A DNA stretch of 64,000 nucleotides, taken from Candidatus Anderseniibacteriota bacterium (GTDB lineage Bacteria > Patescibacteriota > Andersenbacteria > UBA10190). The number at the start of each line of letters is the position of its first letter. Position 1 is the first letter of the stretch. Below, one piece after another: positions 1 to 64,000 of this stretch. The notes below the pieces were generated by a model. It saw only the letters and a list, made by a program, of their open reading frames with translations, was not told the origin of the DNA and ran no database searches. Made by a program: the position numbers and the translations under genes. The stretch is from positions 18,232 through 82,231 of the forward strand of contig JBBDOX010000018.1 in assembly GCA_040876835.1 (NCBI GenBank), given 5' to 3'.

Positions 1-119
1 AACTTACTCTGCTGGAGGATAAGGGCCAGATCCTTTTACTTAGGACGCTCGCTGTCCAGGATATTGAAAAGTATGAACTGCGAGATACGCAGCGTCCGGC
101 CCGTGATGCCCGGGTTGGC

Positions 120-782
120 ATGCTCCCGCCGAAGGTAGCTCAAATGATGATTAATATTGCCCTGAGAGAAGTCAATGCGCCTCAACCGGCCATCCTTGAT
201 CCGTTCTGTGGTGCCGGAACCATCTTGCAAGAAGCCTGGCTTATGGGCTTCCAGTCAGTTGGAGCAGACGCCAGTTCAAACATGGTTGCCGCCAGTCACG
301 AAAACCTTACCTGGTTGCACAGCAAGTTTAATGTCGCAGATGACAAGCAACCAGAGCTGCTTGAGCATGATGCGCGCCAGCCGTATCCTGAGCACTGGAA
401 TGAAACATTTGATGCCGTAATCACTGAGCCCTTCTTAGGCAAACCGATCTCTACTCCCCTGCCCTCCGCAGCTGATCTGGAACAGTGGCAGGCTCCGCTG
501 CACGAGCTATACACTCGCGCCTTATTTATTTTGAATGCGGTTGTAAAGCCCGGGGGTGTGATTCTCTTCCTGCTGCCAGCGGCTAAGGTCGGGACGAATA
601 GCTTCACTCCCCTACCCGAGGCGATATTTGACGAAATACAGAAAGCCGGATACAGTATGGTACAGCTTGTTCCGGAGGTACTGGAGCCTTTTATTGCTCC
701 AACAGATCGAGGCACACTCATGTATTCCCGCCCCGACGCCCTGGTAGCACGCGAATTTACATTGTGGAAAAAGAATTCATAA
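120..782 (+). CDS. SAM-dependent methyltransferase, RlmL/Trm14-like (class I MTase fold). Probably 5'-truncated by the window edge.
   Basis: Motif I 'LDPFCGAGTILQEA' and a 'VITEPFLGKP' (NPPY-like) motif. The ORF runs toward the window start, so an upstream THUMP-type N-domain may lie outside the window. Confidence 0.5.
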   Translation: MLPPKVAQMMINIALREVNAPQPAILDPFCGAGTILQEAWLMGFQSVGADASSNMVAASHENLTWLHSKFNVADDKQPELLEHDARQPYPEHWNETFDAVITEPFLGKPISTPLPSAADLEQWQAPLHELYTRALFILNAVVKPGGVILFLLPAAKVGTNSFTPLPEAIFDEIQKAGYSMVQLVPEVLEPFIAPTDRGTLMYSRPDALVAREFTLWKKNS

Positions 783-788
783 TATCCT

Positions 789-1067
789 ATGGCACATAAG
801 AAAGCAGCAGGTTCAACTCAGCTTGGACGCGATTCAATTAGTAAGCGCCTAGGCGTTAAGATTTTCGGCGGGCAGAAAGTTTCCGCCGGCCAGATTATCA
901 TCCGTCAGCGCGGCAGCAAATATCGACCAGGTGATGGTGTCCGCCAGGGCGCAGACGATACGCTCTACGCCGCTATTGATGGAGCGGTATCGTTCACCAG
1001 CAAAAAAATCCGAAGTTTCACTGGCGCCCTCAAGAAAGCAACTTTCGTCAGTATTGAGAAGAAATAG
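789..1067 (+). CDS. rpmA: 50S ribosomal protein L27
   Basis: N-terminal '[46 protein letters not shown]' is the canonical L27 signature. Confidence 0.9.
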
Positions 1068-1080
1068 TCTCACCGTAAAA

Positions 1081-1106
1081 CCCTCCGGAAAACCGGAGGG
1101 TTTTTG
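1081..1106. terminator. Bidirectional intrinsic terminator between rpmA (+) and the convergent dehydrogenase gene (-)
   Basis: ccctccgg-aaaa-ccggaggg hairpin with an A-run on one side and TTTTT on the other. Confidence 0.5.
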
Positions 1107-1107
1107 C

Positions 1108-2202
1108 TTACTTTAATATAGAAGGATTGAGTCGAATAATTTTATCGTCTCCACTTTTGGGCCGGCCACGGCCGTCCCTGTTATTTGTCAGGATGTATAT
1201 GTCTTCGTCAGGTCCAATAGCAACTGTGCGCAGGCGCCCGTATACTCCTCCCAGGTAAGATTTCAGATCATGTGCAGATTCACCGTCCACTACCGCGCTA
1301 TACACAGATTGCCCCCGCAGTCCTACAAACAAGATGCGTCCATCCAGATATGCTGCACCGCTAGGCGCCCACACATGTGCGGTACTGGAGTGAAGTATGG
1401 GCAAAATCATCCCATCCCCCTGCTCATCGCCTTCAATAACCGGCCAGCCGTAGTTTCCACCTGACTGGATACGATTTACTTCATCAAGTCCCGACTGTCC
1501 GTGTTCTGTCGCCCACAGCTGCCGGCTGCCATCCCAGGCTAGCCCCTGGGGGTTACGATGGCCGTAGGAATATACAGCGTTGTTAAAGGGGTTGTCCTCT
1601 GGAATAGAGCCATCATCATTCAGCCTCAATATCTTACCGCCTAGGCTGGATGTATCCTGAGCTGAATTTCTCTGTCCGGCGTCTCCGGTCGTAATGTACA
1701 AATACCCGTCAGGGCCAAAAGCGATTCGACCCCCATCATGGAATTGTGAGCCGGGGATGTTTTCAATAATGACTGTGCGATCAGTCAATTGTATTCCTGC
1801 TAGTCTGTATCGCTCCACTCTGTTTGTTACTCCGTTACCGACACTCGTGGTTAGGTATAAGTAGAGATAAGAATTTTCCAAAAATTCCGGATGCAACGTT
1901 AAACCCAGCAATCCTCCTTCTCCGATATGTCGCACTCCCGCTACTTCAATCACCTCGCGATTTTGTCCTATACGTACCAAGCGTCCAGGTCGCTCCGTCA
2001 CCAGCATGTCGCCTTCCGGTAACCAGGCGATCTCCCAGGGAATGGTGAGGTTTTCAGCGACTATTTCAACTTCCCCTTCAGCAGGCAGTACTACATCCTC
2101 AAATTTTTCAGTTGGAGCGAATACGACCCGGGACATTAAAACCCAGTACACAGCGACGCCAATGCCAATTACTACTCCGAGGGTTAAGAGAATTTTCTTC
2201 AT
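1108..2202 (-). CDS. PQQ-dependent (soluble quinoprotein) glucose/sorbosone dehydrogenase-like beta-propeller protein with an N-terminal membrane anchor
   Basis: 'YSYGHRNPQGLAWD' motif typical of sorbosone/glucose dehydrogenase propellers. N-terminal hydrophobic helix. Confidence 0.65.
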   Translation of the reverse strand: MKKILLTLGVVIGIGVAVYWVLMSRVVFAPTEKFEDVVLPAEGEVEIVAENLTIPWEIAWLPEGDMLVTERPGRLVRIGQNREVIEVAGVRHIGEGGLLGLTLHPEFLENSYLYLYLTTSVGNGVTNRVERYRLAGIQLTDRTVIIENIPGSQFHDGGRIAFGPDGYLYITTGDAGQRNSAQDTSSLGGKILRLNDDGSIPEDNPFNNAVYSYGHRNPQGLAWDGSRQLWATEHGQSGLDEVNRIQSGGNYGWPVIEGDEQGDGMILPILHSSTAHVWAPSGAAYLDGRILFVGLRGQSVYSAVVDGESAHDLKSYLGGVYGRLRTVAIGPDEDIYILTNNRDGRGRPKSGDDKIIRLNPSILK

Positions 2203-2208
2203 CCATAT

Positions 2209-2430
2209 CTAGTGTGCAATATCGAGGATTTTTTCTCTACCCGTTTTTCCGAATATGAGCATAATCGCTGATTTGGGGATATCCAGGTACTCAGCCACTG
2301 CTTCAATCACAGCCTGGTTAGCCTTCCCCTGTTTAGCCGGGGCATTGACCCACATCTTCCAGTGTGCCTTGTCAAGCTGTTCAATTCGTTCCTGTTTGGC
2401 GTTCGGTTTCACAGTAATGTATATCCTCAT
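2209..2430 (-). CDS. DUF167 (YggU/UPF0235) family protein
   Basis: 73 aa. 'MRIYITVKPNAKQERIEQLDKAHWKMWVNAPAKQGKANQAVIE' matches the DUF167 consensus. Confidence 0.7.
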   Translation of the reverse strand: MRIYITVKPNAKQERIEQLDKAHWKMWVNAPAKQGKANQAVIEAVAEYLDIPKSAIMLIFGKTGREKILDIAH

Positions 2431-2478
2431 GGGAGCAGAGTAGCACTTCGCCTCATGCTAGGGTATCCTGCCCCCTAT

Positions 2479-3219
2479 ATGGGACTCGTATTTTTAGATA
2501 CTGAAACAACAGGTGGCGAACCCGGGAAAGACCGCCTGTGCCAGATTTGCTACAAGCTTGGAGACACCGTTGTCGATGAGTTATTCAAACCACCCTTGCC
2601 TATCTCGATAAAGGCAATGAGTATTACGCACATCACTAATAAGATGGTTGATGACAAGCCACCATTTGTTGGCAGCAGCACACACGACGAGCTGTTCAAA
2701 CTTTTGCAGGAACATATTTTGGTTGCCCATAACGCTCCTTTTGACATCGCGGCTCTGGAAGTTGAAGACATCACTGTTCCCCAGTTCATCTGTACACTAC
2801 GTGTCGCCCGCCACTTGGATGACAGTGAGCAAATTCCTGAATATAATCTGCAGTTCCTGCGATATTACTTTGAGCTTGAGATCGAGGGTGTTCGTCCGCA
2901 CGATGCTAAAGGTGATGTCCTAGTACTTGAAGCTATCTTCAACGAGCTTTTCAGCATTGCGAAAGAAAAAAGTCAGGACAAAAGTGACCAGGATATTATC
3001 AATGAGTTTATGGAAATCTCTACTAAGCCGTCGTTAGTTCGCCGGTTTCGATTCGGGAAATACAAAGGGCAGCGTATTGAGGACGTGGTTCAGACTAATC
3101 CCGGCTATCTTGAGTGGCTCCTCGGGGAAAAAGAAGCTCAAGCCGCTACCATTTCCGGATATAACCATGACGCTGAGTTAATTTATTCGCTTAAACACTA
3201 CCTGGGTAGAACAGCTTAA
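2479..3219 (+). CDS. DEDDh 3'-5' exonuclease (DnaQ/epsilon-like) with a C-terminal DUF3820-like tail
   Basis: Exo I 'FLDTETTG', Exo II 'VAHNAPFDIAAL' and Exo III 'HDAKGDVLVLEAIF' motifs. Start moved to the in-frame ATG at 2479 to avoid overlap with the DUF167 gene (the ORF track starts at 2362). Confidence 0.75.
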   Translation: MGLVFLDTETTGGEPGKDRLCQICYKLGDTVVDELFKPPLPISIKAMSITHITNKMVDDKPPFVGSSTHDELFKLLQEHILVAHNAPFDIAALEVEDITVPQFICTLRVARHLDDSEQIPEYNLQFLRYYFELEIEGVRPHDAKGDVLVLEAIFNELFSIAKEKSQDKSDQDIINEFMEISTKPSLVRRFRFGKYKGQRIEDVVQTNPGYLEWLLGEKEAQAATISGYNHDAELIYSLKHYLGRTA

Positions 3220-3228
3220 ATGAAAAAC

Positions 3229-3243
3229 CGAAGCAGCTTCGGT
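3229..3243. terminator. Short hairpin (ccgaagcagcttcgg) flanked by an A-run; possible bidirectional terminator
   Basis: Sits between the stop of the exonuclease gene (+) and the end of a small minus-strand ORF. Confidence 0.35.
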
Positions 3244-3274
3244 AGAGCCGCTTCGGGAATATGAAGCGCAGAGA

Positions 3275-3460
3275 TCAGCCCTCCTTTGCCAGGGCGATGA
3301 ACGCCCTGGTTTTGAGAACCTGAACGAGGATGATGCTGCCCGCCAGACAAGCCTGCCTAGCGGGTGGTCCACTTGGATGGGCCACAGCCACGCCAAGAAC
3401 CATCACCAAGATGAAGGTCAGCAAACAAAACCCCAACAGCGTAAGGAGTCGCGAGTTCAT
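3275..3460 (-). CDS. Small hydrophobic protein (61 aa), compositionally distinct (high GC)
   Basis: GGAGGTG Shine-Dalgarno 5 nt before the ATG for 'MNSRLLTLLGFCLL...'. One predicted TM helix. Hairpin terminator downstream. Confidence 0.3.
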   Translation of the reverse strand: MNSRLLTLLGFCLLTFILVMVLGVAVAHPSGPPARQACLAGSIILVQVLKTRAFIALAKEG

Positions 3461-3937
3461 TTCCACCTCCATTGGAGCTCTCGCACGGACGAACATGCTT
3501 ATGCATGTCCAGGCATCAAGATTCTGGATTTTTCCAGCACCCTACATCCCTGGACATCGTTTAAGACTCATCCTACTCCCGAAGCCTGAATAAAGAACTT
3601 TCCGAAATCTGAGTGAAAAAAATATACTCCTACACCTTTTAAAGTCAAGTATCGGCTTTTTCAGTTTTGCACAGCATATTCTGCTGTGCTAAGCCCTGCT
3701 TCCTTCTACCCGTACAAACAACAATAAATATTCCTACATTTGTGTTATACTTCCTCCCATGGAAATTCTCTCCTTTATCCCTCTCATGAGCAGCATGGCC
3801 TTCGGCGTAGCACTCATGTTCGCATTCTCGCACTTGATGGATCAATAGGCCACCCTTGCCAGCGAGGCCTTAATCCCTTATATTTGCCGACAGTTCGTTC
3901 ACATCCCACCGCTCTCTCATGAGCAGGAGTGTAAGCT

Positions 3938-4948
3938 GTGCAAGAAACCCTCGCGCTGCCGATTTACAATGAGATATTTCGTCTGTGTGCTCATTTGAGC
4001 ATGGTCGCTACAACCTACGAGACGCAGGCTGACTCAGATGTCGAGATGCGGGAGTTCGAATCTTTCATGCAGCGGATGCCTGTTCCCCCGGAGCCGTGGC
4101 ATGCCTGGTATTTCTTCCAGGAATGCATGCATGAGATTCAAAAGACTCAAGCCAAGCTCCGACACTGCTTCGACAGGTTTGATCGAGACCTGTTTGCGCC
4201 GGATCTTTTTGATCAGACTCGTGCTCTGCTGTTTACTGATCTCCTGTTCCACTACTGGACCGGGGCTCACAGCTGGCACCTGAGCTGGCCGCTGGTCGAA
4301 TCTGTTTCGTGCCTGGCTGTCGACAGCAGTCTGGTTCTGGCGGACATGCAGGGCTCAAGGCTGCCCCCAAGCGTATGGATCGAATGGGATACGCCTTCTG
4401 GAGAGCACAAGCCCTGGATCCGCAACGCTCGCGGTTTGCTCGTCTCCCGAATTCCAATTTTCGATGCACCCCTGGAGTTCCGTCAGCAGGTCGCCGAGGG
4501 GTGCAAAGGTCTGGGCAAGACGCGTCAACAGCACTTCTTCGAAGCTCTTGCCGATGCGGCAACCGAGCGTTCCTGTTTGGGCTTTTCGATCACCGCAGTC
4601 CTGAAAAACAGTCAGGGACTGCAATTCGTGACGAGCTACATCGGGCACGAGATGGAGGAAACCGTGCGTGATATGTTTGAATGTCACATTGAGAATGTGC
4701 GTTCAGACAACCCCAAGCTGAAAGAGATTCAGCTGGTGTGGCCGATGACCGCGATTAAACTCCTGCTGTACGCAAGCAGTCAGAACCTGTTTGCGGACGA
4801 AAGGACGCTGACTCGGACAAAGGCTGACAGCATCAAGGAGATCGGCAACAGCTGCGGCACATTCTACCGGCGCAAGGCATTAAGTGGCCCGCGTCTGCAG
4901 ATCCAACCGCACAACGTGGAGCGGAAACCATTCAGGCTCGATGCCTGA
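3938..4948 (+). CDS. Hypothetical protein (336 aa), high-GC orphan
   Basis: Long ORF with coherent GC3-rich codon usage. No motif recognised. Confidence 0.5.
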   Translation: MQETLALPIYNEIFRLCAHLSMVATTYETQADSDVEMREFESFMQRMPVPPEPWHAWYFFQECMHEIQKTQAKLRHCFDRFDRDLFAPDLFDQTRALLFTDLLFHYWTGAHSWHLSWPLVESVSCLAVDSSLVLADMQGSRLPPSVWIEWDTPSGEHKPWIRNARGLLVSRIPIFDAPLEFRQQVAEGCKGLGKTRQQHFFEALADAATERSCLGFSITAVLKNSQGLQFVTSYIGHEMEETVRDMFECHIENVRSDNPKLKEIQLVWPMTAIKLLLYASSQNLFADERTLTRTKADSIKEIGNSCGTFYRRKALSGPRLQIQPHNVERKPFRLDA

Positions 4949-4978
4949 CAAGCTTCTCAAAATGGGGAGGCTTTTTTA

Positions 4979-5968
4979 TTACTGCGCTCTTTCAACCACA
5001 GAAAGAATACTGCCCTTCTCCTCTTCATCCGCCACCCTCGGCTGAGCATTATGTTCAATAATAACGGGAACAAACTCGACACCGGTAAGCTCCGATCCGG
5101 TGAACGTGTACTTCCCCACTATTCCCTCACTGGTTTTCCTTGACCAGTTCTGATCAAAAATGAAGTTGCCATGAGAATATACAATGAGCTTTCCGTTATA
5201 TTCCTCTGTCGTCTGAACCCAGTGAGGATGATTACCGAGCACCAGATCGGCCCCGGCGTCGATTGCTGCATATGCCAGCTCTTGCTGACGTTGGGTGGGT
5301 CGCTCGTGGTACTCCCCTCCCCAATGAAACATCACGGCGACCACAGCAGCTGCTTGTTTTGCTTCAATTATATCCTTCTGTATCAATCCAGGATCTGCTT
5401 TAGTCACAGCATGCTGCCACTGCGTTTCTACATCGTTATATCCTAAAAAGCCGAAGCGAGTCCCACGCACTTCCTGAACTACAAGGCTCCCCGTTCCCAC
5501 AGTTGCTATCCCCTGCTCGTTTAGTAATGTTTTTGTTTGCTGGAAACCGTCAACGCCGTAATTTTCCGCGTGATTATTAGCCAGGCTTGCTATATCCACC
5601 CCTGCCTGTTTCATGGCTGCAATGTGGCGTATATCACCACAGAACTTCATACCCTCAGCCGTTACGGGACAGGATTTGATGATAGGAGATTCCAGATTAA
5701 TGAAAGCAAGGTCGGCAGCCGATACAAGGTCAGCCATGTTTTGCCATGGCCAGAAGAAATCATTTTTTCGCACTGCCTGCATATTCACAAAACGTCCTAA
5801 CATTACATCGCCTGTCACCAGCAGCGTTGTCTCTGCCGGAAGAGGCGAGGCGGTTGGTGTGACGGAAAACGATTCGATAGCACTCTCGGATACCGTAGTA
5901 CTCCTTGCTGCCAGCAAGAGCGATACTAGTATAAGCAGCGGCAGCGCAATCACTCTGACTTCATACAT
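4979..5968 (-). CDS. CapA/PgsA-family metallophosphatase (poly-gamma-glutamate synthesis-type) with signal peptide/TM
   Basis: 'HWGGEYHERPTQRQQELAYAAIDAGADLVLGNHPHWVQ' matches CapA metallophosphoesterase motifs. N-terminal hydrophobic segment. Host-like GC. Confidence 0.7.
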   Translation of the reverse strand: MYEVRVIALPLLILVSLLLAARSTTVSESAIESFSVTPTASPLPAETTLLVTGDVMLGRFVNMQAVRKNDFFWPWQNMADLVSAADLAFINLESPIIKSCPVTAEGMKFCGDIRHIAAMKQAGVDIASLANNHAENYGVDGFQQTKTLLNEQGIATVGTGSLVVQEVRGTRFGFLGYNDVETQWQHAVTKADPGLIQKDIIEAKQAAAVVAVMFHWGGEYHERPTQRQQELAYAAIDAGADLVLGNHPHWVQTTEEYNGKLIVYSHGNFIFDQNWSRKTSEGIVGKYTFTGSELTGVEFVPVIIEHNAQPRVADEEEKGSILSVVERAQ

Positions 5969-6104
5969 TCCCTCATCATACCGGACATACTATACCTCCT
6001 ACTATATACAGCTATTTTTGTTCTCTTGCTTCAACTTTTATTAGTGGCATAATGATGGCAAATACCAACACGTCTTCCCGCTCTTTCCTGAAAGGAGAAT
6101 TTCC

Positions 6105-6461
6105 TTGAGCTACGCCGTTCGCGATGTGACCGATTTCGCGAGCCTGGCGTTAGCCCAAGGGCTTGCCAGGCTTCCTAGGAGACGTTTCCCTCTCTTAGCC
6201 TATGTGGAGTTTGTGCGGGTAATTGATTTTTCGTCGTACTGTACGCGGCGGGACGTCAGGCACCTTCTTGCCTACTTTGCCCTCTGTCCTGAGGTGGAAG
6301 GGATCTGCATTCTTGCTGTAGCACCCACCCTTGCTACCGGGACGGTGGTTCAATGGCATTCTCTCAATGATCTTAGCCCTTCCTCTCTCCGTACAGAGAA
6401 TCTGGGGGGTTGTGAGGTCAAAACTTTCTGGAAGATCCTGCAGGAATACAGGTCTCAGTAG
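6105..6461 (+). CDS. Hypothetical protein (118 aa), high-GC orphan. Paralog of the next gene.
   Basis: TTG start 8 nt after an AAGGAG Shine-Dalgarno. Shares '..VEF..' and 'V.WH.L.D' blocks with ORF 6628..7017. Confidence 0.45.
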   Translation: MSYAVRDVTDFASLALAQGLARLPRRRFPLLAYVEFVRVIDFSSYCTRRDVRHLLAYFALCPEVEGICILAVAPTLATGTVVQWHSLNDLSPSSLRTENLGGCEVKTFWKILQEYRSQ

Positions 6462-6627
6462 GTAGCTGGCACAGACTGCTGGCTTTTTTCTTGATTTGAC
6501 ATATATGCGTATATACTTTACTATTGAAAACTTCACTTGGGCACCCGGCTCAAGTTTGTTCATTCCAGACTAAAAACAAGGAGGTATTTAAGAGCAGCTG
6601 GATGCGCGGTGTTGAAACCAGGCTCAC

Positions 6628-7017
6628 TTGAAAGGATTTCACTTGGTTACTAAGGATGATGAAGCGGTTCGAGCCGCGCTGGTGGAGCACATCATCGGCC
6701 TTCCCATTCAAGAAAAGGACATCCTGAGCTGGGTCGAATTCACTTCCCACTGCAAAGAGGAGGACCGTTTCTTCCTCTGCTACTTTGAGTGGCACATCGT
6801 TCGAGGCGCAGCTGTGCTTCGCATGACGCCCAACTCAAAGCCTGCAGTGCACTGGCACTTGCTGACGGACTGGTACGACGAACACCAGAGTGACGGGTGC
6901 TGTCCCGAGCGGTACATCGGCGGATGTCCGTCTGCACTGTTCTTCGCCTTGCTGGAACAGCATACCCCCGAACATGCGATTGGACGCCCCACCGAGGTGG
7001 CTGCCCTTTCCGCCTGA
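6628..7017 (+). CDS. Hypothetical protein (129 aa), high-GC orphan. Paralog of 6105..6461.
   Basis: 'GLPIQEKDILSWVEF' and 'VHWHLLTDW' blocks align with the preceding ORF. Start is uncertain: a 9-codon uORF (6602..6631) ends at a TGA that overlaps the TTG at 6628. Confidence 0.45.
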   Translation: MKGFHLVTKDDEAVRAALVEHIIGLPIQEKDILSWVEFTSHCKEEDRFFLCYFEWHIVRGAAVLRMTPNSKPAVHWHLLTDWYDEHQSDGCCPERYIGGCPSALFFALLEQHTPEHAIGRPTEVAALSA

Positions 7018-7180
7018 ATACGTTTGCGCCGCAGGCACCCTCCTGACGGCGTTTTTTTGTTTGTACCACTGCCTATTGCAATTTTTGTAAGGCATTGTTA
7101 AACAGAAATACCTTGAGCCATACGTTTGGTTTGAGTCTTTCCAGGGTGTTCTCTTCTCAGTTCATTCAGAAGGAGACGGA

Positions 7181-7804
7181 ATGAGTACTCTTCTTCCCAC
7201 TTACGGTTGGAGCAAGAAGCAGACGGCGGACCCAGGCGGCTACTTGGAGGAGATGGGTCAATACGCGGAAGCACTGAAAAAGCATCGCGGCACCTACTTC
7301 ACCCACGAGCTGCTTTCACCCAGCTCAAGTAAGCTTCGGGGTGTTGCGGTGATCGGTGAGGCAGCGTTCCTCGAGAGGACTTCCAATGGATTTCTAGTCG
7401 GATTGTTCCGACTCGAAAACAGGTTTCATCAGAATCCTCTCTTTGACCTCTTGCCACCCGGGACGCTCTGGCCGAAAATCGGCATCGTAGAAATGGGTGT
7501 GAGGGACCTCCTCGAGAGCAGCGGGATCGAGGTCACTCAAGGACCCATCGACTACACCCTCCCCTCTCCGCATAAGGTGAGCACCGTTTGGCTGCACCGG
7601 GAAATTGACGCCTACGAGCAACGCCTCGTCGTGAGTACTCATTGGAAGGCAAGCGGCCTTCACGAGCTGGTGGGCACAATCCTGTCGTCCAGAGACATTC
7701 GATGGGCGTCCGGCCAGGGAGGCCTTGTGCTTCAGCGGTACTCCTTCGAGCGTCCAGAAGCACAGGAGCTGTTGTTCCCCTACAGCTACCCGCCAAAGAC
7801 GTAA
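7181..7804 (+). CDS. Hypothetical protein (207 aa), high-GC orphan
   Basis: Long ORF with GC3-rich codon usage, followed by a hairpin plus T-run. Confidence 0.5.
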   Translation: MSTLLPTYGWSKKQTADPGGYLEEMGQYAEALKKHRGTYFTHELLSPSSSKLRGVAVIGEAAFLERTSNGFLVGLFRLENRFHQNPLFDLLPPGTLWPKIGIVEMGVRDLLESSGIEVTQGPIDYTLPSPHKVSTVWLHREIDAYEQRLVVSTHWKASGLHELVGTILSSRDIRWASGQGGLVLQRYSFERPEAQELLFPYSYPPKT

Positions 7805-7808
7805 GTCC

Positions 7809-7846
7809 AAGCCTTACTGCGCCTTCAGCAGTCAGGCTTTTTATTT
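7809..7846 (+). terminator. Intrinsic terminator after ORF 7181..7804; overlaps the pyrG stop
   Basis: aagcct...aggctt stem with an inner ctgc/gcag stem, followed by TTTTTATTT. Confidence 0.45.
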
Positions 7847-9484
7847 ACCTGTGTTATTAGTCGCCGCAACGAAGGCGTTGAATAGCGGGTGACCGTTTAT
7901 AGGGCGAGCGGTGAATTCGGGGTGAAACTGTACACCTACAAACCAAGGATGGTCAGCAACCTCTACTACTTCAACCAAGTTTCCGTCCGGAGTGGTGCCG
8001 GCGATGCGCAGCCCCGCCTGCGAGAGCGTATCTTTAAACTCGTTGTTAAACTCATACCGGTGACGGTGACGTTCGCGGATTTCGGTTGAGCCGTATGCTT
8101 TGTATGAAAAAGAATCTTTCGTCAGCACACAATCCCATCCGCCCAGACGCATCGTGCCGCCTTTGTCGTGGATGGTTTTCTGGTCTTCCATAATATGAAT
8201 AACGCAGCTATTCAGGCGATCCTGACTCTGGTCACCTTCATCGATAAATTCCTGGCTGGTGGCCTGCGCAACTCCGGCCATGTGCCGGGCATATTCAATT
8301 ACAGCCAGCTGCATGCCCAGACATAACCCCAGGTACGGGATTTTGTTTTCGCGAGCATACTGAATTGCTTTGATCTTCCCCTCAGTTCCGCGCACCCCAA
8401 ATCCACCCGGAACTGTCACGCCCTGTATACCCTCAAAAAATCGGGCAATGTCGTCTGTTTTTTCCAGCTCCTCGGCGTCAATCCAGCGCAAATTCAGATC
8501 AGTTCCGTTCTGCCAGCAGGCGGCCTTGAGGGCTGCCACAAGACTGGCGTAAGTATCAAGCATGGTTGTGTACTTGCCTACCATCGCAATCGTAGTTGTT
8601 GGCTTGGCATGCTTGATGTTATCAACCAGCTCTTTCCACTGCCCATCAATACGGGAACGCTTTGTAATCTGCAGCTTGTCCATAATCACATCGTCCAGAT
8701 GATGCTGCTCCATGATCAGGGGCACTTCGTAGACCGTGTCGACAGTTGCCAGTGGTAGAATAGAGTCCTCGCTTACGTTGGTATACAGTGAGAGTTTTTT
8801 CACAATATCGCCGTCAGTTTCATAGTCTGTGCGAGCAATGAGAATATCCGGCTGAATACCAATGCTGCGTAGTTCTCGCACGCTATTTTGCGCTGGTTTG
8901 GTTTTCACTTCATCAGAGGCTTTCAGGTACGGTAGAAAAACGACGTGCACATAGAGAACGTTTTCTTCTCCCTCTTCGAGCGCCAGCTGGCGGGCTGCTT
9001 CAACAAAGTGAAATCCTTCGTTGTCCCCTATCGTTCCGCCGATCTCCACGATGTGTACATCGCAGCCACTTTTGGCCGCGGCGTCCCGCGCCCGGCGCTT
9101 TACCTCTTCGGTTACGTGCGGAATTACCTGGACAGTTTTACCCAGATATTCACCGCGCCGCTCTTTATTAATAACTTCCTGGTAGATCTCCCCGGTCATC
9201 ACTGAGGAGTCACCCGTTAAATTCTGGTTTAAAAACCGTTCGTAGTGACCTAAATCAAGGTCAGTTTCTGCCCCGTCATCTGTTACAAAAACTTCTCCGT
9301 GTTCAGCAGGATTCAAGGTACCAGCATCGATGTTAATGTACTGGTCAAACTTCTGCATATTCACTGATAAGCCACGCTCTTTGAGGATATTCCCGATCGA
9401 AGCCGATGTAATACCTTTGCCCAGACCTGACAATACGCCTCCAGTAACAAAAATGTATTTAGGTTTTTTTGTTTTTCCTAACAT
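7841..9484 (-). CDS. pyrG: CTP synthase
   Basis: 'KYIFVTGGVLSGLGKGITSASIG' N-terminus. Glutamine amidotransferase 'GLCLGMQ' and 'QFHPEF' motifs. Confidence 0.95.
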   Translation of the reverse strand: MLGKTKKPKYIFVTGGVLSGLGKGITSASIGNILKERGLSVNMQKFDQYINIDAGTLNPAEHGEVFVTDDGAETDLDLGHYERFLNQNLTGDSSVMTGEIYQEVINKERRGEYLGKTVQVIPHVTEEVKRRARDAAAKSGCDVHIVEIGGTIGDNEGFHFVEAARQLALEEGEENVLYVHVVFLPYLKASDEVKTKPAQNSVRELRSIGIQPDILIARTDYETDGDIVKKLSLYTNVSEDSILPLATVDTVYEVPLIMEQHHLDDVIMDKLQITKRSRIDGQWKELVDNIKHAKPTTTIAMVGKYTTMLDTYASLVAALKAACWQNGTDLNLRWIDAEELEKTDDIARFFEGIQGVTVPGGFGVRGTEGKIKAIQYARENKIPYLGLCLGMQLAVIEYARHMAGVAQATSQEFIDEGDQSQDRLNSCVIHIMEDQKTIHDKGGTMRLGGWDCVLTKDSFSYKAYGSTEIRERHRHRYEFNNEFKDTLSQAGLRIAGTTPDGNLVEVVEVADHPWFVGVQFHPEFTARPINGHPLFNAFVAATNNTGK

Positions 9485-9486
9485 AG

Positions 9487-9957
9487 TTATTCCTTTTCTG
9501 GTTCAGGCATTACGGCCACAACCATTGAAAATTCTACTTCGTCAGAAAGCTTAACAATCATATCGTAAGTTCCAAGCTGCTTAATTGGTTTTGTAATACT
9601 AATACTCTTGGGCGATAGCTGCAGCCCCGCCTGTTTGTTTAATTCTTCTACAATATGCTTAGGCGTAATGCTACCAAAAATCTCTTCCCCTTCATTGACC
9701 TTAGCCTGTAATTGAAGCTCTGTGCTATCAAGCTGCTGGGCTCTTTCTTCTAACTCCGCAAGCTCCGCTTCGGCCTGCTTTGTTTTCCGGCTTTCCTGCT
9801 CCTTATGCTTTTGCTGCTCCTGCTCAGTGGCGAGAGCAGCTTTCCCTTCAGCAAATAGCTTGTTGCGGGCATATCCTTCGGAGACGGTGACGATGTCGCC
9901 TGCGCTTCCCAGCGAGTCAACATTTTCAAGCAGTAGGACTTTTACGTCACCAGACAT
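9487..9957 (-). CDS. rplI: 50S ribosomal protein L9
   Basis: 'VKVLLLENVDSLGSAGDIVTVSEGYARNKL' is the L9 N-domain signature. Confidence 0.8.
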   Translation of the reverse strand: MSGDVKVLLLENVDSLGSAGDIVTVSEGYARNKLFAEGKAALATEQEQQKHKEQESRKTKQAEAELAELEERAQQLDSTELQLQAKVNEGEEIFGSITPKHIVEELNKQAGLQLSPKSISITKPIKQLGTYDMIVKLSDEVEFSMVVAVMPEPEKE

Positions 9958-9991
9958 CGTGGATTACTGTAACACCGATTCTCTTTCCTGT

Positions 9992-11251
9992 TCAACTTTG
10001 CACTATCTTGATTTTAAGCTCTTCGAGGGCTCGCTGCAGGACCTCGTCCTCCTCAGTTTCCCGGTCGTCTTCTACTTCGATATCCGGCACAATGCCTTCG
10101 TCCTGAATGGAGCGGCCATTGGGGGTATACCACTTGGCAACGGTCACCCGCAGACTGGAGCCGTCGCTGAACGGAATGAGTTCCTGAACCGATCCTTTTC
10201 CGTATGACTTAGTACCGATAATCGTGGCGTCAATTTGCTCTTGCAAGGCTCCAGCCAGAATTTCAGAAGCTGAGGCGGAGCCGCTGTTGATGAGAACTAC
10301 CACCGGAATTTGAGAGAATTGCGGCTGGTCTTTGGTGCGGTATGGGCTGTCCGTCTTTCCTTTTTCTGACACAACTAACGTACCTGGGCTGAGGAAATTA
10401 CTGCTAATATCAACAGCTGACTGCAAGAATCCTCCGGGGTTATTACGAACATCAACAATAATTGCCTTGGCGCCACTACCAGAAAGCTGACGGGCTGCCT
10501 GCTTAAATTGCAGCACTGTTTCCCCGCCAAAGGATTTAATCGCGACATACCCTACATCCCCTTCTTCCATTCGAGACTCAATGCTTTTGACTTCAATAGT
10601 GTCGCGTACAATCGTAACTTCCCTTGTTTCATTCTCGCCGGGGCGGATAACGGTAAGTTTTACCTCCTGACCTTTCTCGCCGCGGATATGCTGCACCACT
10701 TCATCGATGGAGGTTCCGGATGTGATGGTCAGGTCATCCACCCCAACAATGATGTCCTCAGGCTCAATTCCTGCCTGATCAGCTGGCGAGTCCTGCAAAG
10801 GCGTAATGACTGTCACCAGACCATCCTTCACGCCAATTTCCACTCCAACGCCCGAGAATTTTCCTTTTAAGTTTTCCTGAAACTGTTTGGAGTCTTCGGG
10901 GGTAGAAAATACCGTATATGGATCACCGGTGGCACGGACCATGCCTTCCACAGCACCATAAAACAGGTTCCGATCATCAAGGTCGCCGATAAAATTACCG
11001 TGGAGTGCGTCCCAAGCGTTCCAGAATGTAGGAAAAGCAAACTGACGCTCGCCGTTTTCAGTTGATAATAGACGATACGGAGCGGCACCATCGAGAGTGG
11101 CGGGCACAACGTAGCGGCCGATAAAGACGCCTAAAGCCAGCACTAACAATACGCCGCCAATACGGCTAACTGAGCGAACGGGTTGGGATTTTGTAGTTAT
11201 TTCCTGCACAGAATATCTCCTATATGTACCACAACATCTCTGACTGCGCAC
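9992..11251 (-). CDS. ctpA: Carboxyl-terminal processing protease (S41 family) with PDZ domain and N-terminal TM
   Basis: 'AIIVDVRNNPGGFL' and 'VVLINSGSASASEILAGALQ' S41 catalytic motifs. Confidence 0.85.
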   Translation of the reverse strand: MRSQRCCGTYRRYSVQEITTKSQPVRSVSRIGGVLLVLALGVFIGRYVVPATLDGAAPYRLLSTENGERQFAFPTFWNAWDALHGNFIGDLDDRNLFYGAVEGMVRATGDPYTVFSTPEDSKQFQENLKGKFSGVGVEIGVKDGLVTVITPLQDSPADQAGIEPEDIIVGVDDLTITSGTSIDEVVQHIRGEKGQEVKLTVIRPGENETREVTIVRDTIEVKSIESRMEEGDVGYVAIKSFGGETVLQFKQAARQLSGSGAKAIIVDVRNNPGGFLQSAVDISSNFLSPGTLVVSEKGKTDSPYRTKDQPQFSQIPVVVLINSGSASASEILAGALQEQIDATIIGTKSYGKGSVQELIPFSDGSSLRVTVAKWYTPNGRSIQDEGIVPDIEVEDDRETEEDEVLQRALEELKIKIVQS

Positions 11252-11254
11252 GAC

Positions 11255-13060
11255 TTATTTCTTCTCGATATTCAGTTTGATATGCAGTTCGCGTAATTGC
11301 TTGTCGTCGACTGTAGACGGCGCGCTCATCATTACGTCTTGAGCCCGACCATTTTTAGGAAATGCGTAAATATCCCTGATACTTGGCACGTCCATAAGTA
11401 CCATCAAAAGGCGATCGACTCCTGGAGCAGATCCGCCATGAGGCGGGGCTCCAAATTCAAAGGCTCGGATCATGGCTCCGAATTTTTCATCTACTTGTTC
11501 CTTAGTGTATCCGGCTATCTCAAACGCTTTATACATAATATCCGGCCGGTGATTTCGAATGGCGCCAGAGCTAGTTTCAAATCCATTTAACACCAAGTCA
11601 TACTGATGCGCCAAGATGTGGATCGGATCTTTGGATACAAGTGCTTCCATTCCCCCTTGAGGCATTGAAAAAGGGTTATGCGAAAAGTCGATCTTTCCTT
11701 CCGTTTCATTAAATTCATACATCGGAAAATCAACAATCCAGCACCAGGCTGCTTTGTTCGGATCCTTCAGGTTCAGTTTTTGGGCAGCCAGATCACGAAC
11801 GGCTCCTAACGCTTTACAGACTACCAGCCACGTGTCCGCCCCGAAAAATATTGCGTCACCTTTTTTAGCGCCGACCTGGTCAGCAATTGCCTGTGCCGCC
11901 TCCTGCCCCAAGTATTTAATGATGGGTGATTCCAGTTCATCCCGTACCAGGATATATGCCAAGCCTTTAGCTCCATGCTCTTTGGCTTTGTCGGTGAGCT
12001 CATCAATCTCCTTGCGGGAGAAAGTTGCGCCCCCTGCTACATGCAAAGCGTGGACTACTCCCCCACCTGCAACCGCGCTGGCGAATACAGAAAATTTCGA
12101 ATCTTTTACCAGGTCAGATACTGCAGAGATGTATAGCTCATACCGCAAGTCCGGCTTATCACTACCATATTTTGTCATTGCCTCTTTCCAGGGAATACGC
12201 GGAAAACGTTTGGCCACAATCTCCTTATCGCTAAACGCTTCCGTCAGCTCTATCATCAGCGGCTCAATGACATTAAATACATCCTCCTGCTCCACGAAAC
12301 TCATTTCCAGATCAAGCTGATAGAACTCTCCGGGGTGACGATCGGCTCGCGGGTCTTCGTCCCGAAAACACGGCGCAATCTGGAAGTAACGGTCTACTCC
12401 CCCGACCATTAACAGCTGTTTGAATTGCTGCGGTGCCTGAGGGAGAGCATAAAAAGTTCCGGGATGAAGGCGGCTGGGCACGAGATAGTCGCGGGCTCCC
12501 TCAGGTGAGGAATTAGCCAGGATGGGCGTCTGCACTTCCGTAAATCCTTCGCCGTGCATATATTCACGAATGTACGTTAAGAACGCGTCACGTTTTTTAA
12601 GCATGTCCTGCAGCCGCTGGTGACGTAGATCCAGAAAACGGTATTTGAGGCGCAGCTCTTCGTTCACATCAATATCTTTGGAGATTTCAAAGGGAAGATG
12701 TTTAGCTTCGCTTAAGAGCGTAAGCTTAGTCACTTCCACTTCTACTTCCCCGGTCGGAATATTCTTGTTTACCATCTCGGCGGGCCGCTGAACCACAATG
12801 CCCGTAATCTGAATGACGAACTCATCACGTAACTGCTCGGCTAATTCAAACACCGTGACATTTTTTTTCGGGTCAAATGTTAGTTGCGTTATTCCGTATC
12901 GATCGCGGAGGTCAATGAAGATCAGCCCTCCGTGATCACGGCGTGAATGAACCCAGCCGGACAACCGCACTTCTTCTCCGACATGTGTAACGCGAAGATC
13001 TCCCGCAGTATGGGTGCGGTACACGTTTGGTTTTATACTTGGAGTTTTCTGTTCTGACAT
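11255..13060 (-). CDS. aspS: Aspartyl-tRNA synthetase
   Basis: Class II aaRS motifs 'FRDEDPRADRHPGEFYQLD' and 'GGSAPGVDRLLM'. OB-fold N-domain. Confidence 0.95.
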   Translation of the reverse strand: MSEQKTPSIKPNVYRTHTAGDLRVTHVGEEVRLSGWVHSRRDHGGLIFIDLRDRYGITQLTFDPKKNVTVFELAEQLRDEFVIQITGIVVQRPAEMVNKNIPTGEVEVEVTKLTLLSEAKHLPFEISKDIDVNEELRLKYRFLDLRHQRLQDMLKKRDAFLTYIREYMHGEGFTEVQTPILANSSPEGARDYLVPSRLHPGTFYALPQAPQQFKQLLMVGGVDRYFQIAPCFRDEDPRADRHPGEFYQLDLEMSFVEQEDVFNVIEPLMIELTEAFSDKEIVAKRFPRIPWKEAMTKYGSDKPDLRYELYISAVSDLVKDSKFSVFASAVAGGGVVHALHVAGGATFSRKEIDELTDKAKEHGAKGLAYILVRDELESPIIKYLGQEAAQAIADQVGAKKGDAIFFGADTWLVVCKALGAVRDLAAQKLNLKDPNKAAWCWIVDFPMYEFNETEGKIDFSHNPFSMPQGGMEALVSKDPIHILAHQYDLVLNGFETSSGAIRNHRPDIMYKAFEIAGYTKEQVDEKFGAMIRAFEFGAPPHGGSAPGVDRLLMVLMDVPSIRDIYAFPKNGRAQDVMMSAPSTVDDKQLRELHIKLNIEKK

Positions 13061-13341
13061 GGCTTAAGGGTACTGGAGATGTGGGTTTATAGGCAACAAA
13101 AAACCGAGAAGACTAACCACAACCCATGTTGCGATTACTCTCCTCGGTTCCTATCCAACTGCAAGCAGCTGGACAAGAGGTCGTATGCCGAGGATGCGCC
13201 CCGCTCCTTCAAACGGGGCTTTTTTGAGGTAATGAACACTGCGCAAATGCGCATTTGAGAATCCCCCTTCTCTCAAACGGGCACTTTTCCACAGATTCTG
13301 AACGAACGTTCAAATATACCGATACGAACAGAAAAAGACAA
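13061..13341 (-). promoter_or_regulatory. aspS 5' leader (~250 nt) with a sigma70-like promoter and a terminator hairpin plus U-tract just before the start codon. T-box-like attenuator candidate.
   Basis: On the minus strand: TTGTCT-17-TATATT promoter (13336..13341 and 13313..13318). Several stem-loops. A 'GGAUAGGAACCGAGG' segment resembling the T-box sequence overlaps the 5' arm of the CCGAGGAGA/UCUUCUCGG terminator stem, which is followed by UUUUUUG about 45 nt before the AUG. Confidence 0.3.
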
Positions 13342-13604
13342 GGGTAAATGCAAAATCCGACTCATCAGTGGCAAAGAGTGAATTCGCGCAAGCAGTAGGA
13401 ATGCACGAGAGCTTAAACACTCAAGACAGGGCAAGCCGAAACTGTCCCAGCTATGTTGCGCTAAGCCACCCCTAACGTAAGTAAATATATCAGGGGCCCC
13501 TCCTTACCACGGACAAGGCGGATTTTTATACCTAATTCAATGAACTGATTATTATAATCATCCAGGAGGTTTTGTCAAGTGCATTTAGAAGACCAAAGAA
13601 AAAG

Positions 13605-13634
13605 CGGGTGGATACAGCTTACATCCGACCCGCT
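13605..13634 (-). terminator. Intrinsic terminator after ORF 13659..14042
   Basis: gcgggtcggatgtaagctgtatccacccgc hairpin followed by TTTTTCTTT on the minus strand. Confidence 0.45.
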
Positions 13635-13658
13635 ACCTTGCTTTTGTGAACTGCTTGG

Positions 13659-14042
13659 CTAGTGTGCAGCCAGCCACCAGTTCCGGCTGTCGCGCTGCCG
13701 TGCGGTCCGGTTGTGCCGACGTCCGCCTCGGTGCTTTTTGGGTTCCCTGGGGCGGAACACACTCTTGAGTCCCGCATAGTTCAGCAGGAGCTCTCGACCA
13801 GCTTCGGGGGGCAACGCCCGCACGTTTGGGTCATGGCGACACTCGACGTGCACCAGGCCAACCTCGGGCGACCCGTTGCGAGCGAGGACCGACGGCTGCT
13901 CCCAGTCGACGTCCTTTTTGCAACCCAGACAGCGATCGTGGCGCTTGATCGCTTGCCGGATCTTTCGCTTCTGCAGCCGCGTCAGTCCTACGCCCAGTGC
14001 CTTGTCTGGGCAGCTTCGCTGCAACACCAGCAGTTCGGTCAT
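13659..14042 (-). CDS. Hypothetical Cys-motif protein (127 aa), high-GC island
   Basis: 'RCLGCKK...(22 aa)...GLVHVECRH' motif, paralogous to the C-terminus of 14255..14956. GC about 60% by eye. Confidence 0.4.
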   Translation of the reverse strand: MTELLVLQRSCPDKALGVGLTRLQKRKIRQAIKRHDRCLGCKKDVDWEQPSVLARNGSPEVGLVHVECRHDPNVRALPPEAGRELLLNYAGLKSVFRPREPKKHRGGRRHNRTARQRDSRNWWLAAH

Positions 14043-14254
14043 GATCCGCTCCCTTGCGAACCAGAAAAATGTCGGCCTATTCCAGTCAGGCCAACGGAAA
14101 GCCTTCGCAGAAAGAAACGTACTAGTGTGACACTACGCCACATAGGGACTACGTTACTCCTCACTTTCATTTTTTGTCAACGCCTTCCGACATAGAAAAA
14201 GAAAAGCGGATGAAGCAGTAAATACTTCACCCGCCTGAAATCCTTCGTCCTGAT

Positions 14255-14956
14255 TCAGCGCCAGGACGCGAACGACTCTTCGTGGCTGCTCGTCGACTGC
14301 TTCCGCAAGTCAGACAGACGCCGCTTTTCGGCCTCGATGACCCTGTCGCGGATGATCCGGCCAATCTCAAGCGAGGTCAGCAGTTGGCACAAGATTCTGG
14401 GGTGCTTCTGCTGAAGCTTTCGCACGCACCTCTGGTCGGCGTGTACCAAGCCGATCGCCTTGCACCGATCACGGTCGCCGATGCGCACCATGTACCCCTT
14501 GTCGAGCACGGGTTCCGTGCATCCCGTGCAAGCGGCATTCTTCTTGAGCCAGGTCCGAGCCTCTTTCTGCTCCTCGGCGTTGAGACCGCGACCTTCCCGC
14601 TTGCCATTGCTGACCCTGACAGCAGCGAACGGGCGCGGGAAGGACAGAAGGCTGGCCTTCGCCATCTTCGTCTTGACCATGCTCTCGTCCAGCTGTTTCC
14701 ACAGCTCGCCGGGGGTGCTCAGTTCGTAATCCCCCTCAGCGTACGCCGCTTCGAAGATCACTTCGATCCGGTTTCCCCTCTTGACAGCCAGGAGCCGCTC
14801 ACCCAGCCGCAGCCACTGCTTCAGAATGGGACACTGCCCATACTGCCAGTCCTGCAGGATGACGAGCACCTCATCGACCGGAACCCCCAGCCAATTTGCC
14901 AACTCAGACAAATTGAAGCCAGCGTGCCGGTTCTGCACTCCCACATCGGTCTTCAT
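14255..14956 (-). CDS. Hypothetical protein (233 aa), high-GC island. N-terminal family motif plus C-terminal CxGC...GLVHxxxRC motif.
   Basis: 'LSELANWLGVPVDEVLVILQDWQY' at the N-terminus, and 'ACTGCTEP...(23 aa)...GLVHADQRC' at the C-terminus. Confidence 0.45.
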   Translation of the reverse strand: MKTDVGVQNRHAGFNLSELANWLGVPVDEVLVILQDWQYGQCPILKQWLRLGERLLAVKRGNRIEVIFEAAYAEGDYELSTPGELWKQLDESMVKTKMAKASLLSFPRPFAAVRVSNGKREGRGLNAEEQKEARTWLKKNAACTGCTEPVLDKGYMVRIGDRDRCKAIGLVHADQRCVRKLQQKHPRILCQLLTSLEIGRIIRDRVIEAEKRRLSDLRKQSTSSHEESFASWR

Positions 14957-15030
14957 TTCGCACTCCTTTCAGACATGAGATACTGGCTCATTCCACGAAC
15001 CAGCGAAAACCACAATCTTGAAAAAAACAA

Positions 15031-15093
15031 GTGTCAAATGACACATATATTTACCCTACACTTTTCACCCTTTTTGTCAATCAGCCTTGACAC
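15031..15093. promoter_or_regulatory. Two palindromic TGTCA/TGACA elements upstream of the minus-strand ORF 14255..14956
   Basis: GTGTCAAATGACAC (15031..15044, perfect 14-bp palindrome) and TTGTCAA-tcagcc-TTGACAC (15074..15093). Confidence 0.3.
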
Positions 15094-15156
15094 TTGCCTA
15101 ACCTGCATCAAAACTTGCAATCTTTGATTTTTATGGGTTTAATACTTCTACCCTAT

Positions 15157-15228
15157 GCGCCCATAGCTCAATGGTAGAGCAGTGGCCTTTTAAGCCAACG
15201 GTTCCAGGTTCAAGTCCTGGTGGGCGCA
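15157..15228 (+). tRNA. tRNA-Lys (anticodon UUU)
   Basis: 72-nt cloverleaf. Acceptor GCGCCCA/TGGGCGC, D-arm GCTC-AATGGTA-GAGC, anticodon loop CTTTTAA, T-arm CCAGG-TTCAAGT-CCTGG, discriminator A. Confidence 0.9.
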
Positions 15229-15325
15229 CAATCTAAAGTATGGTCGCGGTATTAAATTGGAGGCTCAAGTCAGTTTTTAACCTGGCTCTTTTAAGAATAT
15301 CCAGGCATGCAACCCTGGCTCTTTC

Positions 15326-16153
15326 TTAAGGGTTTTTAAGAATTTCTTCAATTCGGGGATTCTGATCAACTTTTCTGCCAAGCAACTGCAGTGATTCAAA
15401 GATATCAGCAATAAGTCCCGCCGCCTGTTCGTTTTTAATAACTACAGCCACTAATTCCTGCCAGTTGGCAATGATCACCGTATCGTTATGCAACGTTACC
15501 TCTGAGTCAAAGTTTAATCGTTCAGCTGGAACATGGTGAGTAATTGCGAGACGCCCACCGTATGCCTGCAAAATATCTTTTGATGATTTCCCCTCTTTTT
15601 TAAGCCGATCAGTGTAGTAATCAAGGAAATTCTCCTGCAGGATCGCCTCAACAATAATTTTTCGATCCTTTATGGATTGATTTAGTTTTACAAGCCGATC
15701 ATAAGGAAAGTGTTTCATTACGCTATAGGCTGAGATGTTCGGTTGCATGATGTGAAGACGAGTATGGCGAGGAAGCTGTCCCAGGCTTTCATAAATCTCA
15801 ACCAACTTATTCTTTCCCGCATACACTTTGTATTCGCTCTGCTGCGAGGAAATAATGCCCAGCTCTTGCTCACCTGACTCCTCCGCAATTTCGTGAGAAT
15901 GCGCAAGCATGAATAGTTTTTCGCGCAATTTTCTTGGCGATACCGTCTTCCAGTATCGCCGCTTGCCGCGGTTAGTGGTAGTAACTAGGCCTCGCTCCTT
16001 CAGGCGTGAAAGCCTCGGGTATACACTCGTGCGCGGCTGGTGAGTACTTCGGGCCAGCTCAGACACACTTAAATCGTGCTTTTCGAGCATTTTGAGAAGC
16101 GCATTATCTTCTGACGTAAGCCCTAATAAGGTGAGCGATTCCCGAGTAAACAT
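15326..16153 (-). CDS. TrmB-like winged-helix transcriptional regulator
   Basis: N-terminal wHTH 'LSVSELARSTHQPRTSVYPRLSRLKERGLV' followed by a C-terminal effector-like domain. Host-like GC. Confidence 0.55.
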   Translation of the reverse strand: MFTRESLTLLGLTSEDNALLKMLEKHDLSVSELARSTHQPRTSVYPRLSRLKERGLVTTTNRGKRRYWKTVSPRKLREKLFMLAHSHEIAEESGEQELGIISSQQSEYKVYAGKNKLVEIYESLGQLPRHTRLHIMQPNISAYSVMKHFPYDRLVKLNQSIKDRKIIVEAILQENFLDYYTDRLKKEGKSSKDILQAYGGRLAITHHVPAERLNFDSEVTLHNDTVIIANWQELVAVVIKNEQAAGLIADIFESLQLLGRKVDQNPRIEEILKNP

Positions 16154-16342
16154 ATATTCATTATATATTATGACGTAATTTACGTCAACATAACTTCATA
16201 TAATATGGCTATACGTAACTGTAAACAAGCCTAAAGTAAAAAAGTGTTGTGAAAAATAGAGGTTAGCGCCGCAATGCACCAAACTTGGGCTACACAGTCA
16301 ATGACCGCTCTTTTCATGTCCAAATCTTGGAGGGAATACGCC

Positions 16343-17326
16343 ATGTCAGACCTTACCGAAGACCGCCAGGTCCTGGTCAACCTCGAGATCAATAAGGACT
16401 GTCAGCTCACCAGTGTGTGTGGTGACAGTTGTTTTCTGAACCTCGTGGAGAAAGCCTTGCCTGGTGTGGAGCGACTTGCGCCGGCGGCAGTACTTGCCGC
16501 CGCTCGGGAAGTAATCGACCACGGTCAGACAGTGCGTCACCTTGCTATTACGGGCAAGGAGCCGCTGGACACCCCGGATCTGTTGTTCGACATCTTGCGG
16601 TATTACCATGCTGCACCAGTCGAGTCACGGCCGGGTACCGTGGGCATTATTACGTCGGGCTTGCAACTTCGACGACATGCCCACCGCTTCCCGGAGTTGC
16701 CGCTGGATTGGTGTGCTATGTCCCTTGATATCGCATCATCGGTCTTGCATGTCGAGCGCATGAACGAAAAGCTGTTCGGCGACCTGCTACACGTGAAGGA
16801 CACTGGCGGGATCAAGTCGTTCACGGTTAATTCCGTGTACACGGCTGATAACTACAAGGATGTCCTGCAATTCGGCAAATGGCTTACCGCTAAGCTGGGC
16901 GAAGGAGACCAGTGGGGCTTGTCATCACTGATGCTTCCTCAGCATGGCGTGATGCAGCCAACTGTTTCGATTCCGGCGACCCGCGAGATGATTGACCTCG
17001 CACTCGAGGAGTTGAGTGATACAGCCTGCGATATCCTCTTCGAACCTGACCCTGACGAGTTTGAGATTTTGACTGGCAAGTCAGTCAAGAAGCGATGGCG
17101 AACTGAGCTGCACCTCGCTGGGGGTATCTGGATGATTACGGTACCAAGCGAAGAAGGCTACTTTGTACGGCTGCGCTGGGATGGGCAGCTGTTGACCCGC
17201 AAGGACTTGCGATGCATTGGTCTTCGCCAGGCGACCTACGGCGCCTACCAGGCAGGTAGACTCGTAGAAACACTGGAGCGGTTGAGTGTTACTCGGTCGC
17301 TGGACCAGCAACCCACACAACACTGA
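16343..17326 (+). CDS. Radical-SAM-fold protein with a non-canonical Cx5Cx3C cysteine cluster (high-GC island)
   Basis: 'NKDCQLTSVCGDSCF' cluster, a 'LAITGKEPLD' (GGEPLL-like) motif, and 'GIITSGLQL' and 'MSLD' elements in the expected radical SAM order. GGAGGG Shine-Dalgarno before the ATG at 16343 (the ORF track starts at 16274). Confidence 0.45.
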   Translation: MSDLTEDRQVLVNLEINKDCQLTSVCGDSCFLNLVEKALPGVERLAPAAVLAAAREVIDHGQTVRHLAITGKEPLDTPDLLFDILRYYHAAPVESRPGTVGIITSGLQLRRHAHRFPELPLDWCAMSLDIASSVLHVERMNEKLFGDLLHVKDTGGIKSFTVNSVYTADNYKDVLQFGKWLTAKLGEGDQWGLSSLMLPQHGVMQPTVSIPATREMIDLALEELSDTACDILFEPDPDEFEILTGKSVKKRWRTELHLAGGIWMITVPSEEGYFVRLRWDGQLLTRKDLRCIGLRQATYGAYQAGRLVETLERLSVTRSLDQQPTQH

Positions 17327-17333
17327 GGTGACC

Positions 17334-17549
17334 ATGGTGTTAGGCAACGAGATGGCGAACGAGGGTCTCTCAAGAAGGAAGAGGAGGACGCAGATGGTAC
17401 TCGGCAACGAGATGGCAAAGGAAAACCTGCGCGAACGTCTGCACAAGACGACGAGCCAGGCAGCAAAGAAGCAGTCCCCAGCGGACGCCCCCAAGGACGA
17501 GAAGTGTGAGAACCAGGAGAGCAAGGAACAGGCTCACGGTTCGCACTAG
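17334..17549 (+). CDS. Small K/E-rich peptide (71 aa) with a duplicated N-terminal 'MVLGNEMA(N/K)E' motif, translationally coupled to the radical-SAM-like gene
   Basis: AGGTGA Shine-Dalgarno 4 nt before the ATG, which lies 8 nt after the upstream TGA stop. A near-tandem DNA repeat encodes MVLGNEMANEG and MVLGNEMAKEN. Single Cys, then a hairpin plus T-run terminator. Confidence 0.35.
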   Translation: MVLGNEMANEGLSRRKRRTQMVLGNEMAKENLRERLHKTTSQAAKKQSPADAPKDEKCENQESKEQAHGSH

Positions 17550-17571
17550 CAGACTCTCTGTCTGCGCCCCG

Positions 17572-17607
17572 CCCCCAGGTTTTACAACTTGGGGGTCTTT
17601 TTCTTTT
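17572..17607 (+). terminator. Intrinsic terminator after the peptide gene
   Basis: cccccagg-tttacaa-cttggggg hairpin followed by a T-rich run (TCTTTTTCTTTTC). Confidence 0.5.
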
Positions 17608-17615
17608 CACAGATG

Positions 17616-17644
17616 TTGACACTAATGGATCGCCATGATAATAC
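17616..17644 (+). promoter_or_regulatory. Sigma70-like promoter for ORF 17704..17997
   Basis: TTGACA, a 17-nt spacer, then TAATAC. AGGAGA Shine-Dalgarno before the ATG at 17704. Confidence 0.4.
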
Positions 17645-17703
17645 TTTCTGGTCAAACTACGGTGGTTTGATAATGGGTTGACACTCTTTAGGAGAGCCCA
17701 CAG

Positions 17704-17997
17704 ATGGAAACGAGCAAGACGGTGGCAGTGAAGCGTCGTCCATTCCACGAGACGGTCGTCGACGCCATCAACGCCTGCGACGTGGAGACGTTCCTGTGCC
17801 TGACAGAGCTGATCAAGATTACCAAAATCCCCAAGGGGCATGACGAGATCATCTCAGCCTGGGAGGGACGTCGGGAGCAACTGGTCTTCCCCGACGGATA
17901 CCGCGGGGTGGTGGCTGATCTCCTCGAGCAGAAAGAGGAAGCAGCCGCGAAGGAAGTGGCCAAGCAAGAGGCAGAGCCCATCTCCTCCCCGTCCTGA
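17704..17997 (+). CDS. Hypothetical protein (97 aa), high-GC orphan carrying the family N-terminal motif
   Basis: 'ETVVDAINACDVETFLCLTELIKITKIPKGHDEIISAWEG' aligns with the 'GLPIQEKDILSWVEF' block of ORF 6628..7017. Confidence 0.45.
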   Translation: METSKTVAVKRRPFHETVVDAINACDVETFLCLTELIKITKIPKGHDEIISAWEGRREQLVFPDGYRGVVADLLEQKEEAAAKEVAKQEAEPISSPS

Positions 17998-18142
17998 GTT
18001 CCTTGACCGCGCAAGCGCACGACCTACGGGTACGGCGTTTTTCTTTTGTTGATTGTGCTACAATATAGTCATAAGTTATCCACATTGCTTTCGGGGGAGG
18101 GGCGTTGGATTATCCTTCATTAAACATTAAACACAAATACGT

Positions 18143-18790
18143 ATGAACAGGAAGTTCTTGTGGTCAGTGGGCGGAGTCGGCACCCTGGCTGCTTTATTAT
18201 TAGTAATCGGCCTTGGTACAACAGCGGCCAGTACCTCGTACACATTCGTCGTGCGCGGAGTAGTTGAGTCCGTTAACACCAGCACTGGTGTGATGAACGT
18301 CACTGGTACTTTCGCTTCGGCGAAGGCCATAGTTGATACCCAGAGCAAGAATATCGGCTATTCAGTTAAGAATGCCAAGTTCACTAAGTGGGAGAATGGC
18401 GTGCGAGTTAAGCGTAATATCAAGCACGTTGCTGTAGGTGATGAAGTTGTCCTTAAGGGCAGCAAAACAACTGGCGGATCATTTGTCGTTGACGAGCTGA
18501 CCGTTAATGATCGCGGATTTGAAGTAGTTGGACGCGTTCGTGACATTGATACTGAAGAAAATAGCATCACGGTTGTAGTGGGACGCTCCACATATAAGCA
18601 TAAGGCGTATGTTAATAAGGAAGTGAAAGTGTACTACATTGACGATGTAACTAAATGTCGACGTCTTGGTACAGAAATTGATTGTAGCGAGATCCAAGCT
18701 GACAACCAGGGTATCAAGGTTAAAGGTGGTCTGACCGGCGCCGAAGGTAAGTGGGAAATATCCCACGCCTGGAACCAGTATCCTCTGTAA
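18143..18790 (+). CDS. Secreted or membrane-anchored hypothetical protein with two beta-rich internal repeats
   Basis: N-terminal hydrophobic anchor. Repeated 'FVVRGVVESV..' and 'FEVVGRVRDI..' modules. Host-like GC. Confidence 0.5.
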   Translation: MNRKFLWSVGGVGTLAALLLVIGLGTTAASTSYTFVVRGVVESVNTSTGVMNVTGTFASAKAIVDTQSKNIGYSVKNAKFTKWENGVRVKRNIKHVAVGDEVVLKGSKTTGGSFVVDELTVNDRGFEVVGRVRDIDTEENSITVVVGRSTYKHKAYVNKEVKVYYIDDVTKCRRLGTEIDCSEIQADNQGIKVKGGLTGAEGKWEISHAWNQYPL

Positions 18791-18815
18791 AGTCAGAGAC
18801 CTGCGTTCTACAGAA

Positions 18816-18845
18816 CAGCCCCTCTTTTACGAGGGGCTGTTTGTT
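18816..18845 (+). terminator. Intrinsic terminator after ORF 18143..18790; overlaps the dnaJ stop
   Basis: cagcccctc-tttta-cgaggggctg hairpin followed by TTTGTT. Confidence 0.5.
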
Positions 18846-19920
18846 AGCCAAACAATCCTTTTTTCTTAGACTTTTTGAATTCCTCCAAGAGTTCCTTCTG
18901 TTTGCGTGACAGTTTGCGGGGAATATCGATATGAACTGTCACGATATGATCGCCTCTACCAGACCCACTCAGAGAGGGAAAGCCCTGCCCCTGCAGGCGG
19001 ACAGTCGTTTCAGGTTGCGTGCCAGAGGCAATCGTTATCTCTTTATCACCTGCCAATGTTTTAACAGAAATATTTGTACCCAGGATCGCATCGGTAAAGG
19101 GAATTGTAGCTTCGCTCACTACGTTATTCCCCTCCCGCCGCATGTATTTATCAGATGCTACATGAATCGTAACAAAAAGATCACCAGGAATTCCACCGCG
19201 CGCCGGCACCTCTCCCTTACCACTAATGCGAATTGTTTGGCCATCAGCAATACCGGCCGGAACATCAACCGTAAGCGTTCTGTCTTTTAATTCTCTCCCC
19301 TGCCCCCCACACTCGGAACACACAGTCTTAGCCTGCTTACCTTCACCCTGACAGGTTGGGCAGACAGACTGTTGGGAAAACACACCTAAGGGAGTGCTCC
19401 GACTTTGGGTGATTACTCCTGTCCCACTGCAAGTAGCACATGTTTCAATCGGTGTGCCAGGCTCTGCTCCATTACCTTGACAGTGAGAGCAGGTCTGATA
19501 GATACGATGCGTAATTTCACGCTGGACTCCGGTGGCAGATTCTGAAAAGGAGATAATCATATCTACTGGTACATCGTTGCCTCGACGGACACGCTGGCGG
19601 GTGCGACTTCGTCCGCCTCCGCCAAAGAAGGTTTCGAAGATATCGCCAATGCCGCCTAGGTCTTCAAAATTGATATTAATATTTTCACCACCGAAGGGGC
19701 CTGCCCCTGTTCCTTCAAACGTCTGGCCGAACTGTTCATACTGACGACGTTTTTCCTCGTCGCCCAAGACCTGGTAGGCTTCGTTTACTTCTTTGAACTT
19801 TTCTTCGTCGCCGCCCTGTTTGTCCGGATGGTACTTATGGGCCATTTTCCGGTATGCCTTTTTTACATCCTCGGGTGAGGCATCGCGAGATATTCCTAAT
19901 GTTTCATAGTAATCAGCCAT
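18844..19920 (-). CDS. dnaJ: Chaperone DnaJ
   Basis: J-domain 'YYETLGISRDASPEDVKKAYRKMAHKYHPD', a G/F-rich linker, and four CxxCxGxG zinc-finger repeats. Confidence 0.95.
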   Translation of the reverse strand: MADYYETLGISRDASPEDVKKAYRKMAHKYHPDKQGGDEEKFKEVNEAYQVLGDEEKRRQYEQFGQTFEGTGAGPFGGENININFEDLGGIGDIFETFFGGGGRSRTRQRVRRGNDVPVDMIISFSESATGVQREITHRIYQTCSHCQGNGAEPGTPIETCATCSGTGVITQSRSTPLGVFSQQSVCPTCQGEGKQAKTVCSECGGQGRELKDRTLTVDVPAGIADGQTIRISGKGEVPARGGIPGDLFVTIHVASDKYMRREGNNVVSEATIPFTDAILGTNISVKTLAGDKEITIASGTQPETTVRLQGQGFPSLSGSGRGDHIVTVHIDIPRKLSRKQKELLEEFKKSKKKGLFG

Positions 19921-19962
19921 ACGATATTGCGAATCCCTAGGTGTAACAAACTCCTAAAGATA

Positions 19963-20919
19963 TTACAAATGGAACTGCTGCACAGTTACTTGGGCAGCCA
20001 GACGAGTTACCAATCCAATCCGTTCGCTGAAATATATGAGGAAGAAGATTAACGCATAGGTGGGCCAGACGATAAGGCTCACCACGGCCCGCAAAGCCAG
20101 CACGGCGATAAGCAAACCAACCGCGAATACTGCCGCCCCTTGACCTTCTGAAGAGTTGGTCCGAACCAGAGCCTGTTGCAGGTACTGGTTGAAATATCCG
20201 GTTAACAGCTCTGGCAAAGTTTCACTGCCCTGCACCTGAATACCCAGCTGCCGGCTTAACTCCTGCTTGGTACGCAAATGTTCATCAGGCGGAATCGTGA
20301 AACCAGGCGGTAAGTTCTGCTGTTGCTGATTCATGTAGGCTGTAATGAGTTCATCCACCGATGATTCTTTGGTGTAGCCAGGTAGAAGCTGCTTAATGAG
20401 AGGAGTGGCCGGAGTAGTGAGGGCTCCAATGTAGGTAGACGAAATCTGAATCGTGCCTCCTGTTACTCCCCGCTGCAGCGCCGGTACGGCGATGATGATC
20501 AGAGTAAGGAGGAACCCGAAGACGAGTGTTCGAGCTCCTGTGCCGAACGTCCGCGTAACCCGAACCCGGACGCGATCTTTTAGCTCAGTGTTTATAGACC
20601 GATACGCGGCAATCAGAAAGACAAGGAGCAGCCCCGCCGCTATGGCCGAGGAGAGTGTTATGCCTCCAAGCGCAAAAGCCATCACGGGCGGCGGCAAAAT
20701 CAGGAACACGCTCATACCTGCACCGCGAGAAGCGATAAAGGCAGCCACAACCGAATACAGCGCGGCCCAGACAATACCAGCAATTGCAATTAATGTTACG
20801 TAACCTGTGCCCCACTCGCCCGGCCCTCGCAGCAGCAGGGCGTACGTCATAAACAGCAGCATTGAGTAGAGCCCTGCAATTACCACCAGACCTATTTCTT
20901 TTTTACGCCGTAGTGTCAT
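19963..20919 (-). CDS. Polytopic membrane protein of unknown function, inserted between dnaK and dnaJ
   Basis: 318 aa with multiple hydrophobic helices. Same strand and close spacing to dnaK and dnaJ. Confidence 0.5.
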   Translation of the reverse strand: MTLRRKKEIGLVVIAGLYSMLLFMTYALLLRGPGEWGTGYVTLIAIAGIVWAALYSVVAAFIASRGAGMSVFLILPPPVMAFALGGITLSSAIAAGLLLVFLIAAYRSINTELKDRVRVRVTRTFGTGARTLVFGFLLTLIIIAVPALQRGVTGGTIQISSTYIGALTTPATPLIKQLLPGYTKESSVDELITAYMNQQQQNLPPGFTIPPDEHLRTKQELSRQLGIQVQGSETLPELLTGYFNQYLQQALVRTNSSEGQGAAVFAVGLLIAVLALRAVVSLIVWPTYALIFFLIYFSERIGLVTRLAAQVTVQQFHL

Positions 20920-20958
20920 TCCAGTCAGTATACCAGAACGCAGTATTCTAATTGCGCG

Positions 20959-22848
20959 TTATTTATTTTCTTCTTTCTTTTCTTCCGCTGTGCCTTCGAC
21001 TACATCTTCAGCCTTATTAGGTGAAGTGGCTGCTGTTTCTTGTTGCTGTGTCTGGTACATCTGTTGACCTACTTTCTGGATTTCTGCTGAGAGTTCTTCA
21101 GATGCTTTTTTAATAGCCGCTGTGTCATCGCTGTCTTTGAGTTTCTTCAGGACTTCAATCTTCTCTTCAACCGGCTTTTTAATATCTGCGGATACTTTGT
21201 CTCCTGCTTCCTTCAGGGTTTTTTCACTCAGGAAGATCAGCTGCTCCGCCTGATTTTTTGTTTCTACAGCTTCCTTCTTCTTTTTATCTTCTTCCGCAAA
21301 CTTCTCGGCCTCAGCTTTCATGCGTTCAACTTCTTCTTCTGATAGTCCCGAAGCACCTTCAATGCGAATTTTCTGTTCTTTACCTGATGCTTTGTCCTTG
21401 GCTGACACGTGCAGAATGCCGTTGGCATCAATGTCGAAGGTTACTTCCACCTGCGGCACGCCGCGTGGGGCTGGTGGAATACCGTCGAGTACGAATCGTC
21501 CCAGTGACTTGTTATCAGATGCCATCTCTCGCTCCCCCTGCAGAACATGAATTTCCACCTGCGGCTGATTGTCAGCGGCTGTTGAGAAAACCTGAGATTT
21601 CTTTGTAGGGACAGTCGTGTTCTTGGTAATGAGTGCCGTACGTACACCCCCGAGGGTTTCCAGCCCTAACGTCAACGGTGTCACATCAAGCAGCAAGACG
21701 TCCTTCACATCCCCGGCCATAATTCCGCCCTGGATAGCTGCTCCGCCAGCCACAACTTCATCAGGGTTAATGCCTTTGTGCGGCTCTTTATTAAAGAGCG
21801 CTTTAACGGCTTCGGTAATTTTTGGCATGCGGGTTTGTCCGCCGACCAGCACTACTTCATCAATGTCGCTGGTAGAAAGCTTGGCCTCGGATAACGCTTC
21901 TTTGGTTACTGCCAGAGTCCGGTCAACCAGGTCGGCGGTTAGCTCTTCCAGTTTGGCTCGCGTCAGAGTCATTACCAGGTGCTTAGGTCCGCTGGGCCCG
22001 GTGGTAATAAAGGGCTGGTTAATCTCTGTTGTATTTGAGCTGGACAGCTCGTGCTTAGCTCGTTCAGCTGCTTCTTTTAAGCGCTGGAGCGCCATTTGAT
22101 CACCGCTCAGGTCGATAGCTTCCTGCTTGTTGAACTCAGACAACATCCAGTCAATGATCTTCTGATCAAAGTCATCACCGCCGAGGTATGTATCTCCGTG
22201 TGTTCCTTTGACTTCAATCGTATCTTCTCCAATTTCCAGGATAGAGACATCAAACGTTCCGCCGCCTAAATCGAATACCACGACTTTTTCATCTTTCTTT
22301 TTATCGAGTCCGTATGCCAGAGCTGCAGCCGTGGGCTCGTTGATGATGCGCTTTACGTTAAAGCCGGCAATAACCCCAGCATCTTTTGTGGCCTGACGCT
22401 GCGAGTCATCAAAGTATGCGGGTACGGTAATGACGGCGTCGGTAATTTCGTGGCCGAGCTTGCTTTCAGCGTCGCTTTTCAGCTTCTGCAGCACCATGGC
22501 AGACACTTCAGCCGGACGCATCCACTTCTCACCCAGCTGTATCTCCACACCTCCGTCAGATCCTTCTCGAATTTTATACGGCAGCATGTCTTTGGCTTTC
22601 TGCACCTGTTCATCTTTAAATTTGCGACCGATCAAACGCTTAGCTGAAAAGATCGTGTTTTCGGGATTAACCACCGACTGCCGCTTGGCGATAGTACCAA
22701 CCAGCCGCTCCCCTGATTTGTTTAAGGCCACGACTGAAGGAGTGGTGCGGTTACCTTCGCTGTTTTCAATGATTTTGGGTTGTCCGCCTTCGACATATGC
22801 TACAGCGGAGTTTGTTGTTCCAAGATCGATGCCTAGTATTGTGCTCAT
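20959..22848 (-). CDS. dnaK: Chaperone DnaK (Hsp70)
   Basis: '[14 protein letters not shown]', '[14 protein letters not shown]' and '[13 protein letters not shown]' Hsp70 signatures. Confidence 0.97.
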
Positions 22849-22941
22849 ATATTTGAATTAGTAATTTAGGTATGAATATCGATTAAATCGAAGCGCAAGA
22901 GCCTTCAGAAGTGAAGGAGCCTACGCTTCGCCTTAACCCTA

Positions 22942-23403
22942 TCATGCGGCTACTTTGACTTTAGCCGGGCGCATTACGGTGTCCCCCAGCGCGTATCCCG
23001 GCTGCAGCACTTCGACTATGGTGCCGCTTTCCTGAGCGTGCTCATCTGTCTTTTCAACAGCCTCATGAACAGCAGGGTCAAACGCCTGTCCGGCGGGGTT
23101 AATAATCTTCACGCCCAAATCTCCTAGGGCCTGCTCAAATTGCCGGGAGATGTGAAGGACCCCCTGTGTCCAGGGATCCTGCTCCTGCTGAGGTGGCACG
23201 TGTGCAGCAAGAGACCGGAAGTTATCAGCCACGGATAACAGTTCTTCTACCACGTTGCGCTTGACGCGCTCCTTGCTATTCAGCAGTTCGCTATCCATAC
23301 GCTGACGTAGATTAGACAGTTGCGCCCGTGCGCGTTTCCAGCCTTCCAGGTACTCCTGGGCGGAAGGAGAAGATAGGCCGTGAAGTTGTGATGAATGTGT
23401 CAT
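22942..23403 (-). CDS. grpE: Nucleotide exchange factor GrpE
   Basis: Position between hrcA and dnaK. Coiled-coil N-terminus plus a C-terminal 'ALGDTVMRPAKVKV' beta domain. Confidence 0.8.
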   Translation of the reverse strand: MTHSSQLHGLSSPSAQEYLEGWKRARAQLSNLRQRMDSELLNSKERVKRNVVEELLSVADNFRSLAAHVPPQQEQDPWTQGVLHISRQFEQALGDLGVKIINPAGQAFDPAVHEAVEKTDEHAQESGTIVEVLQPGYALGDTVMRPAKVKVAA

Positions 23404-23408
23404 ATACG

Positions 23409-24116
23409 TTACATGTGTTCAATTATAGAAGCGACTGAATCGAGCAGCGATACGTTGCGTCGATACTGCATGCGCTTTGGCCCTACAATGAGCAGCACAG
23501 CTCGCTCCCCTGTCGGTAGCTTCGCGGCCCGCACGAGCAGGCTGGTGTGCTGAGACTGCCTGACCGGATTTTCCTGTCCGATATATATCTGGACTGCTCC
23601 ATCGGCATGCTGAGCCAAGTCTTCAATGTGCTGATCAATATTGTCCAGAAAGTTTGAAGCCTCGCGTGCAGCGTCCTGGGTATCTTCTCCTTCATCTGCA
23701 AAGAGGGTGGCCAGTCCCGCCTCCTGGATATCCCTGGTTGATAAATATCCGCTCACCGCGATTGATCGCGCCAGCTCTGCCAGTAGTTTTGCGGTGGCCC
23801 GGGCCGGACGTTCATACTCCTCCTGATACCGTGACAGCCGCCCGGCAAGCTGCTGCATTTGTCCGTCGCTGCGACTCCGGAACGTCAAATTGTCGACATA
23901 ATATCGGTAGCCTTTGTCGGTTGGAATACGTCCAGCGGAAGTGTGCGGCTGGACTACGTACCCTTCTTCTTCGAGCTCGCGCAGAATATTGCGCATCGTG
24001 GCCGGACTTACTTCCACATCTAGCAGCTCGCACAGCCGCATACTGCCAACTGGTTTGGCAGTACGTGTATATTCCTCAACAAGCCCTTTTAAAATGTGAG
24101 CTGAGCGATACTCCAT
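23409..24116 (-). CDS. hrcA: Heat-inducible transcription repressor HrcA (short form)
   Basis: N-terminal wHTH 'ILKGLVEEYTRTAKPVGSMRLCELLDVEVSPATMRNILRELEEEGY'. A CIRCE element lies immediately upstream. Confidence 0.75.
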   Translation of the reverse strand: MEYRSAHILKGLVEEYTRTAKPVGSMRLCELLDVEVSPATMRNILRELEEEGYVVQPHTSAGRIPTDKGYRYYVDNLTFRSRSDGQMQQLAGRLSRYQEEYERPARATAKLLAELARSIAVSGYLSTRDIQEAGLATLFADEGEDTQDAAREASNFLDNIDQHIEDLAQHADGAVQIYIGQENPVRQSQHTSLLVRAAKLPTGERAVLLIVGPKRMQYRRNVSLLDSVASIIEHM

Positions 24117-24138
24117 GACTACAGTATATGTGTGAACG

Positions 24139-24165
24139 TTAGCACTCTATCAACACGAGTGCTAA
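24139..24165. promoter_or_regulatory. CIRCE operator (HrcA binding site) upstream of hrcA-grpE-dnaK-dnaJ
   Basis: Perfect TTAGCACTC-N9-GAGTGCTAA inverted repeat. Confidence 0.85.
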
Positions 24166-24170
24166 CACCT

Positions 24171-24198
24171 ATGCTACGTAAGAAGCCGGACTGTGTCA
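24171..24198 (-). promoter_or_regulatory. Sigma70-like promoter of the hrcA operon
   Basis: On the minus strand: TTGACA, a 17-nt spacer, then TAGCAT, immediately upstream of CIRCE. Confidence 0.5.
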
Positions 24199-24201
24199 AC
24201 G

Positions 24202-25368
24202 CTATGTGTTGAGCTGCTGGAGAACAACGAGCATGTGAGAGGCGTTGCCGGGGTTGATGGAAAGCTCGCTGATAATAGAATTATTCAAACCGAAGGAGAA
24301 TGTATTCCACGTTCCTCCGCCATCTTCAGACCGGTACAGCACATTATTCACCGCCACAAACAGTCGATCGGCATTGCTGGGGCTGGTCGTTACCCTAATA
24401 ATATTGAATTTTTGGGTGAGCTCTACAGGTACGCTGAGCTGAATCCAGCTTTGTCCACTGTCGCGAGTTACCACCGCTCCGTCCTCTACCCCTACTAGCA
24501 GAGCATCGGGGAACTGCGGAATGAAAGCTGCATCAAAGACATCTTTCTTTCCGGATACTCTTCCTAAAGGTGAAGGGTCATTAATGAATTGCGGGATGTC
24601 GATATTTTCCTGTACCCCGTCTCGAATACGGATGAGTTCCTGATTGGCTGTTACAATTGCCAGCTCTCCAGGTCGGTGCGGTGAGACTATGAGGCGACGT
24701 AAGCCTGTGGCCCGCTGGTTGCCCACGGGTGTCTGCCGGGAACTGCGAACGGTGTACAGACTACGCCAGGTCTTTGCCGATTGCTCCCCCGCAAATATTG
24801 TCCCTAGATTCGAGGCAGCATAAATGCGATTGAGGTCGAACGGATCCAGTTGTATCGAGACAACCACAGAAGGAGTAGGATCTGATCCCAGTAAAAAGTT
24901 CGGCCGGTTATCGGTTGGTACGGGCACAGTAAACACCTGCTGCCAGCTGGCACCGTCGTCCAGACTGCGAATGACGTGCCCCTGCCCCTCCTGGTCAGAA
25001 CCGGCTACGACCACAGTTTTGTCATCCAAAACCACTACGTCCAACGCTCGCGTTAAAGGCGTTGATATTACAGTCCAGCTTTCACCACCGTCTTCGCTTT
25101 TAACTATCCCCTGCCCTCCGGCTGCAACATAGACTAACTGAGGATCAGCTGGCACCCGAAAGATATCAAATAGAGAAAAGCGCGCGATATACTCGCCGGG
25201 TTTTCCCACAATCGCAACTGCCTGATCAAAGTTGGCACCCGCACTAGTGGAGCGGTAGATTCCTCCAGGTGGAGCCGGTGAGACATTCCGAGCGCATCCG
25301 CCGAGCGCCAGAAATGCAATGGCTACGGTTGGTACAAAAAAACTGCGTATCGTGTAGGTTCTCGGCAC
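24202..25368 (-). CDS. BNR/Asp-box repeat beta-propeller lipoprotein
   Basis: Lipobox 'LALGGC'. Repeated S-x-D-x-G-x-(S/T)-W boxes ('SEDGGESW', 'SLDDGASW', 'TRDSGQSW', 'SEDGGGTW'). Confidence 0.6.
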   Translation of the reverse strand: MPRTYTIRSFFVPTVAIAFLALGGCARNVSPAPPGGIYRSTSAGANFDQAVAIVGKPGEYIARFSLFDIFRVPADPQLVYVAAGGQGIVKSEDGGESWTVISTPLTRALDVVVLDDKTVVVAGSDQEGQGHVIRSLDDGASWQQVFTVPVPTDNRPNFLLGSDPTPSVVVSIQLDPFDLNRIYAASNLGTIFAGEQSAKTWRSLYTVRSSRQTPVGNQRATGLRRLIVSPHRPGELAIVTANQELIRIRDGVQENIDIPQFINDPSPLGRVSGKKDVFDAAFIPQFPDALLVGVEDGAVVTRDSGQSWIQLSVPVELTQKFNIIRVTTSPSNADRLFVAVNNVLYRSEDGGGTWNTFSFGLNNSIISELSINPGNASHMLVVLQQLNT

Positions 25369-25391
25369 ACATTTATAGTATCATATTTGAT

Positions 25392-26282
25392 ATGGAGCAG
25401 CGTGTAGAAATAAAAGGAATTCAGTGGCAGAACCTGGAAAAACCCGATAACGGGGAGTTGGCTGCTTTTATTCGTGCTACGGAACTGTTGCCGATTGATG
25501 CTGAATTCATTATGCATGATCATCAGCGGCCGGAAGTTGCTATCCGCAGCGACTACATTCTGACGCTGGTTCATATCCCGGTGTTTGACAAGAAGCTGCG
25601 AGTGACGAGCGGCGCTCCGCTGTACTTTGTTGTCAAAGAAAACACTATTTACACCCTGCAATACCAGCACATAGTGACCCTGCAAAAAATTATTCAGGAA
25701 TTTGAAAAGAATGCAGATATTCATCGAGAGCTGTTTTCAGATAGCGCCTTGAGCTTGGCGCTGTATTTGATCAGCCTGCTTAATAGTAGTTCGTTCCGGA
25801 AAGTGACTCGCCTGGCTAAGCACATTGAGATTGCCGAGGATGCGGTCTTTCACGGCAACGAACGTAAGATGGTGGAGGAAGTAGGTATTTTAACTCGAGA
25901 TGTTCTCGACTTCCGTCGCATTATCCGTCCGCAAATTACGCTGTTTTCTCTTGCCTCACTGGATGATTTTCCGGATGACATTCGCGCTCAATGGGCCCGT
26001 ATCAGCGGACAGTTGAATCAGATGTGGGAATTGCTGCAGGCGCTGCATGACAGTACGAAGGAGTTGCGGAATACTAACGATTCAATGCTGCAATACAAGG
26101 AAAATGAGTTGCTGCGTCTGCTCTCCTTTTATTCCATTATCGCCATTCCCATTTTGATGCTTGCCAACCCTTACAGCTCAGGCGATCCGGAAGCCAGAAG
26201 CGTTTTCTGGGGAGCGCTGGGGATTCTACTGCTCCTTCTGGGATTAATCTTTCTGCGGGCCAAACGTCGGCGGGTGCTGTAA
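25392..26282 (+). CDS. CorA-like divalent cation transporter with a divergent 'MLANPYS' in place of the GMN motif
   Basis: Cytoplasmic domain plus two C-terminal TM helices. Start moved to the ATG at 25392 to avoid overlap with the upstream minus-strand gene. Confidence 0.5.
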   Translation: MEQRVEIKGIQWQNLEKPDNGELAAFIRATELLPIDAEFIMHDHQRPEVAIRSDYILTLVHIPVFDKKLRVTSGAPLYFVVKENTIYTLQYQHIVTLQKIIQEFEKNADIHRELFSDSALSLALYLISLLNSSSFRKVTRLAKHIEIAEDAVFHGNERKMVEEVGILTRDVLDFRRIIRPQITLFSLASLDDFPDDIRAQWARISGQLNQMWELLQALHDSTKELRNTNDSMLQYKENELLRLLSFYSIIAIPILMLANPYSSGDPEARSVFWGALGILLLLLGLIFLRAKRRRVL

Positions 26283-26284
26283 CT

Positions 26285-27709
26285 GTGGCAAGCGATATTC
26301 AATTATATAATTCTCTTACCAAAAGACTTGAGACATTTAAATCTCAGGAGCCTGGTAAGGTTTCGTTATATAACTGCGGACCCACGGTCTACAAGCGTCA
26401 GCATATCGGCAATATGCGCCGATTTCTGTTTTCGGACTTTCTGCGAAGAACGCTGGAATCTTTCGGCTATGAGGTCCGGGAGATTACCAACATTACTGAC
26501 GTTGGACACCTCACTCAGGACGAGATCAATGCCGGAGAGGATAAGATAGAAAAAGAAGCTAAAGCTCAGAGTGTTACCCCGGCCGATATCACTGTCAGAC
26601 AAATCCAGCTGTTTATGACCGACATCAAAGCTCTGAATATTGAGTCTGCACATCTCTACCCCCGAGCGACTGAACATATTCAGCAGATGCAGGATATGAT
26701 TGTGACTTTGATCGAAAAAAACCATGCGTATGAAACTGCCGAGGGTGTATATTTTGATGTTCAGTCTTTTCCGGATTATGGAAAGCTGTCGGGTAATACG
26801 CTGGAAAAAATAGATCCTGGTCACCGTGTGGATGTGCGCGAAGAAAAGAAGCATCCGGCTGACTTCGCGTTGTGGGTAAAGGATGATCAGCACCTGCAAA
26901 AATGGAATTCCCCCTGGGGGGTGGGCTACCCCGGCTGGCATATTGAATGTTCAGCCATGAGCCTGGCGTACCTGCCTGCCCCCATTGATATCCACACCGG
27001 GGGCGAGGATAACCGATTCCCCCATCATGAGAATGAGATTGCCCAGTCAGAAGCTGCCCTTGGCGTACCGTTCGCCCACTACTGGCTGCATAACCGCCAT
27101 CTGCAGATGGGCGGACAGAAGCTGGCCAAGCGGGAAGGTCAGCAGATTACCCTCGACACTATTAGAGAGCGGGGCTTTTCTCCCCTGGCTTTCCGTTTAT
27201 TTGTATTCGGCACCCACTACCGAACTAAGATCGACTTTAGCTGGGAGGCTTTAGCGGCCGCTCAGGAATATCTCGAAACCATCCGACAGCTTGTGCGTCT
27301 GCTGCAAGAGCAAGGTGTAAAACCAGGTCAGCCTGATCATCAGGTGGTTGAAGCTTTCCGCTTAGCCCTAGGAGATGATTTGAATACACCTGAGGCAAAT
27401 GCTGTCTTTGCAGAGTATGTTCGGAAGATGAACAAGCTGCTGGCAGAAGGCGCACCGTCAAAAGAACTTGAGCAGGCATACGGCACGCTGCATGCGATGG
27501 ATACTGTAGTTGGCGTCATCGGTCCACTTGAAGTTGAATTAGGACATGAGGATATTCCAGTTGATATCCAAGCTTTGGCAACCGAGCGGGAACAGGCCCG
27601 GGCTGAAAAACAGTTTGAGCGCGCTGATGCATTACGCCTGGAGTTAGAAACAAAAGGATATCGCGTTGAAGATACATCTGCTGGTCCTCGCGTCATCAAG
27701 TTGCAATAA
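26285..27709 (+). CDS. cysS: Cysteinyl-tRNA synthetase
   Basis: '[13 protein letters not shown]' (HIGH region). CysRS zinc-site residues. 'KLAKR' in the KMSKS position. Confidence 0.9.
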
Positions 27710-27783
27710 CGGATCAATCACTTATATTTTCTGTATTGGCCCTACTGGAGTAGGGACGTTCTTTCCCGCAGGAGGATCCTGAC

Positions 27784-27990
27784 ATGAGGTGTGTGGTTTT
27801 TGGATCCGATGGGCTGCCCCTTGCCCCGTCGATCGACCAGACTCGCGGCGTGCGCTTGATTCGAAACAGAAGCGGAGAACTGTATGTCTGTCGCCAGTGT
27901 CCCTTCTCTTGCTACATCAAGGAGGGAGCTGTCCCACGCTATGTCCGCTGTAGCCAATGTGGCGGCGTGATGGACCCCTCTCCTACGTAA
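27784..27990 (+). CDS. Small CxxC...CxxC zinc-ribbon protein (68 aa), high-GC orphan
   Basis: AGGAGG Shine-Dalgarno before the ATG. 'CRQCPFSC...CSQCGG' Cys pairs. Followed by a hairpin plus T-run. Confidence 0.4.
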   Translation: MRCVVFGSDGLPLAPSIDQTRGVRLIRNRSGELYVCRQCPFSCYIKEGAVPRYVRCSQCGGVMDPSPT

Positions 27991-28029
27991 ACTGTGCTTT
28001 GTTTTCGCCTTTGTTTACTCCCCAACCTT

Positions 28030-28053
28030 CCGACCTTCTAGGTCGGATTTTTT
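28030..28053 (+). terminator. Intrinsic terminator after ORF 27784..27990
   Basis: ccgacc-ttcta-ggtcgg hairpin followed by ATTTTTT. Confidence 0.5.
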
Positions 28054-28126
28054 CCCACACCTTTTCCACTTACCCAAGCGAACAGATAGCGGTATAGTAA
28101 CGATTGCTATTCACTTAAGAGGTCGT

Positions 28127-29521
28127 ATGCCTAGAGCTACTCGCAAAGCCACCGATATTCGCGTACCCCCACATAACAATGAGGCTGAGGAGTCTGTTTT
28201 GGGCAGCTTGCTGATTGATAAAGATGCGATTGTAAAGATTGCTGACTGGCTTAAGCCCGAGGATTTCTACCAGAGCAAACACAACAAGATATACGATGCA
28301 ATGCTGCAGCTTTACGCTAAAGGTGAAGCTATAGATGTTGTCTCTGTTGCTAACCGTCTTAAGGAGCAAAAGCGTTTAGAAGACGTAGGTGGAGAATCAG
28401 CCGTGACATACCTGGCTACGATTGTCCCCACGGCCGGCAATGTTATCCACTACGGACGGATCGTTCAAAAGAATGCCACTCGTCGCCGGCTCATTTCCGC
28501 TGCTTCAGATATATCCGAAATGGGCTTTGATGAAGCGGAAGATATTGACATCGTTATGGATGACGCGGAAAAGAAACTATTTGAAGTATCCCAAGGACAT
28601 AAGCATGAACATTTTTCCAAGATTGCTGATGTCCTGGAAGAGGCTTTTACTCGTATTGATTTACTTCATAAAGGCGACGGCGGTTTGCGGGGCGTACCAA
28701 CCGGGTTTCGGGGCCTGGACGCTAAAATGGCTGGCTGGCAGCGCTCTGATCTCATCATCCTGGCCGCTCGGCCTAGTGTTGGTAAAACAACGCTGGCACT
28801 GGACTTTGCCCGCTATGCGGGGCTCGAAGGAGCTAAAGTAGGCATCTTCAGTTTAGAAATGAGTAAGGATCAGCTTGTGGATCGCATGCTGGCCTCCCAC
28901 GCCCACGTGGATTTATGGCGGTTGCGTACGGGCAAGCTTCAGGAGGGCGGCGAATTTGATGACTTTGCCCGACTGGGCCAAGCCATGAGCGAACTATCAC
29001 AAGCTTCGATATATATCGATGATCACGCTTCCGCCAATATTATGGGTATGCGCACAATGGCACGACGTATGCAGGCAGAACATGGGCTGGATTTACTCAT
29101 CATCGACTACCTACAGCTGATGGAGTCAAGCCGCTACAAGGATAACCGGGTGCAAGAGGTATCAGACATTTCTCGAGGACTTAAAAAATTGGCTCTGGAG
29201 TTAAAGGTTCCAGTCCTGGCTCTCTCCCAGCTTTCGCGAGCGGTTGAAATGCGCACCGATCAGCGCCCTAAGTTGTCTGACTTGAGAGAAAGCGGAAGTA
29301 TCGAACAAGATGCAGACGTCGTGATGTTCCTGCACCGACAGCAGTTTGAAGAAGGAGAAGAACGTCCCGAAGTGATGGAAGTCGATCTGCTCATTGAGAA
29401 ACACCGTAACGGCCCGACCGGTATGATCCCTCTGCAATTCCAAAGCAAATACGTTACGTATACCGAAGTGGATCAAATGCACATTCCCGAAGATACGCGG
29501 ACTCAGCCAGCAATGGCGTAA
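28127..29521 (+). CDS. dnaB: Replicative DNA helicase DnaB
   Basis: 'PHNNEAEESVLGSLLID' N-domain. Walker A 'ARPSVGKTTLAL'. RecA-like C-domain. Confidence 0.95.
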   Translation: MPRATRKATDIRVPPHNNEAEESVLGSLLIDKDAIVKIADWLKPEDFYQSKHNKIYDAMLQLYAKGEAIDVVSVANRLKEQKRLEDVGGESAVTYLATIVPTAGNVIHYGRIVQKNATRRRLISAASDISEMGFDEAEDIDIVMDDAEKKLFEVSQGHKHEHFSKIADVLEEAFTRIDLLHKGDGGLRGVPTGFRGLDAKMAGWQRSDLIILAARPSVGKTTLALDFARYAGLEGAKVGIFSLEMSKDQLVDRMLASHAHVDLWRLRTGKLQEGGEFDDFARLGQAMSELSQASIYIDDHASANIMGMRTMARRMQAEHGLDLLIIDYLQLMESSRYKDNRVQEVSDISRGLKKLALELKVPVLALSQLSRAVEMRTDQRPKLSDLRESGSIEQDADVVMFLHRQQFEEGEERPEVMEVDLLIEKHRNGPTGMIPLQFQSKYVTYTEVDQMHIPEDTRTQPAMA

Positions 29522-29525
29522 GAAA

Positions 29526-29912
29526 TTACTGACTGTCCACCGTTTTTTCTACTTCCTCTACATCAACCGGCTTCCCTATCTGAAGCAGATGAATGATCCC
29601 ATAAGCAATCACGGCATATACGATCATTGCAATTAGGGTCGACCATTCCAGAACCGATCCCGCGAAAGAAGGTGTGGGGAAAATTGCCCGGAAGGGCGCG
29701 ATGAATGGAGCCGAGACACCGTAGACAAAGGAAACAAATCCGCTAGCCGGATTTGCTTCCAGCAAGCGCAGTAAAAATCTGAACGCCAACAATACTTCCA
29801 GAACACCGAGAATGTACCAGATAACCTGATAGGCGCGAAAAATAGCCTTCTTCTGTCGATATGCTTGCTGAGGAGCTTGCGGAGAAACTGGTTGTTGAGT
29901 GTATTGGGACAT
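29526..29912 (-). CDS. YggT/Ycf19-family membrane protein
   Basis: Two TM helices with a 'YQVIWYILGVLEVLLAFRFLLRLL' pattern. Confidence 0.55.
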   Translation of the reverse strand: MSQYTQQPVSPQAPQQAYRQKKAIFRAYQVIWYILGVLEVLLAFRFLLRLLEANPASGFVSFVYGVSAPFIAPFRAIFPTPSFAGSVLEWSTLIAMIVYAVIAYGIIHLLQIGKPVDVEEVEKTVDSQ

Positions 29913-30066
29913 AGGCTTTCAATTTAATTTTTAAGATGCGACTACTAATGACCGTTCTCTTAAAGACGGCTCCTGTCAAGGATAGATCTGTCAGAGCGCC
30001 TGACAGACTGTCGGTTCAGTCATTTGTCCTTTACGCTTTCGCCGCTTGGCTTTACGCTAAGGCAGT

Positions 30067-30669
30067 ATGAAATCTGTTCTCCCCAAGGTTGTCCGCGATT
30101 TGACGGAAGAGCTTACGCGGCTGCCCGGCATTGGTCCGAAAAGTGCCCAGCGTCTGGCCATTCACCTGTTGCGTCAGCCAAAAGCAGCCGTGCAGCAATT
30201 CGCGGCAACGCTTACCAACCTGCATGACTCCGTACATACCTGTACTATCTGTTACAACCTGGCCGAACAGGATACCTGTATAATTTGTCGTGATGCCAAC
30301 CGAGATGCTTCCGTAATTTGTGTAGTTGAAGACCCCCTGGATATTGAAGCGATTGAACGAACTGAGTCATACACCGGTCGCTACCATGTCCTGGGCGGTA
30401 TCCTGTCCCCCATGGAAGGCATAGGAGCGGAGCAACTCACTGTGCATGAATTATTTGATCGCGTCAGTCGGGAGAATATTACAGAAATTATTATTGCCTT
30501 AGATCACAGCATGGAAGCCGACGCGACAACACGGCACATTGTGACGTATTTACAGAACAAAGACGTGCGAATCACACGCTTGGCTCGGGGCCTGCCAACC
30601 GGTGGTGATATTGAATTCGCCGATGCCCTTACACTCTCCGCAGCTTTTTCTGGGCGAAAAGATCTGTAA
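30067..30669 (+). CDS. recR: Recombination protein RecR
   Basis: HhH 'LPGIGPKSAQRLAIHLL'. C4 zinc finger 'CTICYNLAEQDTCIICRD'. Toprim domain. Confidence 0.9.
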   Translation: MKSVLPKVVRDLTEELTRLPGIGPKSAQRLAIHLLRQPKAAVQQFAATLTNLHDSVHTCTICYNLAEQDTCIICRDANRDASVICVVEDPLDIEAIERTESYTGRYHVLGGILSPMEGIGAEQLTVHELFDRVSRENITEIIIALDHSMEADATTRHIVTYLQNKDVRITRLARGLPTGGDIEFADALTLSAAFSGRKDL

Positions 30670-30676
30670 AAACGAA

Positions 30677-30697
30677 GACCCGCTTATTGTACGGGTC
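30677..30697. terminator. Bidirectional intrinsic terminator between recR (+) and rplU (-)
   Basis: gacccg-cttattgta-cgggtc hairpin with an A-run upstream and a T-rich run downstream. Confidence 0.5.
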
Positions 30698-30704
30698 TTT
30701 CGTA

Positions 30705-31022
30705 TTATTTGTTTGCGATCTTGGTGATTTTAACTTCAGTGTAGTGCTGTTTGTGACCAAAATATTTCTTGTATCGCTTTTTGGCTTTCATCTTTACGCC
30801 AGTGATTTTCGGGTATCGGGCCTGGGAGACAACTTCTCCCTCTACTGTTGCGCCTTTGAGTAGTGGAGCGCCGACATCTGTCGTTTTGTCAGCAGTAGTT
30901 AGGAGGACTTCCTTAAAAGTGACTTTCTTCCCTTCCTCGGCAGAAAGCTTATCAACTTTTACAGTCTTTCCTTCTTCAACGAAGTACTGTTTCCCGCCTG
31001 ATTTGATTACAGCTGTTTTCAT
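30705..31022 (-). CDS. rplU: 50S ribosomal protein L21
   Basis: 'MKTAVIKSGGKQYFVEEGKTVKVDKL' L21 signature. Confidence 0.9.
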   Translation of the reverse strand: MKTAVIKSGGKQYFVEEGKTVKVDKLSAEEGKKVTFKEVLLTTADKTTDVGAPLLKGATVEGEVVSQARYPKITGVKMKAKKRYKKYFGHKQHYTEVKITKIANK

Positions 31023-31067
31023 AGCAATGGACCCAATGATGAGGCAAAACCGTTATTTTGTCAAAGA

Positions 31068-31535
31068 TTATTGAACCGTGACTACGGAGCCTACTTTAAT
31101 ACCATATTCCACGGCCCTACCGGCAGATACCTCCAGTACAGCCGTAACGGGATGGGGCGGTCTATATACTGTTAGCAGCTCCGTCTTATGATCCGTAGGC
31201 GGTGGAATATGAGCATCAACGGCCACTACCCGACCATCGGCGATCCAGACAATATCGATGGGAATGAGCATCCCTTTCATCCAAAAACCTGTTTCAGTGG
31301 GCCGCTGGTAGGGGAAGTACATACCCGCCTGATCAGGAATACTGCTGCATCCAGCCAGGCCGAGCTGCTGCTCTGCTGCTGTTGAGGCGATATTAACGGT
31401 GAGATGTATGTCCCCTACACTAACTACTCCCTGCTGAAAATCACGGCAGACTTGCCCACGAGATACAAGAAAAGCGCCACCGACTACTAACACTAATACT
31501 CCTAATACCACCGGCACCCAGATCTCAATTTTCAT
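31068..31535 (-). CDS. DUF192-family protein with N-terminal TM
   Basis: 'GMLIPIDIVWIADGRVVAV' is the conserved DUF192 core. Confidence 0.55.
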   Translation of the reverse strand: MKIEIWVPVVLGVLVLVVGGAFLVSRGQVCRDFQQGVVSVGDIHLTVNIASTAAEQQLGLAGCSSIPDQAGMYFPYQRPTETGFWMKGMLIPIDIVWIADGRVVAVDAHIPPPTDHKTELLTVYRPPHPVTAVLEVSAGRAVEYGIKVGSVVTVQ

Positions 31536-31544
31536 ACATCTGCT

Positions 31545-32549
31545 TTAAGAAGATCGTGCCTGTAGTATGACATGAAGTGACGCAAGAAAAAATCCGATAC
31601 CAACCACGATAAGCAATGCGATTTTTACCGGAGTTGTAGCCGCAATGCTGATCGCCCCTAATAGGCCAGATATTACGACGGCCAGCAGGACGATAGTGCG
31701 GGCGGAGAAGCCGGCGGACAAAAGCCGGTGATGAAGATGCGAGACCCGATCGCCCTGCCAGGGTCGCTGCCCGGAAAACAGGCGCTTGGTAATTACAAAC
31801 AGTGCATCAATAGCCGGAAGCGCTAACACCAGGGCGGTGGTTACAATCTTTCCCCCGCCATGCATAGCCACCAACGCAATGTACATTCCCAGAAACCAGG
31901 CTCCTGTTGTTCCTAGGTACACTTTGGCCGGTGGATAGTTCCAGATTAAGAAGGCGACGCTACCCGCGAGTCCAACCCCCGCTAATGCGAGGGTTGTTTT
32001 GTCTTGTGTTTGTGGCAGGAGGCTCACAACAATTAAAGCAACAAAGGCCACAGAGACAACACTGCCGGCTAATCCATCCAGTCCATCCACCCAGTTGATG
32101 GCATTCATGAAAAATATGATCCAGAAAAAAGCCAGGATGCTGCCTGGGAGTATCAACAGTCCTACTTGCTGCCAGGCCAAGTTAATTATTCCTTCACCGG
32201 CCGGATTGGTGATGTAGGGAATTGTCCAGCCGGCCAGGGTCAGCACGGCTGCAATTACAACCTGCCAGAATAACTGACTGCCGGCCGACAGCTTCATCAC
32301 CTCGTCTGCTTTACCGGCAATGATTATAACCAACGACGCCAGAACTAATCCGTATGTTAAGCGGATGTCATCGATAACAAGGAACGCTGTTAAAGGGATG
32401 ACTACGGCCAGGACCATTCCGATAGAAGGGACGGCGTGCTGTCTTTTTTCTTTGCCGATACTGCCGATCAGCAGGTACGTTATTACGAACGCCCCCAATA
32501 ATAAGTACAGATGCCAGGAAGTTATAAGCTGTGTATCAAATTGAATCAT
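31545..32549 (-). CDS. MraY/WecA-family polyprenyl-phosphate glycosyl-1-phosphate transferase
   Basis: 'NAINWVDGLDGLAG' motif. Ten or more TM helices. Confidence 0.7.
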   Translation of the reverse strand: MIQFDTQLITSWHLYLLLGAFVITYLLIGSIGKEKRQHAVPSIGMVLAVVIPLTAFLVIDDIRLTYGLVLASLVIIIAGKADEVMKLSAGSQLFWQVVIAAVLTLAGWTIPYITNPAGEGIINLAWQQVGLLILPGSILAFFWIIFFMNAINWVDGLDGLAGSVVSVAFVALIVVSLLPQTQDKTTLALAGVGLAGSVAFLIWNYPPAKVYLGTTGAWFLGMYIALVAMHGGGKIVTTALVLALPAIDALFVITKRLFSGQRPWQGDRVSHLHHRLLSAGFSARTIVLLAVVISGLLGAISIAATTPVKIALLIVVGIGFFLASLHVILQARSS

Positions 32550-32552
32550 AGA

Positions 32553-34205
32553 CTAGGCCCGCTCCTTGCGAGTTTTCTGCATGACGTTGAAGTGCAGGTC
32601 CCGCCCGAACATCAGGCGCGTTTCCGCATCTAGGGCCGGAAATGCTGAGAGCACTGTAGCAATAGCTGGAACTAATACCCACTGGCCGATCAGCAGCACG
32701 TACTGCCAGAAGCTTTGATTATGTGATTTACGGGGAATGAGTAAAAGCGTTAAGGTAGCCGAAATAATTAACCCGCTCATAGCAACAGTCATCAAAGATC
32801 GGGTTACGAACGGCAAACTGTAGGATAATACTGTGGATTGAAATCCAACGCCTCCGAATATCACCGGCAGCCACCCCAATCCCGCCACTAAAATCGCGGC
32901 CGTGGCCCAGGAGTAATGCCCTTCAAGTGTGCGGAATAAATACACAAATTTTGTAGAGGCACGTATATTTTTATTCGCCCAGAAGCCCTCGACCAGAAAC
33001 GGGAAGTTCTCTATTCCCCACGCCCAGCGGCGTTTCTGCTTGTACTGATTTTTTAGTGTCTGCCACCAGCTGGCAGCCAGCGCCGCATCCATCGATACCG
33101 TCATGTAAAGAGGTTCTGTCCGGTACATACCATCGTAATGAAGCAAGGCTTGCCAAAAAATGCGGGAATCTTCAGATACAATATCGCGCTGCCAGTAGCC
33201 CACATCTTTTAAGGCCTGTAGCGTCATCGAGTGACTGGAAAAAGTAACCAGTCGTTCTGGACGCGTAGACTCAATCATCTGCCAGAAGGTGGAGCCCATG
33301 GCAATCACGCGGGAGAACGCCGGCGCATCCCACAGGTTATTGGTATATATCGGGATCGGCTGATAGCTAAGGCGGTACCGATCCTGGTTGGTAATAAAGG
33401 CGTACGTTAGATAAGCGAAGTACTCCGGCGGAGCAACGGTATCGCTGTCGAAGTTACTGACTAGAATTTGCTTAGTGGCAATCCCCTGTTTTGTGAGTTT
33501 TTCTTCCAAGCGCTGAATTGCCCAGCTGGCGTTGGCACTTTTTACTTTCTTTTCACCCGGCAACCCATCGGGATGAAAAGTTGTAAGAAATGTTTTAAAT
33601 TGCTGACCAAATTCCTTCGTAAGCTGAGCTGCTCTTTCTTTGGCCTCTTTGCCGGCTCGCTCTTCAAACCCGACCACCACGTGCATCTGTTCTTTGGGAA
33701 AAGTTGTTCTGGCTAGTGCCTGGAGGGTAGTACGCAGGACAACTAAAGATTCATCATACGTCGGTACCACGACAGCGTGATGAACCTGTTTCCAGTCAAA
33801 TATATTGTGTCCCGATTTAACCAGCCGCTGCACGCGAGTATATTCGTGAGAAGCCTGTCGTTTCTGTTTACCGTTGAGGTGATTATCTGCTGACATCGCT
33901 TTCAGCTCGGAGGCATACTCCCCTATATCACGCGAGACTTTTTCGCAACGCTCGAGCCAGTTGATTCCTTCATATTCTTTGAGTCGGTAATAGGCATACA
34001 GCAGGTGAATCGTCATATATACAATTCGCACTAACAGGTAGACGTCGTAGGCAATGATAAAGATGGCGATCCAGAACGGCAGGATAAATGACAATACCGT
34101 TAAGGCAATCAGAGTCGTCCACGACAAAAATCCGGGGATGGTTTGCCATACGCGCTTGCGCAGATGCGCTGGATCGACTTCAATTGTCACTCCCAAATCA
34201 GACAT
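32553..34205 (-). CDS. Processive GT2 glycosyltransferase (cellulose/chitin-synthase-like) membrane protein
   Basis: GT2 core with a 'KQKRRWAWG' (QxxRW) motif. N- and C-terminal TM clusters. Confidence 0.6.
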   Translation of the reverse strand: MSDLGVTIEVDPAHLRKRVWQTIPGFLSWTTLIALTVLSFILPFWIAIFIIAYDVYLLVRIVYMTIHLLYAYYRLKEYEGINWLERCEKVSRDIGEYASELKAMSADNHLNGKQKRQASHEYTRVQRLVKSGHNIFDWKQVHHAVVVPTYDESLVVLRTTLQALARTTFPKEQMHVVVGFEERAGKEAKERAAQLTKEFGQQFKTFLTTFHPDGLPGEKKVKSANASWAIQRLEEKLTKQGIATKQILVSNFDSDTVAPPEYFAYLTYAFITNQDRYRLSYQPIPIYTNNLWDAPAFSRVIAMGSTFWQMIESTRPERLVTFSSHSMTLQALKDVGYWQRDIVSEDSRIFWQALLHYDGMYRTEPLYMTVSMDAALAASWWQTLKNQYKQKRRWAWGIENFPFLVEGFWANKNIRASTKFVYLFRTLEGHYSWATAAILVAGLGWLPVIFGGVGFQSTVLSYSLPFVTRSLMTVAMSGLIISATLTLLLIPRKSHNQSFWQYVLLIGQWVLVPAIATVLSAFPALDAETRLMFGRDLHFNVMQKTRKERA

Positions 34206-34216
34206 AGACGCGTTAT

Positions 34217-34564
34217 CTAGTTAACCCGCAACAATAAGACAAAGGCTGCCAAGAGCGCAACCTCTAAAATAGGCAGGGCGGCGGTTAGGATCCATACTGC
34301 CCTAATACTGGCTCTACGCAACCCATAGGCCACAAGGACGTTCAAAATGAGGATACTGCTGCCAATAGCGGGTATGCGCAAGATCCAGTCCCCTTCCCCC
34401 ACAAAGTCCACGCCATTGCCGACACTGTAATGCAAAATCACGGCTGGCGCCTGATGTGGAAAGAGCCGGAGAGCCAGGACCCAGTTAGTAATGTTAATAA
34501 TAGCGCTGGCTGCCACGGTCAGAGCGATCGGATGCCGGGCAACTTTCTGAACGAAACTGTTCAT
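34217..34564 (-). CDS. Small polytopic membrane protein (115 aa)
   Basis: Three hydrophobic helices. Tightly packed in the operon. Confidence 0.4.
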   Translation of the reverse strand: MNSFVQKVARHPIALTVAASAIINITNWVLALRLFPHQAPAVILHYSVGNGVDFVGEGDWILRIPAIGSSILILNVLVAYGLRRASIRAVWILTAALPILEVALLAAFVLLLRVN

Positions 34565-34567
34565 ATA

Positions 34568-35881
34568 CTATATTCCCTCTTTGGCATACTCGTCCGCCAC
34601 CGCCATTACCCGGTCGATATACCAGCTGTAGTACTGCCAATTAGGACCGGCAATGTATCGGCCAACTGCTTCGCGCTCTCCTTCCGGACGGGCCGCCCCC
34701 CGATCAGCCAGGAATATCGCTGTGGCAACAAACGCATCAGTTAGTTCGTAGGGATTGACTGGGGATTTACCCGTCAGCTGCTCAAGCCGGGGCTCAATTG
34801 CCTCCCAGGTCGCCGGCATGATTTGAGCTGGTCCCATTGCTCCTCCCCAACCTTTCAAGCTTTTTGGACGGGCAGAAATTTGAGCTGTCTTCCGATCAAG
34901 ACCAAGCTTATCTGTAATCCGAACAAAAGCTTCCCGGCTACCGGGATGCATATCATCTGGATATACTCCGCTCCCCAGATTATTTCCGACATTGGATTCT
35001 ACTTTTAAAACCCCCAGGAGCAACGACGCTCGAACGCCAGTAAGCTTGCTGGCGTAGCGGGCCATATCAAAAGCATTTTCCAGCGTTACTTTTACTCCCG
35101 CATCTTTTAGGGTAAAGACATGTTCCTCAATTTCCTTGCGGGCATCCTGAGCTTCTTTGATCTTTTGCTCATAGGCTGCTTGCTCTTCTTTTTTGGCCGC
35201 TAGGAATTTTTCCTGCTCAGCTTCCTTGTTGGCCACTTCTGATTTTTGAGCTGAGAGTAAATCTGCAAGCTGTCCTAAGTCCTGCTCCTGTTGCTCAAGC
35301 TGCTGTTGCTGAGCGGTGAGCTCCTCTTCCTGAACATGCATCTCTTTAATAACGGTAATGGTTCGTTCCTGTAGCTCCGCATAGGCTGCGCGTACACTTA
35401 GAACCTCGCTTAAGCTCGAGGAGTCGAAAAATATACGGATAAATGAATCCTGCTCCTGTTGATACAGCGCACGCAGTAATGAACGTAGCTGATCACGCTT
35501 CAGTTCAATCTCTTGCTGTAACAATCCAACCTGTTCTTTCGCGGTAAGCTGCTCTGTCTGAACTTTTTGAATGGTCAAGGTTGTTTGTTTGAGTTCCAAC
35601 TGAGCTTTGGCTAGCTCCCCCTCAAGCTGCTTAACCCTACTGGCAATAATCTCTGCCTCCGCCGCCGTCTGATCACGCTTGCCGGCCAGATTCTGGATCT
35701 GCTTATCAATCTCGGCAATTTCGGCCTGTTTGGCCGCAATTTCCTGCTGAGTTTTGGTCAGTTCATCAACCTTGTCTACCGTGGGGGTCGGCGTGGGAGA
35801 TTCTTCCTGGGCATGCGCAAACAGGACTCCGCCCCAGAGCCCGACTAATGCCACCGTTAAACCAACGCGTAGAATACGCAT
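34568..35881 (-). CDS. Secreted coiled-coil protein with a C-terminal MltB-like lytic transglycosylase domain
   Basis: Signal peptide. Long Q/E/A/L-rich coiled coil. C-terminal 'GAMGPAQIMPATW' lytic transglycosylase motif. Confidence 0.6.
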   Translation of the reverse strand: MRILRVGLTVALVGLWGGVLFAHAQEESPTPTPTVDKVDELTKTQQEIAAKQAEIAEIDKQIQNLAGKRDQTAAEAEIIASRVKQLEGELAKAQLELKQTTLTIQKVQTEQLTAKEQVGLLQQEIELKRDQLRSLLRALYQQEQDSFIRIFFDSSSLSEVLSVRAAYAELQERTITVIKEMHVQEEELTAQQQQLEQQEQDLGQLADLLSAQKSEVANKEAEQEKFLAAKKEEQAAYEQKIKEAQDARKEIEEHVFTLKDAGVKVTLENAFDMARYASKLTGVRASLLLGVLKVESNVGNNLGSGVYPDDMHPGSREAFVRITDKLGLDRKTAQISARPKSLKGWGGAMGPAQIMPATWEAIEPRLEQLTGKSPVNPYELTDAFVATAIFLADRGAARPEGEREAVGRYIAGPNWQYYSWYIDRVMAVADEYAKEGI

Positions 35882-35915
35882 ATGTGTCTTACCAGCATAC
35901 CAAATTTAAGCGGTA

Positions 35916-36392
35916 TTACCCTATTCCAATTCCCCGGACAAAATCCTGCCACTCACTACTGCTGCCTGATTCATCACTAAAACGTGACCAAGCTTCCTGG
36001 GGAGTGAGAATATCAATTCCATCTATATGTCCTACGTCTAGCAAATGGCGATCACTCGTGACTAAAGCCTGTGCTCCTCCACCGACTGCTGCCTGGAGGA
36101 ATTTGTAATCATCGGGATCATCAATCTCTATTTCCACTCGCACGGGCTCTACTTCAGTGGCCATATGCAGAAAATCCTCTATGCGATCAGTATAGTGGGG
36201 GTCTTCAATCAACCGGCGCAGAATATTGCGGTATTCTCGCACTACTGCCGACGTTACCAGGGCCTGCAGCTCTCCGTCTCGCACTGCTTCAACAAGCTTG
36301 GCCTGGGCGCTGAAGTCGTCCTGGAATCCGTCAATCAATACATTAGTGTCAAATACGTGTTTCACACCAGCAGCGTAAAGTGTTTCAGCCAA
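35916..36392 (-). CDS. PIN-domain protein (TIGR00305-like putative toxin)
   Basis: 'VFDTNVLIDG' and 'ALVTSDRHLLDVGH' acidic PIN residues. No adjacent antitoxin-sized ORF. Confidence 0.6.
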   Translation of the reverse strand: MAETLYAAGVKHVFDTNVLIDGFQDDFSAQAKLVEAVRDGELQALVTSAVVREYRNILRRLIEDPHYTDRIEDFLHMATEVEPVRVEIEIDDPDDYKFLQAAVGGGAQALVTSDRHLLDVGHIDGIDILTPQEAWSRFSDESGSSSEWQDFVRGIGIG

Positions 36393-36485
36393 AAAGCAAG
36401 ATGTGTGGATAACGCTCGTACATTTATCAACAATTTTTTGTATAATGTATGCATATCTCTTTTATCCTTCGCCGCACACTTATAT

Positions 36486-37103
36486 ATGTACAGTGATCTT
36501 ACAAAAAAACAGAGCGAGGCGCTTAATGTTATCCGGGAATTTTTATCAGAACATAACTATGCGCCTAGCTATCGCGACATTATGAAAATGATGGGGATTA
36601 AATCCCCCGCTACTGCTTACGCTCATGTGCAGCAGTTAAAGGAGAAAGGATACATTCGTTTGCGTAACGGTGAGATGCGTTCGGTTGAACTAACGGAGAA
36701 ATCCAATATGTTTATTAAAGGCGTAGAGTTGCCGCTGCTGGGAGCCATTGCAGCTGGAGCTCCAATCGAAGCAATTGAAGGACGAGAAAAGATGACCGTG
36801 CCACTGGAGCTGTTACCCAACCTGAACTGTTACGTATTGCAGGTGAAAGGCGAATCAATGATTGAAGACGGGATTCTTGACGGGGATTTCGTTATCATTG
36901 AGCGTAATTTTTATCCTAACAATGGCGATGTGGTTGTGGCGCTGCTTGATAATGAAAATGCTACGCTCAAAAAATACTATCGGGAGAAAGAACGTATTCG
37001 ATTGCAGCCGGCCAATAAGACAATGAAACCTATTTATACTAAAAACCCCGTTATCCAGGGTATTGTCCGGGCTGTACTGCGTCGGTACGCTGATGAAGCG
37101 TAA
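36486..37103 (+). CDS. lexA: LexA repressor
   Basis: wHTH plus an S24 peptidase domain: 'LLGAIAAGAPIEA' (AG cleavage site) and 'QVKGESMIEDGILDGDFVII' (Ser/Lys dyad region). Start at the ATG at 36486 (the ORF track gives an N-terminal extension from 36165). Confidence 0.85.
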   Translation: MYSDLTKKQSEALNVIREFLSEHNYAPSYRDIMKMMGIKSPATAYAHVQQLKEKGYIRLRNGEMRSVELTEKSNMFIKGVELPLLGAIAAGAPIEAIEGREKMTVPLELLPNLNCYVLQVKGESMIEDGILDGDFVIIERNFYPNNGDVVVALLDNENATLKKYYREKERIRLQPANKTMKPIYTKNPVIQGIVRAVLRRYADEA

Positions 37104-37165
37104 AAGTAAATAAGAAAGTGGCCACCGGAGGGCCACTCCTTTATTATAGCATTGTTTTAGGTATC

Positions 37166-37195
37166 TTGTCAAGACTTTTATTTTAGTGTTAGAAT
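37166..37195 (+). promoter_or_regulatory. Sigma70-like promoter for the small ORF 37251..37481
   Basis: TTGTCA, an 18-nt spacer, then TAGAAT. Confidence 0.4.
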
Positions 37196-37250
37196 ATAGG
37201 TAGTCGCTGTCCTCTTTTCTCCCTTTCGTGTTCGCGAACGGACTTTACCC

Positions 37251-37481
37251 ATGGGAAGGTACTGGTTGTTGCGATCCAAGGTCAAGCGGCTCATCACCTG
37301 GCCATGGCGAGCGTTTCGCCACACCGTCCTGGATGAGCTGTGGTTTCGGCGCCTCTCCGACGAGGAGCGAAGACTGTGGCTCATCGCCTGCTTCAAGGAA
37401 GGCAATGATTACCGTGGCATCGTTCGCCGTCACAGCAGGGCGCTTCAGGCCAAGCAGAAACATCTGACTCCGCTTGCTTGA
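37251..37481 (+). CDS. Small basic protein (76 aa), high-GC orphan minigene between lexA and rmuC
   Basis: Own promoter and a downstream hairpin terminator. The opposite-strand ORF 37178..37405 has no such signals. Confidence 0.4.
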   Translation: MGRYWLLRSKVKRLITWPWRAFRHTVLDELWFRRLSDEERRLWLIACFKEGNDYRGIVRRHSRALQAKQKHLTPLA

Positions 37482-37509
37482 CGGATGATCCCCTCTTCTG
37501 CCCTCTCCC

Positions 37510-37536
37510 CCCTCCTCACTCTTGGAGGGTTTTTTA
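37510..37536 (+). terminator. Intrinsic terminator after ORF 37251..37481
   Basis: ccctcc-tcactctt-ggaggg hairpin followed by TTTTTT. Confidence 0.5.
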
Positions 37537-38586
37537 TTCAACCGGTATTTTCTCGACGAGCACTGGCGCTTCGCTGTTCGTCTCAATCTGATCAAGCCGA
37601 TTTGTAAACTTATCCAGACGCCGGGCAGAATCGTCATATCGGTTCTTGGCATTCGTTAAGTGAGTACCAACAGTGGTGAAATCTTCCGCAAACTTTCCGA
37701 AATCCTGACGCAGCTGGCCGATGTGTTGCAGTATCTCTCTGGCCTGTTGCTCAATTTTCATGCCACGTAGCCCAACCAGCACGGTCTGCAGGTACGCTAA
37801 GAAACTATTGGGCGATACCGGAATAACATGGTGGGCTAAACAGAATTCCCACAGACTGCCGCCGTCGGCATCCTTGACCATGGTTTCGTAATACACGCCT
37901 TCGAGCGGGATATACATGAAGGCATAATCAAGTGTCTGCTCCTGGGAGGAGATATACTTTTTTGAAATATCCTTTATATGTCTTTTCACATCCCGCAACC
38001 ACTCTTTCCGCAGGTGTATTTTCTGTTCCTCCTCTTGCTCGTGCATAAAGGCTTCATAGTTAGCCAGCGGAAACTTGGCATCTATGGCTACAATGTGTCC
38101 ATCCTGAAGTTTAATAACGGCATCGGCAATCTCTCCCGTGCTGCGCATTACGTACTGCAAATCAAACCGGTCCTGCGGCAAAACCTCGGTCATCAGGTTA
38201 CCCAGTAGCACCTCCCCAAAACTGCCCCGCACCTTCGGGCTTCGAAGCATCGTCTGAAAGGAGGCAATCTCATCGCTGGTTTTCTGAAGAGTGGTAGTGG
38301 CTTCTGCCAGCTTTCCCAGGCCAACTGATACGGAACGCACACTGCGCTCGGCGGCACTTACCCGGTTTGCTAGGAAGTCCTTTGATTCATTCATGGCCCG
38401 AACATTCTCTTGTAGTCGTCGATCAACTTGCTGCCCTACGCGATCTAGCTGCTCGGACATTAATCGCTGCAGGGCGATAAACTGTTCGTTTGCGTTATCA
38501 GAACGATTCATTTTCCGGCTGAGCAGCCATACAGCAACTGCCCCCACAGCCCCGCCGATGATGATGTATATAATTTGTTCGGTCAT
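37534..38586 (-). CDS. rmuC: DNA recombination protein RmuC
   Basis: N-terminal TM, coiled coil, and a conserved RmuC C-domain ('YAFMYIPLEGVYYE'). Confidence 0.8.
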   Translation of the reverse strand: MTEQIIYIIIGGAVGAVAVWLLSRKMNRSDNANEQFIALQRLMSEQLDRVGQQVDRRLQENVRAMNESKDFLANRVSAAERSVRSVSVGLGKLAEATTTLQKTSDEIASFQTMLRSPKVRGSFGEVLLGNLMTEVLPQDRFDLQYVMRSTGEIADAVIKLQDGHIVAIDAKFPLANYEAFMHEQEEEQKIHLRKEWLRDVKRHIKDISKKYISSQEQTLDYAFMYIPLEGVYYETMVKDADGGSLWEFCLAHHVIPVSPNSFLAYLQTVLVGLRGMKIEQQAREILQHIGQLRQDFGKFAEDFTTVGTHLTNAKNRYDDSARRLDKFTNRLDQIETNSEAPVLVEKIPVE

Positions 38587-38698
38587 TGTTCCTATTATAT
38601 ATCACCTGTTCCGGAAGAAAAAGATTTCGAAGGTTGCAATGCTTGTTCTGTTTCTTAAAGATCAATTCAGGATATATAATGCGTAGCAAATAATCTGA

Positions 38699-39685
38699 AT
38701 GAACAAAAAATATTTTTTCTATTTCGTAGCCTTGTTAGCGATCTTGACATTGGCAGTAGCTGTTCTGGGATGGTACTTCTACCCCTCCCAACCTCAAAAG
38801 CTGGATAGGGAAGAATACAAAACTGTTAAGGATAGCCTTGTGGCAATTGTAATTTCAGAAGACCCGAGAGTAGCTCTAGAAAAACTGAGCCAGCTTACTG
38901 AGAAGAGAAGCGCCGTTTCAGGCTCCTGCCATGCACTCGTTCATGAAATCGGGCACGCTTCATATGACCGATACCAAGATGTGGGGGAAGCTCTTTACTA
39001 TCGAGATGAGATATGCGGATCAGGGTATCTCCACGGGGTAATTGAAGGACATATGCGGACTGTACCAGACGTTAACGCCGCCCTTCGAACTGTCTGCTCT
39101 CCATATACTGATCGATTTCTCCGGGGAAGCTGCTACCACGGTGTTGGTCACGGCCTTATGTACTACAGCAATGATAATCTGCCGGAGTCACTTGACCGCT
39201 GTCAGACATATTCGCATGCTTCGGATCGTGTGTCTTGTGCAGAAGGCGTGTTCATGGAAAACTTTAACACTGATCAGAAGCTTCATCCTTCAGCATATCT
39301 GAATGAGGAGGATCCCTTCTCACTGTGTCGAACACAGGCCTTGGATTCCCATAAAGGAGTCTGCTACTTTTACGCACCACTTTACTATCTCAACGCTCAC
39401 CCCGGAAAATACAAGCAGGTATTTGACTGGTGTCAGACTGCGGAGGAGTCTTTTACTGACGCATGTATTAAAGGAGCATCCTCTCGTATAACTAAAGAAA
39501 ATATGCAAAACATCGCTCTGGCGGAGAGGTTATGTGGAGGCTTGGTTGATGAATACCAGGGGTCCTGTGCAGCCGGTATTGGAAGCTATCACTTAACTCA
39601 CTATGGAGATCGCGAGCGTACGAGACAGATGTGTTTAACTTTGAGACAAGAATTTCAACCAGTCTGTCTTAAGGCCATACAGTAA
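38699..39685 (+). CDS. Secreted or membrane-anchored protein with about seven Cys-x2-Gly internal repeats
   Basis: Repeated ~30-aa modules: 'SCHALVHEIGHAS', 'ICGSGYLHGVIEGH', 'SCYHGVGHGLMYY', 'SCAEGVFMENF', 'VCYFYAPLYY', 'ACIKGASSRI', 'SCAAGIGSYH'. Confidence 0.5.
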   Translation: MNKKYFFYFVALLAILTLAVAVLGWYFYPSQPQKLDREEYKTVKDSLVAIVISEDPRVALEKLSQLTEKRSAVSGSCHALVHEIGHASYDRYQDVGEALYYRDEICGSGYLHGVIEGHMRTVPDVNAALRTVCSPYTDRFLRGSCYHGVGHGLMYYSNDNLPESLDRCQTYSHASDRVSCAEGVFMENFNTDQKLHPSAYLNEEDPFSLCRTQALDSHKGVCYFYAPLYYLNAHPGKYKQVFDWCQTAEESFTDACIKGASSRITKENMQNIALAERLCGGLVDEYQGSCAAGIGSYHLTHYGDRERTRQMCLTLRQEFQPVCLKAIQ

Positions 39686-39726
39686 GGCTCGTTTGCATTC
39701 TCCCCCTTCTTGTATATGCTAGGGCC

Positions 39727-40335
39727 ATGTTTACCGGCATTATCCGTCACCTTGGCACCATTGAGAATATTCGCGATGAGGCAGATGGCGCCAAGGTTTT
39801 TAGTATTGGTACCGAGTTAGGTCGCGACCTGCAAGAAGGAGACAGTGTGGCCGTAAACGGAGCCTGTTTAACTGTGCTCTCGGCTGACAAGACGAGCTGG
39901 CAGCTGCGTTTGATGCGGGAGACCCTGGCAAAAACAAACTTGGGAACACTAGCAGTGAATAGTGCGGTTAACCTGGAACGTCCCCTGGTCGTCGGTGACA
40001 GGCTTGATGGGCATTTTGTGCAAGGGCATGTGGATGGCGTGTGTAAGATTGTGAGTATAGAGCCGGTGGGCAATGATCGGATCTTCACCTTTCAACCAAC
40101 TAACCAACTAACAATTCTTCCATATCTTGTTTCGAAAGGTTCTGTGGCACTTGATGGAGTCAGCCTTACCGTTGTTGAAGTCAACAGTAGTGTATTTACG
40201 GTATCAATAATGCCCTACACCCTAGAACACACCACCTTTGGTCAACGAGAGATTGGTGATACGGTTAATATAGAAGTAGATATGATTGGAAAATATGTTC
40301 TCAACCAGTCGCACATTCGGCACCCGGGAGCCTAA
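39727..40335 (+). CDS. ribE: Riboflavin synthase alpha subunit
   Basis: 'MFTGIIRHLGTIENI' and duplicated lumazine-binding halves ('NGACLTV', 'DGVSLTV'). Confidence 0.9.
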   Translation: MFTGIIRHLGTIENIRDEADGAKVFSIGTELGRDLQEGDSVAVNGACLTVLSADKTSWQLRLMRETLAKTNLGTLAVNSAVNLERPLVVGDRLDGHFVQGHVDGVCKIVSIEPVGNDRIFTFQPTNQLTILPYLVSKGSVALDGVSLTVVEVNSSVFTVSIMPYTLEHTTFGQREIGDTVNIEVDMIGKYVLNQSHIRHPGA

Positions 40336-40744
40336 CGGTGGAAATCCCGAGCCACTAGATCCTGCAAACCTACCCTGGACCGAAGGAGTCGTAGAACGTG
40401 GTCGTGGTCGTGGAAAAGAAATAGGTTTTCCGACCGCCAATCTTTCGTTCAAAGATGATTATGTCCGCCCCCGCGATGGTGTTTATGCCTGCTGGGTGCG
40501 CCTGGCTCCCACCGAGGAACTTCTGCCAGCAGTGATGCATGTCGGGCCACGACCGACCTTCGATGATATGGAAATCAGTGTCGAGATTCACATTCTCGAT
40601 TTTAACAAAGATATTTATGGCCACCAGATTGAGTTTGCCCCGATGGAGTTTATCCGCCCCGTGGAAAAGTTTGATACAATACAGGAGCTTCAGGACGCCA
40701 TCGTACAAGATTGCGAAAAAGCGCGCGAATTTCTTAACTCTTAA
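40286..40744 (+). CDS. Stand-alone riboflavin kinase (RibF C-terminal domain homolog)
   Basis: 'RGRGRGKEIGFPTANL', 'GVYACWVRLA' and 'VEIHILDFNKDIYGHQIEF' flavokinase motifs. Start is uncertain: it overlaps the ribE end by 41-50 nt in another frame, and the alternative ATG is at 40295. Confidence 0.65.
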   Translation: MENMFSTSRTFGTREPNGGNPEPLDPANLPWTEGVVERGRGRGKEIGFPTANLSFKDDYVRPRDGVYACWVRLAPTEELLPAVMHVGPRPTFDDMEISVEIHILDFNKDIYGHQIEFAPMEFIRPVEKFDTIQELQDAIVQDCEKAREFLNS

Positions 40745-40755
40745 ATATACTTTGG

Positions 40756-41208
40756 ATGCCAGGCACGGTACATCTGCTGGTGGGGGCAGCTCTGGCGGCA
40801 CTTATACCGCATACACCGACAATGGTAGTGGCTGTCTTTTTTTCTCACTACGTACTTGACCTTTTGCCACATATTGATGCCGAAACATTCGCAAGTAAAA
40901 CCGGCCCTTATACCGGAAGTCAGAAGATCAGCCTGGTCATTGACGCGATACTGATACTGACACTACTGATAGCTCTTTTCTTACTGCGAAACGAAGGAGC
41001 TCATATTCTTATGGGAGCCGTGATAGCTCAGCTACCTGACCTTATGATTCCCCTTGAACGATACCGGGTGTTCTACCCGCTCCACCGCATACACACAATG
41101 TTTCACTGGAATGAGAAGCGTGCCAACTTCTGGGACTGGTATATCTTTGCCTTATTTGCCCCTATTTTAGTAGCCGGCAGTGCGCTGGTAGTGATCTGGA
41201 ACTACTAG
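40756..41208 (+). CDS. DUF457/YdjM-like membrane-bound metal-dependent hydrolase family protein
   Basis: 'GTVHLLVGAAL' and 'LLPHIDAET' resemble the YdjM His/Asp motifs. Three or four TM helices. Confidence 0.4.
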   Translation: MPGTVHLLVGAALAALIPHTPTMVVAVFFSHYVLDLLPHIDAETFASKTGPYTGSQKISLVIDAILILTLLIALFLLRNEGAHILMGAVIAQLPDLMIPLERYRVFYPLHRIHTMFHWNEKRANFWDWYIFALFAPILVAGSALVVIWNY

Positions 41209-41209
41209 C

Positions 41210-42154
41210 ATGGTAACGCTTGTCATCACATTACTGGGATCACTTGCGGTATTGGTTATTACCAGCCGGTACGCAATTCGCCTGCTGACAAACGTTACAA
41301 CCGCCTTAGGTATATCAGAGTTTACGGTCGCCTTTATTATTCTGGCGGTAGCCACTTCCGTTCCTGAACTATCTCTTTCGATTCTATCGGCACTTGATAA
41401 CGCAGGAGAGCTTGTACTGGCCACAGCTCTCGGATCAAATGTCATTAACATGACTCTGATTATAGGCACGGCCGCTATTGTGTCATTGGGTATCTCCACT
41501 TCAGGATTAAAGCTGGGGCGGGACTTACTGTTTGGTGGTGTTACCACCACTATGCCAATTCTGTTTCTAATCAACGGGGTTATCTCCCGCCTCGAAGGCG
41601 GTATCCTTATTACCGCGTTTTGCATTTACATGCTACTACTCTACCGCGACCAGCAGGCATTTAGTACGAAGCGAACGCCTCGGCATATTCTTAAAGGAGC
41701 GGGCTCGCTCTTGCTGGCTATACTGTTACTGGGCGTAATTGTGTACGCTGCTGATAGAACAGTAGGGTCTTCAGTGGAGCTAGCTAGAATTCTGGGATTA
41801 CCTACATTCTTGATTGGCATCTTCCTTCTCGCACTGGGAACTTCTCTGCCTGAGTTCACCACGACGGTTCAGTCCGCTCTGCTGCGTAAACCAACAATGG
41901 CTCTGGGGAATATTCTAGGCAGCAACGTAACTGACTCCGCGTTGATTATTGGTATTGCCAGCGTTATCCGACCGATTCATGTTCCTATCAATCCATCACT
42001 TCTTACCACAGTCCTCTTTATTCTTCTATCACTAATATTGCTGGGATATTTCGCCACTACCCGCAAAAAAATATCCATGAGTGAGGGCCTCGTCCTCCTC
42101 CTCGTATTCATTATGTTCATTATTACAACCCTTCTGGTTGCTCCGGCGAGCTAG
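41210..42154 (+). CDS. Na+/Ca2+ exchanger (CaCA/YrbG-like) membrane protein
   Basis: Two alpha-repeats: '[14 protein letters not shown]' and '[14 protein letters not shown]'. Confidence 0.7.
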
Positions 42155-42765
42155 ATTTCTAGGGCTTTTGTATAATTTTCCTGAACCTGCTTCCAGTTAA
42201 CGACATTCCACCAGGCGGCAATGTAATCAGGCCGTTTATTCTGGTAGTTAAGATAGTACGCATGCTCCCACACATCGACCCCCAGAACAGGTGTTTTGCC
42301 ATCAGTCAGCGGTGAGTCCTGATTAGATGTTGACACTACTTCCAGTGATCCGTCACTGACTACCAGCCAGCCCCAGCCGCTACCAAATTGTCCGGCAGCA
42401 GTCTCGGATAACTTCGTTTTAAAATCATTAAAGCTGCCAAAGGTTGTACTAATTGCTTCAGCTAGCTCCCCTTCCGGCTCTCCCCCGCCGTCAGGACTCA
42501 TAATTGTCCAGAAGAGATTGTGGTTGATATATCCTCCACCATTATTCCGCACTGCTTTTTGAATATCTTCAGGAATCGAGTGTAGGTCAGTAATAATATC
42601 CTCCGCTGATTTACTGGCAAGGTCAGGGTGCCCTTCCAGGGCAGCATTGAACTTATCAGTATATGCCTGGTGGTGCTTAGTGTGGTGAATTTCCATCGTC
42701 CGCGCATCAATGTGCGGCTCGAGCGCGTCATAGCTATATGGAAGAGAAGGTAGTTCAAACGGCAT
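42151..42765 (-). CDS. sodA: Fe/Mn superoxide dismutase
   Basis: '[28 protein letters not shown]' and 'DVWEHAYY' signatures. Confidence 0.9.
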
Positions 42766-42955
42766 GGGTGTGTCATTAAGGATTATATTGATAGTGTACT
42801 GTCGCTCTATACAGCCTACAAGGGATTGTAATGAATGCGTCCTTGTTTATATTGTCGGCTAAGAATAGCCCGAACCTGCTGCGTATTATTCTGCCGAAAA
42901 AGGGTGGAATAAAAAAAGGCTAACGAACATGTCGCTAGGCTGACCGTGAACATTG

Positions 42956-43279
42956 CTATTCATCGATTTCTTCGTAGTCATAGAGGGAGTCGTCCTCCTC
43001 TCCTTCGCAAGGATCTGCGTCGACGCAAACAGAGTCTTCGTCATCCCCCCACTGGGCATCGTCCTCGTGCCGAAAGGGCAGCCCGCAGGCGTAACGAGCA
43101 GCGATGACGATGAGCTTGTCTTCCGAGTCCGGTTTGGCAGCGCTGGGCAGTCTCGGATCAATACCAAGCGCCATGAAGTCGTCTACTGTGTAGCCCTGAG
43201 CTTTACCTTTCTCCCTTTCCCTATTCGCCGGAGTAGAGCGGTGCGATTCCCAAAATTCCCTCAGGTCGTCGCTGATCAT
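42956..43279 (-). CDS. Small acidic protein (107 aa), high-GC orphan
   Basis: GGAGG Shine-Dalgarno 7 nt before the ATG of 'MISDDLREFW'. D/E-rich C-terminus. Adjacent to tRNA-Glu. Confidence 0.4.
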   Translation of the reverse strand: MISDDLREFWESHRSTPANREREKGKAQGYTVDDFMALGIDPRLPSAAKPDSEDKLIVIAARYACGLPFRHEDDAQWGDDEDSVCVDADPCEGEEDDSLYDYEEIDE

Positions 43280-43405
43280 CGTTTTTTCCTCCAAGGAACA
43301 TGCTACTCTTCCTCTTACTTACCCAGAACAGCGTGGTTTGTCAATTGTTGCTTGCACGTACTGCTAAAAATATATATTGTCAGTACGTTCCCTTTTACGA
43401 GAAAT

Positions 43406-43477
43406 GGCCTCATCGTCTAACGGCTAGGACGTAGCGTTCTCAACGCTAAAATCGGAGTTCGATTCTCCGTGGGGCTA
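43406..43477 (+). tRNA. tRNA-Glu (anticodon CUC)
   Basis: 72-nt cloverleaf. Acceptor GGCCTCA/TGGGGCT (two G-U pairs). Anticodon stem TAGCG/CGCTA with loop TTCTCAA. T-arm CGGAG-TTCGATT-CTCCG. Confidence 0.8.
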
Positions 43478-43538
43478 CAATATTTATCGGTAGACTTTGA
43501 CACCAACTGAAAAATTTTAAGTATCATACAACATTTTA

Positions 43539-44276
43539 ATGACTGAACTTTTATGGACATTTCTGGTTGGTGTTGGTGCTAGCATCTTAAGCGGCATTGC
43601 CGGCGGAGGTGGTGGCCTCATCTCTGCCCCTTTCTTTATTCTCATAGGTCTGCCGCCACAAGTCGCTGTTGCAACCACAAAGTTTGGAGCGCTCGGTCTA
43701 ACAATAGGATCGTTAGCTAAATTCAGCGCCACAGAGCATGTGCGCAAAGAGCATGTTTTGTACCTATCTATCTTAAGCATCGCCGCTGCGATCATTGGCT
43801 CGCAGCTGCTATTAGTATCCGATGACGCACTCATTGAACGTCTAGTCGGAGTCATGATTTTAGTCGCTCTGCCTTTTATCTTTATGAAAGACATCGGCCT
43901 AAACCGCTCACAGCCAAGCCGCTGGAAAGAATCTGCAGGCTATGTCCTCTATTTTATTATCCTCGTCCTCCAGGCAGCCTTTGGGGCCGGAGTCGGCATG
44001 ACACTCATGATTGTGATGATGGGGCTACTTGGCTTTACGGCGCTGGAAGCCAATGCCACCCGGCGTATTCCAGGATTTATCCTGGCTGCTACAGCGCTGC
44101 TCATATATATGTTCAATGATGTCGTGTATTACGGTCATGGGCTGGCCATGCTCGGTGGTATGATCGTGGGTGGATATATCGGAACTCATATTGCTGTTAA
44201 AAAGGGAAATAAATTTGTAAAAGCTGTTTTTGCCATAACCGTCGCTATTCTTGGAGTAAAGCTTCTTATCGACTAA
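43539..44276 (+). CDS. TauE/SafE (DUF81) family anion exporter membrane protein
   Basis: Two Gly-rich halves ('GIAGGGGGLISAPF', 'GAGVGMTLMIVMM'). About eight TM helices. Confidence 0.65.
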   Translation: MTELLWTFLVGVGASILSGIAGGGGGLISAPFFILIGLPPQVAVATTKFGALGLTIGSLAKFSATEHVRKEHVLYLSILSIAAAIIGSQLLLVSDDALIERLVGVMILVALPFIFMKDIGLNRSQPSRWKESAGYVLYFIILVLQAAFGAGVGMTLMIVMMGLLGFTALEANATRRIPGFILAATALLIYMFNDVVYYGHGLAMLGGMIVGGYIGTHIAVKKGNKFVKAVFAITVAILGVKLLID

Positions 44277-44384
44277 GCCAAAAAACCGCGAACATGTACA
44301 CTCAGTGCGCATTATGGCATAGTACGCAGTCGCTCTTTGGACAAATGAACCTCCGTGGGACAAGCCCCGCGGAATAGGCAAGTT

Positions 44385-44450
44385 CAACCGTTCAAAAGTA
44401 GTTCTAACTTCCTGTACTACGGCCTACATAACGAGAGTTCAGTATCTTTA
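44385..44450 (+). repeat. Direct repeat copy A (~60 nt), 3' flank of the methyltransferase gene
   Basis: caaccgttcaaaagtagttctaacttcctgtactacggcctacataacg is about 70% identical to copy B at 45488..45555. Confidence 0.5.
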
Positions 44451-44471
44451 TACTCGAGGCTTGCGCTCAGT

Positions 44472-45410
44472 TTACTTCTCCTTTACAAATGCAGCCACTA
44501 CGATACCTTTCTCGAATTCTTCTTTATCTGGTGGAGAGTAATACAGCCCATGTTCTCTAAACTCCTCAACCATATCCCGAACACTCCACGCCATCTCTTC
44601 TTCATTGTGAGAAATCAGATTATCGATCAGGTATACCAACAAGGCTTTTGCACTCGTTAAATACTCTTGTTCCGTTACCGGGAGCAAGCTATCAGGATTT
44701 TTTACAGTAAATGCTTCAAAATATACGCCAAGCGGTTTTAATGTTCGGCTAATTTCGGCCACGTACTGTTGCATTTCCTGCTTTGTAAGATAATGAGTAA
44801 GTCCATTACTAACAGCAACTGCGAATGAGTTGTCCGGAAAAGGTAAGTTGGTTGCATCGGCAGAAACAATCTCCGCATTTTTCGGCAAAGCAGCATCTTT
44901 TGCAGCGATAGAGGCAACTGAAGCTGACTTCTCCACCCCTACAACTTTTTGAAAATATGGTGCCATAGCTCGCATTGCGTTACCGAGACCGGAGCCAACA
45001 TCTAACCCACTACCTATAGTTTTGCTTCTGTTCATTTCCGAGACCAGTTTCAAACGTTCAACAACGGGTGCAAATGTTTTGTCGTTCACGTGTCCAAGAA
45101 TAATATCGTACCAGTACTCTCCGGTTGAAGATTTTTCAGCAAGAATTCTATACTGTTCCTCCTTTGTATTCGGAGGCCGTAACCTTTCGCCAATTTCAGT
45201 TAACTCGTCCAATGGAATCTTGGTGTAATAACTCTCCTTACCCGACCCCGAACTTTCTTCTGTTTGAGCAAGCTCAATTGTTTTTTTCCAAACATCATCT
45301 GACGCCGGATCTTCCTGTATCTGTTTTAACAGTTCTATATACAGATCTGGAATCTTTTCAAGATTACCCTCGCTCTCGGGCGCATTTTGCCTAGGCTGTC
45401 CCTCGTTCAT
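44472..45410 (-). CDS. Class I SAM-dependent methyltransferase (312 aa)
   Basis: Motif I 'GLDVGSGLGNAMRAMAP'. Motif II-like 'AEIVSADATNLPF'. Confidence 0.6.
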   Translation of the reverse strand: MNEGQPRQNAPESEGNLEKIPDLYIELLKQIQEDPASDDVWKKTIELAQTEESSGSGKESYYTKIPLDELTEIGERLRPPNTKEEQYRILAEKSSTGEYWYDIILGHVNDKTFAPVVERLKLVSEMNRSKTIGSGLDVGSGLGNAMRAMAPYFQKVVGVEKSASVASIAAKDAALPKNAEIVSADATNLPFPDNSFAVAVSNGLTHYLTKQEMQQYVAEISRTLKPLGVYFEAFTVKNPDSLLPVTEQEYLTSAKALLVYLIDNLISHNEEEMAWSVRDMVEEFREHGLYYSPPDKEEFEKGIVVAAFVKEK

Positions 45411-45487
45411 TATTTTACTGTAGCAAGGAATTGGAAAATATACCTATTTACTCCTCAGAGATTCGGGATGTAAATATCAGTACCAAT

Positions 45488-45555
45488 CAACCGGTTAAAA
45501 ATAGTTCTGGCCTCCTCCACGGCAGCCTACAATAACCCGCGACTCTCTTCTGATC
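45488..45555 (+). repeat. Direct repeat copy B (~60 nt), 5' flank of the methyltransferase gene
   Basis: caaccggttaaaaatagttctggcctcctccacggcagcctacaataacc; see copy A. Confidence 0.5.
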
Positions 45556-45606
45556 TAAAGCTTTACTAAAAAAATCCCACAGGAGACCTGCGGGGCGGCG
45601 GGACGC

Positions 45607-46134
45607 TTAGCGACAGAAGGTTTCCTCTGCCGCGAATCCGAGCTTCGTATAGAACCCAACCTTGGCCGGATCACAGTAGAGACGAGCGATGTGAATGCGG
45701 TCGTATCTACTCTGGGCGAGAAGAGCGGCGACAGTGTTCGTTGCTGCGCCCCGACATCGAAACTTCGGATGCGTCATGACATATTCGACGTGACAGTCCG
45801 GGCCGATGCACACTCGCAGGGCTGAACTAATCAGCAAATTGTCCTCTGCCAGTGTGAAGAAAACCTTCGTCAGCAGGCAGTGGAAGAACGCATCATGCTT
45901 GCCCTGATTCATGAACAGGCCATCCTCCTGGCAGGAGCGCATGATCGTCCTGTACTGATCGTACCGCCGGCGATCGCTGACCAACTCGCCAGGAGTCAGG
46001 CTTATAACCTGCAGCGGCGAAATGACTTCTGGCGGCCTCCACGAGGCGAGTTGACACTTCATGAACACGGCTTCCATCGAATCCCTCCTTGTTCGAAATA
46101 CCCTGAAAAACGAGCCGGGAACACCATATATCAC
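45607..46134 (-). CDS. GNAT-family N-acetyltransferase (high GC)
   Basis: 'HVEYVMTHPKFRCRGAATNTVAAL' (motif A, R-x-x-G-x-A) and 'GFYTKLGF' (motif B). Confidence 0.5.
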   Translation of the reverse strand: MIYGVPGSFFRVFRTRRDSMEAVFMKCQLASWRPPEVISPLQVISLTPGELVSDRRRYDQYRTIMRSCQEDGLFMNQGKHDAFFHCLLTKVFFTLAEDNLLISSALRVCIGPDCHVEYVMTHPKFRCRGAATNTVAALLAQSRYDRIHIARLYCDPAKVGFYTKLGFAAEETFCR

Positions 46135-46214
46135 TATGAGGATTTTGACAACTTACTTTGGACTACTTTAAAAGTAATTCCTCATGACTCTTCCCTGTAA
46201 TAAAAACATACCTG

Positions 46215-47378
46215 TTATATCACCGTCAGAATAGTACCGGGGTGAATCAGTGTCGGCACAATATTGTATGTGTTTATAAAGCTGCGTGAGGGGCGTTTTT
46301 CGTCAGAATTAAAATGAATATCAAAGGGGTACAGTTTATTACCCTGTTTTACAACTAAGTCCACTGTACTGTCGTTTCGTGACTGCCAAAAGAACAGATC
46401 TTCCTGGCGATTATATGTCCGGCCCTGCTTCCAGATTTCTGCCATCACCCAGTTCTCCCACAATGTATCAATATCACTACGTTTGTCTGAGACTACCCAT
46501 TCGCGCTGAAGGGCGTTTTTTACACCTGTATCCCAAAAGTAATATTTTCTGGTTTTAGTTATTTCCTTTATGGGGTCTGTTGCATACGCTGGCAGACTAA
46601 AGATAACAAAGATTGCCTCTAGTAAATCTAGATACTTTTGAACCGTCTGCCGACTGATGTTAAGCCGAGTGGCTAGCTGCAGAACAGAAACCGTGTTTCC
46701 AATTTCTTTAGCAAGCTCCAGCAAAAGACGCCTGATGTCTTCGGGCGATCGTACGAGGGAGGCCGTAAAAATATCTTTGAGCAAATAGTCGCTCGTTAAA
46801 TTAGTGAGATACTGACTGGGATCAGATGAAAGAAATGCTTCGGGATAGCTGCCAAAGACTAAGCGATTTAAGAGCGACGATCGAATCTGACTGTCGAAGT
46901 GCGTATGAAGCTCAGTGGCAGTATATGCCGGTGTAAACCATGTTTGCTGAGCTAACGTTTCGCGGAAAAGAAGCGGGGTGAGCCACAGTTTTTCGTTGCG
47001 CCCGGTGAGTTCAGCTGCAGCAGTATCTAGTAATGTAGCGCTGGACGATCCAAGTAAAATTATTTTCGTAGTCACGTGAGCGTCGTACCACCCCTTACAA
47101 ATGCGACCGACGTCTGCCACCCGGTGAGCTTCGTCAATAACCAAAACATCTTCCCCTCCCAGTGCTCGAATAGCGTCCTGAGGTGCCAGTTGAGCGGCAG
47201 CTACAAACCGGGCGCGATCCACTTCTATATCCATATTCAGCAATGCGCCTCGTCTTTCAGATAGAGCATGCTCAACTAAAGTGGTTTTGCCTACCTGTCG
47301 AGCACCAAGAAGCAATAGTACCTTGGAAGTGTCGAATGATTTTTTTAGCTCTTCTTCAAGTAGCCGAAGGATATACAT
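46215..47378 (-). CDS. AAA+ ATPase of the DUF4143/COG1373 type
   Basis: Walker A 'GARQVGKTTL', Walker B 'VLVIDEAH', and a C-terminal DUF4143-like region. Confidence 0.6.
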   Translation of the reverse strand: MYILRLLEEELKKSFDTSKVLLLLGARQVGKTTLVEHALSERRGALLNMDIEVDRARFVAAAQLAPQDAIRALGGEDVLVIDEAHRVADVGRICKGWYDAHVTTKIILLGSSSATLLDTAAAELTGRNEKLWLTPLLFRETLAQQTWFTPAYTATELHTHFDSQIRSSLLNRLVFGSYPEAFLSSDPSQYLTNLTSDYLLKDIFTASLVRSPEDIRRLLLELAKEIGNTVSVLQLATRLNISRQTVQKYLDLLEAIFVIFSLPAYATDPIKEITKTRKYYFWDTGVKNALQREWVVSDKRSDIDTLWENWVMAEIWKQGRTYNRQEDLFFWQSRNDSTVDLVVKQGNKLYPFDIHFNSDEKRPSRSFINTYNIVPTLIHPGTILTVI

Positions 47379-47523
47379 GTGTAAATATACATTACAATTT
47401 TTGTACTTAAATTGTAAAGTATATTTTACAGTATAATACTCTAAAACTTACAAAACTCTTACAAAGAAAAAGGCTCAGACCACTCTGGCAAGCGATCTGA
47501 GCAGGAAGTCGGGGCGAAAAGGA

Positions 47524-47973
47524 TCAGGAGACCTGCTCCTGCAGGAAGCTGAGGTATCCCCCACGCCGCAGCCGCAGATCACGACGCTCTTCGGGCAGGT
47601 ACGTGACCTGCAAGTCCTCGACGGCTTCCACCACGACGACGTTGCCGCGGTTGAAGATCCTGCACTTGCAGCTCAGGAACCCGTACTTCATGGTCCTGAC
47701 CCGAGTGAAGATCCGCTCCACGGAGCTGTTTGAGAAGTGAACGGACGGAGACTCGGAGAGAATGATCCTCCCCTGCTCGACCGGGCGGACTTCTCCCTTG
47801 CCGGCAATGAGAGCCGGGCAGAAGGAGAGGGTGGCCGCACGCGAGGAATCGGCCTTGACGCCCACTCCCTCGAGCCGCAGGTTTTCGGCACCATAGCCTG
47901 GCGCGATGCCTGCCTCCTCCAGCGTCCGCAAGAACGAACTCTCCTGGTCGGCCAACAGTGAGTACCGCGACAT
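47524..47973 (-). CDS. Hypothetical protein (149 aa), high-GC orphan
   Basis: GGGAGGG Shine-Dalgarno 6 nt before the ATG of 'MSRYSLL'. The overlapping ORF 47579..48007 is R/G/P-rich, typical of an off-frame artefact. Confidence 0.4.
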   Translation of the reverse strand: MSRYSLLADQESSFLRTLEEAGIAPGYGAENLRLEGVGVKADSSRAATLSFCPALIAGKGEVRPVEQGRIILSESPSVHFSNSSVERIFTRVRTMKYGFLSCKCRIFNRGNVVVVEAVEDLQVTYLPEERRDLRLRRGGYLSFLQEQVS

Positions 47974-48081
47974 GGACTTCCCTCCCAAAGGGAACAAGTA
48001 AGGGCACAGGTCTCCTAGCCTGTTGCCACTACATTAAGCATGCTTCTTCTGTTGATAATAAGTCAACTCAGACTAACAAAA

Positions 48082-48101
48082 ACACCCCTTTTGAGGGGGT
48101 G
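48082..48101. terminator. Bidirectional hairpin terminator after the zinc-ribbon gene
   Basis: acacccctt-ttg-aggggtgt hairpin with an A-run on one side and a T-run on the other. Confidence 0.5.
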
Positions 48102-48121
48102 TTTTCTTTCCTTACGCGAGA

Positions 48122-48412
48122 TTACTCACCGCGCTTGAAGTGCTCCCGGCAATATACCGGACGGCCTTCTGTTGGGCGAAACGGTACTTGCGTAGCCGCG
48201 CCACAGGTGGCACAAACAGCATCAAACATTTGACGCTCTCGGCGACCGAAGTCACCGCCACCGCCACCGGACTGCTGTCCGCGCATCTCTTTGAAGCACG
48301 AGCTACAGTACACAGGACGATCGCCTGAAGGCTGAAACGGAACTTGCGTTTCGTTTCCGCACTTGGAGCAGACCGCATCGAACATCGGTCGGTCTGAACT
48401 TCCATCCATCAT
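48122..48412 (-). CDS. Tandem double CxxC zinc-ribbon protein (96 aa; zf-trcl-like), high GC
   Basis: Internal duplication: 'RPMFDAVCSKCGNETQVPFQPSGDRPVYCSSCFK' and 'RQMFDAVCATCGAATQVPFRPTEGRPVYCREHFK', joined by a Gly-rich linker. Confidence 0.5.
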   Translation of the reverse strand: MMDGSSDRPMFDAVCSKCGNETQVPFQPSGDRPVYCSSCFKEMRGQQSGGGGGDFGRRERQMFDAVCATCGAATQVPFRPTEGRPVYCREHFKRGE

Positions 48413-48723
48413 ACTCTTAATGGTTACGTGTTAAACCCGAGGTGACTAACTTCTTGACGGCTCGGACTTCAACACGGGTTGAAGATTTCTACGACGTCTT
48501 TTACGTGAGCTTTCCTCGTTGAAGGGATAATGCCTGAAGATAGGTTAAAAGTCAATGGGAAGTTGAAAAGGATGAGAGTGAGAAGTTTTTGCACACAAAC
48601 TACTTTATATTGTTTACAAAGACCTTTTCCCCATCGTGGTAGGAATGTTGGTGATAAGAGATATGCTACAATGCTCTGTGCGTTACCGCATCCTTCATCT
48701 GACACAAATGCCTTTGTCTCATT

Positions 48724-51700
48724 ATGGCTAACACCGTTTTTAAACCATCGGACATACCGAAGATTTTTCTATATGCACTGCTTGGGATCCTGGCCATTGG
48801 GGTGGCAGGCGGCATTGCCCTGATTTCCAGATCGGATTCTCCTGATAAAGCAGCATCCTCCCCCACTCAATCGGAGGTAGCGTTTAACGAACCGCAGAGT
48901 CTTCCAGATACTTTTTCCTCTCCAGAGCCCAATGTTTCCTCTGAGAGTTTCGTGGGCGAGGATGATGCTGTGGTTCTTGAAAACACCACCGAAGTAGGCT
49001 CGGAATCTGTAACATCCCGCGTGGCCGGTATTACCGAAACGCTTAAGGAAACCTTTCAGAAACTGTATGACAATCAAGCCGGGCGTGAGCGATCAGTTGC
49101 GGTAAACGACAAGCAGATTTCTTTTGATATATACAACAAAGCCAAAAACCTGTTCATCGACTTACGCGAGGACGGAACATATTTTAAAGTTCAGGATCAC
49201 GGCCACGACGTGTTTAGGGTGGATTATGATAAAAATGTTGTCGTGCATCAGGGGGCAGTATTTCATCTCCTGGGCAGATTCAAGGATGCCAACGGGTCAA
49301 TTGGTGAAGTTAATCAGGTGCTTACCGCCCAAGATGGCGGTTCTCCTCTGTGGCAATCACTCGCCGATACAAGTACGGGCGGCCTTAACTGCACCGACTG
49401 TTTGAACGAAACGCAGATTGAAGATATTTACCTGAAAAAAGGTGGCGATACATCAACGGGTGCGCTAGTTATTCAAAACAACTTAACAGTCACCGGCACA
49501 ACGACGTTGAATGGTGCGACCTACACGTGGCCCGGAGCCGATGGTTCCCCCGGGCAGCTGCTGTCAAGTAATGGTTCAGGGGTACTCAGTTGGACGGACA
49601 ATGCAGGCGGAGGAGAGATAGGAGCCTTCGGCGGCAATTCTGTCGAATATACTTACAGCACTACGACTACAGACGAGGATCCGGCTAGCGGCAACTTGCG
49701 TCTAAATGATACCGATCTCACCGCCGCAACCGAAATGTACCTTGATGAGGAGGAGAGCAACGCAGTCAATATTCTGTCGTGGCTTCAGACGCTGGACAAC
49801 AGCAGTAACGAAGATCTAAAAGGATACATTCGTCTCTTTAAAGAAAATGATCCTTCTGTTTTTTACCTGTATGAACTAACCACTGTTACTGAGCAGCCAG
49901 GCGGAGAGGATGAGACTGAGTATGTAAAATTAACTGTAAGTTACGTGGCTGGAGCCGGCACCCTCAGCAACAGTGATTCTATTGTTTTTTCTTTCTCCCC
50001 TGCCGGCGAGAGAGGGTCCAACGGAGCGGCTGCATACCTGTATGTCGCTTATGCTTCGGATACTAACGGCAGTGATTTCACGCTAACATTCGATGCCGAC
50101 CTTGATTACATCGCTATCTTGCCATCAGATACTCTCATTGAAGAGCCCGAGGCTTCCGATTTTACTGGGTTATGGAAACTCTACGGAGATACTAGCGGAT
50201 CAGTTTGGGGAAGTATTACCGGCACACTAGCCGATCAGACAGATCTTCAGGCAGCCCTCGATGTAAAGGCTGACGAAGCTGACCTGCTAGCTCACATAGC
50301 CAATACAGATAATCCACACAGCGTCACTGCCGCTCAGGCTGGCGCAGTGGCTTTAACGGGTGATGAAACTATTGCGGGTATTAAAACATTTTCCGCTATT
50401 CCAGTTGGTCCGGGATCAGATCCAACAACTGATAACCAGTTAGTTCGCAAGGCCTATGTTGATGGAATCGCTGCGGGATTGTCGGTCCGTCAATCTGTAC
50501 GTGTTGCTACTACCGCGAACATTACCCTTTCTGGTGAACAGACAATTGACGGAGTTTCAGCCGTGACTGACGATCGCGTATTAGTAAAAAATCAGGATAC
50601 AGCCTCGGCTAATGGTATCTACATTGTGGCCAGCGGATCATGGACCAGAGCAACGGATTACGACAGTGGCAGTGGAGAAGTTGTGCAAGGATCGTTCACC
50701 AGCGTTCTAGAGGGCACCACCCAGGCCAACACCCAATGGGCGCTGGCTACAGCAGGCTCTATTACTGTCGGATCAACATCTCTTACCTTTACGCAGCTGT
50801 CAGCACAGCAGGTGTATACCGCCAGCTTAGGAGTGAAAAAATCCGGACTGGATTTTCAGGCTGATTTGTCCGGGTCAGGAGCTATCACCCTCACCGGAAA
50901 TTCGCTGCAGGTAGCAGTCGACGACCAGACAATCGAGCGATCCGGCAACGCCCTGCAAGTGAAGGGCTTAAAGACTGCAACGATTACAGGTGACACAACG
51001 TTAACGACCGGCTACAACGTTGTTCTGGCTAATAACTCTTCCAACATCACAGTAACGCTACCCGCCGCTTCGAGTGTGAGCGGGCGCGTATATCAAGTTA
51101 AGAAAGTTTCTTCTAATGCCAACACAGTAACTATTGACGGCGCCGGATCAGATACAATTGATGGAGCGCTCTCACATGTATTGTACATTCAACACGACGA
51201 GATGACGCTTGTGTCAAATGGTTCTACTTGGAATGTCTTAGCTCAAGTCCTTACTGCTCACATGGCAAAAATGACACGAAATGCGGCTCAGACAATTCCA
51301 AGTAGTACCAGTGGTGTGACAAAGCTTGCGTTTGATAACGAAGAATATGACATAGGGGCTATTGCTGATGTAACTACCAACGATCGCATTACCATTAAAC
51401 GAGCTGGGAAGTATTTGGTTTCCGCATATTGGCGCCTGGGCAGTGTCCCTGATCAAAAATATGCCGGCGTTCAAATTCACAAAAACGGCTCCGCAATCAG
51501 ACGGCAACTGAATTATGCTTCCGGATCTACCGACACTGATGTCGAGGCAACTGAAGTGCTAAACCTGGCTGCCGGCGACTACATAGAAGCGTACGCTCGC
51601 CAGACTACTGGCACATCAAGGTCGACAACTACAACGGGGTCTTTCATACCTCGATTATCCGTCATTGAGTTCTCGGGCTCAGGTGGAGCCAATGGTAGCG

Positions 51701-53067
51701 GAGGAGGCAGCGGTAGTGATGGGAATACTCTGGATCAGTCGTACGATCAGGACAGTGCCGGAGGAGGCCGATCCATCACCGCTGACAGTGGTGCCGTCTC
51801 CATCACCGTCCCTGACACTTCTGACAATGCAGCGTTGGAGATCACCCAGAATGACACAACTAACAATCCTAACGGCCTGGTGATTGTAAACACGGGGACA
51901 GGATACTCTCTACTCGTAGACAGTGGGGATGCTGCCTTTGACGCTAATGTGATCGTAGGCGGCTCTACTAGCAGAACAGAGACGATAGCTGCTGCTAGCT
52001 TTTCTCTCGGCGGCAATGATCTGTTTGTAGCTGGAGATGCTGGAATTGAGGGATTGCTATACCTGGATGGAGGAATAAACATTAATGACGGGGCCTTTGC
52101 TATTAACTCTTCCGGTGCGATTACTGCTGCAACTGGAATCACTTCTTCCGGCACCATTACGCTGTCGGGTCTTGATTGTACGGGTAATGAGAACGGCGGA
52201 GCATTAACAGCTGATGCGTCCGGGGTCATCACGTGTACGGATGACGATAGCGGCGAAGGTGGCAGCAGCGGCCTGCCCCAGAACTACGTATCCGGTTACA
52301 AGCCGACCCTCGGAGCCGACACCGCACATGATATTTCTTTCACTGCCGGATCCGCTCGATCAAGTGATAACACGACCGACCTTGTTACCGGCAGCGCGCT
52401 CGTCAAACAAATTGACGCAACGTTTGCAGCTGGAACAAACGCAGGAGGCCTGTCTTCGAGCGTTTCCCTTTCGAATAACATGACGCTCCACGCTTTTGCA
52501 ATTTACAAAACCTCAGATGAGTCGATTGATATCTACTACGACAGCAGCGTTGCTGCGGCAAACATTCCTTCTGGGTATACAAAACCGCAACTCATCTTCT
52601 CCTTCAAGCTTGATGGTAGCCAGAATATCATTCCGTTCGAATCTCACGAGATGGGGAATATTCTTGTTGTCGAGCTAGAACCTCCCCTGGGCACACAGTA
52701 CACGCCGATAAACGATGGCAATATTACCCTTGACGGTGTGCCGACCGGGTTGAAACTGCGAGTCCGCTTTGCCTACTCAGTGCAAATCGGTGAACAGTTC
52801 GGCCGATTCGGTTTTCACAGCCCTGATGTTACCGTGGACTACAACGGGCCCGGGGATGATGAGGATGACTGGCTAACCTCGCCAATACTGGACGCAAACC
52901 TGCAGGACGACAATACCGACGGCCTGACCTTCGGTCAGCAGCTGCTCTGGACAAATACCAGTGCTCAAATAACCTTTAAGGCCTATCAACCAAATACCTC
53001 CCTTACTACCGGAACAGTTGAATCTCGGGAATACTGGATTCCTCGGGGGCAGATTGTGACCAACTAG
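48724..53067 (+). CDS. Giant membrane-anchored surface protein (1447 aa) with phage-tail-fibre-like and C1q/TNF-like modules
   Basis: N-terminal signal anchor. S/T/G/N/D-rich, nearly Cys-free beta-rich ectodomain. '..DNPHSVTAAQAGA..' phage-fibre motif. C1q-like jellyroll pattern at aa ~847-983. TGCTACAAT extended -10 element upstream. Confidence 0.7.
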   Translation: MANTVFKPSDIPKIFLYALLGILAIGVAGGIALISRSDSPDKAASSPTQSEVAFNEPQSLPDTFSSPEPNVSSESFVGEDDAVVLENTTEVGSESVTSRVAGITETLKETFQKLYDNQAGRERSVAVNDKQISFDIYNKAKNLFIDLREDGTYFKVQDHGHDVFRVDYDKNVVVHQGAVFHLLGRFKDANGSIGEVNQVLTAQDGGSPLWQSLADTSTGGLNCTDCLNETQIEDIYLKKGGDTSTGALVIQNNLTVTGTTTLNGATYTWPGADGSPGQLLSSNGSGVLSWTDNAGGGEIGAFGGNSVEYTYSTTTTDEDPASGNLRLNDTDLTAATEMYLDEEESNAVNILSWLQTLDNSSNEDLKGYIRLFKENDPSVFYLYELTTVTEQPGGEDETEYVKLTVSYVAGAGTLSNSDSIVFSFSPAGERGSNGAAAYLYVAYASDTNGSDFTLTFDADLDYIAILPSDTLIEEPEASDFTGLWKLYGDTSGSVWGSITGTLADQTDLQAALDVKADEADLLAHIANTDNPHSVTAAQAGAVALTGDETIAGIKTFSAIPVGPGSDPTTDNQLVRKAYVDGIAAGLSVRQSVRVATTANITLSGEQTIDGVSAVTDDRVLVKNQDTASANGIYIVASGSWTRATDYDSGSGEVVQGSFTSVLEGTTQANTQWALATAGSITVGSTSLTFTQLSAQQVYTASLGVKKSGLDFQADLSGSGAITLTGNSLQVAVDDQTIERSGNALQVKGLKTATITGDTTLTTGYNVVLANNSSNITVTLPAASSVSGRVYQVKKVSSNANTVTIDGAGSDTIDGALSHVLYIQHDEMTLVSNGSTWNVLAQVLTAHMAKMTRNAAQTIPSSTSGVTKLAFDNEEYDIGAIADVTTNDRITIKRAGKYLVSAYWRLGSVPDQKYAGVQIHKNGSAIRRQLNYASGSTDTDVEATEVLNLAAGDYIEAYARQTTGTSRSTTTTGSFIPRLSVIEFSGSGGANGSGGGSGSDGNTLDQSYDQDSAGGGRSITADSGAVSITVPDTSDNAALEITQNDTTNNPNGLVIVNTGTGYSLLVDSGDAAFDANVIVGGSTSRTETIAAASFSLGGNDLFVAGDAGIEGLLYLDGGININDGAFAINSSGAITAATGITSSGTITLSGLDCTGNENGGALTADASGVITCTDDDSGEGGSSGLPQNYVSGYKPTLGADTAHDISFTAGSARSSDNTTDLVTGSALVKQIDATFAAGTNAGGLSSSVSLSNNMTLHAFAIYKTSDESIDIYYDSSVAAANIPSGYTKPQLIFSFKLDGSQNIIPFESHEMGNILVVELEPPLGTQYTPINDGNITLDGVPTGLKLRVRFAYSVQIGEQFGRFGFHSPDVTVDYNGPGDDEDDWLTSPILDANLQDDNTDGLTFGQQLLWTNTSAQITFKAYQPNTSLTTGTVESREYWIPRGQIVTN

Positions 53068-53103
53068 TATTCAGTTTGAGATACGCGAGTTATCTGTTGG
53101 CTC

Positions 53104-54282
53104 CTAGAGCAGTCGATCGGCAACTAAATCAATATCAGTATCCGACGATCCTGCAATTAGTATCGCGTCGCGGGAATGCGCCATGCCCCCTATCCACTTG
53201 GCAGCGTCCGCACTTTCGGAGAAATGGTGGGTATCGACATTTGCGACATTTAGAGCCGCTTCCTGAGCGTGACGTGCATCATGTCCGATCGTTACCAGAA
53301 TATCCGCTGCTGTCGCTGCTCTATTTCCAAGCGCTTTATAAATCCCAATAGCCTCTGCGCCTAAATCTGGTATCTCACCAAGAACAACAATATGCCGCCC
53401 AGCTGAAAGGGCTGCAAACGTCCTTAAGGCGAGCTGAATGCTGTGCGGTGATGCATTGGCTGTTTCGATTAATACCTGTATTCCGCGCTCTGCCTTATGA
53501 AGAGTTAAGTTTCCCCTGGGAATATTCAGTCGTCTCATCTCGCGCAGGGCAACGGCTATATCACCCTTCTGAACCCAAACGACAGCCAGAGCGGCCAGAA
53601 TCGCGGACAGCTGATGACGACCAATAATACCCGGAAGGTGTTGTTCGAATATTTCTCCGGCAACCTGTATCTCAACGGCAAACCCCCGCTCAACTCTCGT
53701 AGCCCGCAGAAGGCGCACAGTTGCTTGCCGGTGTTCGCCGTAGGTAATAACATTGGCAGACACTCGCTCTTTCATCGGCTCTAAAAGCGGATCATCAATA
53801 TTTAGCACAACTGTGCCCTCAGGCGGCACACTGACAGCTAAAGACATTAGCTCATGGACAACGTTTTCCCGAGAAATAAACTGTTCAAGATTTACGGCAT
53901 CGGCATTGGCGATCACGGCGACGTGAGGAGGAATTCTATTCCCCACCATGTCTATGTCGCCCGGCTTTTTAACAGAAATATTTACTACAATTGTCGTTGG
54001 TTCTTCTTCTAGTACTTCCTTAAGACGACTACGCGACAACACCCGCATCCAGCTTAAAAATCCCTGCTCTGGCGTAATACCAAGAATTGCTTCCGGAATA
54101 TCCCTCACTTCCCGCACGTTACTGCTTACTTGAACAGATCGGGTATGCCCGATTGCCAATCCTACTGCATCTGCCACCAAGGGAAGATGATAGCAGCCCG
54201 TTATCCCAATGACATTGACATCATATGTATTCACGTACTCTATTGCTCGCGCCCACTCCAAATGCCGCAGAAATCGTTTCAT
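53104..54282 (-). CDS. Mur ligase family protein (MurF-like) with a degenerate P-loop
   Basis: 'LNIDDP', 'GRHQLSAILAALAV', 'ETANASPHS' and 'IVVLGEIPDLG' Mur ligase motifs. The P-loop position reads 'VIGITGCYHLPL' (no GKT). Lies at the end of the dcw cluster. Confidence 0.55.
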   Translation of the reverse strand: MKRFLRHLEWARAIEYVNTYDVNVIGITGCYHLPLVADAVGLAIGHTRSVQVSSNVREVRDIPEAILGITPEQGFLSWMRVLSRSRLKEVLEEEPTTIVVNISVKKPGDIDMVGNRIPPHVAVIANADAVNLEQFISRENVVHELMSLAVSVPPEGTVVLNIDDPLLEPMKERVSANVITYGEHRQATVRLLRATRVERGFAVEIQVAGEIFEQHLPGIIGRHQLSAILAALAVVWVQKGDIAVALREMRRLNIPRGNLTLHKAERGIQVLIETANASPHSIQLALRTFAALSAGRHIVVLGEIPDLGAEAIGIYKALGNRAATAADILVTIGHDARHAQEAALNVANVDTHHFSESADAAKWIGGMAHSRDAILIAGSSDTDIDLVADRLL

Positions 54283-54296
54283 GACTTTAGTATACC

Positions 54297-56219
54297 TTAC
54301 TGCCCACCACTCACTTTAAACGTTGGCTGACGCACGCTGTCGTCATACGAAGGCGGTATTTGGTAGTAGTTGAGGAGTTTTTCAGAAATGTTCCGGAACA
54401 TGGGGGCAGCCGTGCCGGAAGCAAACGAAAGTCCGGACGGGTTATCAAGTTTAATGAGGATGGAAAACTGCGGCTTGTCCACCGGTCCAAATCCGGCAAA
54501 GCTGATTATTTTCCGGTCAGGAGAATACTTGCCGCGTTCATCCGGCACCTGAGCGGTTCCGGTTTTACCTGCCAGATAATATCCTGGTACGCGCGCCAGA
54601 GTGGCCACGCCGTTTTCCAGGACGCTCACCATCATAGCTGAGACTTTTGAAGCGGCGTTTTCCGATACTACTTGTCGGACTACCTGGGGCTTGGTTTCCT
54701 CCACGGTTCCATCGCTGTGGCGGACACGCGCTACGATATGTGGCGCCAGCAGTTTTCCGTTATTAGCAATAGCGTTAATGGCGTTTAAAGCCTGCAGAGG
54801 CGTGAGGGCTACACCCTGTCCGAAGCTGGTGGTAGCAGTTTGCACAATGTCCCAACCCTGCGGATCCTCAAGGTTAGTCTGTGTTTCCCCTTCCAGCTCC
54901 ACTCCCGTCCGTTCCCCTAAACCAAAACGTCGCAGATAGTCATACATTTTTTCGGCACCCATGAGCTTTGACAGCCACACCATTCCCACGTTGTTTGATT
55001 GCTCCAGCACCTGCGTCATGGTTTGCACTCCATAATGCTTGCCATCAAAGGTGTTAATCGTATATTCGGCCACCTTGACCGGTCCACTATCCACAAACGT
55101 AGTGTCCGGCTGTATCACGTCATCATTAATTGCTCCCGCCATGATAACGGGTTTGAGAATCGATCCTGGTTCAAAGATATCATTTACAATTGGGTTGCTT
55201 TGGACACGGGCATCTTTAACGGCATAATAAGTATTAGGATCGAACGTCGGATACGTTGCCATCCCAAGAATGGCACCAGTCTGTGGGTTCATTACCAGCA
55301 CACTGCCGCGCTCAGCACCATATAGCTCCACACCTTCTTTAAGTTCTTTTTCGATGAACGACTGCACCACCCGGTCAATTGTTAGAACTACATCGGCACC
55401 ATCTTCGGCTGGACGAAACTCGTTCTTGGCTACACCAATAAATCCACCGCCGGCAGCCCGCTCTCCGGAAAGCCAGCCCAGATCTCCCTGAAGTGTCTCA
55501 TCAAAATATCCTTCGACACCGTATCGCCCGACTCTTTTTTCAGAATCATCCAGACCTACATAGCCAACCACATGGGCAGCTAGCTCACGCTCGGGGTAAA
55601 TGCGAACTTCCTGCTCTTCAATCACAATTCCTTGAAACTGTTTTTCTTCCAGAAATGCTTTCAATTCATCATCAAGCAGTTCGTGCGGCCGTAGAAAAGG
55701 CTCATACGGGTCATTTTTTTTATTAAAATTCACCAGAAGATCTGCTCGTATGCTATCAACCTGTTCCTGTTCGCTGGGTTCTACCTGAGAAGACTCTTCA
55801 GGCGATTCTTCTTCCGCCTCCTCCTTTCCGTTATTAACAATCCTCTCCTGGCCGGTACGATCAACTATTTGCTGCACACGCTCAACCTGTCGTTGACGAA
55901 AGGCGTATAGGGCTGGAGCAAGTTGGTTAGCGATGCCGGCGGAGTCTTCCATGTCCCGGGGAACCGCGAAGGCAACCCAGCCCGCACGGTTACTGGCTAC
56001 CGGAAAAATGTCACCGTCCCTTCCCTCGGTGAGATAAATAGTTCCTCGGTGAGGCTGGAGTTCCGAGGCGCGCTTGCGTTGCGCTTCAGCAACTGCCGAA
56101 AAGTGACCGTGTTGAAAGACCTGTAAATGCACCATTCGCGCTATCAGAATACCAAACAGCGTTAACCCTCCCAGTATTAAAAATGCGATGCGTTGTTGTG
56201 GGTTGTATGGTGCCCCCAT
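54297..56219 (-). CDS. ftsI: Penicillin-binding protein 3 / FtsI-type transpeptidase, with an acidic insertion
   Basis: N-terminal TM. SxxK 'SILKP', SxN, and 'KTGTAQ' (KTG) motifs. 'EEAEEESPEESSQVEPSEQEQ' insertion in the N-module. Confidence 0.85.
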   Translation of the reverse strand: MGAPYNPQQRIAFLILGGLTLFGILIARMVHLQVFQHGHFSAVAEAQRKRASELQPHRGTIYLTEGRDGDIFPVASNRAGWVAFAVPRDMEDSAGIANQLAPALYAFRQRQVERVQQIVDRTGQERIVNNGKEEAEEESPEESSQVEPSEQEQVDSIRADLLVNFNKKNDPYEPFLRPHELLDDELKAFLEEKQFQGIVIEEQEVRIYPERELAAHVVGYVGLDDSEKRVGRYGVEGYFDETLQGDLGWLSGERAAGGGFIGVAKNEFRPAEDGADVVLTIDRVVQSFIEKELKEGVELYGAERGSVLVMNPQTGAILGMATYPTFDPNTYYAVKDARVQSNPIVNDIFEPGSILKPVIMAGAINDDVIQPDTTFVDSGPVKVAEYTINTFDGKHYGVQTMTQVLEQSNNVGMVWLSKLMGAEKMYDYLRRFGLGERTGVELEGETQTNLEDPQGWDIVQTATTSFGQGVALTPLQALNAINAIANNGKLLAPHIVARVRHSDGTVEETKPQVVRQVVSENAASKVSAMMVSVLENGVATLARVPGYYLAGKTGTAQVPDERGKYSPDRKIISFAGFGPVDKPQFSILIKLDNPSGLSFASGTAAPMFRNISEKLLNYYQIPPSYDDSVRQPTFKVSGGQ

Positions 56220-56249
56220 GTGGTCTGAAATGTTGCAGCTTATCGTGGG

Positions 56250-56669
56250 TTAGTTAGCAAGGGCTACAGTGGTATCACCCTGTATTGGAGCCAGATAGGA
56301 TACTTTATCGCTTTCTACCAGATTTAAATGATTGACGCGGTCTTCTACGGCCTGCAAAGAGCGCAGTTGAGCCCCTTCAAGTTCTAACTGCTTCTGTTTT
56401 TCGCGCAGTTCGACAATTTGCGATTCCATTTGTCGCACATCCGTGCCCTGTGAGGCAGTGTCAACTACCTGCTGGAGATAAAAGAACCCTAACAGTCCCA
56501 CAACAAGTAACGCCAGCACACCAAGCGTGATGGTCACAGTTGCGTGGTCAACGCTGCCACGCTGCGACATAAATGAAAAGTGATTACTCACATTGCGAGC
56601 ACGAGTTCGTACCTGAAATCCGCTTGCTCTGTGACGAGGAACAATTCGTTGCTGAATATTTGGTCTCAT
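56250..56669 (-). CDS. ftsL: FtsL-like cell division protein
   Basis: Single TM followed by a coiled coil. Position between rsmH and ftsI. Confidence 0.5.
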   Translation of the reverse strand: MRPNIQQRIVPRHRASGFQVRTRARNVSNHFSFMSQRGSVDHATVTITLGVLALLVVGLLGFFYLQQVVDTASQGTDVRQMESQIVELREKQKQLELEGAQLRSLQAVEDRVNHLNLVESDKVSYLAPIQGDTTVALAN

Positions 56670-56721
56670 GGGGTTTATTTTTGTTTTATTATTTATGTTG
56701 GATATATTTTTGACTTGACTG

Positions 56722-57708
56722 CTACGGCGGCAGCTTCGTGGCTACTCGTAGTTTCGCGGAACGAGCCCGCGGATTGGTGACAACCTCCCCCTCCGTTGCC
56801 ACAATTGGCTTTTTTGTTTCTATATGCAGTCGTGGTTTACGATCGCACGTGCATACCGGCTGCTCTGGCGGACAGACGCATATTCGAGCCTGTTCCCGGA
56901 AAAACCGCTTTACGATTCGATCTTCCAGACTATGAAAGCTTATCACGGCTAGCTTGCCGTTTGGCTGCAGTACTTCCATTGCCTGGGGCAGAGCGGCCTG
57001 GAGGGCTTCCAGCTCCCGGTTTACTGCCAGGCGTAGAGCCTGAAACGTTCGCGTGGCCGGATGAATACGACCTCGCTCGTATCTACTAGGCAAAGCGCTT
57101 GTAATAATTGCGGCCAGCTCCTGAGCTGTCTGTGGGAGTGGCGCGTTTTTAATTGCCCCAGCTACCCTGCTAGCCATTTTCTCTTCTCCATACATGCGGA
57201 TTAACTGCGCCAGTTCCCGATAGTCTAATCTGTGAAGAACATCCATGGCATCGGGGAGAGCGCCTAAGCGTTGCTCCAAGATATTGAGAGGCTCAAGCAT
57301 TGCCGGTGGCAATCCTTCCTGCTGCCCATACCGCATCGTAAGCGCACCCGCTCCCTGGAATGCAAACCCGCGCTTACTGTCTGCGAGCTGATGGCTGCCA
57401 ATACCCAGATCAAACAGGACATGGGTAATGCGCACATCAGATGGAACAACTTCCGCCAAACGCGCAAAGTTGCTGTGAATGTAAACAACTTGATCGGCCC
57501 ACGCGCTTAAGTTGTTTCTGGCTGCTGCTAGGGCCTCCTCATCAGCGTCGAGTCCAATGACACGGGCTGTGGGGCTTATGGTCAGATATGCTTTAGCGTG
57601 TCCGCCATGGCCGAGCGTTGCATCCAGCAGTACATCTTCTGCTCGTGGTGAAAATTGAGAAAGAACCTCTTCTTTTAGAACCGGAATATGCTCCTGGAAG
57701 TCTTCCAT
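56722..57708 (-). CDS. rsmH: 16S rRNA (cytosine1402-N4)-methyltransferase RsmH/MraW
   Basis: 'HIPVLKEEVL', 'LDATLGHGGHA' and 'DLGIGSHQL' motifs. Confidence 0.9.
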   Translation of the reverse strand: MEDFQEHIPVLKEEVLSQFSPRAEDVLLDATLGHGGHAKAYLTISPTARVIGLDADEEALAAARNNLSAWADQVVYIHSNFARLAEVVPSDVRITHVLFDLGIGSHQLADSKRGFAFQGAGALTMRYGQQEGLPPAMLEPLNILEQRLGALPDAMDVLHRLDYRELAQLIRMYGEEKMASRVAGAIKNAPLPQTAQELAAIITSALPSRYERGRIHPATRTFQALRLAVNRELEALQAALPQAMEVLQPNGKLAVISFHSLEDRIVKRFFREQARICVCPPEQPVCTCDRKPRLHIETKKPIVATEGEVVTNPRARSAKLRVATKLPP

Positions 57709-57714
57709 AATGGA

Positions 57715-58146
57715 TTAGATTCCCAGATCGCTCATTGCCTCGGCAATATTGTCGCTCTCTGCTTCAGTCTCAGCTTTGTACTCGTTCCAGGCATCCTCAT
57801 TCCAGATTTCAATCCGGCTGTAGAGCCCGGTAACGGTTACGTGCTTTCCGAGTGAAGCATATTTGCGCAAATACTCCGGCAGCATAACGCGGCCTTGACC
57901 ATCCAGCTGCGTGTCCCATGCCCCAGCCAGCATCAAACGAGCAAATGCTCGGCTTTTCTTCTGGGTTACAGGCAGGGCCGCCAACTTTTCGGCCATCTGC
58001 TCCCACTGCGCACGAGTGTATACAAACAAACAGTGATCCAGTCCACGAGTAATGACTACTCCTTCGACTAAATCCCGCCGGAACTTGGAGGGCATGTTCA
58101 CCCGACCCTTCTCATCAATTGTGTGACTGTATTCTCCTATAAACAT
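57715..58146 (-). CDS. mraZ: Transcriptional regulator MraZ
   Basis: 'MFIGEYSHTIDEKGRVNMPSKFR' and a duplicated DXXXR half-domain. Confidence 0.9.
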   Translation of the reverse strand: MFIGEYSHTIDEKGRVNMPSKFRRDLVEGVVITRGLDHCLFVYTRAQWEQMAEKLAALPVTQKKSRAFARLMLAGAWDTQLDGQGRVMLPEYLRKYASLGKHVTVTGLYSRIEIWNEDAWNEYKAETEAESDNIAEAMSDLGI

Positions 58147-58150
58147 AGAT

Positions 58151-58174
58151 ATGGTAGAGCTTCCGCACGCGGAA
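58151..58174 (-). promoter_or_regulatory. Perfect 11-bp-stem hairpin 9 nt upstream of the mraZ start codon
   Basis: agagcttccgc-ac-gcggaagctct. In the mRNA it sits where a Shine-Dalgarno would be expected. Confidence 0.4.
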
Positions 58175-58361
58175 GCTCTATCGGAAATCGCTTATGCGAT
58201 GTGATGTTTATATCCGGCGTGTTTGTTTTATTCAGATGTTAGCGGTCCTACTGCTTGTAATACCGCAAACATCTCGTACTAGTGAAAGTTCAAAAGAGCA
58301 CCCCCCGATGGAAAGCTAATATGCGGAAAAGAGCATTGTTTCTTTATGTTATCCACAATGT

Positions 58362-58389
58362 CCCCCACTTTTCCCCACTTTTTTCCACC
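58362..58389 (-). promoter_or_regulatory. Putative MraZ boxes (direct GTGGG repeats) upstream of mraZ
   Basis: On the minus strand: GGTGG-aaaaaa-GTGGG-gaaaa-GTGGG, matching the MraZ binding repeat architecture (GTGGG direct repeats with 5-6 nt spacers). Confidence 0.5.
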
Positions 58390-58547
58390 TGCATCCACGA
58401 TACTACCCCGTGACCCACCACGCAACACAATACACCATGATTTTTCCACACCATATACCCTTTCGTTATCCTCAGCGTAACCCTGGGACGTGCTGGAAGA
58501 GTTTCCCGCAGGGAAATCAACTGTACAATATGTGTTTAAGCGCTCCT

Positions 58548-59168
58548 CTAGTCCTTTGAGAGAATGCCACCTTCGTAGAGAATCAACTGAACGGAGAGAA
58601 ATAATCCCGCTCCTACGGTATTCATCAGGAGGTCGAGTGAGGTATCAAACCCAGCTCCGATGGTATGGGTCCCCAAACTCTGATCTAAAAATAATTCCAC
58701 GATTTCGTTCATTACTCCGGCGAGGGAGGTTATTGATAATACCAACAGGGATGTGTAGTACGGATGCTCCCGCCAGACCTTTTGCGGCAAGTACTTTAAA
58801 AAGAATATCCAGACGATATACGCAAAAAGAATGAAGGTGGCAAAGTGCTCGGCCCGGTTAATGATGGGAGCCTTTTCCTGAGCCTGAACTAAAATAGAAA
58901 AGAAATTAAGCAGAACGATGGCAAAAAGCAGAGGAAATGCGAAAGCCAGGTTAATACCCCGCTGCTTAAACCGGTAGTAGATTAGCTCCGAGGCAACATA
59001 GATTCCAATCAAGTAGAGGAACCAGTAGACGCTTAATTTTGAATTCGGAAACCACTGCAGCAGACTTGCCAGTATGGCAAAACAGAAAAATCCCACCAAG
59101 ACAATCCGGCTAGCAATAAGGATGAGCGGCGTCCCTTTTTTTGTAAAAATTTCGGCCGGATCTTTCAT
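58548..59168 (-). CDS. VanZ-like family membrane protein
   Basis: 'MNEIVELFLDQSLGTHTIGAGFDTSLDLLMNTVGAGLF' matches the VanZ conserved core. Four or five TM helices. Confidence 0.5.
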   Translation of the reverse strand: MKDPAEIFTKKGTPLILIASRIVLVGFFCFAILASLLQWFPNSKLSVYWFLYLIGIYVASELIYYRFKQRGINLAFAFPLLFAIVLLNFFSILVQAQEKAPIINRAEHFATFILFAYIVWIFFLKYLPQKVWREHPYYTSLLVLSITSLAGVMNEIVELFLDQSLGTHTIGAGFDTSLDLLMNTVGAGLFLSVQLILYEGGILSKD

Positions 59169-59188
59169 TCCCAGCGTGTGTTAAAAAC

Positions 59189-59938
59189 CTAGGCGCTGGG
59201 GATGGAGTCGCGAACAATATTGGGAGACTTAGTACTGAAAACCTCCTCCGGCTGCATTTCACGCGGTAATTTATTAACTAGTTCCTTATAAGGGCCGCTG
59301 AATATCTGGCGCAGGAAAGTATCGCTGAAGTTTAAACGATATTGCAGCTCATTCATGGTCATAGGCGTATAACTGATTTCCCGGTTGATTTGCTGCTCAA
59401 TGCGCTTGGCAAACATGTCCAGTCGCTGTTCGCTTATGTTCCCGACAATGAACAGGTCAGTCGGGGCACCATGTGCACTAGTAAAATATCCTGTCACACA
59501 AGCGTATTGCACATCCCCTACGTTCTCAATGTGTTTGAACAAGACATCCTCTACTCCTGGACCGGCTTTTTTCATGATGGAAGCCAGCTCTTCATATAAC
59601 GCGAACCCTTCATCGACAACGTAATACTTGCGACGACGCTCGTCGTAGGTCTTGAGCATGCCGATTTTCTCCAGAATTTCTAGCTCGCGACGAACAGCGT
59701 TCAGTCGCTCATTAACTGTGCGGGAAATCTCGCGCACAAAATATGGTCGCTTAACACCGGTAGTAAAAAGAGTAATTATTTTTACTCGTGTACGGGAGCC
59801 AAATATTTTCTCTAACGGAAACGGTTGGTTAGCCATATTGCGTATTAGGAGTGTACTTCGAGGCCTCAAAATACGCAACCACCTCCACCTGCTCCCTGGG
59901 GTAGTCTTTATGAAGCCTTCTTTGAAAGCCTGCTTCAT
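59189..59938 (-). CDS. Winged-helix domain protein (putative transcriptional regulator) with a C-terminal domain of unknown function
   Basis: 'RVKIITLFTTGVKRPYFVREISRTVNERLNAVRRELEILEKIGML' wHTH-like segment. True start uncertain (M1 or M35). Confidence 0.4.
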   Translation of the reverse strand: MKQAFKEGFIKTTPGSRWRWLRILRPRSTLLIRNMANQPFPLEKIFGSRTRVKIITLFTTGVKRPYFVREISRTVNERLNAVRRELEILEKIGMLKTYDERRRKYYVVDEGFALYEELASIMKKAGPGVEDVLFKHIENVGDVQYACVTGYFTSAHGAPTDLFIVGNISEQRLDMFAKRIEQQINREISYTPMTMNELQYRLNFSDTFLRQIFSGPYKELVNKLPREMQPEEVFSTKSPNIVRDSIPSA

Positions 59939-59968
59939 ATCCTTGAATCGAGTGTTATACTGTTCTTT

Positions 59969-62197
59969 ATGCCAAATCCTTCGGATGGAAAACTGCTTCA
60001 GCCCGATGTAACAGAACTAATTCTGTGTGAAAATGATGCCTACGCCTGTGAAACATACATTTTCGAACCATCGCCTGGTGAACAACGTTTGGGGTACCTG
60101 TTTGCTGCAGCTGAAACAGAAAACCGAGATGGGATCGGATCAGAGTTATTGGATACCATTATTACAGCTATTCAAAAGGAATATTTCCGGGACAAGCAAC
60201 GCAGCCCCGAGACAAGCTTTGAAATGGCCCTACATCAGGCCAACCTTATTCTGCATGACACAGCCGATCAGGGACTAAGAGATTGGATGCGCCATTTTCA
60301 CGTTGCCATCGGAGCCCTGGCTGGTCACAATCTTCACTTAAGCATCGCCGGTAACGGACGGGCCTTCTTGTCCCGCAAAAGCAATCTAACTGATATTTCT
60401 GAGGGATTATCCCAAGGAGTTATCACCGATCCTCTCCAAACATTCTCTCAGGTAGCCAGCGGAGAAATTCAGCCGCGGGATACTCTCTTTCTGGCCACCT
60501 CCGCGTTTGGAGAAATGTTTCGTCCCATTGATATTACACGCCTGACTTTAGACCACTCGGCCACCACAATTTCCGGCCGCCTGGGACAACTATACAGTGA
60601 TCAGCGGCACACTGACCCCCTGGCTTTCGTAACCGTTGCCTTACTGCCACAGTACGTAGTCAAGCCGGCCAGCCGGCGCAGTTCCGATGAGCCCAACATT
60701 CGAAGAGCGGCCCCGCCTATCTCTCAGGAGCAAATAAAGCCCCGGCAACCCCTGGTTATTCACCGCTCCACCTTTCAGCGTATCCTGCTGTTTATCGCCC
60801 AGTTGGCAGTCACGGCCTGGAAAACAATTCAACTGCGCCTGTGGCCCCTGATGAAAAAAGGTTCGGTCAAGAGCGGTCGGGTTATGGTTTCAGCCTCCAA
60901 GGCTACGGGTCGAAACATCCATTCCCTAGCCCAGCGCCGCAAAAAGGACGAGCAGTCCCGCTCGATCACTCTGCGAGCCCCTCATATCTCCCGGGATTCT
61001 ATCCGTAACGGTATTGGAGTAGCAGTAGCGTATGTGATCTCTATCCCCCTGCGGGCAAAATATGCCTTCACTGCTTTGCCACGAATGGGGAAGATTTTTG
61101 GAGTCTTGTCCTTAGCCTTAGTTATTGCGCTAGTTACCAGTCTGTTTCTCTTACGCGAAAAACGTACGGCTGATGAAGACATCCAACGCGCCAGCGAACT
61201 ACTTCATGAAGCAACTACGAAAGCTCAGGCGGCGGAGACAGCTTTAATTTATGATAACCGAGACCAGGCAACGGGTTTGCTGGGTGAGGCTCAGAGTATT
61301 GTAACGCAGCTGGTTGCCAGCGGACTGTATGAGGCAGAGGTGAGAAGCCTGCAGACAGATATAACTGGTCAATACGATCGACTGCAACGCATTACCCGCA
61401 CTGATGATTCTTCGGTGCGTGTGATTACGGATCTGGCCACGATTACATCCAAGCAGCCCCGGGTTCTCTTTGCCACTCCGGACGCGTTGTACACAATCCA
61501 CCCGGAAACCAACGCTATCATTAAAATAAACCCAGATGGGGCTGCTCAGACCGTTCACGAAACCAGTGAAGGCGTCGGATTTGTTACCGGAGGTGTATCT
61601 CATCCTTCTGATAAAATGCTGATCTTTCGCACCTCTCCGGCTGGTATCGCAACCTATGACACCGTGGATGGGTCGTTTACCCAGCAGGAGATCTCATTCT
61701 CTTCACAACAGCCAGACATCAAGGATATCGCTGTTTACGGTAACCGCCTGTATGTTTATGATGCTGCCGCTGATCAGATTCTGTCATACAACAAAACATT
61801 ACGCGGCTACAGCAGTGGCTCAGCCTGGATTGAAGATCAGAGTTTCCCCAAGGATTCAATTGAGAGCCTGGCCATTGATGGCAGCGCATATACATTGCAT
61901 TCCGACGGGACAATTCGCCGACTGTTTAAAGGAGTGGCCGCAGACTTCGTGCCAGAGAAAGTTGAACCTTCTCTCCAAGGATCCACTAAAATCATTACTA
62001 CCGAAAGTGCCAATAATATATACGTTATCGATCCCGCGAATCGACGCGTGATAATATTCTCGAAAAAAGGAACCCTGATTAGTCAGCTCGTTATAAGTTC
62101 AGCTACAACAGTGAGTGACATTGCTGTCAGCGATGATGAAACTAAACTATACGTCCTGGACGGAACGCGCGTCCTGGAAGTCTCGCTGGTAAAGTAA
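59969..62197 (+). CDS. Membrane protein: N-terminal degenerate PP2C-like domain, one TM, and a C-terminal beta-propeller-like ectodomain
   Basis: 'YLFAAAETENRDGIGSEL' and 'HLSIAGNGRAFLSRK' (GDSR changed to GNGR) in PP2C order. TM 'GVLSLALVIALVTSLFLL'. The C-terminus has repeated beta blades ('LYVYDAAADQIL', 'IYVIDPANRRVI', 'LYVLDGTRV'). Confidence 0.45.
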   Translation: MPNPSDGKLLQPDVTELILCENDAYACETYIFEPSPGEQRLGYLFAAAETENRDGIGSELLDTIITAIQKEYFRDKQRSPETSFEMALHQANLILHDTADQGLRDWMRHFHVAIGALAGHNLHLSIAGNGRAFLSRKSNLTDISEGLSQGVITDPLQTFSQVASGEIQPRDTLFLATSAFGEMFRPIDITRLTLDHSATTISGRLGQLYSDQRHTDPLAFVTVALLPQYVVKPASRRSSDEPNIRRAAPPISQEQIKPRQPLVIHRSTFQRILLFIAQLAVTAWKTIQLRLWPLMKKGSVKSGRVMVSASKATGRNIHSLAQRRKKDEQSRSITLRAPHISRDSIRNGIGVAVAYVISIPLRAKYAFTALPRMGKIFGVLSLALVIALVTSLFLLREKRTADEDIQRASELLHEATTKAQAAETALIYDNRDQATGLLGEAQSIVTQLVASGLYEAEVRSLQTDITGQYDRLQRITRTDDSSVRVITDLATITSKQPRVLFATPDALYTIHPETNAIIKINPDGAAQTVHETSEGVGFVTGGVSHPSDKMLIFRTSPAGIATYDTVDGSFTQQEISFSSQQPDIKDIAVYGNRLYVYDAAADQILSYNKTLRGYSSGSAWIEDQSFPKDSIESLAIDGSAYTLHSDGTIRRLFKGVAADFVPEKVEPSLQGSTKIITTESANNIYVIDPANRRVIIFSKKGTLISQLVISSATTVSDIAVSDDETKLYVLDGTRVLEVSLVK

Positions 62198-62199
62198 AA

Positions 62200-63957
62200 T
62201 TAAGAGGCTCGCTCAAATTGAGCTGGGTTAATAGTCACAGCTACGCCCGGTTGAGTGCCTCCGGATGCCACCTGCCGGGCGACAGCATACTCCACTGTAT
62301 CTTGAATAGCGCGCGCCATAGGGCGAGCCCCAAACTCGGGATTGTATCCAACTTTCACCAGGAAGTTAATCAGCTCATCGGTAACATTCACCGTAATACC
62401 ATGCTGGGAATCCAGTCGCTTGTTTAGCTTCTTGAGCATTAATGAAGCTACTTGACGGATATGTTCCTGCGTTAAGGGCGTAAAGGTAACCACGCCATCA
62501 AAGCGGTTTAATTCTTCCGGACGAAACAGCCCTTCAGACAAGATATGATCTCGCAGCGTCTTTTCGAAGTCCGCAGGAACTTTTCCTTGCTCATCAACAC
62601 TGGTCCGGATTAATTCAGCCCCGGCATTGCTGGTGGCAACAATAATGGTGTTACGAAAAGAATATTTACGACCATAGGCATCAGTAATATATCCCTCATC
62701 AAATACTGGCAGGAAGAGCTGCTTAACTAATCGGTCAGCTTTCTCAAACTCGTCCAGCAACAACACTGCATAGGGATGATCAGCCACCATTGATGTCAGG
62801 CGTCCAGTTTTGTGTTCTGCGCCCCCCAGTAAACGTACAACTCCTCCCTCTCCCTGAAATTCTGTCATGTCCAGACGCTGTAAATTCTCACCTGATCCGA
62901 AAAACGCTTCGGCGAGAGCTTTGGCAGTTTCGGTTTTACCTACACCCGTGGGCCCTAAAAACAGAAATGTTCCAATTGGTTTTTCACGACTGCCCACTCC
63001 GGCCCGAGCGCGAACCATGGCCCGAGACACCGCCGCTACTCCCTGCACCTGGTTAACTACTCGCTGGTGAATAAAGTCTTCCAGGTGAAGCAACCGCTCA
63101 CCCTCGAGTCCCTTAATCTTCCCCATGCGGATTCCCGTCTTGCGAGTAATCAATTCGTTCACATCATCAGCTGAAAGCTGTCGTTTTTGTTGAGCCTGAG
63201 CATTTACAATAATTTCTTCTAATATGTCGAAGGCTTTTTCCGGGAATGGTACGTATGGCAAAATATCTGCTGTTGCTTCGACAATTTCTCGCAACACTTT
63301 GTACGGTATATTCACGTTTGCCCTCTGCTCCCAAGCACTCTTGGTAAGGGCCAACAGCTGCAGAGTGCTTTGTTCATCCAGTGGAGGTACTTGTACCATC
63401 TCAAACAGATGCATCAGGTCGTCATTTGCTTTGAGTCGTTCGTGATATTCCTGGGTAGCCATAATGACAACTACACGGAGACCGGAAGATGAAAAGAACG
63501 GCAGCAACACGTCAGTGAGATTAATGCGCTCCTCACCGGTGACGCCCAAGATACTGCCCACGCCATCGAGAACCGCAATAATGTTGCCCGCACGTTGCAT
63601 TTCCGCCAACGCCTTGGAGATAAGCTGCATCTGCTGAGGTCCTGAGGCCCCTAGCGAGAGAAGCTGGCCGATGTGAATATATACTACCCGACTACCATTA
63701 AGCGCCGGGTGAGCTATCTGCGCATCTACACGACGAGACAACTCTTTAATGACTCCCAGCCGCCCGACACCTGGTTGGCCCACCAACAATACGTTGCTCT
63801 GCCGAGTGCGAGCTAAAGACGTAATAAGTTGGTCAACCTGATCGAAGTGTCCATAGGGTTGGTCCCATATATTGCCAGAGGGAATATGAGCAAAGCTATC
63901 AATAAAGGGAGTGAACCCTGCCGCCCAGGAGAATCCGACTCCAGTAAAATTTACCAA
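62200..63957 (-). CDS. ClpA/ClpB-family AAA+ ATPase lacking the N-domain, with a degenerate D1 Walker A
   Basis: D1 'GQPGVGRLGV' (K replaced by R/L). D2 'GPTGVGKTETAKALA' and sensor-2 'GARPMARAIQ'. Confidence 0.7.
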   Translation of the reverse strand: MVNFTGVGFSWAAGFTPFIDSFAHIPSGNIWDQPYGHFDQVDQLITSLARTRQSNVLLVGQPGVGRLGVIKELSRRVDAQIAHPALNGSRVVYIHIGQLLSLGASGPQQMQLISKALAEMQRAGNIIAVLDGVGSILGVTGEERINLTDVLLPFFSSSGLRVVVIMATQEYHERLKANDDLMHLFEMVQVPPLDEQSTLQLLALTKSAWEQRANVNIPYKVLREIVEATADILPYVPFPEKAFDILEEIIVNAQAQQKRQLSADDVNELITRKTGIRMGKIKGLEGERLLHLEDFIHQRVVNQVQGVAAVSRAMVRARAGVGSREKPIGTFLFLGPTGVGKTETAKALAEAFFGSGENLQRLDMTEFQGEGGVVRLLGGAEHKTGRLTSMVADHPYAVLLLDEFEKADRLVKQLFLPVFDEGYITDAYGRKYSFRNTIIVATSNAGAELIRTSVDEQGKVPADFEKTLRDHILSEGLFRPEELNRFDGVVTFTPLTQEHIRQVASLMLKKLNKRLDSQHGITVNVTDELINFLVKVGYNPEFGARPMARAIQDTVEYAVARQVASGGTQPGVAVTINPAQFERAS

Positions 63958-64000
63958 GGCCTCCCTGTCCCACCAACGCTTTTTGTTTTCCCGTTCGATC

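Follow-up and report, generated by a model that had tools for sequence, protein, structure and literature searches.

Small GC3-rich gene cassettes with Shine-Dalgarno motifs between the core genes of an Andersenbacteria genome

Introduction

The 64,000-nt stretch of DNA analysed here (the window) belongs to a MAG of Candidatus Andersenbacteria (Parcubacteria/CPR), an uncultured ultra-small bacterium, and it raises the question of why small genes of unusually high GC content are scattered between its housekeeping genes. A sequence-only reading had described these genes as a GC3-rich class, almost devoid of recognisable functions, within a core of ~49% GC. It had attributed them either to repeated small insertions from a higher-GC donor, as opposed to one large island, or to a dispersed accessory gene family. 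We took the 16 ORFs within its 10 intervals as the listed set and compared them with the window's other 50 genes.

Results

Composition and assigned functions

The window has a GC content of 0.4965, and pooled GC was 0.574 in the listed ORFs vs 0.493 in the other 50 genes. Mean GC3 was 0.686 vs 0.497, with a Mann-Whitney p of 3e-9 that is partly circular, because the ORFs had been picked for GC in the first place. GC3 per ORF was bimodal, a mixture of two Gaussians (means 0.684 and 0.496) being better than a single one by 17 BIC units. Fourteen of the 16 listed ORFs had GC3 values of 0.62-0.82 and exceeded all 52 remaining genes, that is, the two listed exceptions and the other 50 (0.39-0.61, maximum 0.612), with resident genes lying near 0.50. 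The proposed class stands for 14 ORFs and not for two: 48122-48412 (GC3 0.546) belongs to the conserved core, with a sister-genome counterpart at 94% identity, and 6105-6461 has a borderline GC3 of 0.58 and was retained solely because it is paralogous to 6628-7017.

By the Karlin dinucleotide distance, the listed ORFs stood 117 from the remaining genes, as compared to 29 +/- 9 (maximum 61) for size-matched core subsets. GC steps at the cassette edges were abrupt and matched the ORF ends (e.g. 0.31 to 0.64 at 47400/47500), and the cassettes displayed the GC1>GC2<GC3 pattern of coding sequence. They are mostly single genes of 60-340 aa (median about 120 aa), interleaved with genes whose composition is host-like (GSDH, ExoX, CapA, TrmB). 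The Pfam threshold was reached by one of the 14 GC3-high genes, a GNAT acetyltransferase, vs at least 41 of the 52 others (Fisher p = 3e-6, computed with 40/52 for the latter), so that the described lack of recognisable functions was borne out.

Expression signals

The Shine-Dalgarno (SD) signal claimed for these genes was present and discriminating. With permissive starts for both classes, GGAGG/AGGAG preceded 12/16 listed ORFs vs 6/50 others (p = 4e-6), and with strict starts 8/16 vs 1/50 (p = 2e-5); at the loci of relatives, SD 5-mers were found before about 8 of 193 ORFs. TANNNT boxes at -16 to -10 showed the opposite distribution (18/50 core genes vs 1/16 listed ORFs), and the starts of core genes look largely leaderless, many apparently lying directly behind a -10 box. 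A hairpin plus T-run, as had also been claimed, followed nearly all listed ORFs, such sites being about twice as frequent as in shuffles. The claim of own promoters held in part: sigma-70-like sites lie 5' of 3938, 6628, 17704, 27784, and 37251, but the overall count of promoter-like sites (24 vs 17.6 +/- 4.1) was not above that in shuffles.

Synteny in related genomes

We examined synteny at three hotspots, namely L27/pyrG, aspS/tRNA-Lys/hyp, and zf/AAA14 (AAA_14). At least 12 related Andersenbacteria MAGs share the core order dnaK-hyp-dnaJ-hyp, aspS-S41-L9-pyrG, and L27-MTase, and in them the two gaps between these blocks are short and variable; in the window they measure 5.1 kb and 6.8 kb and harbour cassettes that do not occur in the relatives' gaps. 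At all three hotspots the relatives hold other genes or none, and no repeats common to the cassette flanks were found, which supports small repeated insertions over one large island at these sites. Sister genome GCA_040881505.1, which comes from another sample, has the same kind of cassettes beside the same core genes: an unrelated GC3-rich desaturase-like gene replaces 47524-47973 in the zf/AAA14 slot, and an SD-led mini-insertion of its own lies between S41 and L9.

Cassettes outside the tRNA-Lys gap

The first cassette is a putative gene for a 61-aa hydrophobic protein (3275..3460, minus strand), with GGAGG 5 nt ahead of its ATG (3460), a GC3 of 0.66 (over the longer ORF 3275-3496), and a terminator-like hairpin at 3256-3228; gene calling on the Logan assembly also picked it up. 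It is followed by a gene for a 336-aa protein with an AcrVA2/FinQ-like fold (3938..4948, plus strand; GC3 0.66), which has a promoter-like site and a terminator of its own as well as AGGAG. AcrVA2, of similar size (about 330 aa), was the only strong structural neighbour of this protein and its 22-member family, and phage proteins of equal size in BFVD matched the family. Sequence similarity to AcrVA2 was not detectable, and, unlike in AcrVA2/FinQ, the gene is chromosomal and without mobile-element context, while the conserved residues H105, W147, E149, and GHE236-238 differ in position. As an anti-CRISPR, AcrVA2 causes Cas12a mRNA to be lost in a translation-dependent manner, and its fold family is typical of plasmids and phages (bioRxiv 10.1101/2022.11.29.518452). 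Close to the cassettes lie a gene flagged by PADLOC as a defence candidate (PDC-S01) and one for a PIN toxin.

Three further plus-strand cassettes encode a 118-aa protein (6105..6461; AGGAG, terminator 6464-6484), its 129-aa Cys/His/Trp-rich paralogue (6628..7017; GC3 0.67, TTGACA-17-TACTAT at 6496-6524), and a 207-aa ORFan (7181..7804; GC3 0.68, AGGAG). The ORFan matched only itself among 5.8 billion clusters and is absent at the corresponding place in the sister genome. The paralogues were 27.5% identical over 109 aa by BLASTP (E = 4e-7); they were the one clear pair in an all-against-all comparison, which gave one additional marginal pair, and the notion of a dispersed accessory family was thus not sustained.

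Of the cassettes at other slots, a putative gene for a 68-aa protein with a CxxC...CxxC zinc-ribbon-like motif (27784..27990, plus strand; GC3 0.62, GGAGG, terminator 28029-28047) lies between cysS and dnaB, and one for a 76-aa basic protein (37251..37481, plus strand; GC3 0.71, promoter-like site 37166-37195, terminator 37510-37529) between lexA and rmuC. The latter has no SD motif, is absent from the protein collection, and is the weakest member of the set. A putative gene for a 107-aa acidic protein, hypothetical in the NCBI annotation (42956..43279, minus strand; GC3 0.63, GGAGG 8 nt before the ATG, terminator 42938-42920), lies 127 nt from tRNA-Glu (43406-43478). The GNAT gene (45607..46077, minus strand; Acetyltransf_1 24.7 bits, cut-off 20.7) has GGAGG before its ATG at 46077, a terminator at 45594-45576, and a GC3 of 0.66 over the longer ORF 45607-46134. 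The window's highest GC3 (0.82) belongs to the gene for a 149-aa protein (47524..47973, minus strand; GGAGG, terminator 47502-47473), a singleton cluster at 90% identity for which family and structure searches gave no match.

The tRNA-Lys gap and its radical-SAM-like module

The described adjacency to tRNA genes was confirmed for tRNA-Glu and for tRNA-Lys(UUU) (15157..15229, plus strand). The latter is a conserved anchor, kept in the same gap in nine relatives, in a region that is variable in all relatives and has undergone local inversions; cassettes lie on both of its sides, and a search for a duplicated tRNA 3' end found none and hence no att-like repeat. To its left lie minus-strand genes for a 127-aa basic protein with CxxC...HxEC motifs (13659..14042; GC 0.64, GC3 0.75), without a Pfam, PHROG, or PADLOC match and absent from the relatives' aspS/tRNA-Lys gap, and for a 233-aa ORFan (14255..14956; GC3 0.80, AGGAG, terminator 14236-14204) that ends 200 nt upstream of the tRNA. 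The ORFan matched only itself in homologue searches, and its ORF is longer than those in all 300 shuffles of the slot.

On the other side, a TrmB-like regulator gene identified by Pfam (15326..16153, minus strand), with a host-like GC3 of 0.46 and a leaderless-type TATAAT just 5' of its ATG, is divergent to the gene (16343..17326, plus strand; GC3 0.64, GGAGG) for a radical-SAM-like enzyme of 327 aa whose Cx5Cx3C motif is invariant. The regulator gene is absent from the relatives' corresponding gap. The enzyme scored 23.8 bits against PF04055 (cut-off 29.5) and has eight homologues of 31-52% identity, one of them in a ParA/methylase/CHAP context. It is followed by an ORF of 71 aa (17334..17549, plus strand; GC3 0.78, terminator 17571-17596), whose product contains MVLGNEMAxExL as a tandem motif together with a tail rich in K/D/E/Q and is a candidate substrate peptide, and by a 97-aa ORF (17704..17997, plus strand; GC3 0.77, AGGAG, TTGACA-18-AATACT at 17616-17645) for which family searches gave no match.

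In L175, a TrmB-like orthologue (56% identity) pairs with a radical-SAM-like gene adjoined by a 46-aa tandem-motif ORF, and on the P0015 contig a 276-aa TrmB-like gene occurs in the same pairing. The presence of the trio on unrelated contigs points to a mobile module. The L175 module has host-like GC3 and has kept its SD motifs; together with the different GC3 of regulator and enzyme in the window, this indicates that GC3 and SD both fall short of being pure markers of recently imported DNA. An enzyme of this type beside a short tandem-repeat ORF and a divergent regulator, with the trio recurring on other contigs, resembles radical-SAM RiPP clusters, but the cysteines are not arranged as CxxxCxxC, the match to Pfam falls short of the threshold, and the window holds no SPASM domain, protease, or exporter.

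Discussion

The reading that we favour, with a probability of about 0.65, is that the cassettes reflect the repeated, integrase-free gain of single-gene units from a higher-GC, SD-using pool, and we infer this horizontal origin to lie in other bacteria or their mobile elements. About fourteen small genes would have joined an SD-poor backbone, one or a few per event, at inter-operon slots that would act as gene-turnover hotspots of the lineage, each cassette being self-contained with a GGAGG-type ribosome-binding site, coding region, and hairpin terminator. The cassettes are mutually unrelated and most are true ORFans, lacking homologues altogether; those that can be interpreted resemble cargo of an accessory or conflict type (an AcrVA2/FinQ-like protein, several small proteins that are Cys-rich and zinc-finger-like, a GNAT, and the regulator, radical-SAM-like, and repeat-peptide module). 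The proposed higher-GC donor finds support in GC1/GC2/GC3 codon usage, which matches that of genomes with about 58-62% GC, and in the closest relatives of 3938-4948 and the radical-SAM-like gene, which sit on roughly 60% GC contigs; however, the search through homologues yielded no donor, with best matches of 31-52% identity and several cassettes without any. Since no integrase, transposase, att duplication, attC, or common flanking repeat was found in the window, the mode of insertion is purely inferred, and most plausibly it would be recombination of DNA imported by the competence machinery.

Horizontal-transfer hotspots between core genes are a general concept of bacterial pangenome work, and acquired DNA is more often AT-richer than its host. 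As in such hotspots, accessory genes occupy a few slots between syntenic core genes, with contents that vary by genome, some slots adjoin tRNA genes, and many lack recognisable mobility genes; the units here differ in being very small, GC-richer than the host, and equipped with another translation-initiation signal. Atypical composition, tRNA-Lys/tRNA-Glu adjacency, and variability among relatives are shared with tRNA-linked genomic islands, yet these measure 10 kb or more, whereas the cassettes at the tRNAs total 0.3-3 kb, lie on both tRNA sides, and lack an integrase, a duplicated tRNA 3' end, and direct repeats. Integron cassettes are likewise short, mutually unrelated, mostly single-ORF units without assigned function, but the units in the window are dispersed and not arrayed, have no attC-like imperfect inverted repeat or intI, and each have their own terminator and some their own promoter.

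A rather unlikely alternative, though the one that survives best, is that these are native, fast-evolving, lineage-specific genes, forming an SD-led expression class whose GC3-rich codons are kept by selection or expression mode. The 6628-7017 family fits this view: a copy directly adjoins pyrG in the sister genome, and both are GC3-rich (0.66-0.68) at 52% identity, which implies a long-term absence of amelioration or repeated replacement. So do the host-like TrmB partner and the SD motifs retained in L175 at 45-56% protein identity, which suggests that genomes of this kind can use SD-led initiation. However, the absence of the cassettes at the same slots in at least 12 relatives, slot contents that differ even among sister genomes, and a dinucleotide signature that departs from the core beyond GC3 all argue against this view, and the window's ribosomal-protein and chaperone genes lack the bias. 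Variable ORFs in 13 more distant relatives were only weakly GC3-shifted (+0.023, p = 0.065) and not SD-enriched; this counts against the favoured reading, and the missing SD enrichment also against a native class.

We also think it unlikely that the cassettes are what is left of the cargo of larger mobile elements, at most a few in number, such as a prophage, ICE, or integrated plasmid, that deletion and rearrangement would then have eroded and scattered. They occupy ten separate sites over 45 kb among syntenic housekeeping operons and share no repeats; structural phage genes, an integrase, and PHROG matches are missing, and IMG/VR, phage, and plasmid searches were empty. This stands against an AcrVA2-like fold typical of mobile elements, PDC-S01 and the PIN toxin nearby, the variable and locally inverted tRNA-Lys gap, and the ParA/methylase/CHAP context of one enzyme homologue. 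Quite improbable is the view that some listed ORFs, chiefly the four shortest (3275-3460, 27784-27990, 37251-37481, and 42956-43279), are chance ORFs in GC-richer spacer DNA: dinucleotide shuffling of their own slots gave ORFs as long in 7-36% of cases, and 37251-37481 lacks both an SD motif and an entry in the protein collection, but three of the four have a well-spaced GGAGG and a terminator, their codon-position pattern is that of coding sequence, and the longer cassettes, several with homologues, exceed chance length (matched in 0-6 of 300 shuffles). An assembly or binning artefact, with fragments of a higher-GC organism mis-joined into the contig, is barely credible. The source is a MAG, and the Logan contigs, assembled independently from the same run, end at 7582, 13494, and 15229/30, but their sequence was 100% identical through many core/cassette junctions (1-7582, 13494-15229, and 15230 onward), ten short inserts with host sequence on each side are implausible as chimeras, and the sister genome repeats the arrangement.

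Genomic islands are numerous in Patescibacteria, as are genes transferred singly, and these bacteria are regarded as naturally competent via comEC and pili (PMC12455944). The gain of small cassettes from a higher-GC pool would accordingly be ordinary horizontal gene gain, an event type known in Patescibacteria that is seen unusually cleanly here.

Composition of the listed ORFs

The genome belongs to the Parcubacteria group of Patescibacteria/CPR (NCBI taxonomy), and the housekeeping backbone of the window is ordinary by Pfam, with L27, pyrG, L9, an S41 protease, aspS, dnaJ/dnaK/grpE/hrcA, cysS, dnaB, recR, L21, lexA, rmuC, ribE/ribF, sodA, an mraZ-mraW-divIC-PBP-Mur cluster and a ClpB-like gene. 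As a gene table we took the longest non-overlapping ORFs and amended them with gene calls from an independent assembly. On the minus strand, an ORF with a PIN_3 domain (35916-36392) shares 228 nt with the longest lexA ORF (36165-37103). In the latter, the DNA-binding domain is found only from residue 110 on, so the true lexA start is probably near 36470.

The sequence-only reading had singled out ten intervals in this backbone as compositionally distinct, GC-rich cassettes; they contain 16 ORFs. At a window GC of 0.4965, the pooled GC of these listed ORFs was 0.574 versus 0.493 for the 50 other genes, and their mean GC3 was 0.686 versus 0.497 (Mann-Whitney p=3e-9, a value that is partly circular because the ORFs had been picked by GC). 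The bimodality proposed as a check was indeed recovered, as a two-component GC3 mixture (means 0.684 and 0.496, weights 0.25 and 0.75) outperformed one component by 17 BIC units. In 14 of the 16, GC3 was 0.62-0.82 and exceeded that of all other genes (range 0.39-0.61, maximum 0.612). The description did not fit the remaining two: 6105-6461 (GC3 0.58) can be grouped with the others solely as the paralogue of 6628-7017, and 48122-48412, with a GC3 of 0.546 and two PF23477 zinc fingers, belongs to the core, its counterpart in the sister genome GCA_040881505.1 being 94% identical. With GC1/GC2/GC3 of about 0.60/0.43/0.70, the listed ORFs show the pattern of real coding sequence from a genome near 60% GC, and the sharp GC steps in the window match ORF ends. 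Regional GC-biased gene conversion at hotspots was ruled out, given that the GC rise ends at ORF boundaries and that CapA, GSDH, ExoX and TrmB, which neighbor the cassettes in the hotspots, have host-like composition.

The listed ORFs differ from their neighbors in other respects as well. Their symmetrised dinucleotide relative-abundance distance to the rest was 117, compared with 29 +/- 9 (maximum 61) for size-matched random subsets of core genes. They are shorter (median 122 versus 312 aa) and richer in cysteine (2.8% versus 0.5%), and of the 14 GC3-high genes a single one passed a Pfam threshold, versus at least 41 of the 52 others (Fisher p=3e-6, computed with 40/52).

That the cassettes are an assembly artefact is very unlikely, since Logan, an independent assembly of the same sequencing run (SRR27977662), reproduces the window at 100% identity over 1-7582, 13494-15229 and from ~15230 onward, stretches that span many core/cassette junctions. 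Logan contigs end at 7582, 13494 and 15229/15230, the last being the exact 3' end of tRNA-Lys; these breaks may stem from low coverage or from differences between strains where cassettes begin and end.

Translation initiation and transcription signals

A strong GGAGG-type Shine-Dalgarno (SD) sequence had been proposed for several of the cassettes, and this claim held. With longest-ORF starts, GGAGG/AGGAG was present at the proper start distance in 8/16 listed ORFs versus 1/50 others (p=2e-5); when any start within the first 30 codons was allowed in both classes, this became 12/16 versus 6/50 (p=4e-6). The dinucleotide signature and the SD are thus two markers independent of the GC-based selection of these ORFs, and they agree.

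Resident genes mostly do without an SD. In 18 of 50, a TANNNT box starts 10-16 nt upstream of the start codon, most often at -12, an arrangement typical of leaderless transcripts, and the -1 position is T in 26 of 49. A box in that position was seen for one of the 16 listed ORFs. Example resident upstream regions are those at 789, 15326-16153, 19963-20919, 23409-24116, 37534-38586, 42151-42765 and 53104-54282. Related Andersenbacteria loci are as SD-poor as the resident genes, with the SD 5-mer in about 8 of 193 ORFs, and in a published survey no more than 48% of Parcubacteria had a recognizable anti-SD motif (PMC9297842). Among the 177 sequences covered here, none contains a 16S rRNA gene whose 3' end could be read for such a motif. 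Judged from these upstream motifs, leaderless or SD-independent initiation may well be widespread in the Andersenbacteria lineage of the window.

Several cassettes had also been credited with their own terminators and promoters. Terminator-like hairpins indeed follow almost all listed ORFs, such sites being about twice as frequent as in shuffles. For promoters the outcome was mixed: promoter-like sites lie upstream of five listed ORFs, but the total count of such sites was not above chance. Structured RNAs hidden in the GC-rich stretches were ruled out, the Rfam matches being two tRNAs only. Upstream of aspS lies a gene-free spacer of 600 nt (13061-13658). Its minus strand has a perfect TTGACA-16-TATAAT (13578-13551) that precedes the start of aspS by ~490 nt, and no T-box or other Rfam family was found in this leader.

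Turnover in syntenic slots

A genome-collection scan with PyrG yielded the same neighborhood from 18 Andersenbacteria-like MAGs, of which a dozen share the gene order dnaK-hyp-dnaJ-hyp | aspS-S41-L9-pyrG | L27-methyltransferase. Between pyrG and L27 the relatives have a gap of 0.06-2.3 kb and the window one of 6.8 kb; for the aspS|hyp gap the sizes are 1.5-4.5 kb and 5.1 kb. No homologues of the window's gap genes were found in the relatives' gaps, except for 6628-7017 in the closest relative. The aspS|hyp gap holds tRNA-Lys(UUU), in either orientation, in nine relatives; the tRNA is therefore the ancestral anchor, flanked to the left and right by variable genes. At all three hotspots compared (L27|pyrG, aspS|tRNA-Lys|hyp and zinc finger|AAA_14), cassettes are absent or replaced in relatives while the flanking core is syntenic. 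A SodA metagenome scan for synteny of the 32-52 kb region returned 80 loci, none of them a syntenic Andersenbacteria relative.

Core proteins of the sister genome (locus L001) are mostly 68-94% identical to those of the window, with 52% for the Mur ligase. In this genome the 6628-7017 homologue (52% identity, GC3 0.66-0.68) directly adjoins pyrG, and 7181-7804 is missing. The sister genome also carries an insertion of its own, 745 bp long (L001 2210-2947), between the genes for the S41 protease and L9, a pair that only 35 bp separate in the window; it holds a 64-aa SD-led ORF (GAGGAGG motif, terminator) and a convergent 120-aa ORF (GC3 about 0.60, no Pfam match). The slot of the ORFan 47524-47973 is taken there by a fatty-acid-desaturase-like gene with a GC3 of 0.68. 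The two genomes thus show four gene-content differences in ~20 kb of comparable sequence, three of which involve GC3-rich genes.

A gene of host-like composition at 48724-53067 encodes a 1447-aa protein with no Pfam domain; it is missing from the corresponding place in the sister genome, where the Mur ligase and zinc-finger genes are 200 bp apart. The AAA_14/DUF4143 ATPase gene at 46215-47378 (GC3 0.44, second-lowest in the window), has GC-rich cassettes on both sides and is kept in the sister genome at 68% identity. It matched the candidate defence family PDC-S01 in PADLOC (E=1e-92), which returned nothing for the cassettes themselves.

In 13 more distant relatives, GC3 exceeded the conserved-gene median by more than 0.10 in 12 of 61 variable versus 1 of 143 conserved ORFs, but the mean GC3 shift of variable ORFs was small (+0.023, p=0.065) and their SD sequences were not enriched. 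One clear counterpart was present: the Pfam-less, 246-aa ORF 15622-16362 of the locus L007, with a GC3 of 0.76 against a locus median of 0.51 and the motif AAGGAGGA upstream, matches the cassettes of the window in type. Given this weaker picture, the strong GC3-rich, SD-led class is mainly a feature of the window genome and its sister.

Mobile-element signatures

Classical genomic islands and integrative elements are recognized by a mobility gene and by flanking direct repeats or a duplicated tRNA 3' end. We found none of these at the cassettes: no integrase or transposase domain was present in any window gene scanned, the 24-mer 3' end of tRNA-Lys has no second copy even when as many as 3 mismatches are tolerated, and repeats were at chance level. 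An integron array would have attC sites, intI and tandem cassettes, whereas here there is no conserved inverted-repeat family and no integrase, and the cassettes are scattered across 45 kb.

Searches for a phage or plasmid origin gave little. PHROGs returned no real matches, IMG/VR was negative (four single-protein scans and one profile scan), and so were tblastn searches of phage records with two cassette proteins and of plasmid records with 3938-4948 and the radical-SAM-like gene. The sole phage link is the set of fold-level matches of 3938-4948 described below. The donor search retrieved distant homologues (31-52% identity) on contigs of 44-62% GC. Finally, the proposal that the cassettes form a dispersed accessory gene family was ruled out, as all-against-all BLASTP gave a single clear paralogue pair.

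Predicted products of the cassettes

NCBIfam and PDB sequence searches with the cassette proteins gave nothing useful. Two products, 14255-14956 and 7181-7804, are ORFans, with self-matches only among 5.8 billion protein clusters. The ORF 45607-46077 encodes a GNAT acetyltransferase (Pfam Acetyltransf_1, 24.7 bits, cut-off 20.7), and several of the remaining cassettes contain CxxC-type motifs.

The protein encoded by 3938-4948 belongs to a family of 22 representatives with at most 33% identity. An AlphaFold model from the family alignment (pLDDT 89, pTM 0.91) has the predicted three-domain fold of AcrVA2, and in BFVD it is matched by roughly ten phage proteins of equal length, some from jumbo phages. 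The conserved C-terminal residues of AcrVA2 are H286 and R288. Since a profile of 23 sequences had no match at E<=10 among PDB sequences and no sequence similarity to AcrVA2 was seen, this is a fold-level resemblance rather than demonstrated membership. The contigs that carry family members range from 44% to 62% GC, with ~60% for the closest relatives, and the members seen are located on chromosomes or short contigs. AcrVA2 orthologues, among them FinQ, a plasmid protein, are reported to be widespread in mobile elements that for the most part do not accompany Cas12a (bioRxiv 10.1101/2022.11.29.518452).

The module at 15326-17997 consists of a TrmB-like regulator, a divergent radical-SAM-like enzyme (16343-17326), a 71-aa ORF and a 97-aa ORF. 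Whereas radical SAM enzymes are defined by a CxxxCxxC motif and a PF04055 match above threshold, this enzyme has an invariant Cx5Cx3C and a PF04055 score of 23.8, below 29.5; its matches to BlsE, MoaA and viperin were weak, and its homologue P0014 carries a precomputed PF04055 match. The 71-aa ORF contains a tandem MVLGNEMAxExL motif and a K/D/E-rich tail. An analogous tandem motif, A(I/V)AEMAGExL, and again a K/D/E-rich tail occur in a 46-aa ORF of the related module on contig L175 (1080-3300), and on the contig of the homologue P0015 a 48-aa ORF, known by length alone, adjoins the enzyme. The regulator-enzyme pair was present on three other contigs, in 3/3 with a short ORF beside the enzyme. 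As in RiPP-type enzyme/peptide modules, a short, substrate-like ORF is thus a conserved neighbor of the enzyme, and by its gene content the module is a candidate uncharacterised peptide-modification system. Two further enzyme homologues are on contigs of ~60% GC, and in L084 an oligopeptide ABC transporter comes after the enzyme gene. On the contig L086 (~60% GC), whose other genes are 60-69% GC, the module (1290-3251) lies within the low-GC part (683-3251, 0.43-0.54). This contrast, opposite to that of the window, fits a module that may move between genomes.

Origin of the cassettes

We favor, with a probability of about 0.65, repeated acquisition of the cassettes. The source would be a higher-GC, SD-using gene pool, from which units would have been taken up one or a few genes at a time, repeatedly, and inserted at chromosomal hotspots without an integrase. 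This explanation fits what is reported for Patescibacteria, namely many islands, singly transferred genes and competence (PMC12455944).

Several observations speak against a simple recent import. The 6628-7017 gene common to both genomes is not ameliorated, and the TrmB-like partner has a host-like GC3 of 0.46 though it travels with the enzyme. The L175 module has kept its SD motifs at host-like GC3, and SD-led initiation is therefore probably functional there. The main rival to acquisition is a native, SD-led, fast-evolving gene class, to be set against the deviating dinucleotide signature and the turnover at the hotspots. A second rival holds that the cassettes are remains of eroded larger mobile elements; the AcrVA2-like fold of 3938-4948 speaks for it, and the lack of mobility genes and shared repeats against it. 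Neither a donor nor an att site was detected, and these negative results together also weigh against simple recent import. That the shortest listed ORFs are chance ORFs would concern the four short ones that are not proven genes, and the class as a whole has the codon-position composition of real coding sequence.

A more far-reaching version, which we hold to be improbable, is that the cassettes form a non-random standing pool, repeatedly re-imported via competence into fixed slots from one higher-GC, SD-using partner, with conflict genes kept. This partner could be the host of the bacterium, presumably an episymbiont, or else an element shuttling between the two. The retained conflict genes, i.e. 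the AcrVA2-like protein, the zinc-finger proteins and the modified-peptide module, would be used against the partner or its mobile elements. If this were true, the cassette signature of codon usage and SD could name the host, and continual replacement would explain the unameliorated gene common to the sister genomes.

CPR/Patescibacteria genomes are tiny, and how these bacteria acquire new functions is still under study. Gain of genes by horizontal transfer at hotspots is already well known, and the by-products of this analysis, i.e. the contrast between SD-led and leaderless genes, the AcrVA2-like family and the enzyme/repeat-peptide module, are noteworthy, yet would not surprise a specialist. 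The window is nevertheless a very clean new example, in which three independent markers, namely codon composition, dinucleotide signature and initiation signal, single out nearly the same set of small genes, and synteny places these in turnover slots. Looking for SD-led genes where a genome is otherwise largely SD-less and leaderless may offer a simple, practical screen for recent imports. Three leads are an AcrVA2-like family in CPR-type genomes, an uncharacterised enzyme/repeat-peptide module, and the possible tracing of donors, perhaps hosts, by composition.

What the first reader, a model, noticed from the sequence alone, without database searches (positions are those of the whole stretch)
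13605..15228. High-GC island beside tRNA-Lys encoding two paralogous CxGC...GLVH..C proteins under TGTCA/TGACA palindromes
ORFs 13659..14042 and 14255..14956 share a motif: C-x-G-C, then 22-23 aa, then G-L-V-H and a downstream Cys ('RCLGCKK..GLVHVECRH' and 'ACTGCTEP..GLVHADQRC'). This is a zinc-binding, possibly HNH-like module. The larger protein also carries the family N-terminal motif. Their upstream region contains a perfect 14-bp palindrome GTGTCAAATGACAC and a second TTGTCAA-N6-TTGACAC element, which are candidate operator sites. The island ends at tRNA-Lys(UUU), a classic integration hotspot, but no integrase is present.
Basis: partly seen in the sequence, partly recalled or inferred. 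Interest (0 to 1): 0.65.

Follow-up and report, generated by a model that had tools for sequence, protein, structure and literature searches.

The report
Duplicated orphan gene pair beside tRNA-Lys
Two neighbouring small genes with foreign, G+C-rich codon usage and no detectable relatives in any database searched are diverged tandem copies of one transcription unit, sitting in a variable gap of a candidate-phylum bacterium's genome. They probably encode basic, metal-binding nucleic-acid-binding proteins, but their function remains unproven.

Summary
Window 13,590-15,150 of a Candidatus Andersenbacteria contig holds two minus-strand genes. ORF A is 13659..14042 (127 aa) and ORF B is 14255..14956 (233 aa). 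Their third-codon-position G+C (GC3) is 0.75 and 0.80, against 0.50±0.04 for 30 host genes. The non-coding parts have host-like or lower G+C (38-47%).

The two genes are true paralogues:
- The protein alignment is reached by 1 of 2000 shuffles.
- The C-x-G-C…GLVH motif occurs nowhere else in 2.15 Mb of six-frame translation.
- Their promoters plus 5' leaders (79% identity) and their terminators are also homologous.
- So the whole transcription unit was duplicated, and ORF A is roughly ORF B without its first ~105 residues.

No relative was found: not in a 5.8-billion-cluster protein index (both genes), an exhaustive scan of 1.84 billion representatives (ORF B only), Pfam, NCBIfam, PHROGs, PADLOC or PDB, nor by translated search of phage, plasmid and viral DNA collections.

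- The HNH-like reading is not supported.
- The "perfect 14-bp palindrome" is a 6-2-6 dyad.
- The second palindrome looks like two back-to-back TTGACA -35 boxes.
- There is no integrase and no att repeat, and the genes lie 5' of the tRNA.

Three relatives do show that the tRNA-Lys-to-aspS interval carries different cargo in each genome.

Most likely these are foreign-derived, possibly autoregulated, zinc-finger-type nucleic-acid-binding proteins. Interest is modest.

The parts
14255..14956 (-). ORF B, 233 aa, pI 9.4. It has an N-terminal ~105-aa extension with a helix-turn-helix-like segment (residues 13-36), then the shared module (C143-x2-C146 ... G169-L-V-H172 ... C177), then a helical tail.
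   Evidence: ORF. Codon-position G+C is 0.61/0.42/0.80. An AAGGAG Shine-Dalgarno sequence lies 7 nt before the ATG. NCBI names it hypothetical protein WD200_04455. It has no relative among 1.84 billion representatives. There is a weak sub-threshold hit to Rv2175c_wHTH, E = 0.036.
13659..14042 (-). ORF A, 127 aa, pI 10.9. It is colinear with ORF B residues ~119-232 and carries C38-x2-C41 ... G62-L-V-H65-x2-C68-x-H70, followed by an Arg-rich tail.
   Evidence: Codon-position G+C is 0.71/0.47/0.75. A GGGAG Shine-Dalgarno sequence is present. This exact sequence is on record only from the Logan assembly.
15053..15080 (-). Predicted promoter of ORF B: TTGACA (15080..15075), 16-nt spacer, TAGGGT (15058..15053).
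   Evidence: TTGACA positions. The pattern TTGACA-N16-18-TAnnnT is seen at other intergenic sites of this genome. It falls below the consensus scan's threshold, so it is inferred, not shown.
14151..14180 (-). Predicted promoter of ORF A: TTGACA (14180..14175), 18-nt spacer, TAACGT (14156..14151).
   Evidence: It is homologous to ORF B's promoter region. Inferred.
15031..15044 (.). Dyad GTGTCA-AA-TGACAC (6-2-6), about +2 to +15 of the predicted ORF B transcript. On the minus strand it is followed by a T-run. It is a candidate operator or 5' stem-loop.
14123..14135 (.). Dyad TAGTGT-G-ACACTA (6-1-6) at the homologous place in ORF A's leader, about +9 to +21.
   Evidence: Dyads of this kind occur at 0.09 per 100 nt in the window.
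14982..15004 (-). Conserved leader hairpin of unit B, with a UGGAAU motif conserved in the loop region.
   Evidence: RNA fold. The outer 7 pairs are compared with unit A: two pairs change on both sides, three change on one side, and all stay paired.
14071..14095 (-). Conserved leader hairpin of unit A (9 bp, loop ACUGGAA), followed by AUUUUUC.
14194..14236 (-). Intrinsic terminator of ORF B: 14-pair stem plus T-run.
   Evidence: Fold energy is -25.9 kcal/mol, z = -5.1.
13594..13634 (-). Intrinsic terminator of ORF A, similar in sequence to ORF B's terminator.
   Evidence: Fold. The alignment with terminator B scores z = 4.7.
15075..15092 (.). TTGTCAA-N6-TTGACAC: a minus-strand TTGACA (ORF B's -35) back to back with a plus-strand TTGACA that faces tRNA-Lys.
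   Evidence: The reading as divergent -35 boxes is an inference.
15157..15229 (+). tRNA-Lys(UUU), the right-hand boundary. It is divergent from ORF B, so the gene pair lies on its 5' side.
   Evidence: In relatives the tRNA points towards aspS, so it is inverted here.

Best explanation
The segment at about 13,590-15,150 is a lineage-specific two-gene insertion in a variable interval of a Candidatus Andersenbacteria chromosome. A conserved small-RNA gene and aspS bound it on one side, and tRNA-Lys bounds it on the other.

It consists of two tandem, homologous, single-gene transcription units. Each has a host-type TTGACA promoter and a ~95-100-nt leader. The leader carries a dyad just after the predicted start and a conserved hairpin with a conserved UGGAAU motif in its loop region. 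A Shine-Dalgarno site, the coding sequence and an intrinsic terminator follow.

The coding sequences have the codon usage of a genome of roughly 60-65% G+C (my estimate from GC3), so they probably came from an unsampled G+C-rich gene pool. The duplication probably predates their arrival, or the codon bias is being maintained.

The products are basic proteins. They share a ~110-residue region built around C-x2-C-x23/25-H-x4-[H/C], which I read as a zinc-finger-type nucleic-acid-binding module. ORF B adds an N-terminal domain with a weak winged-helix-like segment.

My inferred mechanism is that the proteins bind DNA or RNA, and that each probably regulates its own expression through the dyad or hairpin in its leader.

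Shown here: the anatomy, the paralogy, the foreign composition, the orphan status and the variability of the interval. Inferred: zinc binding, nucleic-acid binding and autoregulation.
For: CODING REALITY
- Codon-position G+C follows the coding pattern GC3 > GC1 > GC2.
- Both genes have Shine-Dalgarno sites and their own terminators.

FOREIGN CODON USAGE
- GC3 z-scores are 5.9 and 7.1.
- AAG supplies 85% of Lys codons, against 39% in host genes.

PARALOGY OF THE WHOLE UNITS
- Protein alignment. Motif uniqueness.
- The upstream regions are 79% identical over 125 aligned positions, z = 6.4. The terminators align with z = 4.7.
- An nhmmer profile of the upstream region finds only these two copies.

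ORPHAN STATUS
- No significant match. One search gave only a chance-level hit (E = 0.04).

AN INDEPENDENT ASSEMBLY AGREES
- Logan contig L081 equals window 13494..15229 exactly.

VARIABLE INTERVAL
- L015, L090 and L091 each carry different cargo between tRNA-Lys and aspS.
- The flanking small RNA is conserved in L090 and the aspS leader in five other genomes. Together they bracket the insertion.

NUCLEIC-ACID BINDING
- pI is 10.9 for ORF A and 9.4 for ORF B, and ORF A has an Arg-rich tail.
- The C, C and H positions are invariant, and H+5 is His in A and Cys in B.
- ORF B residues 13-36 hit a winged-helix profile weakly.
- The low-confidence model of ORF A orders its elements as helix, CxxC, beta-hairpin, then a short helix after H65.

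LEADER ELEMENTS
- Both leaders carry a dyad just after the predicted start, and the hairpin shows compensatory changes.
Against: - No profile, structure or homologue supports any fold or function.
- Both AlphaFold models are unreliable, with mean pLDDT 37 and 45.
- The zinc site rests on two sequences only.
- The two dyads differ in half-site spacing (1 against 2 nt at the centre, with different arms), so a single shared operator protein is unlikely.
- Unit A's hairpin has a U-run after it and unit B's does not, so a common attenuator is unlikely.
- The promoters were not called by the consensus scan.
- Host-type promoters flanking foreign-looking coding sequences are awkward for a simple block-transfer model.
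- At least two more G+C-rich ORFs lie elsewhere in the window (ORF C, itself an orphan, and ORF D). This could mean the codon bias is a native property of a gene class and not a sign of transfer.
- ORF A was not searched exhaustively, only through the word index.
Confidence: 0.45

Rival explanations
1. The pair is the remnant of an element that integrated at tRNA-Lys. An integrase-bearing island inserted next to tRNA-Lys, and later lost its integrase and att sites. An inversion then flipped the tRNA. This concerns origin and is compatible with the best explanation of function.
For: In three relatives, tRNA-Lys points towards aspS and the space 3' of it holds unrelated cargo in each genome. In the window the tRNA is inverted, and cargo lies on both sides: ORF A and B on one side, and the TrmB-like gene, the radical-SAM-like gene and ORF D on the other. 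Composition is foreign.
Against: No integrase or fragment of one was found in the ORFs scanned, antisense ORFs included. There is no second copy of the tRNA 3' end at up to 3 mismatches, and no flanking direct or inverted repeats. The pair is on the 5' side of the tRNA. None of the relatives' cargo examined looks like an integrase (read by eye only, not profile-scanned).
Confidence: 0.25
2. These are native, rapidly evolving lineage-specific genes. The pair arose and duplicated within this lineage, and the high GC3 reflects selection or a local mutational bias shared by a class of small accessory genes.
For: The promoters, Shine-Dalgarno sites and terminators are host-like. ORF C (GC3 0.83, also an orphan) and ORF D (GC3 0.77) lie at other loci. 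Several other genes with no Pfam match have GC3 of 0.64-0.68. A large survey found that prokaryotic orphan genes mostly look native (PMC11293555).
Against: The same survey found that orphan genes match their host's G+C closely (rho 0.96), whereas these deviate by 6-7 sd. No trace of them exists in relatives at 66-70% AspRS identity. No mechanism is known that would hold GC3 at 0.8 in a 49.6% G+C genome.
Confidence: 0.15
3. The shared module is an HNH-like or other zinc-dependent nuclease, for example a homing or defence nuclease.
For: A CxxC pair followed by a conserved His, as in zinc-stabilised HNH proteins. The position beside a tRNA in a variable region also fits.
Against: There is no HNH or other nuclease profile match, even when sub-sequences are scanned at E up to 10, and no PADLOC match. 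Only one His is invariant, with no invariant Asn or second His after it. There is no second CxxC.
Confidence: 0.05
4. The ORFs are spurious, and the G+C-rich stretches are non-coding (structured RNA) or an assembly chimera.
For: G+C-rich DNA carries long chance ORFs. Overlapping ORFs of 177 and 281 aa exist on the opposite strand. NCBI's annotation has no record of ORF A's exact sequence.
Against: There is strong three-base periodicity in the minus-strand frames only. Shine-Dalgarno sites, terminators and a shared protein motif are present. An independent assembly gives an identical sequence spanning both G+C-rich and A+T-rich parts. There is no Rfam match.
Confidence: 0.03

Closest known systems
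tRNA-adjacent genomic islets or integrative elements
   Same: Foreign base composition, absence from relatives, and a position in an interval next to tRNA-Lys that carries different genes in each related genome.
   Different: No integrase, no att duplication of the tRNA 3' end, and the genes lie on the 5' side of the tRNA. The insertion is only 1.55 kb, and its regulatory DNA is host-like.
Long-spacer CCH[H/C] zinc fingers, such as the BED-type pattern Cx2CxnHx3-5[H/C] (recalled from general knowledge), and treble-clef fingers
   Same: The ligand pattern C-x2-C-x23/25-H-x4-[H/C], basic proteins, and the order of elements in the low-confidence model: knuckle, beta-hairpin, helix.
   Different: No Pfam zinc-finger profile matches, and the structure could not be predicted with confidence. 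The resemblance is at pattern level only.
Small excisionase/MerR-like winged-helix regulators (Pfam Rv2175c_wHTH, PF21531)
   Same: ORF B residues 13-36 (FNLSELANWLGVPVDEVLVILQDW) align to the helix-turn-helix core of the profile. The gene is small, has its own promoter, and has a dyad at the start of its transcript.
   Different: The score of 14.5 bits is far below the 27.1-bit cut-off. The putative recognition helix is acidic and hydrophobic, not basic. The rest of the protein is unrelated.
Species-specific orphan genes of prokaryotes (PMC11293555)
   Same: Short, without homologues, and apparently functional genes.
   Different: That survey finds that orphan genes match host G+C (rho 0.96) and that virus-derived ones are lower in G+C. 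These are 11-15 points higher in G+C than the host genes.
HNH endonucleases
   Same: CxxC followed by a conserved His.
   Different: The catalytic H-N-H triad is not conserved between the two paralogues, and there is no profile match.

Membership tests
HNH endonuclease | Match to an HNH profile (Pfam, NCBIfam or PHROGs) | tested here: not met
   No family at E <= 1 for the full proteins, and none at E <= 10 for the isolated modules against Pfam.
HNH endonuclease | Conserved catalytic His...Asn...His on a beta-beta-alpha-metal fold | tested here: not met
   Only H65/H172 is invariant. No Asn or second His is conserved after it. The fold could not be tested because pLDDT is 45.
Zinc finger (CCH[H/C], treble-clef or BED-like) | Four conserved metal ligands with compatible spacing | tested here: inconclusive
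   C38/C143, C41/C146 and H65/H172 are invariant, and H+5 is H70 in A and C177 in B. This rests on two sequences only.
Zinc finger (CCH[H/C], treble-clef or BED-like) | Profile or structural match to a known zinc-finger family | tested here: not met
   No Pfam or PDB match. The AlphaFold models are too poor for a fold search.
Zinc finger (CCH[H/C], treble-clef or BED-like) | Bound zinc | not testable with these tools
   Needs metal analysis of purified protein.
tRNA-integrated genomic island | Tyrosine or serine recombinase gene | tested here: not met
   None among the ORFs scanned in 13.0-18.9 kb, antisense ORFs included.
tRNA-integrated genomic island | Direct repeat of the tRNA 3' end at the far boundary | tested here: not met
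   The 20-nt 3' end occurs once in 64 kb at up to 3 mismatches. There are no flanking repeats.
tRNA-integrated genomic island | Island lies 3' of the tRNA | tested here: not met
   ORF A and B lie 5' of tRNA-Lys. In relatives the variable cargo is 3' of it, so an inversion would have to be assumed.
tRNA-integrated genomic island | Foreign composition and absence from related genomes | tested here: met
   GC3 z-scores of 5.9 and 7.1. No homologue in the relatives' loci or in the databases.
Winged-helix / HTH regulator (ORF B N-terminus) | Profile match above the curated threshold | tested here: inconclusive
   Rv2175c_wHTH at E = 0.036, 14.5 bits against a 27.1-bit cut-off, residues 13-36. Nothing is found when the full-length protein is scanned.
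Ribosomal protein bS20-like helical bundle | Profile-profile similarity | tested here: not met
   The A/B profile hit PDB bS20 chains at E = 0.07.
Known anti-phage defence system | Match to a PADLOC model | tested here: not met
   No match for ORFs A, B, C or D.

The most novel reading that the evidence does not exclude
ORF A and ORF B may be the first sampled members of a new zinc-finger nucleic-acid-binding family. In this reading they come from an unsampled G+C-rich gene pool, such as the host organism or the mobile elements of this episymbiotic candidate-phylum bacterium. They would evolve very fast in their coding sequence while their ~150-nt promoter-leader is held constant. The leader would be conserved because it is the proteins' own RNA or DNA operator, through the hairpin with the conserved UGGAAU motif or the post-start dyad. 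Together with ORF C, and perhaps ORF D (not searched), they would mark a recurrent stream of such single-gene cassettes into this genome.
Probability: 0.12. Interest if true: 0.5.

Novelty: new variant of a known kind. Interest (0 to 1): 0.3.

Why it matters
If the reading is right, this small-genome bacterium is acquiring, or keeping, single-gene units whose codon usage points to a G+C-rich source absent from the very large protein collections searched here. That would give a handle on who exchanges genes with these uncultured organisms.

The pair is also an unusual case in which regulatory DNA is far better conserved than the coding sequence it drives. That pattern points to a functional leader element.

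On present evidence, however, it is a pair of hypothetical genes with no assignable function. Such genes are common in these genomes.

Tried and rejected
HOMOLOGY SEARCHES (none gave a significant match)
- Pfam, NCBIfam, PHROGs and PADLOC.
- Word-indexed protein search for ORFs A, B and C.
- Exhaustive phmmer of ORF B against 1.84 billion representatives.
- PDB by sequence and by profile.
- tblastn against phages and plasmids. The only hit is at chance level, E = 0.04.
- Protein-seeded scans of viral contigs.

STRUCTURE PREDICTION
- ORF B alone gave pLDDT 37. ORF A with the two-row alignment gave pLDDT 45.
- I therefore ran no fold search, because matches to such models would be meaningless.

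bS20 LEAD
- The profile hit at E = 0.07 was rejected by hhalign, probability 0.56%.

DNA PATTERNS FROM THE SHARED PROMOTER AND LEADER
- Scanning viral contigs gave 8 and 3 matches.
- None extends to the rest of the leader or encodes a relative, so they are chance matches.

OCCUPIED VERSUS EMPTY SITE
- AspRS-anchored scans of genome and metagenome collections found nothing closer than 70% identity over the full-length protein; a partial match, L119, reached 73%. A clean occupied/empty comparison is therefore impossible.
- Only family-level synteny could be used.

LOGAN CONTIGS OF THE SOURCE RUN
- The contig carrying aspS ends at 13344, the island contig begins at 13494, and the island and TrmB-side contigs overlap at 15200-15229.
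- They give no alternative junction. The break inside the tRNA's 3' end looks like an assembly-graph branch at a sequence shared with other genomes in the sample. That is my inference; the assembler's word size was not checked.

OTHER IDEAS SET ASIDE
- Integron-cassette idea (similar flanks around dissimilar ORFs): set aside because the ORFs are in fact homologous and no integrase was found. The terminators are ~33-nt simple hairpins, and by eye I saw no GTTRRRY boxes. No attC model was available to test this.
- T-box upstream of aspS: no Rfam match. By eye, no conserved UGGN bulge is visible in the alignment.
Full report
WHAT IS THERE

The window comes from a 188.5-kb contig that NCBI labels Candidatus Andersenbacteria; the label is attached to ORF B, hypothetical protein WD200_04455. 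Between aspS (11255..13060, minus strand) and tRNA-Lys(UUU) (15157..15229, plus strand) lie two minus-strand ORFs. ORF A is 13659..14042 (127 aa) and ORF B is 14255..14956 (233 aa).

Mean G+C over sliding 400-nt windows is 0.496 with sd 0.038. The windows starting at 13601 (0.630) and 14401 (0.620) are, together with one near 47.5 kb, the highest.

The excess is confined to the coding sequences. Codon-position G+C is 0.71/0.47/0.75 for ORF A and 0.61/0.42/0.80 for ORF B. Thirty host genes average GC3 0.497±0.042, which gives z = 5.9 and 7.1. The three non-coding stretches of the segment have 38-47% G+C.

The GC3 > GC1 > GC2 pattern holds only in the minus-strand frames. The longer plus-strand ORFs (177 and 281 aa) show the mirror pattern expected of antisense frames and match no family. 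Each ORF has a Shine-Dalgarno sequence 7 nt before its ATG (GGGAG for A, AAGGAG for B) and its own intrinsic terminator.

An independent assembly of the source run (Logan contig L081) reproduces window 13494..15229 base for base. The junctions between G+C-rich and A+T-rich DNA are therefore not an artefact of one assembler.

THE TWO GENES ARE PARALOGUES, AND SO ARE THEIR FLANKS

- BLASTP aligns ORF A residues 17-69 with ORF B residues 122-176 at 28% identity, pairwise E = 0.002.
- A Smith-Waterman alignment extends colinearly from A14-122 to B119-232. It scores 63 against 31±5.2 for shuffled sequences, and 1 of 2000 shuffles reaches it.
- The pattern C-x-G-C…G-[LIVM]-[LIVM]-H…C, and a looser form of it, occur only in these two ORFs in 2.15 Mb of window plus fetched loci translated in six frames.
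- The ~150 nt upstream of each start codon are homologous: 79% identity over 125 aligned positions, z = 6.4. The terminators are similar as well, z = 4.7.
- A profile of the upstream region finds only these two copies in the window and none in 169 other loci.

So a whole transcription unit was duplicated in tandem. ORF A corresponds to ORF B without its first ~105 residues.

It is unusual that the regulatory DNA is much better conserved than the coding DNA. BLASTN finds essentially nothing between the two coding sequences.

THE PALINDROMES

GTGTCAAATGACAC (15031-15044) has 6-bp arms around a mismatched AA centre, so it is not a perfect 14-mer. At the homologous place in unit A there is a different dyad, TAGTGT-G-ACACTA (14123-14135). 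Such dyads occur at 0.09 per 100 nt in the window.

I place the promoters as follows:
- ORF B: TTGACA (15080..15075), 16-nt spacer, TAGGGT.
- ORF A: TTGACA (14180..14175), 18-nt spacer, TAACGT.

This follows the TTGACA-N16-18-TAnnnT pattern seen at other intergenic sites of this genome. Both promoters fall below the consensus scanner's threshold, so they are inferences. With those promoters, both dyads fall within about the first 20 nt of the transcript. That is where an operator or a stabilising 5' stem-loop would sit.

The second element, TTGTCAA-N6-TTGACAC, is the minus-strand -35 box of ORF B next to a plus-strand TTGACA (15087-15092) that faces tRNA-Lys. Unit A has no such partner. I therefore read it as divergent promoters and not as an operator.

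Further downstream, both leaders carry a hairpin (14071-14095 and 14982-15004) with a conserved UGGAAU motif in the loop region. Of the seven outer pairs, two change on both sides, three change on one side, and all remain paired. This is suggestive, but it rests on two sequences.

WHAT THE PROTEINS ARE

No search gave a significant match:
- Pfam, NCBIfam, PHROGs and PADLOC.
- A 5.8-billion-cluster index, which returned only the proteins themselves.
- An exhaustive phmmer of ORF B against 1.84 billion representatives, which also returned only itself.
- PDB.
- Phage and plasmid DNA by tblastn.
- Viral contigs.

AlphaFold gave unusable models, with pLDDT 37 and 45.

What the sequences themselves show:
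- Both proteins are basic, with pI 10.9 and 9.4.
- ORF A has C38, C41, H65, C68 and H70. ORF B has C143, C146, H172 and C177.
- The common pattern is C-x2-C-x23/25-H-x4-[H/C].

This fits a zinc finger with a long spacer. The low-confidence model orders its elements as helix, CxxC, beta-hairpin, then a short helix after the His, which is the order found in a treble clef. That is only a hint.

An HNH reading fails. Only one His is invariant, no Asn or second His is conserved, and no profile matches even when the isolated modules are scanned at E up to 10.

ORF B residues 13-36 give a weak sub-threshold hit to a winged-helix profile, Rv2175c_wHTH, E = 0.036. A borderline profile hit to ribosomal protein bS20 was rejected by hhalign, probability 0.56%.

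CONTEXT AND ORIGIN

There is no integrase, no second copy of the tRNA 3' end and no flanking repeats. The pair also lies on the 5' side of the tRNA.

AspRS-anchored scans found no close relative; the best full-length match is 70% identity. Three family-level relatives nevertheless keep the backbone. In L015 and L090 the order is dnaJ, a gene related to window 18143..18790, tRNA-Lys, cargo, aspS. L091 has tRNA-Lys, cargo, aspS.

Their cargo between tRNA-Lys and aspS differs each time:
- L090: an amidohydrolase-like gene, an ATPase-like gene and a 500-aa protein (my reading of the translations, not profile-scanned).
- L015: a 175-aa ORF and the same ATPase-like gene.
- L091: a 936-aa protein.

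None encodes anything like ORF A or B. In all three the tRNA points towards aspS, whereas in the window it points away and cargo sits on both sides. A single inversion of about 15,157-18,100 would restore the common arrangement. That is my inference.

The left edge of the insertion is well defined. The perfect promoter TTGACA-16-TATAAT at 13578..13551 heads an ORF-free structured RNA, which is conserved in L090 behind a similar promoter. Beyond it lies a conserved aspS leader.

Two other ORFs in the window share the extreme codon bias: ORF C at 47524..47973 (GC3 0.83), which is also an orphan, and ORF D at 17704..17997 (GC3 0.77). A large survey reports that prokaryotic orphan genes normally match host G+C and that virus-derived ones are lower (PMC11293555). 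A set of orphans 10-15 points richer in G+C than the host genes is therefore atypical.

VERDICT

The HNH, perfect-palindrome and tRNA-integration readings are not supported as stated.

The best-supported description is a tandemly duplicated, foreign-looking orphan gene unit in a variable interval. It encodes basic proteins with a probable CCH[H/C] metal site, possibly autoregulated through conserved leader elements. Function remains inferred, so my confidence is 0.45 for the whole statement. It is much higher for the anatomy and low for the mechanism.

Noticed in passing
window 13345-13578 (minus strand); L090 4319-4560: A perfect sigma-70-type promoter (TTGACA-16-TATAAT, 13578..13551) heads an ORF-free RNA of about 200 nt. 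It folds far better than shuffles (-77.9 against -56.5±4.0 kcal/mol, z = -5.3). It has a homologue in the closest relative (nhmmer E = 2e-8), which sits behind TTGACA-16-TATACT and also folds well (z = -3.9). Both have a long closing stem and share the conserved core CAGUUUCGGCUUGCC.UGUCUUG. There is no Rfam match. It is a candidate undescribed small RNA.
   Followed up: partly
window 13075-13235 (minus strand); L015 7792-7918, L090 6799-6993, L020 2891-2976, L022 206-259, L105 2939-3008: A conserved leader lies upstream of aspS in six Andersenbacteria-like genomes. It has a nearly invariant 45-nt 5' part (AGCCCCGUYUUGAAGGAGCGGGGCGCAUCCUNGG.CAUACGACCU) and a covarying terminator hairpin. A candidate antiterminator pairing also covaries (CCUCGG/CCGAGG, CCUAGG/CCUAGG, CCUGGG/CCCAGG). 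There is no Rfam match and no T-box signature, so it may be an undescribed attenuator.
   Followed up: partly
window 47524-47973 (minus strand) and 17704-17997 (plus strand): Two more small ORFs have extreme GC3 (0.83 and 0.77, z = 7.8 and 6.5). ORF C has a Shine-Dalgarno site and what looks by eye like its own terminator; ORF D has a Shine-Dalgarno site and TTGACA boxes upstream. ORF C is also an orphan (found only as itself), and neither has a Pfam or PADLOC match.
   Followed up: partly
window 15326-17549: A TrmB-like helix-turn-helix regulator (15326..16153, minus strand) sits beside a radical-SAM-like ORF (16274..17326, plus strand; weak Pfam and viperin-model hits). A 71-aa ORF follows, with a tandem repeat encoding MVLGNEMANE / MVLGNEMAKE (17334-17362 and 17394-17422). 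This may be a peptide-modification cassette.
   Followed up: no
window 15157-15229 compared with L015 5450-5525, L090 2054-2126, L091 2570-2643: tRNA-Lys is inverted relative to aspS compared with the three relatives. There, it points towards aspS and the variable cargo lies 3' of it. In L015 and L090 it directly follows the gene related to window 18143..18790.
   Followed up: partly
window 13344, 13494 and 15200-15229: The Logan contig carrying aspS ends at 13344, and the island contig begins at 13494. The island and TrmB-side contigs overlap by 30 nt inside the tRNA 3' end (15200-15229). The 149 nt from 13345 to 13493, inside the candidate small RNA, lie on no recovered contig. This may reflect strain variation in the sample, but it is unexplained.
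   Followed up: no
window 48122-48412 (minus strand): A 96-aa protein made of two copies of a 'probable treble clef zinc finger' (PF23477, E = 1e-37) lies directly upstream of orphan ORF C. It is unrelated in sequence to ORF A and B.
   Followed up: no
window 13135-13226 (plus strand): A strong terminator-like hairpin plus T-run lies on the plus strand, antisense to the aspS leader. It gives a weak Rfam hit to Betaproteobacteria_toxic_sRNA (E = 0.17, below threshold). The T-run is not conserved in relatives, so it is probably incidental.
   Followed up: partly

What the first reader, a model, noticed from the sequence alone, without database searches (positions are those of the whole stretch)
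16343..17549. Radical-SAM-fold enzyme with an atypical Cx5Cx3C cluster, translationally coupled to a repeat-bearing K/E-rich peptide (possible RiPP-like or novel modification pair)
The 327-aa protein has radical-SAM landmarks in the correct order: a Cys cluster directly after a beta-strand 'VLVNLEINKDC', then 'AITGKEPLD' (compare GGEPLL), then 'IITSG', then 'MSLD'. The cluster is C-QLTSV-C-GDS-C rather than the canonical CxxxCxxC. Eight nucleotides after its TGA stop, behind its own AGGTGA Shine-Dalgarno, begins a 71-aa hydrophilic peptide. The peptide's N-terminus is duplicated ('MVLGNEMANEGLSRRKRRTQ' / 'MVLGNEMAKENLRERLHKTTSQ') and its tail is K/E/Q-rich with a single Cys, followed by a strong terminator. 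A TrmB-type regulator and tRNA-Lys lie just upstream. The enzyme plus small-peptide arrangement in a foreign-composition island is a plausible uncharacterised peptide-modification system.
Basis: partly seen in the sequence, partly recalled or inferred. Interest (0 to 1): 0.8.

Follow-up and report, generated by a model that had tools for sequence, protein, structure and literature searches.

The report
Odd radical-SAM enzyme with partner peptide
A candidate-phylum bacterium carries an unusual iron-sulfur "radical SAM" enzyme next to a small peptide with a doubled 12-residue motif, and most relatives have that motif fused to the enzyme itself, so the two almost certainly work together as an undescribed, probably peptide-modifying, system.

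Summary
The window (an NCBI MAG of Candidatus Andersenbacteria) has a 327-aa ORF at 16343-17326. Seven nucleotides later, behind a Shine-Dalgarno site, comes a 71-aa ORF (17334-17549) with a doubled N-terminal motif, then a strong terminator.

- **Link between the genes.** Every adequately flanked relative that lacks the motif has adjacent small ORF(s), upstream or downstream. In four loci, counting the window, the doubled motif is clearly homologous. About 40 other members carry the motif (consensus M-P-G-V-A-E-N-A-L-E) at residue 1 of the enzyme, once or twice.
- **Regulation.** A TrmB-like regulator and a 17-bp palindrome (16171-16187) are conserved beside the split form.
- **Best reading (about 0.5).** This is a new variant of a radical-SAM peptide-modification pair, with no SPASM or RRE domain. 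It resembles split versus fused borosins.
- **Open points.** The chemistry is unknown. The motif could instead be a non-substrate docking partner.

The parts
15326..16153 (-). Divergently transcribed TrmB-like winged-helix regulator, 275 aa (NCBI MEX0650231.1). It is the conserved partner of split-type enzymes.
   Evidence: PF01978 TrmB scores 33.1 bits against a cut-off of 25.6. A homologous 261-276 aa gene sits divergently beside the enzyme in L004, L006, L010, L014 and the P0004 contig. Identity to the window protein is 69/64/56/28 %. It co-diverges with the enzyme.
16171..16187 (.). 17-bp palindrome TGACGTAATTTACGTCA. It is the probable operator of the TrmB-like regulator and overlaps the -35 of that gene's promoter.
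   Evidence: It is unique in the window, with 0 matches expected by chance. The same palindrome occupies the same place in L010 (TGACGTAAAATACGTCA), L014 (TGACGTAATTTACGTCA), L004 (TGACGTAATTTATGTCA) and L006 (TGACGTAAAATGCGTCA). A promoter-like site on the minus strand, TTGACG-17-TATAAT (11 of 12 matches), spans 16188-16160.
16330..16334 (+). Shine-Dalgarno site (GGAGG) of the enzyme gene.
   Evidence: Read directly from the sequence, 8 nt before the ATG at 16343.
16343..17326 (+). Divergent radical-SAM-fold enzyme, 327 aa (P0001). This is the split type, which lacks the N-terminal motif.
16400..16432 (+). Codons for C20-x5-C26-x3-C30, the presumed [4Fe-4S] ligands, in the loop after strand beta-1 (residues 10-15).
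   Evidence: The three Cys are invariant in alignment A1 (9 sequences) and A2 (45 sequences). Strand E10-15 appears in the model. No other Cys is conserved in the family.
16553..16561 (+). Codons for G71-K72-E73, the counterpart of the radical-SAM GGE SAM-binding motif.
   Evidence: It aligns with GGEPL of BlsE. The Glu is invariant in A2 (E101 in P0006 numbering).
17326..17331 (+). Shine-Dalgarno site (AGGTGA) of the peptide gene. It overlaps the enzyme stop codon, which implies translational coupling.
   Evidence: Read directly from the sequence. Equivalent AAGGAGGTG sites precede the peptide ORFs in L010 and L014.
17334..17549 (+). Gene for a 71-aa partner peptide (NCBI MEX0650233.1, hypothetical WD200_04475). 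It has two copies of the family motif and a K/E/Q-rich tail.
   Evidence: Translation. Homologous doubled-motif peptides occur beside relatives (alignment A5). The same motif is fused to residue 1 of about 40 other family members.
17334..17369 (+). Motif copy 1: MVLGNEMANEGL.
   Evidence: E6, A8 and L12 are invariant among the split-type peptides.
17394..17429 (+). Motif copy 2: MVLGNEMAKENL.
   Evidence: It differs from copy 1 by 5 synonymous and 2 replacement codon changes.
17571..17606 (+). Intrinsic terminator that closes the enzyme-peptide operon.
   Evidence: 11-pair stem, 6 of them G-C, followed by CTTTTTCTTT. It ranks first among the terminator-like sites. L010 and L014 have similar hairpins after their peptide ORFs.

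Best explanation
This is a two-gene peptide-modification module under a dedicated repressor.

**Enzyme (inferred mechanism).** The 327-aa protein is a highly divergent radical-SAM enzyme. Cys20, Cys26 and Cys30 (Cx5Cx3C, in the loop after strand beta-1) would hold a [4Fe-4S] cluster. The GKE, IITSG and SxD motifs would bind S-adenosylmethionine. Reductive cleavage of SAM would give a 5'-deoxyadenosyl radical that abstracts a hydrogen atom from the substrate.

**Substrate (inferred).** The substrate is the short motif x-x-h-h-[A/N/C]-E-x-A-x-[E]-x-L. It occurs twice in the co-transcribed, translationally coupled 71-aa peptide. The motif would be recognised directly by the enzyme, since neither an RRE nor a SPASM domain is present.

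**Family history (inferred).** In the wider family the motif sits at residue 1 of the enzyme on a variable linker, so enzyme and substrate are one chain. In the Andersenbacteria-type loci the motif has been duplicated and split off as a separate gene, which would allow many turnovers per enzyme.

**Regulation (inferred).** The divergent TrmB-like protein would bind the 17-bp palindrome that overlaps its own promoter, and so gate both transcription units.

**Shown here:** the fold, the invariant residues, the split/fused relationship, the conserved gene order and the conserved operator sequence.

**Not shown:** cluster binding, SAM cleavage, the peptide as substrate, the nature of the modification (unknown), and repression.
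For: **Fold and superfamily.**
- The AlphaFold model has pLDDT 88.8.
- The family profile hits BlsE at E 1.8e-9, with the SAM-binding motifs aligned.
- The three Cys, the Glu of GKE and SxD are the only invariant non-Met columns in 45 sequences.

**Enzyme-motif linkage.**
- Doubled-motif small ORFs lie next to split-type relatives in L004/L005, L010 and L014. Each has its own SD, and L010 and L014 also have a terminator.
- L006 has two tandem paralogous small ORFs.
- The P0004 contig has a 48-aa ORF 30 nt downstream of the enzyme.
- About 40 family members start with the motif at Met1, and P0006, P0007 and P0011 carry it twice.
- Split-type enzymes begin exactly where the motif and linker end.

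**The motif behaves as a tethered ligand, not a core element.**
- The linker varies in sequence.
- Residues 1-20 of a fused member are modelled at only about pLDDT 65, while the rest of the protein is above 90.

**Other support.**
- The repeat is conserved at the protein level: 5 synonymous against 2 replacement codon changes.
- Motif variants co-vary, clade by clade, with enzyme segments at the GKE and SxD active-site motifs.
- Regulator and palindrome are conserved.
Against: - No experiment or structure shows the peptide in the active site. AlphaFold did not dock the fused motif confidently.
- None of the usual RiPP accessories is present: no RRE, no SPASM or twitch cysteines, and no protease or exporter in the split loci.
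- The motif has no aromatic residue or conserved Cys, which most known radical-SAM peptide cross-links need. No second conserved enzyme Cys exists to serve as a hydrogen donor for epimerisation.
- The closest sequence relatives (BlsE, MoaA, viperin) act on nucleosides or nucleotides.
- Fused-type loci are coupled to an Opp/Nik-like importer. That could mean the true substrate is an imported small molecule.
- The L006 peptides share no clear sequence motif with the others.
- The second Cys spacing of three residues is not among the described cluster-motif variants (PMC9477430), so cluster binding is itself unproven.
Confidence: 0.5

Rival explanations
1. The motif is a non-substrate partner. 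It would be a short linear docking or regulatory element, for example one that caps the active site, dimerises the enzyme (two copies could bridge two protomers), or couples the enzyme to its regulator or transporter. The enzyme itself would act on a small molecule such as a nucleoside, a sugar derivative or an imported opine-like or peptide compound.
For: - The fused-type enzyme gene is translationally coupled to an SBP_bac_5 lipoprotein with permeases and ATPases in 5 of 5 contexts.
- L011 adds a class I methyltransferase.
- No RiPP accessory genes were found.
- The motif lacks residues typical of radical-SAM cross-links.
Against: - A structural or regulatory element would not be expected to be duplicated, split into its own gene behind a strong SD, and moved to either side of the enzyme gene.
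- The split loci have no adjacent transporter.
- The variable linker and low model confidence argue against an integral structural role.
- Fused and split architectures are already known for enzyme-substrate pairs in borosin RiPPs (10.1101/2021.12.24.474128).
Confidence: 0.27
2. The enzyme is a viperin-like antiviral or otherwise defensive radical-SAM enzyme that makes a modified nucleotide. The small ORF would be incidental or an antitoxin-like partner.
For: - There are weak hits to prokaryotic viperin models: PADLOC pVip at E 0.0094 and NCBIfam viperin_w_prok at E 0.071.
- The module shows an island-like GC3 contrast.
- L012 lies next to an AbiE pair, and L001 sits on a contig with ParA, a DNA methylase and a helicase.
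Against: - The viperin scores are far below any threshold (13 bits, and 12 bits against a 180-bit cut-off).
- SuiB, ChlB, MoaA, SkfB and PqqE match equally well or better.
- No nucleotide kinase or other pVip-associated gene is present.
- This reading does not explain the conserved motif or its fusion to the enzyme.
- No family member was found in viral contigs or plasmids.
Confidence: 0.05
3. The 71-aa ORF is a chance or non-functional ORF, and the pairing means nothing.
For: The peptide has no Pfam, NCBIfam, PHROG or PADLOC hit. It is hydrophilic and of low complexity.
Against: - It has an SD site, tight spacing to the enzyme gene and a terminator.
- Substitutions between its two repeats are mostly synonymous.
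- Homologous peptides lie beside four independent relatives, and the motif is fused to the enzyme in about 40 others.
- NCBI PGAP also calls it a gene.
Confidence: 0.02

Closest known systems
Radical-SAM RiPP maturases of the SPASM/twitch branch (SuiB/StrB for streptide, PqqE, SkfB, ChlB, CteB, anSME, EpeE/YydG)
   Different: There are no C-terminal SPASM or twitch cysteines; only three Cys are conserved. No RRE/PqqD-like domain was detected. The cluster motif is Cx5Cx3C rather than CxxxCxxC. The conserved motif sits at the extreme N-terminus, where a leader would normally be. The motif has no aromatic or Cys residues. The split loci have no protease or exporter.
BlsE (cytosylglucuronate decarboxylase), MoaA and viperin
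   Same: These are the closest relatives by sequence: profile E 1.8e-9 to BlsE, NCBIfam BlsE E 1.3e-5 and MoaA E 1e-3. They have similar size and a similar C-terminal beta-sheet extension.
   Different: Scores are far below the family cut-offs (25 bits against 400). Those enzymes use the canonical CxxxCxxC motif. MoaA has a second cluster. They act on nucleosides or nucleotides and have no partner peptide.
Borosin RiPPs (OphMA-type fused and bacterial split systems)
   Same: One enzyme family occurs both with the substrate peptide fused to the enzyme (autocatalytic) and with the peptide as a separate gene (10.1101/2021.12.24.474128; PMC8429565).
   Different: Borosin enzymes are SAM-dependent N-methyltransferases, not radical-SAM enzymes. 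Their core is C-terminal rather than N-terminal. This is an analogy of architecture only.
Radical-SAM families with non-canonical cluster motifs (CX4-11CX2C variants listed by RadicalSAM.org; ThiC, PhnJ and Dph2 as outliers)
   Same: An insertion between the first and second Cys is tolerated in several bona fide radical-SAM families (PMC9477430). A few members of this family have Cx5Cx2C (P0041, P0044) or Cx7Cx3C.
   Different: All variants listed there keep two residues between the second and third Cys. Here the spacing is three (C-G-x-x-C) in most members. No paper containing CX5CX3C together with radical SAM was found.
TrmB-family transcription regulators
   Same: The N-terminal winged helix passes the Pfam TrmB threshold. 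A palindromic site overlaps the gene's own promoter.
   Different: The C-terminal ~200 residues match no known TrmB sugar-binding domain in Pfam or NCBIfam. The effector is unknown.

Membership tests
Radical SAM superfamily (PF04055 / Sofia et al. definition) | Three-Cys motif CX3CX2C after strand beta-1 that ligates the SAM-binding [4Fe-4S] cluster | tested here: inconclusive
   Three invariant Cys lie in the loop after beta-1, but with Cx5Cx3C spacing. Variants of the first spacing are documented, whereas the X3 second spacing is not (PMC9477430). No model coordinates were available, so convergence of the three thiols could not be measured.
Radical SAM superfamily (PF04055 / Sofia et al. definition) | Partial (beta/alpha)6 TIM-barrel fold | tested here: met
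Radical SAM superfamily (PF04055 / Sofia et al. definition) | SAM-binding motifs (GGE, ribose/SxD, GxIxGxxE region) | tested here: met
   GKEPL, IITSG, vSvD and vNTv align with GGEPL, IITNG, VSLD and VNSV of BlsE. The Glu, Ser and Asp are invariant in 45 sequences.
Radical SAM superfamily (PF04055 / Sofia et al. definition) | Pfam gathering score | tested here: not met
   The window protein scores 24 bits against 29.5. Only 9 of 45 family members hit PF04055 at E<=0.01.
Radical SAM superfamily (PF04055 / Sofia et al. definition) | Reductive cleavage of SAM to 5'-deoxyadenosine | not testable with these tools
   This needs purified, reconstituted protein.
SPASM/twitch radical-SAM peptide maturases | C-terminal Cys-rich domain that binds auxiliary Fe-S cluster(s) | tested here: not met
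   No conserved Cys exists outside the Cx5Cx3C motif.
RiPP biosynthetic pair (enzyme plus precursor peptide) | A genetically encoded peptide conserved next to, or fused with, the modifying enzyme | tested here: met
   Window, L004/5, L010, L014, L006 and the P0004 contig are split. About 40 members are fused.
RiPP biosynthetic pair (enzyme plus precursor peptide) | Leader/core organisation with a recognition element (RRE), a protease or an exporter | tested here: not met
   No RRE, peptidase or exporter family was detected in the window or in the split loci.
RiPP biosynthetic pair (enzyme plus precursor peptide) | Enzyme-dependent covalent modification of the peptide | not testable with these tools
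   This needs co-expression and mass spectrometry.
Prokaryotic viperin (pVip) | Significant match to pVip models and the canonical CxxxCxxC motif | tested here: not met
   PADLOC E 0.0094 (13 bits). NCBIfam 12 bits against 180.
TrmB transcription regulators (neighbouring gene) | N-terminal TrmB winged helix-turn-helix | tested here: met
   PF01978 scores 33.1 bits against a cut-off of 25.6.

The most novel reading that the evidence does not exclude
The family could be a previously unrecognised kind of peptide system in which the ancestral radical-SAM enzyme is its own precursor.

- **Fused form.** The enzyme would modify the 10-residue motif at its own N-terminus once. It would then be destroyed by proteolysis; many fused members end in an ssrA-like -AA tail. 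The released modified peptide would be re-imported by the co-encoded SBP_bac_5 ABC transporter and sensed by the co-encoded HTH protein, making a self-contained signalling circuit.
- **Split form.** The Andersenbacteria version, with a doubled free peptide and a TrmB-like regulator that has a palindromic operator, would be the catalytic, multi-turnover derivative.
- **Chemistry.** It would be a new radical-SAM reaction on an aliphatic/acidic A-E-x-A motif, run from a Cx5Cx3C cluster site.
Probability: 0.15. Interest if true: 0.85.

Novelty: new variant of a known kind. Interest (0 to 1): 0.66.

Why it matters
If the peptide is the substrate, several things follow.

- **A new minimal RiPP-like system.** It would be an uncharacterised radical-SAM RiPP-like family stripped of the usual features: no RRE, no SPASM domain, no leader.
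- **A new cluster motif.** It would extend the known radical-SAM cluster motifs to a Cx5Cx3C spacing.
- **Evidence from fusion.** The same 10-12-residue motif appears either fused to residue 1 of the enzyme or as a doubled free peptide. That directly identifies the recognition or modification site, so the chemistry can be tested at once with a two-gene construct.
- **An unexpected host.** It would add a dedicated, regulated peptide-modification module to a candidate-phyla-radiation bacterium (Andersenbacteria). In that group, with its reduced genomes, few such systems have been described.
- **Better annotation.** Current pipelines miss the family. It falls below Pfam's threshold, has no NCBIfam model and is annotated 'hypothetical'. 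A family model would improve annotation and genome mining.

Tried and rejected
- **Library scans of the peptide, orf97, orf233 and orf127.** Pfam, NCBIfam, PADLOC and PHROGs gave nothing usable.
- **Island boundaries.** I looked for repeats of the tRNA-Lys 3' end or other att-like direct repeats in 13000-19000. None was found, so no integration boundaries can be given.
- **Conservation of orf97, orf233, orf127 and orf215 near relatives.** None is conserved. They are not part of the module.
- **Docking of the fused motif.** An AlphaFold run on a natural fusion (P0135, 21-sequence alignment) gave pLDDT 90 overall but only about 65 for residues 1-20. No coordinates were accessible, so there is no docking evidence either way.
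- **Word-indexed protein searches.** They returned only 8-11 relatives each. The exhaustive profile search was needed to see the family. Proteins found only by that search could not be used for context look-ups or structure prediction.
- **Other collections.**
  - The metagenome scan returned only a locus already held.
  - The genome scan added two loci.
  - The viral contig scan with A1 and two plasmid searches found nothing.
  - The viral scan with A2 could not be run, because the alignment had no conserved stretch.
  - The afdb50 fold library was unavailable.
- **Literature.** Searches for CX5CX3C, for fused radical-SAM precursors and for CPR RiPPs found no description of this family.
- **Viperin/defence reading.** Considered and rejected on score grounds.
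- **Regulators of the double-fused clade.** I compared the window's TrmB-like protein with them (L015). Only the winged helix is similar, so the regulator is not one conserved family across all three architectures.
Full report
**1. What is in the window**

The region holds the following features, in order:
- tRNA-Lys(UUU) at 15157-15229.
- A 275-aa winged-helix gene on the minus strand at 15326-16153. It passes Pfam's TrmB threshold (33.1 bits against 25.6).
- A 190-nt intergenic region.
- A 327-aa ORF at 16343-17326, preceded by GGAGG.
- Seven nucleotides after its TGA stop, and behind AGGTGA, a 71-aa ORF at 17334-17549.
- The best terminator-like hairpin of the region at 17571-17606.

Exact-sequence look-ups identify the window as an NCBI MAG of Candidatus Andersenbacteria (CPR/Patescibacteria). 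The peptide is annotated as hypothetical protein WD200_04475 (MEX0650233.1), and the regulator as a winged-helix protein.

The two peptide repeats (MVLGNEMANEGL and MVLGNEMAKENL) differ by five synonymous codon changes, including TTA/CTC, and only two replacements. The repeat is therefore maintained as protein.

**2. The enzyme is a fringe member of the radical-SAM superfamily**

Library scans place it only weakly:
- Pfam Radical_SAM matches below threshold (24 bits against 29.5). The match covers residues 42-136 and not the Cys motif.
- NCBIfam gives only weak BlsE, MoaA and viperin hits, far below their cut-offs.
- Only 9 of 45 family members hit PF04055 at E<=0.01.

Three independent lines nevertheless place it in the superfamily:
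- A profile of 45 family members hits the solved enzyme BlsE at E 1.8e-9. GKEPL aligns with GGEPL, IITSG with IITNG, vSvD with VSLD and vNTv with VNSV.
- The AlphaFold model is confident (pLDDT 88.8, pTM 0.89). It shows a beta/alpha barrel whose first strand (residues 10-15) leads into the Cys loop.

The three Cys, the Glu of GKE and the Ser and Asp of SxD are the only invariant non-Met columns across 45 sequences. No other Cys is conserved, so there is no SPASM or twitch auxiliary cluster.

The spacing is Cx5Cx3C in most members, Cx7Cx3C in four, and Cx5Cx2C in two. Two distant hits with the same overall architecture have the canonical CxxxCxxC. The RadicalSAM.org survey lists first-spacing variants from X4 to X11, always with X2 as the second spacing (PMC9477430). 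A three-residue second spacing is therefore unusual. I found no paper that mentions CX5CX3C together with radical SAM.

**3. The family is rare, and its anatomy links enzyme and peptide**

Word-indexed searches found only 8-11 relatives among 5.8 billion proteins. An exhaustive profile search of 1.84 billion cluster representatives found 59 at E<=1e-10. Below that lie ordinary radical-SAM enzymes. All looked-up clusters hold one or two members, from metagenomes or MAGs.

Reading the sequences gave the key result. About 40 members begin, exactly at Met1, with a ~10-residue motif whose consensus is M-P-G-V-A-E-N-A-L-E. Examples are MPGVAENALEL, MGVLAEMALEG, MSVVAESALEL and MAVVATNTLEP. A linker of variable sequence follows, and the first Cys sits at residue 32-34. 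Three members (P0006, P0007, P0011) carry the motif twice.

The window enzyme and its nearest relatives (P0002-5, P0009, P0010, P0047, P0134) lack the motif. They start where the linker ends. Each of these split-type loci with enough flanking DNA encodes adjacent small ORF(s), and in four of them, counting the window, the doubled motif is clearly homologous:
- **Window (downstream):** MVLGNEMANEGL...MVLGNEMAKENL.
- **L004/L005 (upstream):** MAAIAEMAGEGL...VAVAEMAGEPL.
- **L010 (downstream, with SD and terminator):** MAAICETALVRLP...GAICETALVKLP.
- **L014 (downstream, with SD and terminator):** MAAICEAALEALP...AVVCETALEPLP.
- **L006 (the most divergent enzyme, 31% identity):** two tandem small ORFs upstream that share a motif of their own, ML-x-GVGGA-x-GAI-x-PP.
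- **P0004 contig:** a 48-aa ORF 30 nt downstream, but no DNA could be fetched.

The four alignable peptides share M1, E6, A8 and L12 in copy 1, and E and A in copy 2. They also share a hydrophilic tail with a weak DQE(S/N)K motif.

This is a Rosetta-stone relationship of split against fused forms.

**4. Regulation**

All split-type loci have the TrmB-like gene in divergent orientation. Identity to the window protein is 69, 64, 56 and 28 %. The regulator co-diverges with the enzyme: 28% against 31% for L006.

A 17-bp palindrome, TGACGTAATTTACGTCA at 16171-16187, lies just upstream of the regulator gene. None is expected by chance in the window. Near-identical copies sit at the same position in L004, L006, L010 and L014. 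It overlaps the -35 hexamer of an 11-of-12 promoter match for the regulator gene. I infer that this is an operator controlling the divergent transcription units.

The other architectures have other helix-turn-helix partners:
- The double-fused clade has a divergent 303-aa HTH_24/AsnC-type protein and a different palindrome, CTATCTGATAG.
- The single-fused clade has, in 5 of 5 contexts, an upstream ~370-410-aa protein with an XRE-type HTH. Immediately downstream is an SBP_bac_5 lipoprotein with two permeases and two ATPases. L011 also has a methyltransferase.

**5. How it most likely works**

The best-supported reading is that the motif is the enzyme's substrate. The arguments are:
- It is the most conserved element outside the catalytic motifs.
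- It is tethered by a linker of variable sequence, and it is not modelled as part of the fold. Residues 1-20 of the fused member P0135 have pLDDT of about 65, while the rest is above 90.
- It has been duplicated and released as a separate, strongly translated gene that can lie on either side of the enzyme gene.
- Its sequence variants track enzyme variants at the GKE and SxD active-site motifs. For example, xGAGTxxE goes with SLDG....H.RG and [CVA]E[KW]EP. This signal is confounded by phylogeny.

Borosin RiPPs show the same fused and split architectures for an enzyme and its substrate (10.1101/2021.12.24.474128).

The catalytic steps (cluster reduction, SAM cleavage, hydrogen abstraction from the motif) follow from superfamily knowledge and are not shown here.

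The modification itself cannot be predicted. The motif has no aromatic or conserved Cys residue for the known cross-links. The enzyme has no auxiliary cluster and no spare conserved Cys of the kind used as a hydrogen donor by epimerases such as YydG/EpeE. That comparison rests on my own knowledge, not on a test.

**6. Rivals**

- **Docking partner (0.27).** The motif may be a docking or regulatory partner, with the enzyme acting on a small molecule. This fits the BlsE/MoaA/viperin sequence affinity and the importer coupling of the fused type. It explains the duplication and fission poorly.
- **Viperin-like defence (0.05).** This rests on sub-threshold scores only.
- **Spurious ORF (0.02).** This is excluded by the conservation.

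**7. Novelty and verdict**

The general kind, a radical-SAM enzyme with a neighbouring peptide, is known. This family has no Pfam or NCBIfam model, a Cx5Cx3C site, no RRE or SPASM domain, an N-terminal motif, and a split/fused dichotomy that I could not find described for radical-SAM enzymes. I rate it a new variant of a known kind, with interest of about 0.66. The substrate role of the peptide and the chemistry remain to be shown.

Noticed in passing
window 13600-15000 and 16343-18000 versus 15000-16250 and flanks; also L006 and L010: GC3 differs sharply within the module. Enzyme 0.64, peptide 0.78, orf97 0.77 and orf233 0.80 contrast with 0.46 for the TrmB-like gene and 0.45-0.50 for AspRS, DnaJ and DnaK. 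L006 shows the same contrast (peptides 0.79, enzyme 0.55, regulator 0.32, host genes 0.28), as does L010. The regulator nevertheless co-diverges with the enzyme, so one recent transfer of the whole module does not explain it.
   Followed up: partly
family proteins P0017, P0018, P0020, P0025, P0030, P0040, P0045, P0048, P0053, P0055, P0058, P0061, P0139 (not in the window): Many fused-type enzymes end in -AA (RLAA, RVAA, ALAA, LKAA and others), which resembles an ssrA-like degradation tag. None of the 8 split-type enzymes does. This may mean the fused enzymes are turned over by proteolysis.
   Followed up: no
L001, L008, L011, L012 and the P0135 contigs: Fused-type enzymes sit in a conserved operon. 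Upstream is an unknown ~370-410-aa protein with an XRE-type HTH (22-24% identity among the four aligned copies). Then comes the enzyme, then an SBP_bac_5 lipoprotein, two permeases and two oligo_HPY ATPases. The enzyme and SBP genes often overlap. L011 adds a class I methyltransferase.
   Followed up: partly
window 13659-14956 (minus strand): Left of tRNA-Lys there is a GC-rich stretch (up to 63% GC). It holds a 233-aa ORF (NCBI hypothetical WD200_04455) and a 127-aa ORF that NCBI did not annotate, along with long overlapping ORFs on both strands. Neither matches any family and neither is conserved near relatives.
   Followed up: partly
window 17704-17997 (+): A 97-aa acidic ORF (hypothetical WD200_04480, GC3 0.77) lies just after the operon terminator. 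A promoter-like site (TTGACA-18-AATACT) sits at 17616-17645. It matches no family and is not conserved beside relatives.
   Followed up: partly
L003 1290-1607 and 683-1264; L007 4858-5802: The wHTH regulator next to the double-fused enzyme is broken into 2-3 ORFs in two near-identical long-read assemblies, but is intact (303 aa) in L015. These are probably assembly indels. L007 is labelled 'uncultured archaeon', so the family may span bacteria and archaea.
   Followed up: no
L012 9644-11281; L001 1-5163; L010 2281-2945: Several family loci lie next to mobile or defence-type genes: an AbiEii/AbiEi pair (L012); a DNA methylase, a DEAD helicase and ParA (L001); and a PIN/RHH toxin-antitoxin pair (L010).
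   Followed up: no
method: The word-indexed protein search returned 8-11 family members per query, even when given a 45-sequence alignment that contained database sequences. The exhaustive profile search found 59 clusters. Rarity estimates from the indexed search alone would have been misleading.
   Followed up: yes
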